Source of the DNA: an uncultured bacterium
Lineage (GTDB): Bacteria > Bipolaricaulota > Bipolaricaulia > UBA7950 > UBA9294
Reading direction: 5' to 3'
DNA: 32,847 nucleotides
Assembly: GCA_965602415.1 (NCBI GenBank)
Contig: CBFCYU010000002.1
Coordinates: 1-32,847, forward strand
The notes under the pieces: generated by a model
The model's input: only the letters and a program-made list of their open reading frames with translations
Database searches by the model: none
What the model was told of the DNA's origin: nothing
Shown: one piece after another, positions 1 through 32,847 of the stretch
Numbering within the stretch: the first letter of the stretch is position 1
Layout: the number at the start of each line of letters is the position of its first letter
Made by a program: the position numbers and the translations under genes

Positions 1-472
1 CGAGTGAGATGCCCTCCGGCGGCGCGCCGAGAAGGGCCGAGCCACCGCCGGAGATGAGGCAGAGGACGAGATCTCCCGGGCCAACCCCGTCCGACAGCTC
101 GCCGATCGCCGCCGCCGCCCTCAGCCCGTTCTCGTCCGGAACCGGATGCCCCGCTTCGAGCACGCGAAGCCCTTCCACGGGACCTCCGCAACCGTACCGC
201 GTCAAGGCGATCCCTCCTGCCAAGGCGGAGCCAAGCCTCTCCGAGACGGCTCCGGCCATCGGAACGGCCGCCTTGCCGATCGCGATCGTCCAGACGCGTC
301 CCTCCGACATGTCGAAGACCGTTGAGCCCACGCGAAGTCGTTCTCCGTCGTGGGAGAGGACCTCCTGCACGCAGCACTTCGGGTCGATCGCCGCAAACCC
401 GTTCTCGAGGAGGTCGAGAACGAGATCTCGTCCGAAGCCCGCTCGCATCCTCGATCGATCGAATCGGATCAT
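1..472 (-). CDS. glycerate 2-kinase (MOFRL/DUF4147, TtuD/GckA type), N-terminal ~157 aa; gene runs off the left edge
   Basis: Not in the ORF track because there is no stop in the window. Own minus-strand translation from ATG 472: MIRFDRSRMRAGFGRDLVLDLLENGFAAIDPKCCVQEVL...VWTIAIGKAAVPMAGAV...LEAGHPVPDENGLRAA...DLVLCLISGGGSALLGAPPEGISL. AIGKAA, EAGHPVPDE and LISGGGSAL are hallmark motifs of this kinase family. GGGAGG lies 7 nt upstream. The ATG overlaps the upstream stop (ATGA, 469-472). ATG 448 is an alternative start. Confidence 0.8.
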   Translation of the reverse strand, partial: MIRFDRSRMRAGFGRDLVLDLLENGFAAIDPKCCVQEVLSHDGERLRVGSTVFDMSEGRVWTIAIGKAAVPMAGAVSERLGSALAGGIALTRYGCGGPVEGLRVLEAGHPVPDENGLRAAAAIGELSDGVGPGDLVLCLISGGGSALLGAPPEGISL

Positions 473-1137
473 CGGTTCGCCTCCCGCTCTCCCTCGGCGC
501 AGATCGCCCGGATCGGACACCCCGTGCAGATGGGACTCGAGCGGCAATGCTCCTTCCCGTGCCGGACGATCAGCGCGTGGAATTCGCCGAGAAGGCCGAC
601 GTCGCTGGGGAGGGCGGACAGAAACAGTCCGCGGAGATCCCGGTACCGTTCGCCGCCATCGATCCATCCAAGCCGGGCCAGCAAGCGACGTGCGTACGCG
701 TCGATTACAAAGCTCGGCTTCCCCGCGGCGTAAACAAGGATCGCGTCCGCCGTCTCCTCCCCAATCCCGAACAGACCGAGCAGCTCCTCACGCAGACCGT
801 TGGTCGGCAAAGAGAACACCCGGCTCAGATCTCCTTTGTGCCGCTCGATCAGGTACGCCGTGAGTGCCTTCAGCTTCTTCGCCTTGGCATTGTGGAAGCC
901 CGCGGCACGTATCGACTCCGCAACCCGCTCGACCGGTGCCTCGCCGATCGCCTCAACGGACAAGAGACCGCACTCTCTGAGGCCCTGGAGCGCTTGCTCC
1001 GCGTTTCGCCAACCCGTCCGCTGTGTCAGGATCGCTCCCACGATCATCTCAAACGGGTCGTCCGCTGGCCACCAATCCTGCGGGCCGTATGCGGCCAGGA
1101 GGTGATCGAAGAGGTCGCGGACACGATTCCTGAGCAT
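469..1137 (-). CDS. HhH-GPD base-excision DNA glycosylase, endonuclease III-like, with C-terminal [4Fe-4S] loop
   Basis: ORF 469..1215. HhH-GPD core (GAILTQRTGWRNAEQA, LFGIGEETADAILVYA) and a Cx6Cx2Cx5C cluster loop (CRSSPICTGCPIRAIC). Start placed at Met27 (ATG 1137, MLRNRVRDLF...) because family members begin about there. A TTGGTC-N17-TATCCT promoter-like element (1147-1175, minus strand) ends 9 nt upstream. The frame stays open up to 1215. Confidence 0.8.
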   Translation of the reverse strand: MLRNRVRDLFDHLLAAYGPQDWWPADDPFEMIVGAILTQRTGWRNAEQALQGLRECGLLSVEAIGEAPVERVAESIRAAGFHNAKAKKLKALTAYLIERHKGDLSRVFSLPTNGLREELLGLFGIGEETADAILVYAAGKPSFVIDAYARRLLARLGWIDGGERYRDLRGLFLSALPSDVGLLGEFHALIVRHGKEHCRSSPICTGCPIRAICAEGEREANR

Positions 1138-1187
1138 TGGGGAGAGAGGATACCGGGGCAAGGCACGTCGACCAACCCGACGCCCTG

Positions 1188-1223
1188 TTGAAATGAGACT
1201 GAGAATCGTTATCATCTCAGGTC
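1188..1223 (+). promoter_or_regulatory. putative feoA promoter (TTGAAA-N16-TATCAT) overlapped by a Fur-box-like AT-rich element; predicts a (near-)leaderless feoA mRNA
   Basis: -35 TTGAAA 1188-1193 and -10 TATCAT 1210-1215. Only 8 nt separate the -10 from the feoA ATG (1224), with no Shine-Dalgarno in between. GAGAATCGTTATCATCTCA (1201-1219) matches 11 of 19 positions of the classical Fur box GATAATGATAATCATTATC (own count). It has TGAGA/TCTCA inverted ends (1200-1219). Confidence 0.45.
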
Positions 1224-1502
1224 ATGACGCTCGATCAGCTCGGACCCGGGGGCGAGGCACGCGTACTCGACATCCGGGCGGGACACGGCCTGCGGCAGCG
1301 ATTGAATCACCTCGGCATCCACCCGGGTGACATCCTCCGCCTGTCCGGGCGCGGCGCGTTTCGCGGCCCTCTCCTCGTGCAGGTCCACGGGATGCAGGTC
1401 GCGCTCGGCCGCGGTGTCGCTCGTCACGTCCTCGTCGAGGCGGTGACCAAAACGACCGTCCCTCGGGGGCGTCGTCGCCGGTTCGGGAGGTCCTCGCCAT
1501 GA
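1224..1502 (+). CDS. feoA: ferrous iron transport protein A (FeoA)
   Basis: 92 aa. FeoA-like pattern LDQLGPGGEARVLDI...LRQRLNHLGIHPGDILRL...GPLLVQVHGMQVALGRGVARHVLVE. Same operon as feoB. Confidence 0.85.
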   Translation: MTLDQLGPGGEARVLDIRAGHGLRQRLNHLGIHPGDILRLSGRGAFRGPLLVQVHGMQVALGRGVARHVLVEAVTKTTVPRGRRRRFGRSSP

Positions 1503-1936
1503 CCACCAAGGGCCATGCGATTGAGTGCCTCCGGGCGGCGGGGAGGCGCATCACCCCGGAGCGGGAGCTCCTCGTCCGGATCATCAGTCGGACTCCGCAT
1601 CTCGACGCAACGGAGATCTACCGAATCGCAAAGGAGGAGCAGTCCCGGATCGGCCTCGCGACAGTCTACCGCACGTTGAACCTACTGAACGAGCTCGGTG
1701 TCGTCCGAGTCTGTGAGCTCGGCGAGGCGCATCGTCACTACGAGGTTCAGCAGGACGATCACCTCCATCTCGTCTGCTCCGACTGCGGTCGCATCATCGA
1801 CATCCCTCAGTCCACGACCATCCGCGACCTCGCGGAATCGCGAGGATTCCACGTCGAGCAGATCCGTCTCGAGCTGATCGGCTACTGCACCGCCTGTGCG
1901 AAGAAGCGCTCCGCGATGGCGCGAAATGGAGCGTAG
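1499..1936 (+). CDS. fur: Fur-family metalloregulator embedded between feoA and feoB
   Basis: 145 aa. wHTH (ATEIYRIAKEE...GLATVYRTLNLLNELGVV), a His-rich site plus CxxC (HRHYE...HLHLVCSDCG) and a C-terminal CTAC (second CxxC). ATGA overlap with the feoA stop (1499-1502). GGGAGG 8 nt upstream. Iron specificity (Fur versus Zur/PerR) is inferred from context only. Confidence 0.8.
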   Translation: MTTKGHAIECLRAAGRRITPERELLVRIISRTPHLDATEIYRIAKEEQSRIGLATVYRTLNLLNELGVVRVCELGEAHRHYEVQQDDHLHLVCSDCGRIIDIPQSTTIRDLAESRGFHVEQIRLELIGYCTACAKKRSAMARNGA

Positions 1937-1938
1937 AC

Positions 1939-3882
1939 GTGCCCACTTCCCGCTCCAGGGTCTTTCGGATCGCCCTGATCGGCCAGCCGAATTGCGGCAA
2001 GAGCACGATCTTCAACCACCTCGTCGGGTACAAGGCGAACACCTCGAATCTCCCCGGGACGACGGTCGAGTACCTCAAGAGCGAAGCCCTGGTCGGCGGA
2101 CAGCACGCCGAGGTCATCGATCTCCCCGGAACGTACTCGCTGACGTCGCTCGATAAGGCAGAAGCAGAGACGCGCAACTTCCTGATCAACGAGCCGATCG
2201 ATGCGGTGCTCAACGTCGCCGACGCGTCCCTTCTCTCTCGGAGCCTCGAACTGACTCTACAGGTTCTGGAGCTTGGGATCCCGATGGTCCTCTGCCTGAA
2301 CATGATCGACGAGGCGCGTCGCAAGGGGATCGATATCGACGCCGAGGCGCTGAGCGAACTCCTCGGCATCTCGGTGATTCCGGCCATCGCCGTCCGAGGG
2401 ACCGGCGTCATGGAGGCGGCCGTCGCGACGACCCGCGTCGCAAGGGAGCACGCCGTCGCCCCGCCGCCCACCTACAGCCAAGACGTCGAATCCGCGATCG
2501 ACTCGCTCGAACGAGAGGTAAGCGGCACAGCACGTGAGTCCTCACTGTCGAACGCCCGACTGACCGCGATCAAGCTGCTGGAAAGCGATCCGTTCTTCAT
2601 CGAGCACGCGAAGGCCGAAGCGCCCGATCTCCTCGACGTCGCGTCGTCGCTCCGGGACCGGATCGCCGCCCAGCGGGGGCGGAGCGGAGAGAGCGTCCTT
2701 TCCGCCGAGCGCCACAGCAAGGGGATGGAGCTGTTCGAACGCGTTGCCACCGTCGGAACACCGATCCGCAGCCTGCGCGATCGGATCGACCGCTTCCTGA
2801 TGCACCCGGTCCTCGGCGTGATCGCCCTCGGGGCGATCCTGTACGGGCTTTTCTACATCGTATTCACCGTCGGCTCTCTGGTTGAAGGTCCGTTGGTCGG
2901 CTGGTTCGATCAGTCGATCGAGCTGATCGCCAGAGTGATTCCCGCGGATCACATCGCGTTCTTCGCGATTCAGGGGCTCATCCAGGGGATCGGTGGGGCC
3001 ATTGGGATCGTCCTTCCGTACCTCGTTCCTTTCCTGATCGGGCTTGCCGTTCTCGAGGACGTCGGCTATCTCCCGCGGGCCGGCTACCTTGCCGACGGCC
3101 TGATGCACCGGATCGGCTTGCACGGTAAGTCGGTCATCCCGTTCATCCTCGGATACGGGTGCAGCGTACCGGCGGTGATGGCAACGCGCATTCTCGATTC
3201 ACGTCGGGATCGATTCGTCACGGCGATGCTCGCTGTGATGATCCCTTGTGTCGCCCGTACGACGATCATCTTCGGGCTGATCGGCTACTTCCTCGGCCCA
3301 CACCTCGCGTTCCTGTTGTACGTCATCAACATCATCGTGATCGCCGCTGCAGGCAAGCTCCTCACTCTCCTTTTCCCTCGCGTGACCCCGGGGCTGATCC
3401 TCGAAATCCCGTCGTACAAGATCCCGTCCGCGCATGTGATCGGAGCGAAGGTGTGGCTGCGGGTGCACGAGTTTCTGCGGTACGCAGTGCCGCTGCTCGT
3501 CCTCGGCAGCGTGGTGATGAGCCTGCTCGAATACGTCGATGTGAACCGCTATCTGAATCTCGCTCTGTTCCCGGTTACGTGGAGCCTCGGCCTCCCTCTC
3601 GTCCTCGGGGTTCCGCTGATCCTCGGGATCTTCCGCAAGGAATTGTCCCTCGTCATGCTCTTCCAGGCGCTGGGAACCGCCGAGGTGGCAAGCGTTCTGA
3701 CCGCGGGGCAGATGATGACCTACACCCTGTTCGTTCTGTTCTACATCCCCTGCATCGCGACGATTGCTGTTCTGCGGCGCGAGCTCGGGAACGCTCAGAC
3801 CGGACTCGTTGTCGCGACCACGACGGGAATCGCTCTCGTCGTCGCCCTGCTGGCCCGGGGAGTCTTCGCCCTGCTCGGCTAG
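1939..3882 (+). CDS. feoB: ferrous iron transporter FeoB (G-domain plus polytopic membrane domain)
   Basis: 647 aa. GTG start 2 nt after the fur stop, GGAG 7 nt upstream. G-domain motifs GQPNCGKSTIFN, NLPGTTVE, DLPG and NMID, followed by a long hydrophobic permease domain. Confidence 0.92.
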   Translation: MPTSRSRVFRIALIGQPNCGKSTIFNHLVGYKANTSNLPGTTVEYLKSEALVGGQHAEVIDLPGTYSLTSLDKAEAETRNFLINEPIDAVLNVADASLLSRSLELTLQVLELGIPMVLCLNMIDEARRKGIDIDAEALSELLGISVIPAIAVRGTGVMEAAVATTRVAREHAVAPPPTYSQDVESAIDSLEREVSGTARESSLSNARLTAIKLLESDPFFIEHAKAEAPDLLDVASSLRDRIAAQRGRSGESVLSAERHSKGMELFERVATVGTPIRSLRDRIDRFLMHPVLGVIALGAILYGLFYIVFTVGSLVEGPLVGWFDQSIELIARVIPADHIAFFAIQGLIQGIGGAIGIVLPYLVPFLIGLAVLEDVGYLPRAGYLADGLMHRIGLHGKSVIPFILGYGCSVPAVMATRILDSRRDRFVTAMLAVMIPCVARTTIIFGLIGYFLGPHLAFLLYVINIIVIAAAGKLLTLLFPRVTPGLILEIPSYKIPSAHVIGAKVWLRVHEFLRYAVPLLVLGSVVMSLLEYVDVNRYLNLALFPVTWSLGLPLVLGVPLILGIFRKELSLVMLFQALGTAEVASVLTAGQMMTYTLFVLFYIPCIATIAVLRRELGNAQTGLVVATTTGIALVVALLARGVFALLG

Positions 3883-3944
3883 CCAAGCGGTGGTCCGCCC
3901 CTCCTCAATGGGGTATTCTCCGACTCAATCGGGGGGGAGGCTAC

Positions 3945-4517
3945 ATGACCAGGATCGAGGAGTTCGCGACCCACATCCGGGGGCCTCACGAGCACGCAGC
4001 CTACGACAGCAGCACAGACGCAGCAGAGCTACGCGCCAAACAACTCGACGCGATCGCCAAGTCGGCTTTCAACAATCTCCGTACCTACGGCAATTGCTGC
4101 CGATCGACGCTCTGGTCGCTTCAGACGCACCTCCGCCTCGACAATGCGGATATCCTCAGGGCAACCGCGACGCTCGCAGGCGGGATCGGCGGGACCGGCG
4201 AGACGTGCGGCGCCGTGATCGGCGCGTTGATGGGCATCGGCCTTCACCTGGGATCGTCGGATTTCTGCGACACGCAAAGCACCCAAGCCTGTCTGGCAGC
4301 AACGGGCCAGTTCGTCAAGCGATTCACGGCGCGATTCGATACCACGCGCTGCCACGGCGTCCAGAAGGCGACGATCGGCTGGTGCTGCGACGATCCGGAT
4401 CTCATGGAAAAATGGGTCGACGACGACGGCCCGATCGCCTGCGCCGGGGTCTGCGCCGAAGCGGCGCGGATCGCCGCTGATTTGATCCTCGGGAGTGAAG
4501 ACGAAGCGGACGGGTAG
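3945..4517 (+). CDS. C_GCAxxG_C_C family (putative redox-active) protein
   Basis: C-terminal 190 aa of track ORF 3159..4517; the upstream part of that ORF overlaps feoB in another frame and is rejected. ATG 3945 is preceded by GGGGGGAGG. Cys pattern: NCCRSTLWSL ... GGIGGTGETCGAVIGALMGIG ... TRCHGV ... IACAGVC. Confidence 0.7.
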   Translation: MTRIEEFATHIRGPHEHAAYDSSTDAAELRAKQLDAIAKSAFNNLRTYGNCCRSTLWSLQTHLRLDNADILRATATLAGGIGGTGETCGAVIGALMGIGLHLGSSDFCDTQSTQACLAATGQFVKRFTARFDTTRCHGVQKATIGWCCDDPDLMEKWVDDDGPIACAGVCAEAARIAADLILGSEDEADG

Positions 4518-4659
4518 ATCGCGTCGGATGCTCCGACTCCCTTGACCTTCCCAGCCAGACGAGCTTGCCCCCAGTACTCGGCACCGCGGTCATCGATCAC
4601 CTCCGCGCTGCAAGGACCCGATGCTACCAAGGACCTTGTGAAAGGATCGTATCCTCGGT

Positions 4660-5661
4660 TCACCCCAGCTTGCTGCGGGTGCCGGAGCGAGCCAGTCCGG
4701 ACGCCGAGATGGCGAGAACCAAGATGGCTCCATGAATGACGTACTGAAGGTAGAACGGCACACCAAGAATGACCAACCCGTTGTTCAGCGTCCCAATGAA
4801 CAGGACACCAATCAGCGTCCCAACGATGTTGAACCGCCCAACACGGAAGGTCGTCGCCCCGAGAAAGCAGGCGGCAAACGCACTGAGTAAAAGACCCTCT
4901 CCAGCCCTCGGCTGCCCCGAGGAGAGCCTTGCGGCCAGCAGCACCCCGGTGAGCGCAGCCAGCACACCGGAGATGACGAATCCCAGAAGATGGACACGAA
5001 TCACGCGGATCCCGGAATATCTCGACGCCGTGGGGTTGCCGCCTACGGCGTAGAGCTTCTTGCCGAATGCTGTGTGACTCGCTGAAACGTAGATCACGAT
5101 GTACACCAGCAACATGATGTAGACAAGGTACGGCATGCCAAGAAACGTGCCTCGTCCAATCCGGACAAACGACTGCGGGATCCCCGAGTAAAGCGAGTAC
5201 CCACCTGTGTACCACAGCGTCAGTCCTCGCAGCATCGTCTGGATTGCCAGCGTCACAATGAACGGCGATATCCCGACAACGGCAGAGAAGAAACCATTGA
5301 CTAGACCGATGCCCACGCCCATGGAGAGCACAATCGGAATCGCGAGCCACATGCCCATCTGGGGAAGGAGCGCCGCGATCATCACCCCACTCCAAGTGGC
5401 GATGGCCGCCACAGAGAGGTCGAAGTCGCCGAGGACGAGGCAAACGGTCAGCCCGGCGGAAAGGATTCCGAGAAGCGAGATCTGCTTGAGGATTGAGATC
5501 AGGTTCCCGACCGTTGGAAAGATTCCGGGGCGGAGGATTGAGAAGCAGAGGAACAAGACGAACAACGAGACGATGATGCCATACCGCCGCGCGACGGAAA
5601 GGATCCCGGCGGCCAACGGCCATCCCATCATCCGCGGAACGGATGGCTCACTGCTCGACAT
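4660..5661 (-). CDS. CUT2 (ribose/monosaccharide-type) ABC transporter permease
   Basis: 333 aa polytopic protein with RbsC-like signatures (ISLLGILSAGLTVCLVLGDFDLSVAAI; AVGGNPTASRYSGI). Its start overlaps the upstream permease gene by 14 nt. Confidence 0.88.
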   Translation of the reverse strand: MSSSEPSVPRMMGWPLAAGILSVARRYGIIVSLFVLFLCFSILRPGIFPTVGNLISILKQISLLGILSAGLTVCLVLGDFDLSVAAIATWSGVMIAALLPQMGMWLAIPIVLSMGVGIGLVNGFFSAVVGISPFIVTLAIQTMLRGLTLWYTGGYSLYSGIPQSFVRIGRGTFLGMPYLVYIMLLVYIVIYVSASHTAFGKKLYAVGGNPTASRYSGIRVIRVHLLGFVISGVLAALTGVLLAARLSSGQPRAGEGLLLSAFAACFLGATTFRVGRFNIVGTLIGVLFIGTLNNGLVILGVPFYLQYVIHGAILVLAISASGLARSGTRSKLG

Positions 5662-6703
5662 CGGTCGCCTCTCCTTCGTTACTCGGTTCTTGGCGCACTG
5701 CCCGAAGACGAACTGTATGCAGCAGCCCCAGCCAGAGGCCTGCCGACGTCACCGCCGCGATGAGGATGGCCCCTTGCACGACCAACTGCAGGTGGTATGG
5801 AACGTCGAGGAGCGTGAACCCGTTGAAAATCGTGCCCATGATCAGCGTTCCGATCAGTGTCCCAACGATATGAAATCGGCCGACATAGATTGACGCCGCT
5901 CCGAGGAAAGCGACCGTGAATGCATCGAACAGGAAGCGATTCCCGATGGTCGGCTCCGCAAGTCCCAGTCGCGCCACCAGGAGAACCCCCGTCAGTCCGG
6001 CAAGTGCTCCGGAGAGCATGAACCCGGCCGTCTTCAGGCGGATGCCTGAAATCCCGGCGAATCGGGCCGCTTCCGGGCTTCCACCGACGGCGTACATGCG
6101 ACGTCCGGTCGTCGTGTGGTTCATCAGCACGTGGAGCATGAGTAGCACACCGGCCATGACGAAAACGAGGTAGGGGATGTGCAGGAAGGCGCCTTTGCCG
6201 ATGTGCAAGAAACCCTTCGGGATTCCACTGTAGAGGATCGACCCACTTCCACTCGTGTACCAATAGCTGAATCCGGTGAGCACGGTCATCATCCCGAGCG
6301 TTGTCATGAACGAAGAGACGCGCAAGGTGGTGATGATCAATCCGCTGACCAGCCCAATCGCCGCGCAGACCGCTAGCACGGCCAGCACGGCCAGCACGGG
6401 ATGCATGTGAGGGACCCACCCGGCCGTGAGAACAGCGCCGAGTGTGGCCACAGCTCCAATGGAGAGGTCGAATTCATTCATCACGAGACAGATCGTCAGG
6501 CCAGCGGCGCAGATCCCAAGGAGAGAAATCTGATTGAGGATGTTTAGGAGATTTCGCACGGTCGGGAAGACGTTCGGTTTCAGGACCGTGAAGACGACAA
6601 TGAGGATCAACAGACCGAGGACCGTCCCGTACTGCCCGCCCTTCACCAAGACGTCCTCAAAGCGCCGTCTCAGTCTACCTCTCGACGTAGGCAAAGTGAC
6701 CAT
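5648..6703 (-). CDS. CUT2 ABC transporter permease (second membrane subunit)
   Basis: 351 aa, paralogous to the neighbouring permease (ISLLGICAAGLTICLVMNEFDLSIGAV; AVGGSPEAARFAGI). Starts 4 nt after the ATPase stop. Confidence 0.88.
   Translation of the reverse strand: MVTLPTSRGRLRRRFEDVLVKGGQYGTVLGLLILIVVFTVLKPNVFPTVRNLLNILNQISLLGICAAGLTICLVMNEFDLSIGAVATLGAVLTAGWVPHMHPVLAVLAVLAVCAAIGLVSGLIITTLRVSSFMTTLGMMTVLTGFSYWYTSGSGSILYSGIPKGFLHIGKGAFLHIPYLVFVMAGVLLMLHVLMNHTTTGRRMYAVGGSPEAARFAGISGIRLKTAGFMLSGALAGLTGVLLVARLGLAEPTIGNRFLFDAFTVAFLGAASIYVGRFHIVGTLIGTLIMGTIFNGFTLLDVPYHLQLVVQGAILIAAVTSAGLWLGLLHTVRLRAVRQEPSNEGEATDVEQ
6372..6398. repeat. in-frame 9-bp tandem repeat x3 (gctagcacg gccagcacg gccagcacg) inside the permease gene
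   Basis: Read directly from the sequence. Encodes VLAVLAVLA in a predicted transmembrane helix of the 5648..6703 permease. Confidence 0.9.
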
Positions 6704-6707
6704 CGGC

Positions 6708-8237
6708 CTACCCTCCGTAGCAGGCTTCCATGATGCGCCGCGCTGAGAGCTCCCGGCGCGGCAGATTCGCGATGAGTCGCCCCCTACGGAGCACGAGAAC
6801 CCGATCGCAAACGCCGGCCAGTTCCTCCGCCTCCGTCGAGACGAACAGAATCGCTCCTCCTCCGTCCGCGAGACGCCGCACCAATCCGTAGATCTCGGCC
6901 TTGGCCGACACGTCGATCCCCCGAGTCGGTTCGCTCAGGACCAACAGGCGCGGCTGGCGAAGAAGCCACTTCGCGAGAACAACCTTTTGCTGGTTGCCGC
7001 CGCTCAGGTATTGGACCTCCTGCTCAAGGTTCGTCGCCACGATCTGAAGTGCTCGCACTTGCTCGGTCGCCGCTTTTCGGGCTCTTCTGCGATGCACAAC
7101 GCGGGTCACCGGATCGATGAGAAAGCGCTGGAGATGCGCGAGGATGATGTTCTCCCAGAGCCGCATCTCCCCCACGACGCCTTGACTCCGCCGCTCTGCG
7201 GGCACGAGTCCGATACCCCGCCCGATCGCCCGGCGCGCACTGCGTGGCTGATACGTCCGGCCGTCGAGGAGGATCTTGCCCAAGGCCGGCGTACCGCCCA
7301 CGCCGAAGAGCAGGTCCGCGAGTTCGTTGTGACCGGCACCGAGGAGTCCAGTGACGCCCAAGACTTCTCGGCTGCGAATTCGGAAACTCAGATCGGTCAG
7401 CCGCCCATCGGCGCTTGTCAGCCGCTCGACTTCCAGCGCAACCTCTCCCATCGGACGGTCCTCCTCGACGGTCGGATAGAGCTCCTGCGGACGGCCTCCG
7501 ACCATGAGGCGAACGAGTTCGCTCAGATCGAGCATCGCCACGTCGGTTGTGGCGACCTTGCGGCCGTCTTTGAGGATCGTGACACGTGAACAGAGCTCGA
7601 AGATCTCCTCCAAGCGATGCGAGATGTAGATCACCGAGGTCCCCTTGGCAGCGAGGGAGCGAACTAGCTCGAAGAGCTCCTGAACGTCCTCCCGGGCAAG
7701 CGACGACGTGGGCTCATCCATGACGAGGATCCGGCCGCGCGAGTAGAGAGCCCGAGCAATCGCCACCATCCATTGCTCCGCGACACTCAGAGATTGCACA
7801 GATCGTCGTGGATCGATCGAGATCCCGAGGTCGTCGAGGATCTCTCCAACGTGTCGATTCAATCGAGGCCAGCAGATCAACCGGCTCGGCCTTCGAATAG
7901 GATACGGATCACCGAGGACGATGTTCTCCGCCACGTTAAACTGCGGGACGAGGTTGAGCTCCTGATGAATAAACCGCATGCCGAGGTCGTGCGCGACGCG
8001 AGGCGTGAGATACTCGACGGATGTACCCTCAACGAGGATCTCGCCTGCATCGCGAGAGTGGATTCCAGCGAGGACCTTGATCAGCGTTGACTTCCCTGCG
8101 CCATTCTGTCCGACGAGAGCGTGGATTTCACCGTGCCGCAAGTCGAAGTCGATCTGCTCGCACGCGACCGTTCCAGGGAACATCTTGGTGATGCCTCGCA
8201 TGTCAAGACGCAGGGGCTCGGTCCCGGTTGCTGCCAT
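6708..8237 (-). CDS. CUT2 sugar ABC transporter ATP-binding protein (fused double ATPase)
   Basis: Track ORF 6708..8357. Two ABC cassettes (Walker A GQNGAGKSTL; signature LSVAEQ and LSGGNQQKV; Walker B ILVMDEPT and LLVLSEPT). Start trimmed to ATG 8237 (MAATGTEPLRLDMRGITKMFPG) because the upstream in-frame ATGs lie inside or next to the 8274-8311 stem-loop and overlap the binding-protein gene end. Confidence 0.88.
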   Translation of the reverse strand: MAATGTEPLRLDMRGITKMFPGTVACEQIDFDLRHGEIHALVGQNGAGKSTLIKVLAGIHSRDAGEILVEGTSVEYLTPRVAHDLGMRFIHQELNLVPQFNVAENIVLGDPYPIRRPSRLICWPRLNRHVGEILDDLGISIDPRRSVQSLSVAEQWMVAIARALYSRGRILVMDEPTSSLAREDVQELFELVRSLAAKGTSVIYISHRLEEIFELCSRVTILKDGRKVATTDVAMLDLSELVRLMVGGRPQELYPTVEEDRPMGEVALEVERLTSADGRLTDLSFRIRSREVLGVTGLLGAGHNELADLLFGVGGTPALGKILLDGRTYQPRSARRAIGRGIGLVPAERRSQGVVGEMRLWENIILAHLQRFLIDPVTRVVHRRRARKAATEQVRALQIVATNLEQEVQYLSGGNQQKVVLAKWLLRQPRLLVLSEPTRGIDVSAKAEIYGLVRRLADGGGAILFVSTEAEELAGVCDRVLVLRRGRLIANLPRRELSARRIMEACYGG

Positions 8238-8273
8238 GGGGTGACTATGCCTTCTTCCAATGGGGAAAACCAA

Positions 8274-8311
8274 GGCGGAGGCTCGGCCACTCATCGCTTG
8301 GAGCCTCCGCC
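8274..8311 (-). terminator. intercistronic GC-rich stem-loop directly after the binding-protein gene (mRNA stabiliser or partial terminator)
   Basis: Perfect 11-bp stem, GGCGGAGGCTC (8274-8284) with GAGCCTCCGCC (8301-8311), and a 16-nt loop. It starts 9 nt after the SBP stop (8321). No U-tract follows on the minus strand. Confidence 0.6.
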
Positions 8312-8320
8312 GATTGCGAG

Positions 8321-9286
8321 CTACTGAGCGTCGTCCGGCATCCCGGCAGCGACCCACTCGCCGTAGAACCAGCCGGCGGGCGGGCAGTTCGCCGCAGTGA
8401 CAATCGGAATCTCGATATAAAACTGCGGCTGCAGTGGCGGCTGACCTTGCCAGAGCCTCGCCTCAAGTTCGGCGAGGGCGATGGTGACCCCACCTTCCCA
8501 ATCCGGGGCAATCGTCATCTTGAACGGACCGCCGTTGCGGATCGCATCGAACGTTGACTTGTTCCCGTCAATGCCGACGCAGATCATGTCAAGACCGTCG
8601 GCCTCGATTGCTTGGACGGCGCCCAGCGTCAGTTCGTCCCAAGCACCCCAGACTCCATCAATCTCCGGATGGGCAAGGAGAATGTTCTCCATCGCTGCGC
8701 GACAACTCTCTCCGGCACCCGGGAACTGCGCCACGTGGCTCGCCGCCACGGTGATCCCCGGGAACTCAGGCAGCATCGCTTCAAGCATGCCATAGCGCTG
8801 CCGCGGGCACGGGACCTGATCCCAATGCAATACAGCGATCTCTCCCTCACGGCCCATCGAATCAAACAGCCACTGCGTCATCTTGACGCCACCTTCGAAG
8901 TCGCTCATGCCGACATCGAACGTTTGACCTTGACCACAGCCGTATCCTGTGGTGATCAGTGGGATTCCAGCGGCCTCACACGCTTCAGCGAGCTCGCCGA
9001 TCGATCCAGCAGGCGGGAAGAAGATGTGGATCGCGTCAACCCCCATCTGGACCCAGGTGAGAGCGGCGTCGATGACCTTCTGCATGTCCCCGCCTCCATC
9101 GACGGTCAGGATCTCCCAGCCCTTCTCTTCGCAAACGTTTCGCCACGCGTTGGCCATTCTGCTCGGTACCGGACTGGACAGCCCTTGGGCGCCGACGCCG
9201 ATCGTTCGATCGGCAGCCCATCCTGCGAACGACAACAACGCGACCATTCCCAGAGCGAGGACGATCGCAAACCTATTAAAACGCAT
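8321..9286 (-). CDS. CUT2 sugar ABC transporter substrate-binding protein (periplasmic-binding-protein type I fold)
   Basis: Track ORF 8321..9328. Start set at ATG 9286 (MRFNRFAIVLALGMVALLSFAGWAA...), preceded by AGGGAGGTG. N-terminal hydrophobic signal without a lipobox Cys. RbsB-like body (DAIHIFFPP, GIPLITTG, ICVGIDGN). Confidence 0.85.
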   Translation of the reverse strand: MRFNRFAIVLALGMVALLSFAGWAADRTIGVGAQGLSSPVPSRMANAWRNVCEEKGWEILTVDGGGDMQKVIDAALTWVQMGVDAIHIFFPPAGSIGELAEACEAAGIPLITTGYGCGQGQTFDVGMSDFEGGVKMTQWLFDSMGREGEIAVLHWDQVPCPRQRYGMLEAMLPEFPGITVAASHVAQFPGAGESCRAAMENILLAHPEIDGVWGAWDELTLGAVQAIEADGLDMICVGIDGNKSTFDAIRNGGPFKMTIAPDWEGGVTIALAELEARLWQGQPPLQPQFYIEIPIVTAANCPPAGWFYGEWVAAGMPDDAQ

Positions 9287-9412
9287 CACGACACCTCCCT
9301 GATTCGCCTCTGATCTTCGTGTATCCACCTACCTCCGCTTTCTGCCCGTACAAGCTCGTTCCATCACCTCCCTGGTCGTCAAGTGAGCCAAGAAACCTCA
9401 ACTACAGCATCC

Positions 9413-10981
9413 TCATTCATCGCGGACTGAACGCGAAAGAGCCCGATGGACCGGGGCGACACGCCGGTACGCTTCGCAGAACGTCTCGGACAGCGCCCGG
9501 TACACAGCCACCGACGCGGGATCCGGTTCAATTCGATCTGCGATCTTGATCATCGTCGCGGCGGCTCGCTCGAAGTCATCGTGCTGCCCCAGCCCCACAA
9601 GAGCCGTCATCGCGGCCCCAAGGCAGTTGGCCTCTTGCGATGCGGCCAGGGTCACGACAGGCTTCCCAACCGCGCTTGCCAGGATCTGCAGCCAGGTTCG
9701 GCTCCTTGCTCCTCCACCGATGACGCGTAGTTCACGAATGGATCTTCCCGTTCCCTCCTGCAAGGCATCGCAGAGCAGCCCGATGTTCAGGCTGATGCCG
9801 TCGAGCACAGCTCGAAGCACGTCCGCGCGCGTGCTTCCAAGGTCGAGCCCCAGCAGCGCTCCACGAGAATCGAGATCGTGGAAAGGCGCGCCACCGCCCC
9901 GCATGTGCGGCAAGAACAGCAGCCCGTTGGCGCCGGCCGGAGAGCCGGCTGCGGCCTCGTCCATCAGATCGAACGGGCTCCTCCCTCCATCCGCAGCATC
10001 GCGTTTCTCGGAGAGACAGAGATTGTCCTTGAACCACGCGTGGACGACGCCGGCCGAGTACGTGGCCAGCTGACTCACGTACATATCCGGAACAAGATGG
10101 CAGAGATTGAACGGACGCATCGTCTCATCGATCACGCCCTTGCGTCCGGCCACCGCAACCCACGAGGCCGACCCAATGTAGTTGTACGCTGTTCCTTCCT
10201 TCACAACGCCCGCTCCGACCGCGGCGCATGGCACATCGCCGCCGCCAAGCACCACCGGCGTGCCCTCCGCCAGCCCGATCTCACCAGCCGCCTTGCTCGT
10301 GATCTGTCCGACGATCTCGATGCTCGGCAGGATCTCAGCTGGGAGTTTCGCCACGTCCAAGCCGAGTGACTCCGTGTAGTCCTCCGCCCAGCAGCGCGCC
10401 GTCATGTCCAAGAGACCGGTGTTCGATGCATCCGAGTAGTCAGTAACGAAGCGGCCGGTAAGCCAATGGACCAGGAGATCCTTCGTGCCCAGAAAGAGGT
10501 ACGTCTTCCTGTACAGATCCGGCTCGTGCTCCTTCAGCCACAGCTGCTTGGCCGCCGGATAGAGCGCCAGTTCCAGACCACCCCCTGTTCTCCGGTAGAA
10601 CGCCTCCCAGCCGATTCGATCGGCGATTATCTCTGCTTGCCGCTGACTCCGATGGTCGGCCCAGAGGAAGACCCTGTCTCGAAGCACGCGCCCGTCCTTC
10701 GCCACAGGGATGCAGCCGAGCATGTGCCCGCTGAACGTCACCGCCGCGATGTCCTTCTTCCGGATGTTGGCTTGCGAGAGCACCGCAGCTGTGGACGCGA
10801 TGAACGCACGCTTCCAGTCGTCCGGATTCTGCTCCGCCCAACCGGGCTTCGGGTATTCCGTGGGATACGGCAGGTAGTGACTGGCCAGCAGATCCCCCTC
10901 GCGGGTGAAGAGGGTCGCTTTGTTCCCGGTGGTCCCGAAGTCATGTGCGAGAATCGCGGGTGCTCCGTTCACGTCAGGCAT
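9413..10981 (-). CDS. FGGY-family carbohydrate kinase (xylulokinase-like), copy 1
   Basis: Track ORF 9413..11113. Start set at ATG 10981 (MPDVNGAPAILAHDFGTTGNKATLF), the usual FGGY N-terminal phosphate-1 motif position. Further motifs: GWAEQNPDDW, VVLGGGDVPCAAVGAG, RVIGGGARS. 8-nt overlap with the GntR1 stop (ATGCCTGA). Confidence 0.88.
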   Translation of the reverse strand: MPDVNGAPAILAHDFGTTGNKATLFTREGDLLASHYLPYPTEYPKPGWAEQNPDDWKRAFIASTAAVLSQANIRKKDIAAVTFSGHMLGCIPVAKDGRVLRDRVFLWADHRSQRQAEIIADRIGWEAFYRRTGGGLELALYPAAKQLWLKEHEPDLYRKTYLFLGTKDLLVHWLTGRFVTDYSDASNTGLLDMTARCWAEDYTESLGLDVAKLPAEILPSIEIVGQITSKAAGEIGLAEGTPVVLGGGDVPCAAVGAGVVKEGTAYNYIGSASWVAVAGRKGVIDETMRPFNLCHLVPDMYVSQLATYSAGVVHAWFKDNLCLSEKRDAADGGRSPFDLMDEAAAGSPAGANGLLFLPHMRGGGAPFHDLDSRGALLGLDLGSTRADVLRAVLDGISLNIGLLCDALQEGTGRSIRELRVIGGGARSRTWLQILASAVGKPVVTLAASQEANCLGAAMTALVGLGQHDDFERAAATMIKIADRIEPDPASVAVYRALSETFCEAYRRVAPVHRALSRSVRDE

Positions 10982-11834
10982 CCCCCTTCGTCTGGGGTTC
11001 AGCTGAGACAGCGTCGGACTCAGGCCCGCTGTGGGTCTCGACCCGGCTGCTGAAGCGAGCCTCGTCCACGATGTGCGAGACGATGATCTCGCAGATCCGA
11101 TCCGATCGATCATACGAGAGACCGGTTAGGAGGAAGACAGGGCTCAGGATCGGGATGTTGAGCAATTCCATGATGTCGCGGTCGGCGAGCTCCGTCACCT
11201 CGATGACCCGGTCGGACCTCACGATCTGTGTCCCGTGGCAACTGGCCAGGGTCGCGTACAGGCTCCCACGGACCAGCTCTTCGTTCTGCAATCCCGGGAA
11301 CAGCTCGGCAGGAAGGTAGGAGTCGCAGACCATGACCGGCTGCCCATCGATTGATCTCAAGCGGCGCAGATAAACAGCCGCCGACCCCGCTGTCAGGCCC
11401 AGGTCTTGCACATCCTGCGGGATCGATCCCGTCAAGGTTTGCGTGATGACCTTGGTCTCGAGCCGGTGGGGGGGACGGACCGCCTCTAACACACTGAGAG
11501 AGTCGGCCAACAACGTCAGATCCAGCCGTTGCTTCGAACGGAAGAATGACCCCCGCCCGGGGGTCCGTGTCAGCTGCTGCTGGTCGACAAATCCGTGGAT
11601 GGCTCGCGTAGCGGTCGGGCGGCTCACGCCGAAAACCCTGGCGACAAGCTCCTCCGGCGGCAACCGATCGTCGGTGGTGAGATGATGCTTCTGAGCGAAC
11701 AGCCTCAGGACGCGGAACAGCTGATAATGCAAAGGGATCGGAGATGTCGAGTCGAGGGAGATCGCTGCAGCGTACTCCCGCAGCTTCTGCTCAAGGCTCT
11801 TGGCTCGGTCGGATTCCGTCTCGAAGGACACCAT
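10974..11834 (-). CDS. GntR-family regulator, HutC-type (wHTH plus UTRA effector domain), GntR1
   Basis: Track ORF 10974..11861. wHTH LPPEELVARVFGVSRPTATRAIHGFVDQQQLTRTPGRGSFF, then a UTRA-like C-terminal half. Start moved to ATG 11834 because ATG 11861 falls between the predicted -35 and -10 (see promoter feature). Confidence 0.85.
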   Translation of the reverse strand: MVSFETESDRAKSLEQKLREYAAAISLDSTSPIPLHYQLFRVLRLFAQKHHLTTDDRLPPEELVARVFGVSRPTATRAIHGFVDQQQLTRTPGRGSFFRSKQRLDLTLLADSLSVLEAVRPPHRLETKVITQTLTGSIPQDVQDLGLTAGSAAVYLRRLRSIDGQPVMVCDSYLPAELFPGLQNEELVRGSLYATLASCHGTQIVRSDRVIEVTELADRDIMELLNIPILSPVFLLTGLSYDRSDRICEIIVSHIVDEARFSSRVETHSGPESDAVSAEPQTKGDA

Positions 11835-11840
11835 TGAATC

Positions 11841-11869
11841 AGTATGGCACACCGTTGGCATTTTGTCAA
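11841..11869 (-). promoter_or_regulatory. putative gntR1 promoter, TTGACA-N17-CATACT, predicting a leaderless transcript
   Basis: Minus-strand TTGACA (11869-11864), 17-nt spacer, CATACT (11846-11841). Only 6 nt then remain before ATG 11834, with no SD. Confidence 0.5.
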
Positions 11870-11871
11870 TA

Positions 11872-11881
11872 TGTATTTACA
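11872..11881. promoter_or_regulatory. perfect palindrome TGTATTTACA in the divergent control region (candidate GntR-type operator)
   Basis: TGTA-TT-TACA read directly. It lies 2 bp beyond the gntR1 -35 and 18 bp upstream of the cyclase-operon -35, inside the only AT-rich stretch of the region. GntR operators generally follow a GT-Nx-AC palindrome scheme. Confidence 0.35.
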
Positions 11882-11899
11882 GAATAATGTTTGTTGGGG

Positions 11900-11929
11900 T
11901 TGACATTTCCCGGCCGGATCCCTTACACT
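11900..11929 (+). promoter_or_regulatory. putative promoter of the cyclase-VOC-ferredoxin-AOR operon (TTGACA-N18-TACACT)
   Basis: TTGACA 11900-11905 and TACACT 11924-11929. AGGAGG (11953-11958) lies 5 nt before GTG 11964. Confidence 0.5.
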
Positions 11930-11963
11930 GAAACCGATCTGCACGTGGAAATAGGAGGTTGCT

Positions 11964-12683
11964 GTGCTCGTTCAGTTCTCGTATCCCCTAACCTCAAATC
12001 ACCTTGTCATGCCCGGTCCGATCGACCCCCCCGTAGTGATCCCTCGGTCCCGGATGGTCGCGAAGCCCGCTGACGGAGAGGATGCCGTTCGCTGGGCTTC
12101 GTACAACAACACCAGCTTCGTCCATGCGTTCGTGCACTCCGGTACACACCTGGATGTGAACTTCCACGTAGATCCCAACGGCAGCAAGCTCGGCGCATTT
12201 GAGATTGCGGACTTCGTCGCCGATCGGCCGATCCTCCTAGAGATCCCGAAGGGTGACATGGAGGAGATCACGGTCGAGGAGCTTCGCGAGCATGAGCCGG
12301 AGCTGCGGAACGCTGACTTCCTCTTCGTCTACACGGGCTACTCGGAGTACAGAAGCGCCGATCCCGAGCGCTACCTGACCAAGCAGCCGAGCTTCTCCAT
12401 TGCTGCTGCTGAGTACCTGATGCAGGAGCTCGACCTGAAGGGCGTGTGCGTCGATCTCATCGGCATCGAGAACATCGGCCGTGCGAAGACACTCGATCCC
12501 CAATTCCCTGTTCACAAGGCGTTTCTCACGTTCGGCCGGAGATTCTACGTCGTTGAGGACGCGGACGTGAGGGCCGTTGTGGGAAAGAAGCTGCTGCGTT
12601 CCTACGCGATACCGCTGCTTCTTCCCGACGCGGAAGGGATGATGGTGACTGGGTTTGCTGACATCGAAGAGGAATCTCCGTGA
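11964..12683 (+). CDS. putative cyclase-family metal hydrolase (kynurenine-formamidase-like fold)
   Basis: 239 aa, GTG start behind AGGAGG. Family signature HxGTHxDxxxH present as HSGTHLDVNFH. Substrate unknown. Confidence 0.7.
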   Translation: MLVQFSYPLTSNHLVMPGPIDPPVVIPRSRMVAKPADGEDAVRWASYNNTSFVHAFVHSGTHLDVNFHVDPNGSKLGAFEIADFVADRPILLEIPKGDMEEITVEELREHEPELRNADFLFVYTGYSEYRSADPERYLTKQPSFSIAAAEYLMQELDLKGVCVDLIGIENIGRAKTLDPQFPVHKAFLTFGRRFYVVEDADVRAVVGKKLLRSYAIPLLLPDAEGMMVTGFADIEEESP

Positions 12684-13054
12684 AGATTGAGCACATCGGC
12701 CTCCACGCGCGGAACACGACGGCTCTTGCGGAGTGGTATGTAGGTACCGTCGGCCTGCACATCGTGCGGCGTTTGGAGAAGCCAAGTCGTCCAACGATCT
12801 ACTTCCTCGCAGCAGCAGGGGGTGGCGAGATAGAGATCCTTCCAACGGAGGAAACCCGCGCCGAGCGAGCCCTCAATGCGCCCGGCCTAAGCCACATTGG
12901 TCTGGTGGTCGAGGACTTCGAGGCGACGGAGGCACACCTTAGGGAGAACGGAGTCCATCTTCAGGGAGTCCGAGACACAAGCAATGGCTGGCGAATCGGG
13001 TACTTCGAAGACCCGGAGGGCAATACGCTCGAGATCGTCCGACGCCCGCGGTAG
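12680..13054 (+). CDS. VOC-family protein (glyoxalase I / bleomycin-resistance / dioxygenase fold)
   Basis: 124 aa. Paired beta-alpha-beta-beta-beta modules with candidate metal ligands: IEHIGLHA, GEIEIL, LSHIGLVV, FEDPEGNTLEIV. GTGA overlap with the cyclase stop (12680-12683). Confidence 0.8.
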   Translation: MKIEHIGLHARNTTALAEWYVGTVGLHIVRRLEKPSRPTIYFLAAAGGGEIEILPTEETRAERALNAPGLSHIGLVVEDFEATEAHLRENGVHLQGVRDTSNGWRIGYFEDPEGNTLEIVRRPR

Positions 13055-13136
13055 GCCTCAGTGCCTGGTATGGAATCGGAAGCGGACGTTGGTGAAGGGC
13101 AAAGGAACGCTGGGGGAACAAGTGCCTACTCAAGAC

Positions 13137-13436
13137 ATGCGGGAGGGGCCGGGAACCCTCTTTGTGCGAGCGGAGAACTGCCGGGGATGCCGAAGCTGTC
13201 AGCTGGCCTGTTCATTCGAAAGGAACGGCGTCTTCAATCCAGGTCGTTCGATGATCGTGATGGAGCGCGATCTCGTGAACGGAAGGGCCGCCCCGATGAT
13301 CAAGCCGCTTGGGTGCGATCTGTGCGGCGGAGATCCGGTCTGCGCGAAGGCATGCAAGTATGGCGCCATCACCTACGAAGCGGGATCAAGTCAGAACAAG
13401 GTCGTCGTGCGTTCGTGGAGCAAGGAGGGATCGTGA
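13137..13436 (+). CDS. 2x[4Fe-4S] ferredoxin-type electron-transfer subunit, coupled to AOR
   Basis: C-terminal part of track ORF 12897..13436. Two cluster motifs: CRGCRSCQLAC (CxxCxxCxxxC) and CDLCGGDPVCAKAC. Start uncertain: ATG 13137 (MREGPGTLFVRAENCRGC) or GTG 13092, which is preceded by GGAAGCGGA. Confidence 0.75.
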   Translation: MREGPGTLFVRAENCRGCRSCQLACSFERNGVFNPGRSMIVMERDLVNGRAAPMIKPLGCDLCGGDPVCAKACKYGAITYEAGSSQNKVVVRSWSKEGS

Positions 13437-15385
13437 CGCGACCGACGACTTGGATCGTACGTGTCGACCTGGCGACGGGAGCCGTCGAACGCTCTCCGGT
13501 GGACGATTCTCTCAATCGAGCTTTCTTGGGAGGCCCGGGCGTCGGTTGGCGGTTGATGGCAGACGCTCTTGCACCCGGGATCGACCCGCTTTCACCTGAG
13601 AACGTGATCTGCATCAACCCCGGGGTGCTCGTCGGCACCCTCACGCCTGGGACGCCGAAGACGACCGTGATCACGAAGTTCCCCACGGAGGCGTCGGAAG
13701 ACGGGAAGCACTTCGTCGGTGCATGCACCGCCGGAGGGCGCTACCTCGGCGTCGCCCTCAAGCGCGCCGGTTGCCACCATCTCTTGATCACGGGGAAGGC
13801 CGAGAGGCCCTCCGTGTTGAGGATTCGCGATGAGAGCATCGATCTCGTCGATGCGTCCGACTACTGGGGTCGCGGAATCGAGGACGTGATGGTCGATCTC
13901 GTCAAACGAGAAGGACCCGAGTCCGGCACGATCATCATCGGCACTTCAGGAGAGAACCTCGTTCGCCATGCCTTGACGATTGTCGACCGCACAAACTCGC
14001 TCGGACGGGGTGGACTCGGCGCGGTGATGGGCTCGAAGAACCTCAAAGCGATCGTCGTCAACGGGACGGGAGACGTCGAGGTTGCCGACCCCGCGCGGTT
14101 CATCGAGGCGTCGGAACGGCTCCGCGACTACGTGATGCAGTGGCCTCGCAGGGAGCACTGGATCGACTTGGGCCTCGCCGCCGGTTGGAGCACGTTCAAG
14201 CACACGCAGTACCCCGGCATCTGGCCGAAGGATCGGTGGGACAAGCTCTACGGCGATGAGACGCGGATGGAGACCGTCGAGGACGTCATCGGCTGCAATT
14301 CGTGCATCCTCGGATGCCGCTTACGCTGGAAGACGAAGGGCGGGGAATTCGACGGCGAGGTCGGATTCGGGTCCCCGTTCAGCAAGAGCGCGACCTCGGG
14401 GATGCTTCTCGGCGAGGAAGATTTCCGCAAGATGATCCATTTCGTCGCGGATGCCAACTCGAGAACCGGAATCGATTTCTACACGACGACCCGGCTGATC
14501 GACTTCGTCACGAAGATGCACGAGATGGGACGGCTGACCTCCGAGCAGACCGGCGGTCTCGAGCTCTCCCGCGACTACGCCACGTACGAGAAGCTCTACG
14601 AGATGACGGTCAACAGAGAGGGCTTCGGCGACGTTCTTGCCGACGGATGGATGCGACTTAAGCGCAACTTCGGTCTCGATCCCCAGGAGTACTGGTATGC
14701 CGGGATCTGCAAAGGAGTCGACTTCATTTACGACGCACGACCGTCGAACTTCCATCCGTTGATGATGACGTTCACCACGCGTCCGCGACCTCATCACGGA
14801 GGATCACACACCCGAACGAACAGCCGAAACAAGACGATCGAGGAGATTCGCGATCAGGTCGAACGATGGGGATTGGCGAAGGAGACAGTCGATCACATCT
14901 TCACCGAATCCGACCACAGCGGGAAGTTCAACGTCGGTCGCTACACCCGCTACATGGAAGACATGATGCGGGTCAAGAACGCGATTGGATTGTGCACGAT
15001 CTACACGTATCAGGGACTGCTGTTCGGGGACGACATCGCCGAGCTGTACGCGGCCTCCACCGGTCATGAGATGACGGCGCTCGGGATGGTGGAGTGCGGG
15101 GAGCGAATCCACAACGTCTCGAAGCTGATCAACGTGCGCGAAGGGTTCAGCCGAGCCGATGACACCATTCCCGAGGTCTGGTTCCGACCGATGGAATCGC
15201 CAGAGGGTCGGATTGTGATGGAGGACTACTACCAGACCAAGCCTCTCACCAAGGCCGATACCGACAAGATCCTCGACGACTACTACGACGAACGCGGATG
15301 GGATGCAGAGACCGGCTGGCCGACGAGCGCGAGGTTGAAGGCACTCAAGCTCGAGAGCTTCACGGCCGAATTGGCTCCCGGATAG
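13433..15385 (+). CDS. aor: aldehyde:ferredoxin oxidoreductase family enzyme (tungsto/molybdopterin plus [4Fe-4S])
   Basis: In-frame part of track ORF 13061..15385. GTG 13433 behind AAGGAGGGA, with GTGA overlap on the ferredoxin stop. AOR signatures: LGGPGVGWRLM (N-domain), GAVMGSKNLKAIVVNG, CNSCILGC (CxxCxxxC cluster ligands), NAIGLCTIY. ~650 aa, typical for the family. Confidence 0.88.
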   Translation: MTRPTTWIVRVDLATGAVERSPVDDSLNRAFLGGPGVGWRLMADALAPGIDPLSPENVICINPGVLVGTLTPGTPKTTVITKFPTEASEDGKHFVGACTAGGRYLGVALKRAGCHHLLITGKAERPSVLRIRDESIDLVDASDYWGRGIEDVMVDLVKREGPESGTIIIGTSGENLVRHALTIVDRTNSLGRGGLGAVMGSKNLKAIVVNGTGDVEVADPARFIEASERLRDYVMQWPRREHWIDLGLAAGWSTFKHTQYPGIWPKDRWDKLYGDETRMETVEDVIGCNSCILGCRLRWKTKGGEFDGEVGFGSPFSKSATSGMLLGEEDFRKMIHFVADANSRTGIDFYTTTRLIDFVTKMHEMGRLTSEQTGGLELSRDYATYEKLYEMTVNREGFGDVLADGWMRLKRNFGLDPQEYWYAGICKGVDFIYDARPSNFHPLMMTFTTRPRPHHGGSHTRTNSRNKTIEEIRDQVERWGLAKETVDHIFTESDHSGKFNVGRYTRYMEDMMRVKNAIGLCTIYTYQGLLFGDDIAELYAASTGHEMTALGMVECGERIHNVSKLINVREGFSRADDTIPEVWFRPMESPEGRIVMEDYYQTKPLTKADTDKILDDYYDERGWDAETGWPTSARLKALKLESFTAELAPG

Positions 15386-15644
15386 CCGGATGAGATGCAT
15401 TTCGCGGTGCGTCACGGTCCGTTCGCCCCGTTGAGATAACGTGCGGGTTGGAGATGGCTTTGGGCGAGATTCGGGTTTCTTCGTACACGCGTGATGACGA
15501 TGGTGCCGTGCCACTCCACAGCAGGTCGACACGAGATCTGCTGGCGTTCTCGCAGCGACTTCCGGGATCTACGGGGGCGGGGGGCACCCATTGTGCGCTC
15601 GTTTGGATGGGCGTTGTGGGCTCACTGCAGGCCGATGTCCGGGG

Positions 15645-15672
15645 TTGCGGAGCGCGCAAGTGACGATATAAT
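15645..15672 (+). promoter_or_regulatory. putative iclR promoter with consensus -10 TATAAT; predicts a leaderless mRNA
   Basis: TATAAT at 15667-15672 is exactly 7 nt from the A of ATG 15680, with no SD. A weak -35 TTGCGG at 15645-15650 gives a 16-nt spacer. Confidence 0.55.
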
Positions 15673-15679
15673 TGACACA

Positions 15680-16522
15680 ATGTCGCATATAACTGAAAGA
15701 AGACGGGTCAACGGATCGGTGGTCAAGGCGCTCTCCGTGCTGGAGGCGTTCCGGCCGGACCGCGATCAGCTCAGTGCAGCAGAGATCGGAGAAGCGACCG
15801 GGCTCTCCCGGGGGTCCCTCTATCCGATTCTGTATGCTCTTGAGGACCATGGGTACCTCCGTCGTCCCGCGCCCCGGACGTACACGATCGGTTTTCGCTT
15901 CATCGAACGGGCGAACCTTGTCCTCCGGAAGCTGGGCATTCACGAGAGTGCACGCCCGTCACTCCAAGCGTTGGCTTCGACCCTTCGAGTGAACGCGCAT
16001 CTCGGCGTCCTCAACGGGCGTGAGGCCCTTCACCTCCATCGAGAGGTCGGAGCGGACGCTGTCGTCGTCGGGGAAATCGTCGGCTGGCAGGCCCCTGCCT
16101 ATTGCACAGCGCTGGGCAAGGCTCTGCTGGCTCATCTCCCGGAGGAAGAGCTGCGAGCACGCCTTTCGCCGGGATCCCTCGTTCGTCACACACCTGCGAC
16201 CATCACCGAAGTTGACCGGCTGGTGCAGGAGACGCGGAGAATCGCCGCGGACGGATACGCGATCAGCCATGAGGAGTATCACGAAGGGATTGTCGGGATT
16301 GCATCCGTGGTCCGGGGTGCCGGCGGCGATGCGAGTTGCGCAATCAGCATCTCGGTCACCAAGCCTCGATTCGACCGAGAGCGGGAAGTGCTCATCGGCG
16401 CGGTGCAGCGAGCTGCGGATGAGATCTCCGAACAACTCCGCATGCGACACATGGAGCCCGTGTCAGGACGGCTCCCCAAGACGGATCACGGGCCGAACGA
16501 ACGATCGAAACAAGGAGGCTAG
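15680..16522 (+). CDS. IclR-family transcriptional regulator (KdgR-like context)
   Basis: In-frame part of track ORF 15491..16522. wHTH (VVKALSVLEAFRPDRDQLSAAEIGEATGLSRGSLYPILYALEDHGYLRR) and an IclR effector domain (YCTALGKALLAHL, HEGIVGIASVV). Confidence 0.88.
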   Translation: MSHITERRRVNGSVVKALSVLEAFRPDRDQLSAAEIGEATGLSRGSLYPILYALEDHGYLRRPAPRTYTIGFRFIERANLVLRKLGIHESARPSLQALASTLRVNAHLGVLNGREALHLHREVGADAVVVGEIVGWQAPAYCTALGKALLAHLPEEELRARLSPGSLVRHTPATITEVDRLVQETRRIAADGYAISHEEYHEGIVGIASVVRGAGGDASCAISISVTKPRFDREREVLIGAVQRAADEISEQLRMRHMEPVSGRLPKTDHGPNERSKQGG

Positions 16523-16527
16523 ACACA

Positions 16528-17412
16528 ATGGAACCCAAGATTTCGGGAATCATCCCGCCACTACTGACCGCGTTCGACAAGAACGGTGCATTCGACGAGA
16601 AGGCGCAGCGCGAGATTGTCTCGTTCCTCGTCGACAAGGTGCAGGGATTCTATCCCTGTGGAACGTACGGCTCCGGACCGCTCATGAGCGTCGACGAGCG
16701 CAAGCGCGTCGCCGAGGTGGTCATCGATGAGGTCAACGGGCGCGTGCCGGTCATTCTGCACGTCGGCGGGCCGACGACTCGGTTCGGGGTCGAACTCGCT
16801 CAACATGCTGAAAAGGCGGGAGCCGTCGCGGTCGCCTCGGTGCCGCCGATCTACTACGGCTTCAAGGAGCCCGAGGTCGAGCGCCACTTCAAGGCGTTGG
16901 TCGACGCGGTCGACGTTCCGGTCTTGGTCTACAACAACCCGAAGACAACGGGCGTGTCGATCTCGGCGGATTTCCTCAACCGGCTCGCCAAGCTCGGCGT
17001 GCGAGGCGTGAAGGACTCGAGTTTCGACATCATGGTCTTCTACACGTACCTGTGGACGGTGGAGCGCAAGGACTTCATCCCCGTCATCGGAACAGAGGCC
17101 CTCATCTACCCCGCGGCGGGAATGGGAGCGTTCGCATCGGTCTCCGGACTGGCCAACGCGATCCCCGAACCGGTGGTCGAGCTGTTCAATGCGGTGAAGG
17201 CCGGTAATGTGGAGAAGGCACGCCCGCTGCAGCAGCGCGTCTCTGCAATGCGCGATGTGATGCATCTTGGGCCGACCCTGACGATGATCCAGGCCATCCT
17301 CCACAAACGAGGCGTCAACGCCGGATATCCGCGCCTGCCGTTCGTGGTCCCCGATGAAGCTCTGGTGAGCAAAGCGGTCGAGGCCTTCCGGGCGCTTGGC
17401 GTGGCATTCTAG
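16528..17412 (+). CDS. DHDPS/NAL-family class I aldolase, closest by eye to archaeal KD(P)G aldolase type
   Basis: 294 aa, AAGGAGG upstream. Family residues: VLVYNNP (Tyr) and GVKDSS (Schiff-base Lys). The usual bacterial GTTGE motif reads GTYGSGP. Together with VPPIYYG and GYPRLP, this resembles my recollection of Sulfolobus KDG aldolase (GTTGLGP, YAPYYY, GYPRPP). Confidence 0.8.
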   Translation: MEPKISGIIPPLLTAFDKNGAFDEKAQREIVSFLVDKVQGFYPCGTYGSGPLMSVDERKRVAEVVIDEVNGRVPVILHVGGPTTRFGVELAQHAEKAGAVAVASVPPIYYGFKEPEVERHFKALVDAVDVPVLVYNNPKTTGVSISADFLNRLAKLGVRGVKDSSFDIMVFYTYLWTVERKDFIPVIGTEALIYPAAGMGAFASVSGLANAIPEPVVELFNAVKAGNVEKARPLQQRVSAMRDVMHLGPTLTMIQAILHKRGVNAGYPRLPFVVPDEALVSKAVEAFRALGVAF

Positions 17413-17428
17413 AGACTGGAAGGTGATC

Positions 17429-18406
17429 ATGCGCGCGGTGCTGGTCAGCTCTCGCTCGTTCGGGAACGTCCTGACGATCGGCAACGACCTCCTCCGTGAC
17501 GCCGGATTCAAGGTGCGCAGGGTTGGTGAGGAGGAGCGCCCACTCGACGAAGCGAAGCTCGCCTCCATCGTTCACCGCGAGAGACCAGAGGTCATCATCA
17601 CGGGAGCCGAGTCCGTCTCGGAGACCGTGCTCGGGGCTTCTGACAGCCTGCGCATGATCATGAAGCACGGCGTCGGGGTCGACAACATCGACCTCGGCGC
17701 CGCTACCTCTCGCGGCATCGCCGTTGCCAACGCGCCCGGTACCAACACCGAAGCGGTCGCCGATCTTACGTTCGGCTTCATCCTGTCCCTGCTACGCCGC
17801 ATCTGCACCGCCAATGCAGCGACGCGAAGCGGTAGCTGGGAGAGGTACATGGGCCATGAGCTCGGGGCGATGACCCTAGGGATTGTCGGCACCGGCCGGA
17901 TCGGCGCCATCGTGGCACGCCGCGCCCACGCCTTCGGTGCAAGCCTGCTCGGGTGCGACGTGGTCCAGAACGAGGCGCTGAAATCGGGTTGCGGCATGCA
18001 CTACGTTCCGCTCGACGACCTTCTTCGGCAGGCTGACGTGGTCACACTTCATGCCCCGCTCATGCCTCAGACCAGAGGAATGATCGGAAAAACACAGCTG
18101 GAATCGATGAAGCCCTCAGCGTTGCTCGTCAATTGCGCACGAGGAGAGCTCGTGGACGAGGGCGCGCTCTGCGAGTGCCTGCAGACCGGAGGCATCGCGG
18201 GGGCCGCCGTCGACGTCTTCGCCACCGAGCCGCCGCGGGACAGCCCGCTCCTCGAGCTCGACACCGTCATCGCCACGCCGCACATCGCTGCCTACACGTA
18301 CGAGGCAATGGATTCGATGGATCGCTTGTGCGCCGAGACAATCAGCGACGTACTCCTCCTAGGGCGAATCCCGGGCAATCTCATCAACCCAGAGGTCATG
18401 CGATAA
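17429..18406 (+). CDS. D-isomer-specific 2-hydroxyacid dehydrogenase (glyoxylate/hydroxypyruvate/phosphoglycerate dehydrogenase-like)
   Basis: Track ORF 17396..18406. ATG 17429 behind GGAAGGTGA. NAD motif GIVGTGRIG. Catalytic Arg/Glu/His context: NCARGELVD, DVFATEP, TPHIAAYT. Confidence 0.85.
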   Translation: MRAVLVSSRSFGNVLTIGNDLLRDAGFKVRRVGEEERPLDEAKLASIVHRERPEVIITGAESVSETVLGASDSLRMIMKHGVGVDNIDLGAATSRGIAVANAPGTNTEAVADLTFGFILSLLRRICTANAATRSGSWERYMGHELGAMTLGIVGTGRIGAIVARRAHAFGASLLGCDVVQNEALKSGCGMHYVPLDDLLRQADVVTLHAPLMPQTRGMIGKTQLESMKPSALLVNCARGELVDEGALCECLQTGGIAGAAVDVFATEPPRDSPLLELDTVIATPHIAAYTYEAMDSMDRLCAETISDVLLLGRIPGNLINPEVMR

Positions 18407-18481
18407 CAAAGGCAATGCCGTCAGTGTCTGCGCTCTGTGGGACGCCATGAAACGATGAACGTTATGCAGAAATGTGGGGAC

Positions 18482-18510
18482 TTGTTCCGACGCCAACACA
18501 GCGGTATCGT
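18482..18510 (+). promoter_or_regulatory. weak promoter-like element upstream of gntR2 (TTGTTC-N17-TATCGT)
   Basis: Hexamers at 18482-18487 and 18505-18510. AAGGAGGA (18533-18540) precedes ATG 18544. An AT-rich stretch lies at 18451-18476 just upstream. Confidence 0.3.
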
Positions 18511-18543
18511 TGAGCATCGTCACGCCCCCCTCAAGGAGGACTG

Positions 18544-19407
18544 ATGGCCGAGCAGATCCCGGAGCACGAACGCTTTCTCGATGCTGTGTCCTCGTATGGG
18601 CACGCGGTTTCGACGTCCTCCTCCATTCCTCTGTACTACCAGCTGTACTTGATCCTGAAGCGCGGGGTCCGAGACCATGCGCTAAAGCCGGGGACCCGAT
18701 TCCCATCCGAAGAGGCCATCGCGGCACATTTCCGGGTCAGTCGCCCGACGGCGAGCCGAGCCATTCATGAGATGATCGATCGCGGCTGGCTCATCCGTCA
18801 ACGCGGGCGAGGCACCTTCGTGCAGCAGGCAGCCCCGACACAGCTCTCGTTGCTGAGCAACAGCCTCAGCTTCTCGGACGACATCGCCAAACGCGACGAC
18901 CACCGGACGCGCTTCGTACGCAAGGCCGTTATCGAGGCATCCGAAGAGGACAGCATCGCGCTCGGAGTGGAACCCGGGGCACCGCTTCAGTACATCCGCC
19001 GCCTTCACATGGTCCACGAGCGGATCGTCATGGTCTGCGATTCCAAGCTTTCCGCCGACCGATTCCCCGGATTGCTCGAGGCGGAATTCGCCAGGAACAG
19101 CCTGTTCAAGACGCTCGAAGCGAAATACGGCTGCGAGATTCGTCGAGCCGAGCGGTGCGTCGAGGCGGCAGAGATCCTCGAGGAGGACATCGCCGATCTC
19201 CTTGGCGTCCCGATGTTCGCTCCCATCCTTCTGATGACGGGACTCGCGTTCGATACCGAGCTGCGAGTCGCCGAAGCCATGACGGCCTACGTCCGCGAGG
19301 GCGTGACGTTCAAGAACCTGATCGTCGCCGACCCACCACCGATCGACCCTCAACGCCCAACCTGCCCTCGTACACATGCGCCGAGAGGCGAGGGCGAAGC
19401 CTGTTAG
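18544..19407 (+). CDS. GntR-family regulator, HutC-type (wHTH plus UTRA), GntR2
   Basis: 287 aa. FPSEEAIAAHFRVSRPTASRAIHEMIDRGWLIRQRGRGTFV, then a UTRA-like domain. Clear paralog of GntR1 and of the 32158.. gene. Confidence 0.88.
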   Translation: MAEQIPEHERFLDAVSSYGHAVSTSSSIPLYYQLYLILKRGVRDHALKPGTRFPSEEAIAAHFRVSRPTASRAIHEMIDRGWLIRQRGRGTFVQQAAPTQLSLLSNSLSFSDDIAKRDDHRTRFVRKAVIEASEEDSIALGVEPGAPLQYIRRLHMVHERIVMVCDSKLSADRFPGLLEAEFARNSLFKTLEAKYGCEIRRAERCVEAAEILEEDIADLLGVPMFAPILLMTGLAFDTELRVAEAMTAYVREGVTFKNLIVADPPPIDPQRPTCPRTHAPRGEGEAC

Positions 19408-19417
19408 GCAAAGCGGT

Positions 19418-19981
19418 CTATCGATCCACCAAGCTCGGTCCGCCAATGCCCCGCTTCACCCGCTTCGGAAACCCTTCCGTCTGAATGTCTCCGTAGTTGT
19501 GCCCGGCGTGAGCAGGATAGACACAGAACGAGATCAACGGCTCATCCCCCGTGTTGATCGAGCGGTGAGCCCAATCGGGGGGGGCGTAGATGAGGCGCCC
19601 CGCCTCCATTGGCTGTGCGTCCCATCGACCGTCGCACGTCTTCATGAGCATGAATCCCCTGCCACGCATGCATAGGTACGTCTCCGCGGTACCGGAGACG
19701 GTGTGGTAGTGGCCCTTGGTCATGAAGTACTCGTCTCCCACCTGCCCAGGTTCAAGCACGCTCATGCAGAAGAGGAGATGTCCCTTCTCCTCGGGGATCG
19801 CCTTCTCGTAGACGCGGTAGTGAACCGGATCGCACAGCGCGATCAACGCTTCAAGCGCTTCGGCATCGGCGTAGTACCCCCGCAGGTCGGAAGCACGGCG
19901 GATCACGATACGATCCGCGTCTTCCATCGTCCCGGTTGTGAAGTCGATCGCTACACCGAACGGAACATCGTACGGTTGCAT
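19418..19981 (-). CDS. cupin-type phosphoglucose isomerase (archaeal cPGI family)
   Basis: 187 aa. Colinear with my recollection of Pyrococcus cPGI: PFGVAIDFTTG, RRASDLRGYY, FMTKGHYH, YAPPDWAHRSINTGDEP, YPAHAGHNYG (His/Glu metal ligands of the cupin). Confidence 0.88.
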   Translation of the reverse strand: MQPYDVPFGVAIDFTTGTMEDADRIVIRRASDLRGYYADAEALEALIALCDPVHYRVYEKAIPEEKGHLLFCMSVLEPGQVGDEYFMTKGHYHTVSGTAETYLCMRGRGFMLMKTCDGRWDAQPMEAGRLIYAPPDWAHRSINTGDEPLISFCVYPAHAGHNYGDIQTEGFPKRVKRGIGGPSLVDR

Positions 19982-19984
19982 TCG

Positions 19985-20998
19985 CTATCCTCCTCCCGTC
20001 GGCACGGACCTCGCTCGTGCCGCTACGGCGGAGAGGTTGTCGAATTGCGGTCCGGACATCGGGATGTCGATCCCGAAAGAGGGCTTTGATTTACTCGATT
20101 TGCCTGACCCGAAAACCTTGCTGATCACCCGCGTCCAGCCGTGGATGAAGTACGTCCATCCGTCTTCGATCATCAGGCCTCCGGATTCCCGCTGTCGCCT
20201 TGCCTGCTCGAGGAAGTGGAGGTCTCCTCGGTAGTTGAAGTCCCACACGCGGCCACCTTGTGGGAACAAGGCGGCCTCCGTCAGCGGCGACCCGGGACGA
20301 TCCTTCCCCAACCCCGTGGCATTCGCGACGAGTGAACCGGGCGCCATGTCCGAACAGATGCGGTCATTCTCGGCGGAAGCTGGCGAGTGGACGTACTCGA
20401 CATCCACGCCGGCATCGAGCGCCCGGTGAACCTCGCGCATCTTGCTCAGTCGTCCCGGGCTGCGGTTTGTGATCACGATCCTTCGCGGATGCGGGCGCTC
20501 GGCCCCGGCCCGCTCCAGTAGATTGACCGACAGCGCAAGCGACGATCCCCCCGCTCCAAGGATGAGCACCGCGGCCCCCCCGGCCCAATGGGCCGCGGGG
20601 GCGGAGGGGTCCCGCGCCAATCCGCTAGAGATTGGATCCATAGCCGTGCCAATCAAATGCCCGTCCTGCTTCGAGATACAGCTGACCTCGCCGAGCCGCT
20701 CCGCGTACGGTCCGAGGACATCGAACAGGTCGCGGGCCGCTTCGAGCAGGTCTAACTTGTGCGTGGTCACGAGCGCCCCCATCGACAGCGGATCGGTCTT
20801 GATATGCTCAACAATCCGGCAGTACCGCTCCGGACTGTCGTGCAGGGCGAAATCGACCCCCACGATCTCCGCTTCGAGCCCGAGCACGTCGGCCCAGCGC
20901 GGGAACACGCGCATGATCGACGACTGGGTCGTCGTCACGCCGATGAAGTAGATCGTCGGCACTCGGCGCGGCCCGGAGATGGCGCTCATCCCGTCCAT
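19985..20998 (-). CDS. shikimate/quinate dehydrogenase-like NAD(P) oxidoreductase (AroE family, divergent)
   Basis: 337 aa. IGVTTTQSSIMRVFP, GALVTTHK (catalytic Lys position), GTAMDP (Asp position) and Rossmann motif VLILGAGGSSLA. Only 3 nt separate it from the downstream cPGI gene. True substrate unknown. Confidence 0.7.
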   Translation of the reverse strand: MDGMSAISGPRRVPTIYFIGVTTTQSSIMRVFPRWADVLGLEAEIVGVDFALHDSPERYCRIVEHIKTDPLSMGALVTTHKLDLLEAARDLFDVLGPYAERLGEVSCISKQDGHLIGTAMDPISSGLARDPSAPAAHWAGGAAVLILGAGGSSLALSVNLLERAGAERPHPRRIVITNRSPGRLSKMREVHRALDAGVDVEYVHSPASAENDRICSDMAPGSLVANATGLGKDRPGSPLTEAALFPQGGRVWDFNYRGDLHFLEQARRQRESGGLMIEDGWTYFIHGWTRVISKVFGSGKSSKSKPSFGIDIPMSGPQFDNLSAVAARARSVPTGGG

Positions 20999-21019
20999 CC
21001 TTCCGATCCCTTGGGCCGG

Positions 21020-21835
21020 CTATTCGTCCCACTCGGGGCCGAAATCCGGTTCGATCATCCGCTCGCCGTGGGCAAGCCCGTCGATCGCAGCCATATCCTC
21101 GGCAGCCAGCTCGAAATCGAAGATCTTGAAGTTCTCTTCGGCGTGCGCGTACCCTGACGACTTCGGAATGGCACCGACCAGCGGCTGCTGCATGAACCAA
21201 CGCAGCGTCACCTGAGCGGCGGTCTTACCGTACTTCGCACCGATTGCCGCCAGAGACTCGTCGGAGTGGCACTTGCCGATCCCAAGAGGCGCGTACGCCA
21301 TCACCAGAGCGTTATGCTTCCGCGCTGCTTCGATGACCTTCGCCTGCGAAAGGTACGGGTGGTACTCGACCTGGTTGCAGACGACCGGAGCGGCCTTGAC
21401 GGCCCGCTCGAACAGCACGACAGGGAAGTTGCTGACACCAATATGGCGCACCCTGCCTTGCTCCACTTCTTTCGTCATCGCCGCGAGGGTCTCTTCGACC
21501 TCGTACTTCGGATTCGGCCAATGGATCAGCCAGAGGTCGGCGTAGTCGATGCCGAGGTCCCTCAAGCTCTGATCGAGGCTCCGGCGAACCCCATCGGCGG
21601 ACATGTCATCCATCCATGCCTTCGTCGTGATGAACAGATCCTCTCGGCCGAGACCGGATGCCTTGATTCCCGCGCCGACGGCCTTCTCGTTCTCGTAGAT
21701 CTCTGCCGTATCCAGATGGCGATACCCGACCTTGAGGGCGTTCTCCACCGCCTGCGTGCACTCCTCGCCCTTCATCCGGAACGTGCCGAAACCAAGCGCA
21801 GGGATCCTCGCGCCACGAGCCTCTTCGTACTTCAT
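21020..21835 (-). CDS. aldo-keto reductase (2,5-diketo-D-gluconate reductase-like)
   Basis: Track ORF 21020..21874. Start set at ATG 21835 (MKYEEARGARIPALGFGTF) with GGGAAGGA upstream, one nt after the preceding stop (TGA-G-ATG). AKR tetrad context: HLDTAEIYENE, ITTK, LIHWP. Confidence 0.88.
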   Translation of the reverse strand: MKYEEARGARIPALGFGTFRMKGEECTQAVENALKVGYRHLDTAEIYENEKAVGAGIKASGLGREDLFITTKAWMDDMSADGVRRSLDQSLRDLGIDYADLWLIHWPNPKYEVEETLAAMTKEVEQGRVRHIGVSNFPVVLFERAVKAAPVVCNQVEYHPYLSQAKVIEAARKHNALVMAYAPLGIGKCHSDESLAAIGAKYGKTAAQVTLRWFMQQPLVGAIPKSSGYAHAEENFKIFDFELAAEDMAAIDGLAHGERMIEPDFGPEWDE

Positions 21836-21836
21836 C

Positions 21837-22514
21837 TCAACCATCCTTCCCTTGTGTGAGTTCGCTTGCGCCAAACGCGTGTACGTAGTCCTTGTGGAAT
21901 TTCAATGTGGCGGCCTCGACGGCGGGATTGGAGCAGATCTTCGAGACCACGTTCGATTGGATGGCCGCGTACCCGGCGCCCGCCTTCCACGCCAGCATCA
22001 GCTCCTCGGGGGTCCGGACGCTGGCCGCGATCACGTCGGCCTGAAGATCGTGCTGCTCCACGAGGTCGACGATGTCAGCGACGACCCGGCATCCGTCCCC
22101 GCCGACGTCGTAGATGCGCGCCATGTAGGGCGCGAGGAAGATTGCGCCGGCCCGCGCAGCGAGCAGTGCCTCATTGGCGGCGCAGATCACGGTCGCAGTG
22201 ATGCGGACCCCTTCCGAAGCCAGCGCATGGATCGCCTCGACTCCCGCGGCCGTAACGGGGATCTTGACAACGACCCGTTCCGGGTCGATCGCCGAAAGAC
22301 ACCGCCCTTCTTGGATCATCTCAGCGGCCGACAGCCCCGCGACCTGGATGAAGACCGGATCCGGCACGATATCGAGCACGCTTCGGACGAGTTTCTCCGA
22401 CGAAAGCCCCGCCTGTGCTACCAGACTCGGATTACTCGCCACACCGACGAACACCCCAAGCCGGTAGAGGTCCCTGACCTCGTCTGGTTCCGCGGATATC
22501 AGGATCAGTTTCAT
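21837..22514 (-). CDS. fructose-6-phosphate aldolase / type-3B transaldolase-like class I aldolase
   Basis: C-terminal 225 aa of track ORF 21837..22682, from ATG 22514 (MKLILISAEPDEV). Motifs: GVASNPS, VVVKIPVT (Schiff-base Lys), LAARAGAIFLAPYMARI. ATGA overlap with the upstream CMD gene. Confidence 0.85.
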   Translation of the reverse strand: MKLILISAEPDEVRDLYRLGVFVGVASNPSLVAQAGLSSEKLVRSVLDIVPDPVFIQVAGLSAAEMIQEGRCLSAIDPERVVVKIPVTAAGVEAIHALASEGVRITATVICAANEALLAARAGAIFLAPYMARIYDVGGDGCRVVADIVDLVEQHDLQADVIAASVRTPEELMLAWKAGAGYAAIQSNVVSKICSNPAVEAATLKFHKDYVHAFGASELTQGKDG

Positions 22515-22852
22515 GCCTCGCCCTCTCGATGCGCCTCGATCGCCGCCAGTACCGCTCCCATATGCGCCAGTGCGGGTCCGCCGTCCATGATGACGGCGAC
22601 GAAGGCCGCCTCCATGATCTCGTCCTCCACCGCGCCCGCTGCCACCGCGGAGCGAACATGATACGAGATGCATCGTTCGCATCCCTTGACGAGGGAGATC
22701 GCAATCGCAATGAGTTCTTTGTTTTTTCTCGAGACGGTTCCGTCAGCGTGGGCCGCAGCGGTGAACCGTCGCCACGCGGAAAGCGTCTTCCCGTGCGGTG
22801 TGGCTGACAACTGCTTCATCGTCTCCGCTAGTTCCTCGGTCATCCGCTGCAT
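22511..22852 (-). CDS. carboxymuconolactone decarboxylase (CMD)/AhpD-like family protein with CxxC
   Basis: C-terminal 113 aa of track ORF 22511..23155, from ATG 22852 (MQRMTEELAETMKQL). KELIAIAISLVKGCERCISYHV is the family helix carrying CxxC..H. The upstream part of the track ORF overlaps DeoC-like B in another frame. Confidence 0.75.
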   Translation of the reverse strand: MQRMTEELAETMKQLSATPHGKTLSAWRRFTAAAHADGTVSRKNKELIAIAISLVKGCERCISYHVRSAVAAGAVEDEIMEAAFVAVIMDGGPALAHMGAVLAAIEAHREGEA

Positions 22853-22866
22853 GCTCTCGGCGCGAC

Positions 22867-23601
22867 TCACGAGCCCGCCTCCTTCTCGGTTGCCATCCAC
22901 TCCATCGCGCGCAGCAGGCCGGCTCGGACCGGGATAGCGACACGATCGGCGCCAGCATCGAGGAGTTCGTTCACCGCCTGGATCGTCGTCACTCCTCCGG
23001 CCGCCTTCAATTTCAGGCCCTCCCCGACCAATCCGCGAAGCGACTCGAGGACGCCCACACTCGCGGATCCTTCGGCATCCGGATCGGTGGACACGATGCG
23101 GAACCCGACCGTATTCACCACGTACTCGAATCCCTGGTTCGCAGCGATGCTGCACGCCTCACGAATCCGGGACGAGCTGAGCAGCCCGGCTTCGAGGACA
23201 AGTTTCAATGTGATTTCGCCCGTCGCGCGGCGGATTTCGGCCAGTTCGTGGCCTACCACGTCCCAGCGCTCCGCCAGGATCGTGCCAAAATGCGGTACCA
23301 CATCGAGCTCGCGTGCCCCGTCTTCCACGGCCGCCTCGGCCTCTCGCGCCTTGACACTCGCCGACTGGCTGCCAAACGGATAGCTGATGACAGTCGCGAC
23401 CGAGGGACCACCCCGTCCCACACACACCGCGGCGCGACGAACGAGTGCGGAGGGGACAACCACCGTCCTGAAACCGCACACCGCCGCCTCGCAGCACATC
23501 GTCTCAAGATCACGATACGTGATGGTCTTGCGAAGGTCCGTGTATTCGATCGAGTCCGCGACCCGGGGAAGCGCAGCCCTGATCTTCTCGTGTCCGCTCA
23601 T
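22867..23601 (-). CDS. DeoC/LacD-family class I aldolase-like protein, paralog B (no Lys at the canonical Schiff-base position)
   Basis: 244 aa, DERA-like throughout: IEYTDL, VATVISYPFG, GARELDVV, ITLKLVLEAG, LKLKAAGGV, GADRV. Where DERA has F[IV]KTSTG, it reads EYVVNTVGF. Confidence 0.8.
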   Translation of the reverse strand: MSGHEKIRAALPRVADSIEYTDLRKTITYRDLETMCCEAAVCGFRTVVVPSALVRRAAVCVGRGGPSVATVISYPFGSQSASVKAREAEAAVEDGARELDVVPHFGTILAERWDVVGHELAEIRRATGEITLKLVLEAGLLSSSRIREACSIAANQGFEYVVNTVGFRIVSTDPDAEGSASVGVLESLRGLVGEGLKLKAAGGVTTIQAVNELLDAGADRVAIPVRAGLLRAMEWMATEKEAGS

Positions 23602-24302
23602 CCGAGGGCCTCCTTCGCTTCATCGAGGACCCGGAAGATCGGGCTGGCATGGATGTTGTCGGTGCCCGCCTTGAAGTACGCGAGCGCATGTTCGAGCGAG
23701 CGCACTCCTCCGGAGACATCGATCTGGAACGTCTCTCCGAACGTTCGGCAGATGAACGCGACGTCCTCGATGCACGTGTTCCAGCCGTAACCCGAAGAGG
23801 TCTTGATCCCTCCGACACCCCCTTCGGCGTACGCTTCCAGGGTCCGAGCCAGCGCATCACGCGTCAGGATTGCGGTCTCCGGAATGACCATCACCCAGAT
23901 CTCGCCGGCCGCCGCGTCGATCATCGCCTTGGCGTCTTCGCGAACGGCATCGAAGTCGCCCGACATGATCGCGCTGAAGTTCCCGCCGATGTCGATCTCC
24001 TCCGCTCCAAGTCGCACGCCCTCCCGGATCGCGGCCACCTTGGCCTCGATCGACCAGTTGCCGACCGGATACGCCGCCTCGACACCGATTCGGATGCCGA
24101 GCGGTGAGAGGATCTCCCGTGCCAGATCGACCCACGGTTGATCGACGAAGATCGCATCAATCGGCGGGTAGTCGGCGAAGCGACGAAGAAACGCCCGGGC
24201 CTCCTCCTCGGTGGCCGCGGGAGAGAACGTCGCCGTCATCATCCGGTTGGCAAACGCCTCCGCTGTTGTCGGAGCGCCGCGCGGTTTGCGATTTCCTTCC
24301 AT
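23598..24302 (-). CDS. DeoC/LacD-family class I aldolase-like protein, paralog A (Schiff-base Lys motif present)
   Basis: C-terminal 234 aa of track ORF 23598..24596, from ATG 24302 behind GGGAGAGGAG. Motifs: GAEEIDIG, IWVMVIPET, GGIKTSSGYG, FQIDVSGGV. Its stop overlaps the paralog B start (ATGA, 23598-23601). Confidence 0.78.
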   Translation of the reverse strand: MEGNRKPRGAPTTAEAFANRMMTATFSPAATEEEARAFLRRFADYPPIDAIFVDQPWVDLAREILSPLGIRIGVEAAYPVGNWSIEAKVAAIREGVRLGAEEIDIGGNFSAIMSGDFDAVREDAKAMIDAAAGEIWVMVIPETAILTRDALARTLEAYAEGGVGGIKTSSGYGWNTCIEDVAFICRTFGETFQIDVSGGVRSLEHALAYFKAGTDNIHASPIFRVLDEAKEALG

Positions 24303-24324
24303 GATCTCCTCTCCCGATTCGCCG

Positions 24325-25854
24325 CTAGTCGGCCATCTCCCGCTGCATCGCCACGAGCTCCCCGAACAACGGCTCCAGTGCGCCATACGCCTGATTGAAG
24401 AGCGTGAATGCCCGGTCGTACGCCGATTTCCGCTCCGCGATCGGGTGATCCGTCCCGGCGATCGGCGACAGCGTCGCGGCGACGCTGAAGTCATCGAACA
24501 CGCCGACGCCCACGCCGGCACACACCGCGGCACCGAGAGAGGTCGCGAACTCACCGCTCTCGAGCCGCTCGATCGGAATCCCCAGCATGTCTGCAAGCGC
24601 TTGGCAGAGCACCGGGTTCCGGATTCCCCCGCCGATCATCCGCAGAGAGTCCAGCTGCCCGCCTTGTTCGGTCAGCGCCTCGAAGATGATACGCAAGTTG
24701 AACCCTACTCCCTCGAGGACGGCACGCACGAGGTCTCCTGCTCCGTGGCTGCGCGCAAGGCCGACAAACGCGCCACGCGCATCCTCATTCCAGTGTGGAC
24801 TCCGCTCGCCGATCAGGTACGGAAGGAACAACAAGCCATGCGCGCAGGCGGGCGACGACGATGCCCACCGGTTGAGGAACGCGTACCCCTCGTCCGTCGT
24901 CTTTCCCAGCTCCTCGGGGAAGAAGACCTCTCGGATCCAATCGTACGAGCCGCCGGCGCTCTGCATCGTGCCGACAGGCATGTAGAGGTTCGGCTCGAGG
25001 TGACAGAGGTTGAACGTTCGCATCCCCGGATCGAACACCGGTTCACTCGTCGCAATCGCGATCCAAGACGAGGATCCGAGGTAGTTGTACCCTTCATTGG
25101 CGCGGATCACACCCGCGCCAACTGTAGCGCAGGCCCCGTCCCCTCCGCCGAGGACGACGGGAACGCCTTCGATATCCACTCCGTCCGCCACCTTCACCGG
25201 TCCGATCACGGTTGACGATGGCAACGCCTCGGGAAAGAGTCGTCCGGGAATCCCGCCGGCCGAGAGGAGATCATCGCTCCATGCCTTGGTGGAAAGGTCG
25301 AAGGCGTTGGTCGCTGAGGCGTCCGAGTAGTCGGTGGCGAACCGGCCGGTCAGACGCGCGACGATGTAGTCCTTCGATTGCAGCACGAACCGCGTCTTCG
25401 CGTAGATCTCGGGCTCGTTGTCCCGAATCCACATGATCTTCTCGAGTGTGTAGTTGGGGTTGGGTCGCGTGCCGGTGATGCGGTAGATCTCCTCCGGCGT
25501 CATCGACCGCAGCAGCGAGGCCACTTGGTCGCTCGATCGCGTGTCCGCCCAGATGATCGCACGCCGCAGGGCCCTTCCCGATTCATCGACCGGGACGCAA
25601 CCCATCATGTGCCCGCTGAAGCTCATCGCGGCAATCGACGACTTGGTGATCCCCGCCTGTTCCATCACCGCAGCGGATGCCCGGCAGACGGCGAGCCACC
25701 AGGCGTCGGGATCCTGTTCGACCCACCCCGGGCGGTCGTAGTACGTCGGGTAGGTTTCCAGAGCGCTGGCGACCAGGGTGCCGTTTTCGTCGAACAACGT
25801 CGCCTTGTTCCCGGTGGTCCCAAGATCGTGTGCGAGCAGGTACGCGCTTGCCAT
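24325..25854 (-). CDS. FGGY-family carbohydrate kinase (xylulokinase-like), copy 2
   Basis: 509 aa. LLAHDLGTTGNKATLF, GWVEQDPDAWW, VVLGGGDGACATVGAG, RMIGGGIRN. Clear paralog of the 9413..10981 kinase. Confidence 0.9.
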   Translation of the reverse strand: MASAYLLAHDLGTTGNKATLFDENGTLVASALETYPTYYDRPGWVEQDPDAWWLAVCRASAAVMEQAGITKSSIAAMSFSGHMMGCVPVDESGRALRRAIIWADTRSSDQVASLLRSMTPEEIYRITGTRPNPNYTLEKIMWIRDNEPEIYAKTRFVLQSKDYIVARLTGRFATDYSDASATNAFDLSTKAWSDDLLSAGGIPGRLFPEALPSSTVIGPVKVADGVDIEGVPVVLGGGDGACATVGAGVIRANEGYNYLGSSSWIAIATSEPVFDPGMRTFNLCHLEPNLYMPVGTMQSAGGSYDWIREVFFPEELGKTTDEGYAFLNRWASSSPACAHGLLFLPYLIGERSPHWNEDARGAFVGLARSHGAGDLVRAVLEGVGFNLRIIFEALTEQGGQLDSLRMIGGGIRNPVLCQALADMLGIPIERLESGEFATSLGAAVCAGVGVGVFDDFSVAATLSPIAGTDHPIAERKSAYDRAFTLFNQAYGALEPLFGELVAMQREMAD

Positions 25855-25870
25855 GTCCCCCCCTCGAAGC

Positions 25871-26908
25871 TCAGGCCGTCAGGTCGATCGTCACCTTGAT
25901 CCCGTCCTGCGACGAGACCGTGTCGAACCCTTCCTGGAACGCATCGAGTCCCGGAATCACGTGCGTGACGTAGTCCGACAGATCGATCTCTCCCGAGTCG
26001 ACCAACCCGACCACCTCGTCGTGCACCGCCGCCTCGTCCTCGAACGTCGGCCACTGCACGAACTGAATCGCCCAATTGTACGGCGCTTCCTCCCAATCGA
26101 TCTGCGCACTCGTTTCGGCCGCGATCCCGTAGATGCCGACCTTCCCGTTGAACTTCACGATCTTCAGGCTATCGGTCATCAGGCGGTTGATCCCCACCGC
26201 ATCGATGACGAAGTCGAACCCGTCGGGCTCGATCCCCTTGGCCTTCGCGAGAAGATCCTCGGCGGTCGGATCGATTACGACGTCCGCGCCCAGCTTCGCC
26301 GCTCGTCCGCGACGATCGGCGTTCGGTTCACTCACGACAATCGGTCCGGCGCCCTTCAGCTTAGCGAAGCGGACCATCGACAGACCGACCGGTCCAGCGC
26401 CGTGGATCAACACGGAGGCTCCCGAATCCACGCCGAATCGCTGCAACCCTGAGAGGACCTCCTTCAGCGTGATCAGCATGACGGCCTGATGCGGGTCAAG
26501 GTGCGCCGGCACGACCTGCTGCGCGAGGTAAATATCGTAGTAGTCTTCCCTACCGTCAGTCTTCATCGCCGCGATGTCCCCGACGACGCCATACTCCGCG
26601 AAGCTTCCCCAGCCCGAGGCGTACTTCTCATCCTCGACCTTCTCCAGGATCGAGCGGAGCACAAGATCCCCCGGCTTGAAGGAAGTGACCTTCGCGCCGA
26701 CCTCGACGACACGACCGACGCTCTCGTGGCCGAGGACCGCCGGATACGTGTCAAACCCCTTGAAGCTGGCGTGGATCAGCTTGAAGTCGGTCCCGTTGCA
26801 GATGCCGCAACTGAGGTTCTGCACCAGTGCACCGTAGTCCCCGATCACTGGCTTCGGGAGCTGCTCGACCTTCATTGTTCCATCCTGGTAGACGACAAGA
26901 CCCTTCAT
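25871..26908 (-). CDS. zinc-dependent medium-chain dehydrogenase (polyol/sugar alcohol dehydrogenase-like)
   Basis: Track ORF 25871..26950. ATG 26908 behind AAGGAGGGA. Motifs: CGICNGTD, LGHESVGRVVEVG, Rossmann VLIHGAGPVG. I see no structural-zinc Cys-rich loop. Confidence 0.85.
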   Translation of the reverse strand: MKGLVVYQDGTMKVEQLPKPVIGDYGALVQNLSCGICNGTDFKLIHASFKGFDTYPAVLGHESVGRVVEVGAKVTSFKPGDLVLRSILEKVEDEKYASGWGSFAEYGVVGDIAAMKTDGREDYYDIYLAQQVVPAHLDPHQAVMLITLKEVLSGLQRFGVDSGASVLIHGAGPVGLSMVRFAKLKGAGPIVVSEPNADRRGRAAKLGADVVIDPTAEDLLAKAKGIEPDGFDFVIDAVGINRLMTDSLKIVKFNGKVGIYGIAAETSAQIDWEEAPYNWAIQFVQWPTFEDEAAVHDEVVGLVDSGEIDLSDYVTHVIPGLDAFQEGFDTVSSQDGIKVTIDLTA

Positions 26909-26963
26909 CGCGTTCCCTCCTTGTTGGTGCACACTCCTATGATCGGGCACGTCTTCGGGCGAC

Positions 26964-28397
26964 TTACCACGCCCGACGCTGAAGATAATTCCGGTACGGG
27001 ACCCGCTCCAGCGGCTTGATATCCATCCAGGCGGCGAATTCCAGCACCGCCTCGCTCAAGTCTCCCATCGCCAGAGGGAAGTGGTGCTCGAATCCATTGA
27101 CCACAACCGTGTTGGTGAAGTCGAGCGCAGAGACTGGCTCTTCCCCGCGCATCTTGAACTTGCCGACCCAGCCCCGGGTGCCCCGCGGGCTCGGCTTCGT
27201 GTCCCCGACCGTTTCGCCGGTCGCAAGCAGCAGTCGATTGCCCCCGTCGGTCAGGCGCATCAGGGTAAACGGCGTCTGTTTCAGCACCATGTCGAACGCC
27301 GCCGGCGCTGGACCGACCTGCCCGTCGTCACCCGCAGCCTCGATGATCGAATGGCGGCACTGAATGCAGTTCTCCGTCCAGCATGGGTGTCCGACGCCGC
27401 AATGCCAGAGCAGGATCGTGTCGTCCTCTGGATCGAGCGCAGACAGGTCCATCAGCACCGGCCGATCTCCGCCCATCGCCTTGAGGATCGCCATTGAGAC
27501 GGCGCTCGGCACGTCACCCTCGCACGCCGCAACGTATCCCTTCTGATTGAGTCGGCCGAGCGTGGTGCACGCCGTCAAGCCGTACAGCGCCTGGAAGTGC
27601 GGCCAGCATGCAATGCCCACCCCCGTGTAGTCGTTCTCCTCGATCAGGCGCTCGAACACCCTATAGACCCGCGCGAGCTTCATGAACTCGGCGGCCGACA
27701 CACCCTCGGCGGGAACCTCCGCCTGAATCTCTTCGGAAACCTTCGCAACCTCCGCTTCCGGCAGTGCGTCCGCCTGCGCGAGAAGCTCAGTCAGCTCGTG
27801 CCTGTCGACGGTGATGTCGAACTTCGATCGCAGCCGCCCGTCGTTCCAGTAGACGTCGTAGTACCCCTCCGGCGTTCCGCCAACGTTGGCGAACTTCGCT
27901 CCGTCGAGCGTCTTGATCGCCTTGAGCGCTCGGATCGTCGGATCGAATCGCTTGAGGAAGATGTCACTGTCCGGCAATCCGAAGTACCACTTGTACCTGA
28001 CGTTTCGCTCAGCGAGGTACGTGCCGAGAATGCCAGCGTAGAGATTCACCCCGCACAGCGAATTCAACCGCAGCGAGCCACCGGTGGTCTCCGGCTCAGG
28101 CATCGCCCACAGACCGAGCGGAACCCCAAGATCGGCGAACGCAGCGACGATCTCTCCACCGGCGAACGAGCAAGACTGAAGCAACATCATGTCGACGTCG
28201 GCCGTCCGCAGTTCGTCGCGAAACGCCGTACAGACATCGACGTTGTTCGTCGCAGCGGGCGCTGCGATCAGCTCGAAGCCCCATTCCTGCCCCAGTTTCC
28301 CGAGCGTATCGACCGCGCCGCGGTACAGCTCTTGCGAGAGCGCCTCGTCGAAGCAGTCATACCAGACGCCGGCGATTCCGATCTTCAGTTTGGACAC
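26964..28397 (-). CDS. L-fucose/L-arabinose isomerase-family sugar isomerase (unknown specificity)
   Basis: 477 aa, GTG start behind GAAGGAGG. N-terminal flavodoxin-like swivel region (KIGIAGVWYDCFDE), central ACEGDVPSAVSMAILKAM and C-terminal NGFEHHFPLAMGD. These resemble the FucI/AraA catalytic-domain metal-binding regions. Confidence 0.7.
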   Translation of the reverse strand: MSKLKIGIAGVWYDCFDEALSQELYRGAVDTLGKLGQEWGFELIAAPAATNNVDVCTAFRDELRTADVDMMLLQSCSFAGGEIVAAFADLGVPLGLWAMPEPETTGGSLRLNSLCGVNLYAGILGTYLAERNVRYKWYFGLPDSDIFLKRFDPTIRALKAIKTLDGAKFANVGGTPEGYYDVYWNDGRLRSKFDITVDRHELTELLAQADALPEAEVAKVSEEIQAEVPAEGVSAAEFMKLARVYRVFERLIEENDYTGVGIACWPHFQALYGLTACTTLGRLNQKGYVAACEGDVPSAVSMAILKAMGGDRPVLMDLSALDPEDDTILLWHCGVGHPCWTENCIQCRHSIIEAAGDDGQVGPAPAAFDMVLKQTPFTLMRLTDGGNRLLLATGETVGDTKPSPRGTRGWVGKFKMRGEEPVSALDFTNTVVVNGFEHHFPLAMGDLSEAVLEFAAWMDIKPLERVPYRNYLQRRAW

Positions 28398-28435
28398 GGT
28401 GCCTCCTTCGGCAATCCCTCGGTATCGCGAATCAC

Positions 28436-29425
28436 CTACGCAGTCTTCCTCTGTCTCACGCGGTCAATAACGACAGCGGCCACGACGAGCGTACCAATGA
28501 GGATCTGTTGGTAGAACGGCGACACGCCGACCAGATTGGCTCCGTTGCGGAGCACCCCGAGGAACAGCGCGCCGATGAGCGTCCCGACCATGCCCCCGCG
28601 GCCGCCGAAGAAACTCGTCCCTCCGATAACGACCGCCGAGATGACGTCCAACTCCCAGCCGGTCGCCGCCGCCGGCCAGGCTGAACGAGTGCGCGAAGCG
28701 AGGATGATCCCGGCGAAGCCGGCCAGCGTGCTACACAAGATGAAATTGGTGATCCGGTATCGATCGACCTTGATCCCGGACAGTCGCGCCGCCTCTTGAT
28801 TGCCTCCGATGGCGTAGACTGCCCGTCCGTAGGGGGTTCTCGTCAGCACCAGATACCCGATCACCATGAACACCGCGAAGACGATGACGGGAGCGGGAAT
28901 CGGCCCCACCATCCCCCCGCCTAGAGCACCGAACGACTTCGGCAGGTTCCCGATCGAGAGTCCTCTGGTATAGACGAGTGCCATGCCTCGCGCGATGGAC
29001 ATCATACCGAGGGAGACGACAAAAGAATGGACCTTCGACTTGGTGATGATGATCCCCATCACCCATCCCATCAGCGCAGCGACAGGGATCGGAACGAGAA
29101 TCGCCATGAGCGGAGACAAGCCCTGTCGAGCCATCAGGCCGGCGGTCAGCGCACCGCAGAACCCGGCGATGGATCCGACGGAGAGGTCGATATCCGCAGA
29201 GAGTATCACGAACGTCATTCCCACCGACATGATGCCGATCATCGAGACCTGGCGGATCACGTTGAAGATGTTGTTCACACTGAGGAAGACAGGTCGTATG
29301 CTCGCGATGACAACGCACACCAGAAGGAAGACGAAGAAGATGCTGTATTCCCTGAAGATGCGCTGGGCCGAATGCTTGGCGAAGCTTCCGATTCGTCGAG
29401 TCAGCGTCTCGCGCGTCTGTTCCAT
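28436..29425 (-). CDS. CUT2 ABC transporter permease (single membrane subunit of the second transporter)
   Basis: Track ORF 28436..29467. ATG 29425 (MEQTRETLTRRIG) behind GAGGA. Motifs: VSMIGIMSVGMTFVILSADIDLSVGSI, AIGGNQEAARLSGI. Confidence 0.88.
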   Translation of the reverse strand: MEQTRETLTRRIGSFAKHSAQRIFREYSIFFVFLLVCVVIASIRPVFLSVNNIFNVIRQVSMIGIMSVGMTFVILSADIDLSVGSIAGFCGALTAGLMARQGLSPLMAILVPIPVAALMGWVMGIIITKSKVHSFVVSLGMMSIARGMALVYTRGLSIGNLPKSFGALGGGMVGPIPAPVIVFAVFMVIGYLVLTRTPYGRAVYAIGGNQEAARLSGIKVDRYRITNFILCSTLAGFAGIILASRTRSAWPAAATGWELDVISAVVIGGTSFFGGRGGMVGTLIGALFLGVLRNGANLVGVSPFYQQILIGTLVVAAVVIDRVRQRKTA

Positions 29426-29496
29426 CCTGATGTCCTCTTGTCTCCGGTTGTTGAGCCCCAGTGGCACCCTGGCTTCTCCCTACACAGCGGTTGGAC

Positions 29497-29531
29497 GCGG
29501 GCGGGGGAACGTCAGACGCTCCCCCGCCCGC
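29497..29531 (-). terminator. intercistronic GC-rich stem-loop directly after the second binding-protein gene
   Basis: Perfect 12-bp stem, GCGGGCGGGGGA (29497-29508) with TCCCCCGCCCGC (29520-29531), and an 11-nt loop. It begins 11 nt after the SBP stop (29543), within a 117-nt gap before the permease start. No U-tract follows. Confidence 0.65.
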
Positions 29532-29542
29532 TTGGTTGTGGC

Positions 29543-30487
29543 CTAGAGATCGTAGTTCATCTCCGCCTCGGTCTCGTAGTTCGAGAGCACCAGCATCCAA
29601 GGGTTGATGTCGTAGTCGAGCACCTCCGGCAGCGTGCCGTTGATCACGTACAACGCCAGCTGCTCCATGGCGAGCCGCGCCATTTCGACCGGATACTGAA
29701 TGGTAGCATCCAATTCTCCGGCGATGAGCGCGTTCAGTCCGCCCGGAACGCCGTCGTACCCGACGACAATGACGTCATCGAAGTCGATGCCGGCATCGAT
29801 CATCGCCTGGATCGCTCCGAGTGCCGAATCGTCGTTCGCGCAGATGACTGCGTCGAAATCCCCGCCCGTCGAGGTGATCGCGTCTTCCATCACGCGAAGC
29901 CCCTCGTCCGGCGAGAACCGCCCGCTCTGCTCGTAGACGATTTCCAGTCCTGGATAGTGGACCAGCTGCGCCTTGATACCCAGCTCACGGTTGATCGCCG
30001 GCGACGAACCGAGTTCGCCGAGGATGTGAACGATCTTGCCGACGCCGTCCAGCTTGGAGGCAACGTACTCGAGCGCAAGTCGCCCGCCGAAGATGTCATC
30101 CGCTCCGACATGGAAAATGGTAGAATCCTGGTTGAAGGCCCGGCGGTCGAATGTGGCGACGGGGATCCCCGCAGCCGCAGCCGCTTCGATAACCGGCACA
30201 AGGACGTCGACGTTCAATGGGTTGACCAGAATTGCGTCAAACCCTTGGGCGATGAAGTTCTCCATGATTTCGACTTGCCGGGCCGCATCTCCTTGAGCGT
30301 TCTCAACAACCAGCTCGATCTCGTCATACTTGGCCGCCTCATCGATAACCGCCTGGTAGGCGTAGGTCATCCATGTGTAGGCGAGCGTCATGCAGGCGAA
30401 TCCTACCCGGTAGGTCGCCGCAGCTACATTGACCACGGGCACCGCGATCAAGCCGACAACGAGCAGCACTAGCAACGCACGTTTCAT
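29543..30487 (-). CDS. CUT2 sugar ABC transporter substrate-binding protein, second system
   Basis: Track ORF 29543..30517. ATG 30487 (MKRALLVLLVVGLIAVPVV...) behind AAGGAGGAAA. Type I PBP body (FDAILVNP, GIPVATFDR, VVGYDG). Signal-like N-terminus without a lipobox. Confidence 0.85.
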   Translation of the reverse strand: MKRALLVLLVVGLIAVPVVNVAAATYRVGFACMTLAYTWMTYAYQAVIDEAAKYDEIELVVENAQGDAARQVEIMENFIAQGFDAILVNPLNVDVLVPVIEAAAAAGIPVATFDRRAFNQDSTIFHVGADDIFGGRLALEYVASKLDGVGKIVHILGELGSSPAINRELGIKAQLVHYPGLEIVYEQSGRFSPDEGLRVMEDAITSTGGDFDAVICANDDSALGAIQAMIDAGIDFDDVIVVGYDGVPGGLNALIAGELDATIQYPVEMARLAMEQLALYVINGTLPEVLDYDINPWMLVLSNYETEAEMNYDL

Positions 30488-30522
30488 TAGCTTTCCTCCT
30501 TGTTGCTTAACAGTCACAAGCT

Positions 30523-32154
30523 CTACCTCTCGGTCCGTTGACGGTCACCATTCCCGCCTGCGGTCCCGGTCAGGGCCGATGCGAGGATGGCCTCCTTGGA
30601 GATGTCATCGCGAAGGAGTTCATCGACGATGCGCCCCTGCCGTAGAACGTAGACGCGGTCACACACGTCAACCAGCTCTTCGACCTCGGAAGAAATGATG
30701 AGAACACCAGCGCCTTCCTCGGCGAGCACTCTCACCAGACCGTAGATCTCCGATTTCGCACCCACATCGATTCCCCGTGTCGGTTCGTCAAACAGGAAGA
30801 TCCTCGCGCTTGAGCACAACCAACGAGCAACGACAACCTTCTGCTGATTCCCTCCACTCAGGGCCTCAACGAGTTGCTGAATCCTCGTAGCCTTGATGTC
30901 CAACGACTTGACTCGTTCCATCACCTCCTTCCGTATCCGTTTGTAGTCAAGGACAAGTCCCTTCCCACGAAAACGGAAACGGCAAAATCTAGATAGAGAG
31001 GCTAGAATGATGTTGTCGCGCACACTGGAACAGAGGACCAGCCCCAACCCCTTCCGATCCTCCGGGAGGTAGCAAATTCCCTGCCGGACAGCGTGCGTCG
31101 GGGACTTGATCCGGACTGGCTTACCCGAGACATAGATCTGACCGCTATTCGATCGATCCGCACCGAAGATGGCTCGTGCCACCTCCGTTCGTCCCGATCC
31201 CATGACGCCTGCAAGCCCCACGATCTCACCGCTGCACACGCGCAGGCTCACATCCTCGAACACGCCGTTGCGGGTCAGGTTCTCGACGCGGAGACGCTCT
31301 GCGCCCGCCTCACATGCCGGGCGCGGATTGCCGCGGGCAGCCACAGCTCGACCGACCATCAGCTGGACAAGATGCTCCATGGACGCGTCCTCAACGCGCA
31401 GGGTTTCTTCTCGCCGGCCGTCCCGCATCACCGTGACCCGATCGGCGATTTCGCCGACTTCTTCGAGGCGATGAGAGATGTAGATGATGGCGCAGCCGCG
31501 CTCCTTCATTTGATGAACCACCCGGAACAGCTCCTCGATCTCTCTGGAGCTCAGCGCGGCCGTCGGCTCGTCCATGATGTAGATCTCGGATTCCAGCGAG
31601 AGGGCCTTCGCAATCTCCACCATCTGCTGTTTCGCGACGCCGAGGCGCCGAACCGGAATCGTCGGCGGGATGTTAACCTGCAGATCTCCGAGGATTCGTT
31701 CCGTGGTTCGATTCATCGCCTTTCGATTGATGAGTCCCCGCGTCAGAAATCGCTTGCCTCGCGGCAGGTGTCCCAAAGAGACGTTCTCGGCCACCGACAG
31801 ATCCGGAACGAGGTTGTACTCCTGATAGATGGTAGCGATGCCGAGACGCTGAGCATCGCGCGGCGAACCGATCTCGACCGGCTCGCCACGAAGGCGAATG
31901 TCGCCCTCATCCTTGCGGTATACGCCGGAGAGAATCTTGATCAGCGTCGACTTGCCCGCCCCGTTGGCTCCGAGAAGCGCATGGACCTCGCCCGGGCGGA
32001 CGTCGAAGTCGACATGATCGACCGCCAGCACGCCGGGGAACTGCTTCAGGATCCCCTTCATCTGCACGAGATGCCCGTTGGACTGCGCCGGGACCGAAGG
32101 GCCGCTCGATGCGGTTCTCACGCCGGACTCCTTACCTCTACGTTCGCTGTCCAT
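30523..32154 (-). CDS. CUT2 sugar ABC transporter ATP-binding protein (fused double ATPase), second system
   Basis: 543 aa. Walker A GANGAGKSTL, signatures LGVAKQ and LSGGNQQKV, Walker B IYIMDEPT and IFLFDEPT. ATG lies 3 nt after the upstream UTRA gene stop. Confidence 0.9.
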   Translation of the reverse strand: MDSERRGKESGVRTASSGPSVPAQSNGHLVQMKGILKQFPGVLAVDHVDFDVRPGEVHALLGANGAGKSTLIKILSGVYRKDEGDIRLRGEPVEIGSPRDAQRLGIATIYQEYNLVPDLSVAENVSLGHLPRGKRFLTRGLINRKAMNRTTERILGDLQVNIPPTIPVRRLGVAKQQMVEIAKALSLESEIYIMDEPTAALSSREIEELFRVVHQMKERGCAIIYISHRLEEVGEIADRVTVMRDGRREETLRVEDASMEHLVQLMVGRAVAARGNPRPACEAGAERLRVENLTRNGVFEDVSLRVCSGEIVGLAGVMGSGRTEVARAIFGADRSNSGQIYVSGKPVRIKSPTHAVRQGICYLPEDRKGLGLVLCSSVRDNIILASLSRFCRFRFRGKGLVLDYKRIRKEVMERVKSLDIKATRIQQLVEALSGGNQQKVVVARWLCSSARIFLFDEPTRGIDVGAKSEIYGLVRVLAEEGAGVLIISSEVEELVDVCDRVYVLRQGRIVDELLRDDISKEAILASALTGTAGGNGDRQRTER

Positions 32155-32157
32155 GCC

Positions 32158-32847
32158 TCACCCCGAGCCCGCCGGTCCCGTCACTGGCCGATCCCTCTTC
32201 CGATACACGGTGTTGGTGAACGCAATGCACTCCCGGACGTACGCCTCCATGTACTCGATCGGCGTCGCTTCCCCTTCCACAAACGTCAGTCCCTTGAATG
32301 AGAGGATCGGACTGAATGGAGGGACGTCGAGCAGCTCGGCGACCTGTTGATCCAACAGTTCGCCCGCCACGAGGCTACGCTCCGATCTCTCGATCGCGTA
32401 GCCGTAGCACTCCTCCAGGGTCGCGTACAGACTGCCGCCAACGAACCGCTCCTCCGTCAGGTCGACGAAACGAGCACCGGGAAGGTAGGAGTCGCAAACC
32501 ATCACCGGCTGCTCATCCACCGACCGAAGGCGCCGGAAGTAGAGGAGTCGCGCGTCGGCAGGAAGGCCGAGTCGGGAAAGCACCTCCGGCGGACCGTTCA
32601 TCACACGGCGCTCGGTGATGGTGGTGTGCAATGTCGCGTCAGGCGGGAACTGCTCTGTCAGACTGAGGTATCCGCTCAGCAACGCCAGCCCGATGAGCTG
32701 TTGCCCCTTGACGAACGTGCCCCGACCCCGCTCGCGCTCGCCGGTTGAGGATCCCCGAACGGCGAAGGCCTACTGCTGCGTCCTGCTCGACGTCTTCTCA
32801 CGTCGCGTCGTCGGAGTCCGGCTCACCTCTCGCCGAAGTCCCGCCGT
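32158..32847 (-). pseudogene. GntR/HutC-type regulator paralog (GntR3) interrupted by an in-frame TAG in the wHTH wing; 5' end beyond the right edge
   Basis: Track ORF 32158..32682 is only the UTRA half (RLRSVDEQPVMVCDSYLP..., paralogous to GntR1 and GntR2). Own translation upstream in the same frame: ...LRREVSRTPTTRREKTSSRTQQ*AFAVRGSSTGERERGRGTFVKGQQLIGLALLSGYL. The recognition-helix (VSR...) and wing (GRGTFV) motifs are in frame but separated by TAG at 32770-32772. The linker is about 8 residues longer and more degenerate than in the paralogs. Confidence 0.55.

Follow-up and report, generated by a model that had tools for sequence, protein, structure and literature searches.

In E. coli DERA, Lys201 is regarded as essential, and the occurrence of GatZ/KbaZ beside GatY/KbaY is a pairing of a kind similar to the one proposed below for two DERA-derived proteins. 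In FSA, Asp6 binds the 3-OH group of the nucleophile and is positioned by Thr26; F6P cleavage was lost in all engineered D6X and D6X/T26X variants, which take the non-hydroxylated nucleophiles ethanal, propanal, and acetone (PMC6099348). The locus described here, in a window of 32,847 nucleotides (the whole stretch analysed) from an uncultured Bipolaricaulota bacterium, combines barrels of both types in a set of genes for which no matching characterised pathway was found in the NCBIfam equivalogs, the PDB, or the literature, as the original prediction had anticipated. No class II aldolase, also predicted to be missing, was found in any open reading frame scanned within the window.

Profile searches (Pfam and NCBIfam) and a read-out of the sequence placed 13 co-directional genes on the minus strand at positions 19418–32154 (Table 1). 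All 13 genes named in the original prediction lie where it had put them, but its count of 14 does not hold inside this interval; the fourteenth co-directional gene is a GntR/UTRA regulator ending at 32158, outside it. The junctions are exactly as claimed, with ATGA overlaps at 23598–23601 and 22511–22514, TGAGATG at 21833–21839, and a 3-nt gap (CGA) at 19982–19984. Spacings of 35, 117, 38, 55, 16, 22, −4, −4, −4, 1, 21, and 3 nt, in gene order, agree with the range of −4 to 117 nt given before, and a further GTGA overlap (22867–22870) exists provided that the CMD/AhpD gene starts at a GTG codon with a strong Shine–Dalgarno sequence. Ribosome-binding sites of the AGGAGG type precede most starts, and a search of the minus strand within 19418–32154 for terminator-like or promoter-like sites found none. 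The 117-nt gap between the SBP and permease genes folds at −52.1 kcal/mol (z = −2.4), and holds strong hairpins of differing sequences in three other loci (L001, L002, and L004); the hairpin listed in Table 1 is probably an mRNA stabiliser or a partial attenuator, raising expression of the SBP relative to the downstream genes.

Regulators lie at both ends of the cluster. The upstream one, which probably leads the transcription unit, stops 3 nt ahead of the ATPase start (TGAGGCATG); in the orthologous loci L001, L002, and L004, a complete GntR+UTRA gene overlaps the ATPase start with its 3′ end. The second regulator is convergent with the operon end at a stop-to-stop distance of 10 nt from the cPGI gene, in a position kept in six relatives (L001, L009, L011, L012, L017, and L023). 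Beyond it, in an adjacent plus-strand cluster, lies the PGDH-like gene, which also adjoins the operon in those Bipolaricaulota loci with a retrieved flank long enough to include it. Its product is 33–42% identical to those of 2-Hacid_dh genes beside the AroE-like and cPGI genes in L097–L105, and is likely the counterpart of the 2-hydroxyacid dehydrogenase accompanying that pair in other phyla. A ferredoxin and AFOR cluster also adjoins the operon in all ortholog loci with a flank extending that far, and in L014.

Table 1. Features of the locus, with positions in the window, strand, and supporting evidence
Feature	Position	Strand	Evidence or remark
GntR/HutC-type regulator, UTRA domain	32158..32847	-	UTRA 97.6 bits; 5′ end cut by window end
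CUT2-type ABC transporter ATPase, two ABC domains	30523..32154	-	PF00005 twice, 178 bits
Solute-binding protein (SBP), Peripla_BP_4/CUT2 family	29543..30487	-	PF13407 182 bits
Perfect 16-bp GC-rich hairpin, no U-tract	29497..29531	-	Directly 3′ of SBP stop codon
ABC transporter permease	28436..29425	-	PF02653 (BPD_transp_2) 155 bits
Aldose-ketose isomerase, L-arabinose/L-fucose isomerase fold	26964..28397	-	AraA_central 26.7 bits, Fucose_iso_C 24.3 bits (Pfam)
Zn-ADH, medium-chain, polyol/threonine-dehydrogenase type	25871..26908	-	ADH_N and ADH_zinc_N match
FGGY kinase, xylulokinase-like	24325..25854	-	FGGY_N and FGGY_C match
DeoC-like A (A-type), DERA-derived TIM barrel	23598..24302	-	TIGR00126 114.1 vs 117.3 cut-off
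DeoC-like B (B-type), DERA-derived barrel	22867..23601	-	TIGR00126 124.9, above cut-off
AhpD/CMD-family protein, CxxC (CERC)	22511..22870	-	PF02627 71 bits; TIGR00778 AhpD core 54 bits
FSA-type class I aldolase (TAL_FSA)	21837..22514	-	PF00923 109 bits; TIGR00875 186.8 vs 245.95 cut-off
Aldo-keto reductase (AKR), DkgB-like	21020..21835	-	PF00248 206 bits; DkgB 250 vs 327 cut-off
Shikimate-dehydrogenase-fold oxidoreductase (AroE-like)	19985..20998	-	Predicted structure
Cupin PGI (cPGI)	19418..19981	-	PF06560 97.6 bits
Second GntR/HutC-type regulator	18544..19407	+	GntR and UTRA domains match
PGDH-like D-2-hydroxyacid dehydrogenase	17396..18406	+	2-Hacid_dh_C 196 bits; PGDH model 281 bits

The gene order is shared by at least 10 diverged contigs of uncultured Bipolaricaulota, being kept whole in L001, L009–L012, L017, L023, and L024 and in part in nine further contigs, at protein identities of 48–92%. 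Spacing, gene identities, and this retained order support the view that the genes form a conserved, operon-like cluster for catabolism, in which the combination of enzymes is unusual. The CUT2 ABC importer, the Zn-dependent dehydrogenase, the FGGY kinase, DeoC-A/DeoC-B, and the CxxC AhpD-like protein are present in every ortholog cluster. The isomerase is optional, because the ortholog cluster L025 is without its gene, and L002 and L003 are without the tail genes for the FSA-like protein, AKR, AroE-like protein, and cPGI; the 13 genes therefore represent modules, not one obligatory linear pathway, and their earlier reading as a single route is not borne out. As optional add-ons to the core, we distinguish the AraA/FucI-fold isomerase, the FSA-type aldolase with the AKR, and the AroE-like dehydrogenase with the cupin PGI. 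In 65 control loci with an ordinary DERA, no other gene of the cluster was found, save for weak matches to the ABC ATPase and a single weak one to DHDPS.

The ABC ATPase, with an alternative start at 32061, is 74–83% identical across the orthologous loci. The nearest named families of the SBP are the galactofuranose-binding protein YtfQ (156 bits) and RbsB (127 bits), both under cut-off, and its best PDB relatives are 4yo7, 2ioy, 4rs3, and 2vk2, which places it, as judged from sequence, nearest to furanose-binding and ribose-binding proteins. The isomerase has no match among PDB sequences at E<0.01; its AF2 model (pLDDT 93.7) resembles L-arabinose isomerases and then FucI (Foldseek TM ~0.8). 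Its best NCBIfam match is SftI, far under the family cut-off (170 bits vs 700), and it is a member of a small clade of its own. The earlier dismissal of any sulfoquinovose relation needs revision for the isomerase, whose best named relative, though remote, is the sulfoquinovose isomerase SftI; the rest of that pathway is missing here. The best NCBIfam matches of the Zn-ADH, IolM (122 bits) and Tdh (110 bits), are both far under cut-off; CGICNGTD and GHESVG were read by eye as the Cys and His/Glu motifs of the catalytic-zinc ligands, and no Cys cluster of the structural-zinc kind was seen on inspection of the sequence. The FGGY kinase scores 374.5 with the XylB model TIGR01312 (cut-off, 380.25), 262 with FGGY-type gluconokinase, and 180 with LsrK, and matches E. 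coli XylB (2itm) with 260 bits.

DERA positions 102/137/167/201 are occupied by D/M/K/D in DeoC-A and D/K/V(N)/K in DeoC-B, and are conserved within each family. Briefly, DeoC-A, matching DERA structures with at most 98 bits, keeps Asp102 and the Schiff-base Lys167 (IKTSSGYGW), with Met for Lys137 and Asp for Lys201, and belongs to a small family nearly restricted to Bipolaricaulota. DeoC-B keeps Asp102, Lys137, and Lys201, has lost the Schiff-base lysine (VVNTVGF), and carries a conserved 9-residue insertion (FRIVSTDPDAEG) directly past the lost position. With these complementary losses of DERA lysines, the two proteins are not a pair of ordinary aldolases; three class I aldolase-fold genes are indeed present, but Schiff-base chemistry, assumed for all three, does not extend to DeoC-B, where the lysine is missing. 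Among the operon's genes, DeoC-B shows the lowest conservation (48–69% vs 70–92% for its neighbours), with relatives at E<1e-30 in only 7 representative clusters among 1.8 billion. Its start overlaps the DeoC-A stop (ATGA), and A-type genes always adjoin a partner, either B-type or a canonical DERA. In L014, four A-type/partner pairs lie beside a PfkB kinase and an FSA-like gene of the type seen here, and in L004, with a 42%-identical isomerase, one canonical DERA lies directly 3′ of the FGGY kinase. DeoC-A is the probable catalytic subunit and DeoC-B its probable partner, itself non-Schiff-base. The CMD/AhpD gene is translationally coupled to both of its neighbours through GTGA and ATGA overlaps, is found in all ortholog clusters including the truncated L002 and L003, and in L014 adjoins a cyclase–VOC–LarA–AFOR group.

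Alignment of the FSA-like protein to transaldolase structures revealed natural D6I, T7S, and T26A changes, with Lys85, Gln59, Tyr131, and Asn28 retained; Ile6 and Ala26 with the four retained residues occur in 15 of 15 orthologs. By analogy with the engineered variants, the protein is predicted to use a nucleophile without an α-hydroxyl, not F6P. The proposed tie of the FSA-like protein and cPGI to the C6 phosphate pool is accordingly split, with making or cleaving of F6P by the former unlikely and the cPGI part plausible, since cPGI is closely related to phosphoglucose isomerases characterised from archaea (181 bits with the structures from T. litoralis and P. furiosus, with about half of the aligned residues identical by eye) and keeps TKGHYH, AE.Y, PP.WAHR, and YPA.AGH.YG intact. 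The AKR contains LDTAEIY, TTKAW, and IHWP, read by eye as the D/Y/K/H tetrad, and probably reduces an aldehyde or dicarbonyl compound.

The AroE-like protein has no Pfam match even at E≤5, and its identification as AroE itself was rejected (AroE models, ≤37 bits). Its AF2 model (pLDDT 84) matches shikimate and quinate dehydrogenases and 5-ketofructose reductase in Foldseek (target-normalised TM, 0.75–0.79), and in our own partial alignment VTTHK and AMD take the place of the catalytic-Lys and catalytic-Asp motifs of AroE. The family is very widespread and strongly conserved, with more than 7,900 homologues at 55–60% identity across phyla. Together with cPGI, which is 61–68% identical to its counterparts beside AroE-like genes of Hydrogenedentes and Spirochaetota, the AroE-like protein constitutes a separable module found in several other phyla beside variable kinases and dehydrogenases, and in S. 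meliloti and Microbacterium also joining a DeoC-like gene and an FGGY kinase. Most plausibly, the pair delivers hexose-6-phosphate.

The conserved core agrees with the general sequence of steps predicted before, in which uptake is followed by isomerisation and/or polyol oxidation, then by phosphorylation and a class-I-type cleavage. The CUT2 importer would take up a furanose-like or polyol-like solute, which the dehydrogenase or the isomerase would turn into a phosphorylatable carbonyl sugar, the isomerase letting the corresponding aldose join at the same ketose; the FGGY kinase would then phosphorylate a terminal hydroxyl. A DeoC-A/B complex would perform the retro-aldol split with the Schiff-base lysine supplied by A and B as a partner without a Schiff base, an arrangement resembling the GatZ/KbaZ and GatY/KbaY pairing, and the FSA-like enzyme would cleave its substrate in the same manner. 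By origin or by conversion, each of the three barrels is of the type with a hydroxyl-free nucleophile carbon, and the cleaved intermediate should therefore bear a CH2 beside the carbonyl, as either a 2-deoxy-aldose phosphate or a 3-deoxy-ketose phosphate. Cleavage would yield a triose or tetrose phosphate together with acetaldehyde (or acetone/hydroxyacetone); the reactive carbonyl product would then be oxidised by the neighbouring aldehyde:ferredoxin oxidoreductase or serve as a substrate for reduction by the AKR or the ADH. From these comparisons we infer that DeoC-A and DeoC-B form a heteromer, that the steps run in this order, that the intermediate is a deoxy compound, and what the products are; a pentose or pentitol resembling 2-deoxyribose or ribose is the single most likely substrate class, with 2-deoxyribose-like sugars as our leading guess.

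Several points weigh against this proposal. An aldose-ketose isomerase cannot use a 2-deoxy-aldose, so that a single simple 2-deoxy sugar could not serve as substrate for both the isomerase and the DERA-type step; this conflict implies either parallel entry routes or a CH2 made within the pathway by a further step, and no dehydratase to create it is present among the cluster genes. The dehydrogenase is of the polyol/threonine type, not a typical acetaldehyde reductase; a pentose or deoxypentose substrate leaves the cPGI/AroE-like tail unaccounted for, and three nominally DERA-like enzymes in one operon are a redundancy without explanation. With Lys201 regarded as essential in E. coli DERA, its replacement by Asp means that DeoC-A may catalyse a reaction other than aldol cleavage, and DeoC-B, in which the inserted loop is conserved, may follow a separate chemistry. 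A modular operon for DERA-type cleavage of a CH2-bearing sugar phosphate is nevertheless the best explanation as a whole, held tentatively and at somewhat less than an even chance.

Altogether, the locus is best explained as one operon for sugar or polyol catabolism in a Bipolaricaulota bacterium, made of modules and with regulators on its flanks. The altered active sites of its C–C-cleaving enzymes, as read from their residues, point to an undescribed route, which probably handles a deoxy-type sugar instead of passing through fructose-6-phosphate.

The minus-strand operon comprises 13 genes, for which Pfam and NCBIfam scans bore out every family named in the original prediction: in gene order, a two-domain ABC ATPase, a Peripla_BP_4 binding protein, a BPD_transp_2 permease, an AraA/FucI-like isomerase, a Zn-ADH, an FGGY kinase, two proteins resembling deoxyribose-phosphate aldolase (DERA; DeoC-A and DeoC-B), a CMD/AhpD CxxC protein (CMD), a TAL_FSA protein (FSA-like), an AKR, a shikimate-dehydrogenase-like protein (AroE-like), and a cupin phosphoglucose isomerase (cPGI). 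Fourteen genes had been counted in this interval; the co-directional fourteenth does exist as a GntR/UTRA regulator, which lies beyond the interval. The junction strings and coordinates quoted earlier were all found in the sequence. With gene starts picked by Shine-Dalgarno support before the gaps were measured, the intergenic distances in gene order are 35, 117, 38, 55, 16, 22, -4, -4, -4, 1, 21, and 3 nt, the three 4-nt stop/start overlaps running through the DeoC-A/DeoC-B/CMD/FSA block. Neither a terminator-like nor a promoter-like site was found on the coding strand within the operon interval, and Rfam gave no match in the window (G+C, ~62%). The gaps of -4 to 117 nt, the overlaps, the lack of coding-strand terminator-like sites, and the conserved gene order lend indirect support to a putative single transcription unit.

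Features of the window discussed in the text
Feature	Coordinates	Strand	Remark
Operon interval	19418-32154	minus	13 genes
GntR/UTRA regulator	stop 3 nt upstream of ABC ATPase; 5' end off window	minus	co-directional with the operon
Isomerase	26964-28397	minus	operon
DeoC-A	23598-24302	minus	operon
DeoC-B	22867-23601	minus	operon
CMD	22511-22870	minus	operon
FSA-like	21837-22514	minus	operon
AroE-like	19985-20998	minus	operon
cPGI	19418-19981	minus	operon
PGDH-like dehydrogenase	17396-18406	plus	adjacent plus-strand cluster
GntR/UTRA regulator	10974-11861	minus	second uptake cluster
Second XylB-like FGGY kinase	9413-11113	minus	second uptake cluster; XylB 342 bits, LsrK 208 bits
Peripla_BP_4 binding protein	8321-9328	minus	second uptake cluster
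ABC ATPase	6708-8357	minus	second uptake cluster
Two permeases	5648-6703, 4660-5661	minus	second uptake cluster
HhH-GPD base-excision repair protein	469-1215	minus	left end; unrelated housekeeping
Fur	1499-1936	plus	left end; unrelated housekeeping
FeoB	1939-3882	plus	left end; unrelated housekeeping
C_GCAxxG_C_C redox protein	within ORF 3159-4517	plus	left end; unrelated housekeeping

In this GC-rich DNA, a mechanical ORF list yields over-long or spurious ORFs (e.g., 22511-23155, 23598-24596, and 21837-22682, all minus), and several operon ORFs reach far 5' of their Shine-Dalgarno-supported starts. A strong hairpin without a U-tract lies directly 3' of the binding-protein gene (29497-29531, minus). 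Hairpins of differing sequence occupy the equivalent place in three of the homologous loci (L001, 8864-8966; L002, 8876-8969; L004, 3645-3721), which points to conservation of structure rather than of sequence at this shared position.

As had been stated, no class II aldolase occurs among the ORFs scanned in the window, and none of the 13 proteins exceeds an NCBIfam equivalog cut-off, except for a misleading DERA match of DeoC-B. A non-exhaustive literature search gave nothing relevant on fucose isomerase in Bipolaricaulota, on deoxyribose together with aldehyde:ferredoxin oxidoreductase in Bipolaricaulota/Acetothermia, on clusters combining DERA with an FGGY kinase, on the cPGI of S. meliloti, or on sets of shikimate dehydrogenase and FGGY kinase with either cupin and aldolase or lactonase and polyol genes. 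Within the databases and literature that could be searched, again not exhaustively, no orthologous cluster had already been assigned to a characterised pathway.

Homologue searches with the window proteins pointed, by the names of the proteins found, to Candidatus Bipolaricaulota MAGs. The isomerase belongs to a tight Bipolaricaulota clade (65-84% identical), followed by one relative of 42% identity and then by relatives of 25-40% identity in Chloroflexota and others; in a narrow-alignment genome scan, the clade occurred in only 6 of ~185,000 species-representative genomes, all Bipolaricaulota-like. Synteny was read from locus contexts and from a BLAST comparison in which the window proteins were queried against every fetched locus. 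The full order (GntR, ABC, binding protein, permease, isomerase, ADH, FGGY, DeoC-A, DeoC-B, CMD, FSA, AKR, AroE-like, cPGI, and a convergent GntR) recurs in eight loci (L001, L009-L012, L017, L023, and L024) with protein identities of 48-92%, and at least 10 diverged contigs share the gene order; samples Ga0272441-Ga0272444 are among the sources of the orthologous contigs. One further locus (L025) keeps the order with the isomerase missing. In L002/L003 the cluster stops after CMD and is followed by transposase genes, with no FSA, AKR, AroE-like, or cPGI gene in the remainder of the locus, and the distant locus L004, whose isomerase is the 42% relative, carries GntR, ABC, binding protein, permease, isomerase, ADH, FGGY, and a single DeoC. 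These contents define an invariant core of transporter, ADH, FGGY kinase, DeoC-A/B, and CMD, leaving the isomerase, the FSA with the AKR, and the AroE-like protein with the cPGI as add-on modules. None of 65 control loci with an ordinary DERA contains any other gene of the cluster, barring weak ABC-ATPase matches and one weak DHDPS match. The isomerase homologue of L002/L003 (P0025, 65% identical) is named by UniRef after an archaeon, 'Candidatus Methanosuratincola', on a contig that bears the bacterial-type cluster; either a binning error or a transfer event probably lies behind the archaeal label.

DeoC-A and DeoC-B are both genuine members of the DERA family, as judged from NCBIfam and from sequence matches in structure databases, and each departs from its catalytic residues in its own way. 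DeoC-A retains D102 and the Schiff-base lysine (K167) and has Met and Asp in place of K137 and K201, respectively; DeoC-B retains D102, K137, and K201 and has V/N (VVNTVGF) at position 167, after which a conserved nine-residue insertion (FRIVSTDPDAEG) follows. Residue numbers refer to the E. coli DeoC sequence, whose motifs match the canonical DERA alignment columns. The lysine pattern of each protein is constant within its own family, so that the Schiff-base lysine is missing across the B family. The B family is tiny: seven representative clusters were found at E < 1e-30 among 1.8 billion. On the DERA model TIGR00126 (cut-off, 117.3), DeoC-A scores 114.1, and DeoC-B reaches 124.9 despite its missing Schiff-base lysine; Pfam gave no match for DeoC-A. 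DeoC-B is the least conserved gene of the operon (48-69% identity), as would fit a protein whose role is modified or no longer catalytic; none of its orthologs has a broken ORF, and all keep the B-specific insertion motif.

Further variants of the pair were found on a 95-kb contig (L014), where the region 389-13018 holds four adjacent DeoC-like pairs. Each has an A-type member, one of which carries Cys at the Schiff-base position, and a partner that is either B-type or a fully canonical DERA. The pairs adjoin a PfkB kinase, an FSA of the same altered type as that of the window (I6/A26), a CMD, and an aldehyde:ferredoxin oxidoreductase (AFOR) group, with the PfkB kinase, the FSA, and a creatininase-family gene lying between pairs; no isomerase or ADH accompanies them, and PfkB stands in place of the FGGY kinase. 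In L004, the single DeoC is a canonical DERA directly after the FGGY kinase. The adjacency of DeoC-A and DeoC-B in every locus and their ATGA overlap in the window suggest that the two may form a heteromer. A Rosetta-stone search of long DERA-like matches for A-B fusions returned 468-480-residue proteins made up of a degenerate N-terminal half and a canonical DERA, which were rejected as such fusions. A possible parallel is seen in the tagatose-bisphosphate aldolases GatY/GatZ and KbaY/KbaZ, which consist of a catalytic subunit and a non-catalytic paralogous subunit; DeoC-A/B likewise are two adjacent paralogous barrels, one without a key catalytic residue. In contrast to these class II metal aldolases, however, DeoC-A/B are class I, DERA-derived barrels, and each member lacks a different part of the lysine set. 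JGI records name members of the DeoC-A family 'deoxyribose-phosphate aldolase' although K137 and K201 are missing.

The FSA-like protein contains the Schiff-base lysine (K85) together with Q59, Y131, and N28 in alignments to transaldolase structures and E. coli FSA, and the Q59/Y131 pattern assigns it to the FSA type rather than to the transaldolase E/F type. Three other positions are altered (D6 to Ile, T7 to Ser, and T26 to Ala) and are invariant in 15 orthologs (52-81% identical); the D6/T26 pair of FSA/TalC is thus missing, and the protein scores 186.8 on TIGR00875 against a cut-off of 245.95. In E. coli FSA, D6 hydrogen-bonds the 3-OH of the nucleophile moiety and is positioned by T26, and non-polar D6X and D6X/T26X variants take ethanal, propanal, and acetone as nucleophile, with F6P cleavage lost completely in all such engineered variants (Junker et al. 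2018, PMC6099348). The window protein resembles these variants in that both positions are non-polar and K85, N28, and the catalytic Tyr are kept; it differs in being a natural, conserved subfamily, and the engineered library contained no Ile at position 6 (PMC6099348). The I6/A26 combination and the behaviour of the engineered variants lead to the prediction that the natural protein is not an F6P aldolase and acts where the nucleophilic carbon has no hydroxyl group, i.e., in DERA chemistry.

The isomerase found no match in a PDB sequence search, and its AF2 model (pLDDT, 93.7) shows the three-domain fold of L-arabinose/L-fucose isomerases. Foldseek aligned the model with AraA from E. coli, Geobacillus, and Thermotoga (TM, 0.76-0.80), and then with FucI and D-arabinose isomerase, at an identity to AraA/FucI of only 14-18% in the structure alignment; the score for Pfam AraA_central is 26.7 (cut-off, 24). 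Identification as L-arabinose isomerase AraA itself was rejected, with 23.9 bits on the equivalog NF002795 against a cut-off of 622. Glu293, Asp295, Asp317, Asp322, His332, His438, and His439, candidates for the Mn-binding and catalytic Glu/Asp/His set, are invariant in a sequence alignment of 32 homologues. Four Cys residues (Cys264, Cys277, Cys292, and Cys333) are also invariant over the 32 homologues, down to 29% identity, and may form a metal or redox site; we know of no comparable conserved Cys set in AraA or FucI. The best named family is the sulfoquinovose isomerase SftI (NF048012), matched over the full length at 169.8 bits against a cut-off of 700; SftI acts with the transaldolase-type SftT and also interconverts F6P and G6P (PMC7491151). 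The operon resembles the L-fucose, L-arabinose, and L-rhamnose pathways in having an isomerase of AraA/FucI fold (TM, ~0.8), after which come an FGGY kinase and cleavage of a C-C bond, whereas it has no class II metal aldolase or epimerase, and its isomerase is dispensable in one ortholog cluster. More distant isomerase homologues (32-35% identical) were discarded as a guide to the operon because of their different context, with thiolase-like, DUF35, and Dak1/Dak2 genes. In two such loci (L006, 6626-11446; L007, 5372-11440) the homologues occur with thiolase-like, DUF35/OB_ChsH2_C, and Dak1/Dak2 genes and adjoin GH127 and GH51 arabinofuranosidases, and similar proteins carry Chloroflexota names; this context may represent a separate, undescribed ketose-cleavage route giving dihydroxyacetone. 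An ORF of 459 residues (4244-5623, minus), considered as a second isomerase, is probably spurious, with no similarity, no family match, a junk-like composition, and an overlap with a real permease gene.

The FGGY kinase scores narrowly under the xylulokinase cut-off (TIGR01312; 374.5 vs 380.25) and far lower on the enterobacterial XylB model (273 vs 912). The Zn-ADH is of the polyol type by NCBIfam, and the binding protein is nearest to YtfQ, RbsB, and polyol- and inositol-binding structures. The similarities of these three proteins do not name a substrate; each of them falls between characterised families. The lsr (autoinducer-2) system was rejected as a counterpart: the kinase scores 180 bits on LsrK against 528, no LsrG-type family occurs among the 13 genes, and LsrF is missing, the DeoC-like proteins matching DERA and not the LacD type.

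A second sugar-uptake and kinase cluster occupies 4660-11861 on the minus strand of the window; it resembles lsr in composition, with no LsrF or LsrG present. Between this cluster and the operon, a plus-strand cluster (11964-18406) encodes a cyclase (PF04199), a VOC/glyoxalase-like protein, an AFOR, an IclR regulator, a DHDPS/NanA-like aldolase, and the PGDH-like dehydrogenase, with a small ferredoxin-like protein in another frame (~12,880-13,500). For every Bipolaricaulota locus with a fetched flank long enough to show it, the AFOR-DHDPS-2HADH group adjoins the operon, and a ferredoxin and AFOR group is next to the cluster in every ortholog locus with such a flank and in L014, where it sits with a LarA homologue. 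The plus-strand cluster probably belongs to the same metabolic guild as the operon.

At the 3' end of the operon, the AKR is DkgB-like (NCBIfam), and the cPGI is a member of PF06560 (97.6 bits; cut-off, 20.7). It gives 181 bits to the phosphoglucose isomerase of T. litoralis and 174 bits to that of P. furiosus, with the motifs TKGHYH, AE, WAHR, and AGH.YG conserved. The protein is closely related to these characterised enzymes of Thermococcus and Pyrococcus and is predicted to be a G6P/F6P isomerase. The AroE-like protein has no Pfam match. Its predicted structure shows the shikimate-dehydrogenase fold (Foldseek TM normalised to the target, 0.75-0.79), with 5-ketofructose reductase among the structural neighbours, and a by-eye comparison, in which the alignment covers the Asp region only, places VTTHK and AMD at the sites of the AroE motifs NVT.P.K (catalytic Lys) and NTD (catalytic Asp). 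Equivalence to AroE, YdiB, or quinate dehydrogenase was rejected, the best AroE model giving 37 bits against a cut-off of 221. The family has more than 7,900 members, 55-60% identical across phyla; Pfam has no model for it, and NCBIfam lacks an equivalog. In the annotated records examined, it goes by the name 'shikimate dehydrogenase', yet it is fixed beside a cupin PGI and a PGDH-like gene in sugar/polyol clusters of at least six phyla (including the loci L097-L105).

The AroE-like protein, the cupin PGI, and a PGDH-like 2-hydroxyacid dehydrogenase occur together in Microbacterium, Paracoccus, Sinorhizobium, Rhizobium, Marinovum, Lichenicola, Hydrogenedentes, and Spirochaetota. This module is usually accompanied by an MBL- or PTE-fold hydrolase and an RpiR or DeoR regulator, and is flanked by variable FGGY kinases, SDR, Zn, or glycerol dehydrogenases, and CUT2 transporters; in some cases an AKR or an aldolase of the Eda-like or DeoC-like type is also present. 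D-threitol dehydrogenase and galactitol-1-phosphate dehydrogenase are among the names that the genes bear in rhizobial records, where the cPGI/AroE-like/PGDH-like/MBL genes are homologues of LZK74_29760-29795. The front-end enzymes found there are 24-35% identical to those of the window, against 50-59% for the AroE-like protein and 35-68% for the cPGI, which marks the latter two as a conserved back end. The window shares with the module the AroE-like gene next to the cPGI gene, the FGGY kinase, the CUT2 ABC transporter, the polyol-type dehydrogenases, and a PGDH-like gene nearby. Unlike the module, it has no MBL/PTE-fold hydrolase and no RpiR/DeoR regulator, whereas the module in other phyla is without the isomerase, the A/B pair, CMD, and the I6/A26 FSA. 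We found no paper assigning a function to the cPGI/AroE-like/PGDH-like combination.

Based on the observed families, altered active-site residues, modularity, and conservation, we infer a scheme in which a furanose- or polyol-like solute would be imported and then turned by the ADH, or by the isomerase if an aldose is supplied, into a carbonyl sugar that the XylB-like kinase would phosphorylate. DeoC-A/B and/or the FSA-like protein would then perform a DERA-type retro-aldol cleavage, yielding a carbonyl compound without an alpha-hydroxyl group (acetaldehyde, acetone, or hydroxyacetone) and a sugar phosphate, and the aldehyde would be handled by the AKR, the ADH, and the neighbouring ferredoxin and AFOR. 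We tentatively favour such a modular operon with DERA-type cleavage of a non-hydroxylated nucleophile, at somewhat less than an even chance. With a canonical DERA after the kinase in L004, and canonical DERAs beside a PfkB kinase in L014, a 2-deoxyribose-like compound is the leading single guess for the substrate, and deoxyribose or ribose specifically seems improbable. The scheme has several weak points: a 2-deoxy-aldose is not a substrate that an isomerase could use, a dehydratase is missing, K201, absent from DeoC-A, is regarded as essential in E. coli DERA, and the cPGI/AroE-like tail and the apparent redundancy of aldolases are left unexplained. A scheme along the lines of the original prediction would be that a hexose or hexitol is converted into a ketohexose phosphate and cleaved to trioses by ordinary class I chemistry, with the FSA-like protein and the cPGI as links to F6P/G6P and the AKR and AroE-like protein reducing an aldehyde. 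This agrees with the close homology of the cPGI to proven phosphoglucose isomerases, the many phyla in which AroE-like protein and cPGI are found together with FGGY kinases and dehydrogenases for polyols, the polyol type of the Zn-ADH, and the interconversion of F6P and G6P by SftI, the nearest named relative of the isomerase (PMC7491151). It is weakened mainly by the I6/A26 substitutions, as every engineered variant of this kind loses F6P cleavage, and by the lysine losses (the Schiff-base lysine in DeoC-B; K137 and K201 in DeoC-A); moreover, both DeoC-like proteins are of the DERA family and not ketose-bisphosphate aldolases of the LacD/FbaB type, and the cluster of L002/L003 ends before FSA, AKR, AroE-like, and cPGI. 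We regard it as unlikely.

Equally unlikely is a multi-substrate mosaic without a single linear pathway, in which isomerase, ADH, and kinase would feed a pentulose-5-phosphate into the pentose-phosphate pathway, the DERA pair and FSA-like protein would serve a separate deoxy-sugar, and the AroE-like protein and cPGI would form a third, independent back end on a shared promoter. The modularity of the cluster (isomerase missing in L025, tail missing in L002/L003), the quite different front ends (24-32% identical) of the AroE-like/cPGI module elsewhere, the A/B pairs of L014 with PfkB instead of FGGY and without isomerase or ADH, and the kinase score just below the XylB cut-off would all suit such an arrangement, but one order is kept over at least 10 diverged contigs with overlapping stop/start codons in the DeoC-A/DeoC-B/CMD/FSA block, there is a single transporter, and the retention of ADH-FGGY-DeoC even in the distant L004 suggests that the kinase and the DERA-type step are functionally linked. 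That the genes are no functional unit, being independently regulated with DeoC-B and the FSA-like protein as decaying paralogues, is very improbable: DeoC-B is indeed the least conserved protein and has no catalytic lysine, but the ORFs are intact in all orthologs with the B-specific insertion conserved, I6/A26 are invariant with all other FSA-like catalytic residues kept, three 4-nt overlaps and no internal terminator-like site were found, and the gene order persists at identities down to 48%. Just as improbable is a pathway for sulfoquinovose or another 6-substituted glucose, with an SftI-like isomerase, a kinase, an aldolase/transaldolase, and an aldehyde reductase, on the pattern of the sulfo-EMP and sulfo-TAL routes. 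SftI is the best named family of the isomerase, and the Tal/FSA-fold, DeoC/LacD-superfamily, kinase, and reductase genes mirror the families of sulfoglycolysis; with the sulfo-TAL/SFT system (SftI, SftT, SftR/SftD; PMC7491151) the operon shares the SftI-related isomerase, a Tal/FSA-fold enzyme, an aldehyde reductase, and, by prediction, phosphoglucose isomerase activity. However, the isomerase scores only 170 on SftI (cut-off, 700), and SftT is of the transaldolase type (PMC7491151), whereas the window protein is of the FSA type (Q59/Y131) with D6I/T26A, and transfer of a dihydroxyacetone moiety needs recognition of the 3-OH. Furthermore, a kinase and DERA-like proteins are present, the latter not of the YihT/LacD type, and neither a glycoside hydrolase such as sulfoquinovosidase nor an exporter-type membrane protein was found among the 13 genes and the other scanned ORFs of the window.

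Returning to the DERA-type scheme, a close counterpart among known systems is the deoxyribose-catabolic deo system (deoxyribokinase DeoK and DeoC), with which the operon and its relatives share a sugar kinase followed by a DERA-family barrel, a ribose- or furanose-like binding protein, and aldehyde-handling enzymes nearby; the DERA directly after the kinase in L004 and the PfkB kinase with canonical DERAs in L014 are deo-like features. By contrast, the kinase of the window is of the FGGY (XylB-like) and not of the PfkB type, DERA is replaced by the A/B pair with split lysines, and nucleoside phosphorylase and phosphopentomutase are missing from the operon. The isomerase, polyol dehydrogenase, AhpD-like, FSA-like, AKR, AroE-like, and cPGI genes have no counterpart in a deo operon. 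The operon is of a known kind, sugar/polyol catabolic, but its enzyme variants form a conserved set that has not been described before, joined to a widespread uncharacterised module. Sugar operons that combine an ABC transporter with isomerase, dehydrogenase, kinase, and aldolase genes are familiar; here the textbook aldolase is replaced by three class I barrels whose active sites depart from their families in a consistent direction.

It is possible, though doubtful, that DeoC-A/B represent a new DERA-derived heteromeric enzyme type with its catalytic lysines split over two paralogous subunits, which, together with a natural DERA-like FSA (D6I/T26A) and the CxxC AhpD-like protein, would carry out the cleavage in an anaerobic pathway, not yet described, that degrades a deoxy-type sugar or polyol, the AroE-like/cPGI pair being the signature of a second uncharacterised pathway that several phyla, and among them the rhizobia, have in common. 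By sequence, the FSA-like protein is the natural counterpart of engineered FSA D6X/T26X, and the DeoC pair is possibly a DERA with split function; each could be of use as an aldolase for non-hydroxylated nucleophiles. For annotation, these families are traps: DeoC-B, scoring above the curated cut-off, will be named a DERA or aldolase by pipelines, metabolic reconstructions for Bipolaricaulota will take the FSA-like protein for a transaldolase or F6P aldolase, and the label 'shikimate dehydrogenase' adheres to the AroE-like family in the annotated records examined. The AroE-like/cPGI/PGDH-like module is present in cultured bacteria amenable to genetics, such as Sinorhizobium meliloti, Rhizobium leguminosarum, Paracoccus, and Microbacterium; what the operon's tail does could be worked out in them, which would help to identify the substrate of the uncultured organism.

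Follow-up and report, generated by a model that had tools for sequence, protein, structure and literature searches.

Among class I aldolases, deoxyribose-phosphate aldolase (DERA) is a textbook example, and it is used industrially for biocatalysis; its Cys47 is responsible for its inactivation by acetaldehyde. Several other systems resemble the one that we describe here. In work by Brinkkoetter et al. in 2002, GatY/GatZ and KbaY/KbaZ were reportedly found to be pairs of a tagatose-bisphosphate aldolase and an adjoining non-catalytic subunit. GatY and KbaY are class II, metal-dependent enzymes, and a partner of the GatZ/KbaZ type is needed for full activity or stability. The lsr operon for autoinducer-2 (AI-2) combines a CUT2 ABC transporter and the FGGY kinase LsrK with LsrF, a Schiff-base enzyme of the DeoC/LacD superfamily that acts on the phosphorylated product. 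We know of no paired paralogs in lsr operons.

In E. coli DERA, K167 and K201 are both reported to be critical; DERA is regarded as a single-gene homo-oligomer for which this pair of lysines is indispensable (PMC6244999). In vitamin B6 synthase, a lysine enzyme with a (beta/alpha)8 barrel, PDX1.3, co-assembles with a paralog described as non-catalytic, PDX1.2 (bioRxiv 10.1101/717082). The aminotransferase Ser4/Ser5 is a hetero-oligomer of tandem paralogs, one of which lacks the catalytic lysine (PMC11726168).

We analyzed two adjoining genes, A and B, in a stretch of 32,847 nucleotides (the window) from an uncultured bacterium of the phylum Bipolaricaulota. We propose that they belong to a formerly undescribed family of DERA-fold proteins that are always paired and sometimes fused.

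The gene pair and its operon

The pair and its nearest neighbors are arranged as follows:

24325..25854, minus strand: FGGY-family sugar kinase, directly upstream of A
23598..24302, minus strand: gene A, an A-type DERA-fold paralog of 234 amino acids, with an ATG start
23609..23615, minus strand: AAGGAGG Shine-Dalgarno sequence for B, within the 3' end of A and 7 nt 5' of the ATG of B
23598..23601, minus strand: ATGA, formed by the stop of A (TGA, 23600-23598) and the start of B (ATG, 23601-23599)
22867..23601, minus strand: gene B, the partner DERA-fold paralog of 244 amino acids, with an ATG start
22511..22870, minus strand: CMD/AhpD-like CxxC protein, whose GTG start overlaps the stop of B (GTGA)
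21837..22514, minus strand: FSA/TalC-type transaldolase-family protein, whose ATG overlaps the CMD stop (ATGA); a VVKIP Schiff-base motif is present

The open reading frames and the ATGA overlap are as a reading made from the sequence alone (the sequence-only reading) had given them. Judging from this overlap, A and B are translationally coupled, and pairs at other loci also overlap by 1-4 nt (L001, L016, L025, L026, and L027-L032).

The sequence-only reading considered both proteins to be DeoC-like. This agrees with their scores for TIGR00126 (deoC; cut-off 117.3 bits), which are just under the cut-off for A (114.1 bits) and over it for B (124.9 bits), and with near-full-length alignments to solved DERAs from the PDB (phmmer, E = 7.6e-27 for A and 3.4e-24 for B). 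In other words, A and B are both homologs of DERA with its (beta/alpha)8 fold. The predicted structure of B matches 3ngj_A with TM-scores of 0.83/0.92, and AlphaFold gives a confident fold for B alone (pLDDT 90.9). When we scanned A and B against Pfam, we found DeoC and weak unrelated matches, and no class II aldolase or GatZ-KbaZ domain. The identity between A and B is only about 23%, which makes them old paralogs and rules out a recent tandem duplication as their origin.

As for annotation, the member of the pair that passes the TIGR00126 cut-off is B, the protein without the catalytic lysine (see below). Databases use the name "deoxyribose-phosphate aldolase" for B and for several homologs of A.

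The operon also encodes a CUT2 sugar ABC transporter, a FucI/SftI-like isomerase, a zinc-dependent alcohol dehydrogenase (Zn-ADH), an AKR, and a cupin PGI, and a binding protein is encoded at 29543-30517; neither a nucleoside phosphorylase nor a phosphopentomutase was found in it. The FGGY kinase is closest to XylB (374.5 bits vs. a cut-off of 380.25) and matches autoinducer-2 kinase weakly (180 bits, far below the cut-off). Kinases of this family also adjoin the pair or a fusion at other loci (L013-15, L019/20, and L021), and so do CMD genes (next to A-type/B-type pairs in L001 and L019/20) and TAL_FSA genes (L001 and L025). The substrate is likely to be a sugar phosphate that is made by the upstream FGGY kinase. 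The best curated match of the FucI-like protein is sulfoquinovose isomerase (SftI), at 169.8 bits vs. a cut-off of 700, which is far below; a sulfo-sugar or a 6-deoxy-sugar substrate is a lead only.

Active-site residues of the two proteins

To map residues, we used HMMER alignments and a MAFFT alignment with E. coli (Ec) DERA. Conservation was computed from 65 clusters of A-family proteins and 54 clusters of B-family proteins, all from Bipolaricaulota-type MAGs. The key sites are:

23802..23804, minus strand: AAG codon of A Lys167 (GGIKTSSG), equivalent to Ec K167
23718..23720, minus strand: GAT codon of A Asp195 (FQIDVSGG), at the position of Ec K201
23649..23651, minus strand: CAT codon of A His218, at the position of Ec G236 and gained in this clade
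23113..23118, minus strand: GTG AAT codons of B Val162-Asn163 (EYVVNTVGF), replacing the K-T of F[IV]KTSTG
23080..23100, minus strand: B-specific insertion R168-I-V-S-T-D-P174, after strand beta-6
23005..23007, minus strand: AAG codon of B Lys199 (LKLKAAGG), equivalent to Ec K201

A keeps the Schiff-base lysine and has aspartate in place of K201, as had been read by eye; both residues are found in 65/65 clusters, and Lys167 of A is the pair's only lysine at the Schiff-base position. Asp104 (Ec D102) is conserved in 64/65 clusters. The phosphate-binding motifs (G171, S197-G198-G199-V200-R201, and S220) are kept and are invariant (65/65). Other replacements in A are Met138 (WVMVIPE) at the position of Ec K137 (methionine in 62/65), Met22 for D16, and Phe52 for C47. 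Three features were gained in the clade: Asp/Glu at the K201 position, His at Ec G236 (65/65 in the A family and nearly invariant in the A-like clade with E/D201), and Pro at Ec I140. Their conservation across the clade indicates a selected, altered active site and not decay. The idea of relocated residues with a new specificity therefore stands at least for A.

In B, position 162 (Ec K167) is V, A, S, or T and never K in the 54 clusters. That B lacks the Schiff-base lysine had been noticed from the sequence, although the replacement is Val162 and not the asparagine; Asn163 (54/54) replaces the next residue, Ec T168. Lys199, the counterpart of K201, had also been recognized correctly and is invariant (54/54). 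Lys133 (TLKLVLE), which is equivalent to Ec K137, is found in 51/54 clusters, and the proposal that B keeps this LKVIIE-motif lysine and that A has lost it (Met138) was right, as was the claim that both proteins share the aspartate of ADE[VI]D. In B this is Asp100 (Ec D102; D in 43/54 and E in 10/54 clusters). B also has E19 and T21 (D/E19 and T21 across the family). Its phosphate site is degenerate, with T205 for R207 and P224 for S238, and across the B family these positions vary (T/R/A and S/P/N, respectively). Within the insertion after beta-6, which is absent from canonical DERAs, R168, V170, S171, T172, and P174 are at least 95% conserved in the B family.

Overall, neither protein has the complete K167/K201 dyad. 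This had been claimed before, with a profile alignment suggested as the check, and each alignment and the conservation within each family agree on it. We considered whether a register shift or an alignment artefact might hide a lysine. The HMMER and MAFFT alignments agree with each other, and there is no lysine near the relevant strands. A has only six lysines (residues 6, 88, 125, 167, 211, and 230) and B has only seven (residues 6, 25, 84, 133, 197, 199, and 240), so no register shift restores the missing ones. Given this conservation, the pattern of residues in A and B is not due to chance.

A-type genes and their partners in other lineages

Among the GTDB species that carry A, 9/9 have A and then B, adjoining, in one conserved 13-gene operon. 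A survey of co-occurrence had been suggested, and the two genes adjoin in the same order at every locus examined, whether the locus was reached from the A side or from the B side. In 10/10 further lineages, with identities down to about 30%, a DERA-like gene lies directly downstream of the A-type gene or is fused to it. The A-type proteins form one clade (73% bootstrap in a neighbor-joining tree with capped distances, in which the topology on the B side is weakly supported). The window's pair fits this pattern, with K201 replaced in A (D195) and a DERA-like partner directly downstream.

Members of the A-type clade never have K201; depending on the clade, they have E, D, M, or H instead. The partner is usually fully canonical, with D16, T18, D102, K137, K167, K201, and S238 all present (pair 3 of L001, L016, L019, L021, L023, L024, and the fusion P0153). 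K167 is lost from the partner only in the window's lineage and a few others. By this comparison, K201 was lost early, and the entire A-type clade shares this trait; K167 was lost from B later, in a few lineages. The sequence-only reading had treated the two losses as reciprocal, or complementary, but the data do not support taking them as one meaningful unit: there were two separate events, and A-type proteins without K201 occur with canonical partners. Also, as K167 and K201 are on adjacent strands of the same barrel, one barrel cannot simply make up for what the other has lost.

In one A-type subclade (pair 1 of L001, and L025), cysteine replaces the lysine and the partner also lacks K167. 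Thus, a Schiff base supplied by A cannot be the rule throughout the family.

There are two independent natural fusions, P0158 and P0153, and in both the A-type domain precedes the B-type domain. P0153 joins an A-type domain to a canonical DERA domain. P0158 is a family of 32 clusters from MAGs labelled as Anaerolineae and Spirochaetes, and, like A in the window, it comes immediately after an FGGY kinase. Its N-terminal domain has K167 in 32/32 clusters. Its C-terminal domain has glutamate at position 167 in 32/32, has lost D102 and K137, and has lysine at position 201 in just 20/32; it also has an insertion, GFGKFTPDG, that resembles the beta-6 insertion of B. Neither fusion family is orthologous to the window's pair, and the tree gives weak support to their positions close to the M201 clade and the B family. 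AlphaFold2 models the two-barrel chain of P0158 with a mean pLDDT of 90.9 and a pTM of 0.86. From general experience with AlphaFold, this pTM suggests one defined arrangement of the two barrels. No two-barrel tandem DERA was found in the PDB.

When nine A-type and fusion proteins were scanned against NCBIfam, only deoC matched, and none of the curated families describes the pairing. In the full-text literature, we found nothing about paired, heteromeric, or lysine-less bacterial DERAs, or about this operon.

Possible roles of the pair and comparison with known systems

Within the window's pair, only A keeps the catalytic lysine, so the pair is probably one enzyme with a catalytic and a non-catalytic subunit. 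The reading that we favor, with a probability of about 50%, is an obligate hetero-oligomer: A, with its active site remodelled, would be the catalyst, and B would be a partner that does not form a Schiff base. A and B would be the subunits of a hetero-oligomeric, DERA-fold enzyme of the class I aldolase type from uncultured anaerobes, and in the window's lineage only A would be catalytic. Lys167 of A would form a Schiff base with the phosphorylated sugar from the FGGY kinase. Asp195, His218, and Pro141-Glu142 would replace the canonical K201/K137/D16 apparatus, and the phosphate-binding motifs are intact in this proposed catalytic subunit. B, whose lysine is gone and whose phosphate site is degenerate, would be incapable of Schiff-base chemistry at the canonical site. 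Purifying selection would maintain it in a structural or regulatory role, with its conserved new beta-6 loop. A two-subunit enzyme had been one of the earlier suggestions, and it fits the genomic evidence: the invariable adjacency and order, downstream partners throughout the clade, two fusions, and the pTM of P0158. We infer that A and B associate physically.

Two observations point the other way. By simple electrostatics, an aspartate beside the Schiff-base lysine should raise its pKa and not lower it. And the conservation of K199, K133, D/E100, T21, D/E19, and N163 is more than a purely structural B would need.

Of all the genes in the operon, B evolves fastest (dN of 0.26-0.50, vs. 0.06-0.23 for A), and the mean identity within the family is 52% for B vs. 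71% for A. Its dN/dS is about 0.15-0.27, which we read as "well below 1" alongside relative dN, as dS is saturated for most comparisons. About 40 positions do not vary within the B family. Purifying selection still acts on B. We rejected the idea that B is a pseudogene, given its intact reading frame in 54 clusters, these invariant positions, and this dN/dS.

Alternatively, A and B might be separate enzymes for consecutive steps of one sugar-phosphate pathway, with coupling to balance their expression. B might be a catalyst that uses K199/K133 as a Schiff-base or acid-base pair, or it might catalyze a non-covalent reaction of the isomerase or lyase type. We consider this somewhat unlikely, but it has several points in its favor. 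B has invariant K199 and N163, as well as K133 (51/54), D/E100, T21, and D/E19, and it is under purifying selection. Most other partners are complete and presumably active DERAs, which suggests that two activities are ancestral. Enzymes for consecutive steps are often coupled in operons and are sometimes fused, and adjacency, coupling, and fusion are also compatible with such enzymes. However, the C-terminal domain of P0158 lacks D102, K137, and K167 (and has K201 in just 20/32), which implies that DERA-type catalysis is impossible for this partner, although it has been retained. Furthermore, the phosphate-binding residues of B are degenerate, and B evolves 2-4 times faster than A, outpacing every other enzyme of the operon. 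Finally, 100% adjacency across very distant lineages, together with two fusions, fits a complex better than a pathway link.

A quite improbable alternative is a composite active site, in which the R168-P174 loop or another element of B replaces the lost function of K201 in trans. The insertion is specific to B and strongly conserved, with a similar one in the C-terminal domain of P0158, and its pLDDT is lower when B is folded alone (70-77) than for the equivalent segment of the fusion model (88-91). Also, K201 is missing from every A-type protein, and each of them has a partner. But in most lineages the partners are canonical DERAs without the insertion, so it cannot be the general reason for the pairing, and it is well established that the TIM-barrel active sites of DERAs are self-contained.

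It is very unlikely that the pair is a duplicated ordinary deoC for the catabolism of nucleosides or deoxyribose. Their scores are near or above the cut-off for TIGR00126, and the database names would fit, but neither protein has both K167 and K201, the operon is of the sugar type and lacks nucleoside phosphorylase and phosphopentomutase, and a canonical deoC (P0148) is present in the same phylum. Least probable of all is that B is a functionless relic on its way to loss: it evolves fastest and the residue at the lost lysine varies, but the intact frames, the low dN/dS, and the invariant positions (which include the newly gained insertion) effectively refute this, and B also has a Shine-Dalgarno sequence of its own and start/stop overlaps, all of them conserved, and a confidently predicted fold.

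A conserved family that is always paired or fused would mean that there is a second way to build a DERA-fold active site. In this family, one barrel has Asp, Glu, Met, or His instead of K201, and its companion can be anything from a full canonical DERA to a lysine-less barrel. The family would also provide bacteria with an example of heteromers of an enzyme and a pseudoenzyme that evolved from a homodimer. The pair marks an uncharacterised operon for sugar or polyol catabolism in Bipolaricaulota and other uncultured anaerobes. Annotation pipelines call B, without the Schiff-base lysine, a "deoxyribose-phosphate aldolase," and A, with the lysine, "hypothetical." For biocatalysis, it may be relevant that both proteins lack Cys47. 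More speculatively, the pairs might represent class I aldolases of a new, two-barrel kind, with labor divided between paralogous TIM barrels. In such a class, the A barrel would have re-invented its apparatus (Lys with Asp/Glu-His, or a Cys nucleophile in one subclade), the partner would act in trans (via the beta-6 insertion, allostery, or channelling) with activity only in the heteromer, and the substrate would be a sugar phosphate that no known aldolase handles. We think it unlikely that all of these parts hold together.

Among known systems, GatY/GatZ and KbaY/KbaZ had been proposed as analogs. The comparison is useful for function but not for structure: these proteins are of a different fold class and are not homologous to DERA, while A and B are paralogs of each other and the partner looks catalytically complete in most lineages. 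PDX1.3/PDX1.2 is a eukaryotic dodecamer from another barrel family, its genes are neither adjacent nor fused, and its pseudoenzyme is a stress-induced regulator, unlike A and B. Ser4/Ser5 is a PLP enzyme of fold type I, with chemistry and a fold that are unrelated to those of A and B. LsrF is a single protein from another subfamily, a thiolase of about 290 amino acids, while A and B are paired paralogs; and LsrG is absent from the window, unlike in lsr operons.

The closest relative is canonical DERA (DeoC, EC 4.1.2.4; TIGR00126, PF01791), which shares its fold, its ancestry, and D102 with both proteins. A keeps K167 and the phosphate motifs, and B keeps K201 and K137. Canonical DERA has the K167/K201 dyad, while A lacks D16, K137, and C47, and B lacks K167 and S238. 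The genomic context of A and B is sugar or polyol uptake and not nucleoside catabolism. And whereas canonical DERA is encoded by a single gene and forms homo-oligomers, the A/B system invariably consists of a gene pair or a fusion of two barrels.

Active sites of A and B

A and B are overlapping genes that encode paralogs related to deoxyribose-phosphate aldolase (DERA).

24302-23598, minus strand: gene A, ORF with ATG start, 234 amino acids
23601-22867, minus strand: gene B, ORF with ATG start, 244 amino acids

The ATG at 24302 is the true start of A: it has a GGGAGAGGAG stretch before it, 24325 is the last position of the upstream FGGY kinase gene, and most homologs of A have 234 amino acids too. 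A Shine-Dalgarno sequence (AAGGAGG) lies within A, 7 nt 5' of B's ATG.

Judging from sequence similarity, both proteins are DERA homologs. Each has a near-full-length alignment to solved DERAs (phmmer against PDB sequences, E = 7.6e-27 for A and 3.4e-24 for B). TIGR00126 from NCBIfam, with a cut-off of 117.3 bits, scores 114.1 bits for A and 124.9 bits for B, and Pfam DeoC matches A weakly (12.8 bits) and B partially (27 bits). We mapped residues with HMMER alignments to solved DERAs and with a MAFFT alignment that included E. coli DERA. (In the latter, D102, K137, K167, K201, and C47 are at the expected indices.)

Residues of A and B at key positions of E. coli DERA
E. coli; A; B
D16; M22; E19
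T18; A24; T21
C47; F52; V48
D102; D104; D100
K137; M138; K133
K167; K167; V162
T168; T168; N163
K201; D195; K199
R207; R201; T205
G236; H218; A222
S238; S220; P224

In E. coli DERA, the Schiff base is formed by K167, whose pKa K201 is believed to perturb, and both lysines are reported to be critical (PMC6244999). By these alignments, neither A nor B fits the family's catalytic definition. The lysines that the sequence-only reading had assigned by eye were right. It had also noted that B's motif EYVVNTVGF has no lysine, which holds, with the refinement that the lysine position is occupied by Val162, not Asn. A register shift could not restore the lysines, as A has six in total and B has seven, and none are near the lost positions. 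A retains the other phosphate-binding motifs (G171 and S197-G198-G199-V200-R201).

Conservation and the wider A-type clade

We found 69 clusters homologous to A at 54% identity or above and 54 homologous to B at 44% or above; below that there were only ordinary DERAs, at 36% or less. The few names available for these clusters point to Candidatus Bipolaricaulota MAGs, and when one genome per GTDB species was scanned, A was present in only nine species, all Bipolaricaulota-type MAGs. The A family (65 full-length sequences) is invariant at K167, D195, H218, and S220 and throughout the motif KTSSGYGWN. In the B family (54 sequences), the K167 position is V (26), A (14), S (10), or T (3), and never K, while N163 and K199 are invariant and K133 is present in 51/54. 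About 40 positions of B are invariant, including R168, V170, S171, T172, and P174 in a B-specific insertion after beta-6 that canonical DERAs do not have. Between species, A is 68-89% identical and B is 48-66% identical. The dN of B is the highest in the operon (0.26-0.50 vs. 0.06-0.23 for A), yet its dN/dS is about 0.15-0.27 (a rough figure, with dS saturated), so B is relaxed but clearly no pseudogene.

Among 1.84 billion representative proteins, a profile search gave only 41 matches at E ≤ 1e-30; ordinary DERAs came after these, in the thousands. We classified the best 150 matches by their key residues (E. coli numbering). An A-like clade retains K167 and has E/D at 201, V/I/M at 137, Pro at 140, and His at 236; a few members have Cys in place of K167. 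A related clade retains K167 and has Met at 201, and two-barrel fusions are a further class. In a neighbor-joining tree with 100 bootstraps, all these A-type sequences and the N-terminal domains of fusions formed one clade (73% bootstrap), and the partners were not separated from canonical DERAs. In every A-type lineage that we looked up, a DERA-like gene is directly 3' of the A-type gene, often with a 4-nt overlap, or is fused to it.

Residues at 167/201 in A-type proteins and their partners at loci from other lineages
Locus; A-type; partner
L001 pair 3; K/E; K/K
L016; K/E; K/K
L019/L020; K/E; K/K
L021/L022; K/E; K/K
L023; K/M; K/K
L024; K/M; K/K
L026; K/E; K at 167 (partial sequence)
L001 pair 1; C/E; S/K
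L025; C/E; partial sequence

In most of the lineages tabulated, the partner is wholly canonical, with D16, T18, D102, K137, K167, K201, and S238 present. The window's pair is one case of a wider, undescribed paired system. The sequence-only reading had proposed a reciprocal loss of the lysines. The absences are real, but because most A-type partners are canonical, they are two separate events and not one complementary loss: K201 was lost early, in the A-type ancestor, and the partner lost K167 afterwards, in the B family of Bipolaricaulota and in a few further lines.

Contig L001, which is Bipolaricaulota-like (= L012; NODE_46, 95,681 bp), has three different pairs within 11 kb:

276-1635, plus strand: A-type/B-type pair
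8001-9391, plus strand: A-type/B-type pair
9631-11018, minus strand: A-type/B-type pair

One of the three is an ortholog of the window's pair, one combines an A-like protein and a fully canonical DERA, and one has no Schiff-base lysine in either protein. The Cys subclade (L001 276-977, L025 1765-2445, and proteins P0152, P0162, and P0233) has the motif ICTSWGYG at the Schiff-base position and Glu at the K201 position; the partner of the L001 protein (L001 967-1635) has Ser at 167. This subclade may reflect a nucleophile switch or a non-aldolase function. With a partner that also lacks K167, it lies outside every model considered here.

Other architectures turned up as well. P0170 (1288 amino acids) has a large, partly membrane-like N-terminal region, a canonical DERA domain (745-976), and a degenerate DERA-like domain (1028-1270) with S at 167 and T at 201. 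Many canonical DERAs from the representative search have an N-terminal extension of about 200-290 residues, with a Cys-rich stretch in some (P0169, P0178, P0179, P0183, P0184, P0186, and others, 430-504 amino acids).

NCBI names run opposite to likely catalytic competence. The B homologs P0095 and P0110, without the Schiff-base lysine, are named "deoxyribose-phosphate aldolase," and the A homologs P0052 and P0065, which have it, are named "hypothetical protein." When we scanned nine A-type and fusion proteins against NCBIfam, deoC was the only model matched.

Operon context and natural fusions

The sequence-only reading had suggested asking whether A and B co-occur across genomes. They do: the nine A-bearing GTDB species and the loci reached starting from B share the order ABC ATPase, binding protein, permease, FucI-like isomerase, Zn-ADH, FGGY kinase, A, B, CMD/AhpD-like (CMD), FSA/TalC-type (TAL), AKR, AroE-like, and cupin PGI. 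Overlapping stops and starts chain A through AKR (21837-24302, minus strand).

26964-28397, minus strand: FucI-like isomerase
23601-23598, minus strand: A/B junction, ATGA overlap of A's TGA and B's ATG
22870-22867, minus strand: B/CMD junction, GTGA overlap
22514-22511, minus strand: CMD/TAL junction, ATGA overlap
21837-22514, minus strand: TAL, transaldolase family
minus strand: TAL/AKR junction, ATGGTTGA overlap
19985-20998, minus strand: AroE-like protein, 337 amino acids
19418-19981: cupin-type glucose-6-phosphate isomerase, next after the AroE-like protein
4660-11861, minus strand, and 11964-18406, plus strand: second transporter region and following genes

The CMD protein, with a CxxC motif (CERC), may be in the same functional unit as A-type pairs, as it also adjoins them in L001 and L019/L020. 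The conserved AroE-like protein has weak similarity to shikimate dehydrogenase in NCBIfam (37 bits) and no Pfam match. Among curated families, the FucI-like isomerase comes closest to sulfoquinovose isomerase SftI (169.8 bits vs. a cut-off of 700), and together with TAL it is reminiscent of the sulfo-transaldolase pathway. On L017 (7001-9116), the gene for P0153, a fusion protein, is beside a TauE-family exporter and sulfatases. These weak hints may indicate a link to sulfo-sugars or 6-deoxy-sugars.

The second transporter is of the CUT2 ABC type and comes with a GntR/UTRA regulator and another FGGY kinase, which shares 42% identity with the first. After these are a cyclase, an aldehyde:ferredoxin oxidoreductase (AFOR), an IclR regulator, a DHDPS-family aldolase, and a 2-hydroxyacid dehydrogenase. 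In L001 and L021, A-type pairs likewise have AFOR, cyclase, glyoxalase, DHDPS, and 2-hydroxyacid dehydrogenase genes on their flanks, a pattern that points to a larger conserved sugar-acid/aldehyde island.

P0158 (476 amino acids) has an A-type domain and then a B-type domain, the same order as the separate genes, and its gene is directly 3' of an FGGY kinase, like A. Its family has 32 full-length clusters (53-100% identity), with names that point to Anaerolineae and Spirochaetes MAGs. The N-terminal domain has K167 in 32/32, plus M201 and P140. In the C-terminal domain, position 167 is E in 32/32, 102 is Q, 137 is S/N, and 201 is K in only 20/32; this domain's insertion after beta-6 (GFGKFTPDG) resembles B's (GFRIVSTDP). 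In three contigs (L013-L015), the next gene encodes a conserved DUF7973 protein (326 amino acids), which may be a further component of the fusion version of the system. In P0153 (466 amino acids), the A-type domain has K167 and H201 and is fused to a canonical DERA domain.

The AlphaFold2 model of P0158, made with the family alignment, has a mean pLDDT of 90.9 and a pTM of 0.86. From general experience with pTM, this implies that the two equal barrels are predicted in a single confident arrangement. Each half matches DERAs (Foldseek, TMt ~0.9), and Foldseek found no PDB chain that spans both halves (TMq ≤ 0.45). Folded alone, B is confidently modeled as a DERA barrel (pLDDT 90.9, pTM 0.88; best match 3ngj_A, TM 0.83/0.92), and the insertion is its least confident internal segment (pLDDT 70-77).

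A putative heteromer and known systems

The most economical reading is that A and B would form an obligate hetero-oligomer that arose from a DERA homo-oligomer. The key claim, a physical heteromer with A as the catalytic subunit, is a prediction. In the window's lineage, Schiff-base formation at the canonical site is possible only in A, and A's phosphate site is intact. From DERA topology, A's new invariant residues Asp195 and His218 would be on strands beta-7 and beta-8, beside the K167 of beta-6, and they may stand in for the K201/D102/water relay. (A Schiff-base lysine paired with a carboxylate is a feature of other class I aldolases.) B would be the non-Schiff-base partner. The substrate is likely the phosphorylated compound that the adjacent XylB-like FGGY kinase makes; a PTS fills the kinase's role in other lineages.

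The main rival is that A and B are distinct enzymes and that B works by other chemistry. The conservation of K199 and N163 (invariant), K133, and D/E100 in B counts against a purely structural role and keeps this rival alive.

The system is of interest to enzymologists and for annotation. Our full-text literature search turned up nothing on paired, fused, or lysine-less DERAs from bacteria. Among known systems, GatY/GatZ resembles the A/B pair in function only, and the LsrK/LsrF operon is a parallel in context (an FGGY kinase with a Schiff-base enzyme of the DeoC superfamily). The closest conceptual parallel to A and B is PDX1.3/PDX1.2, a complex of an enzyme and a pseudoenzyme barrel.
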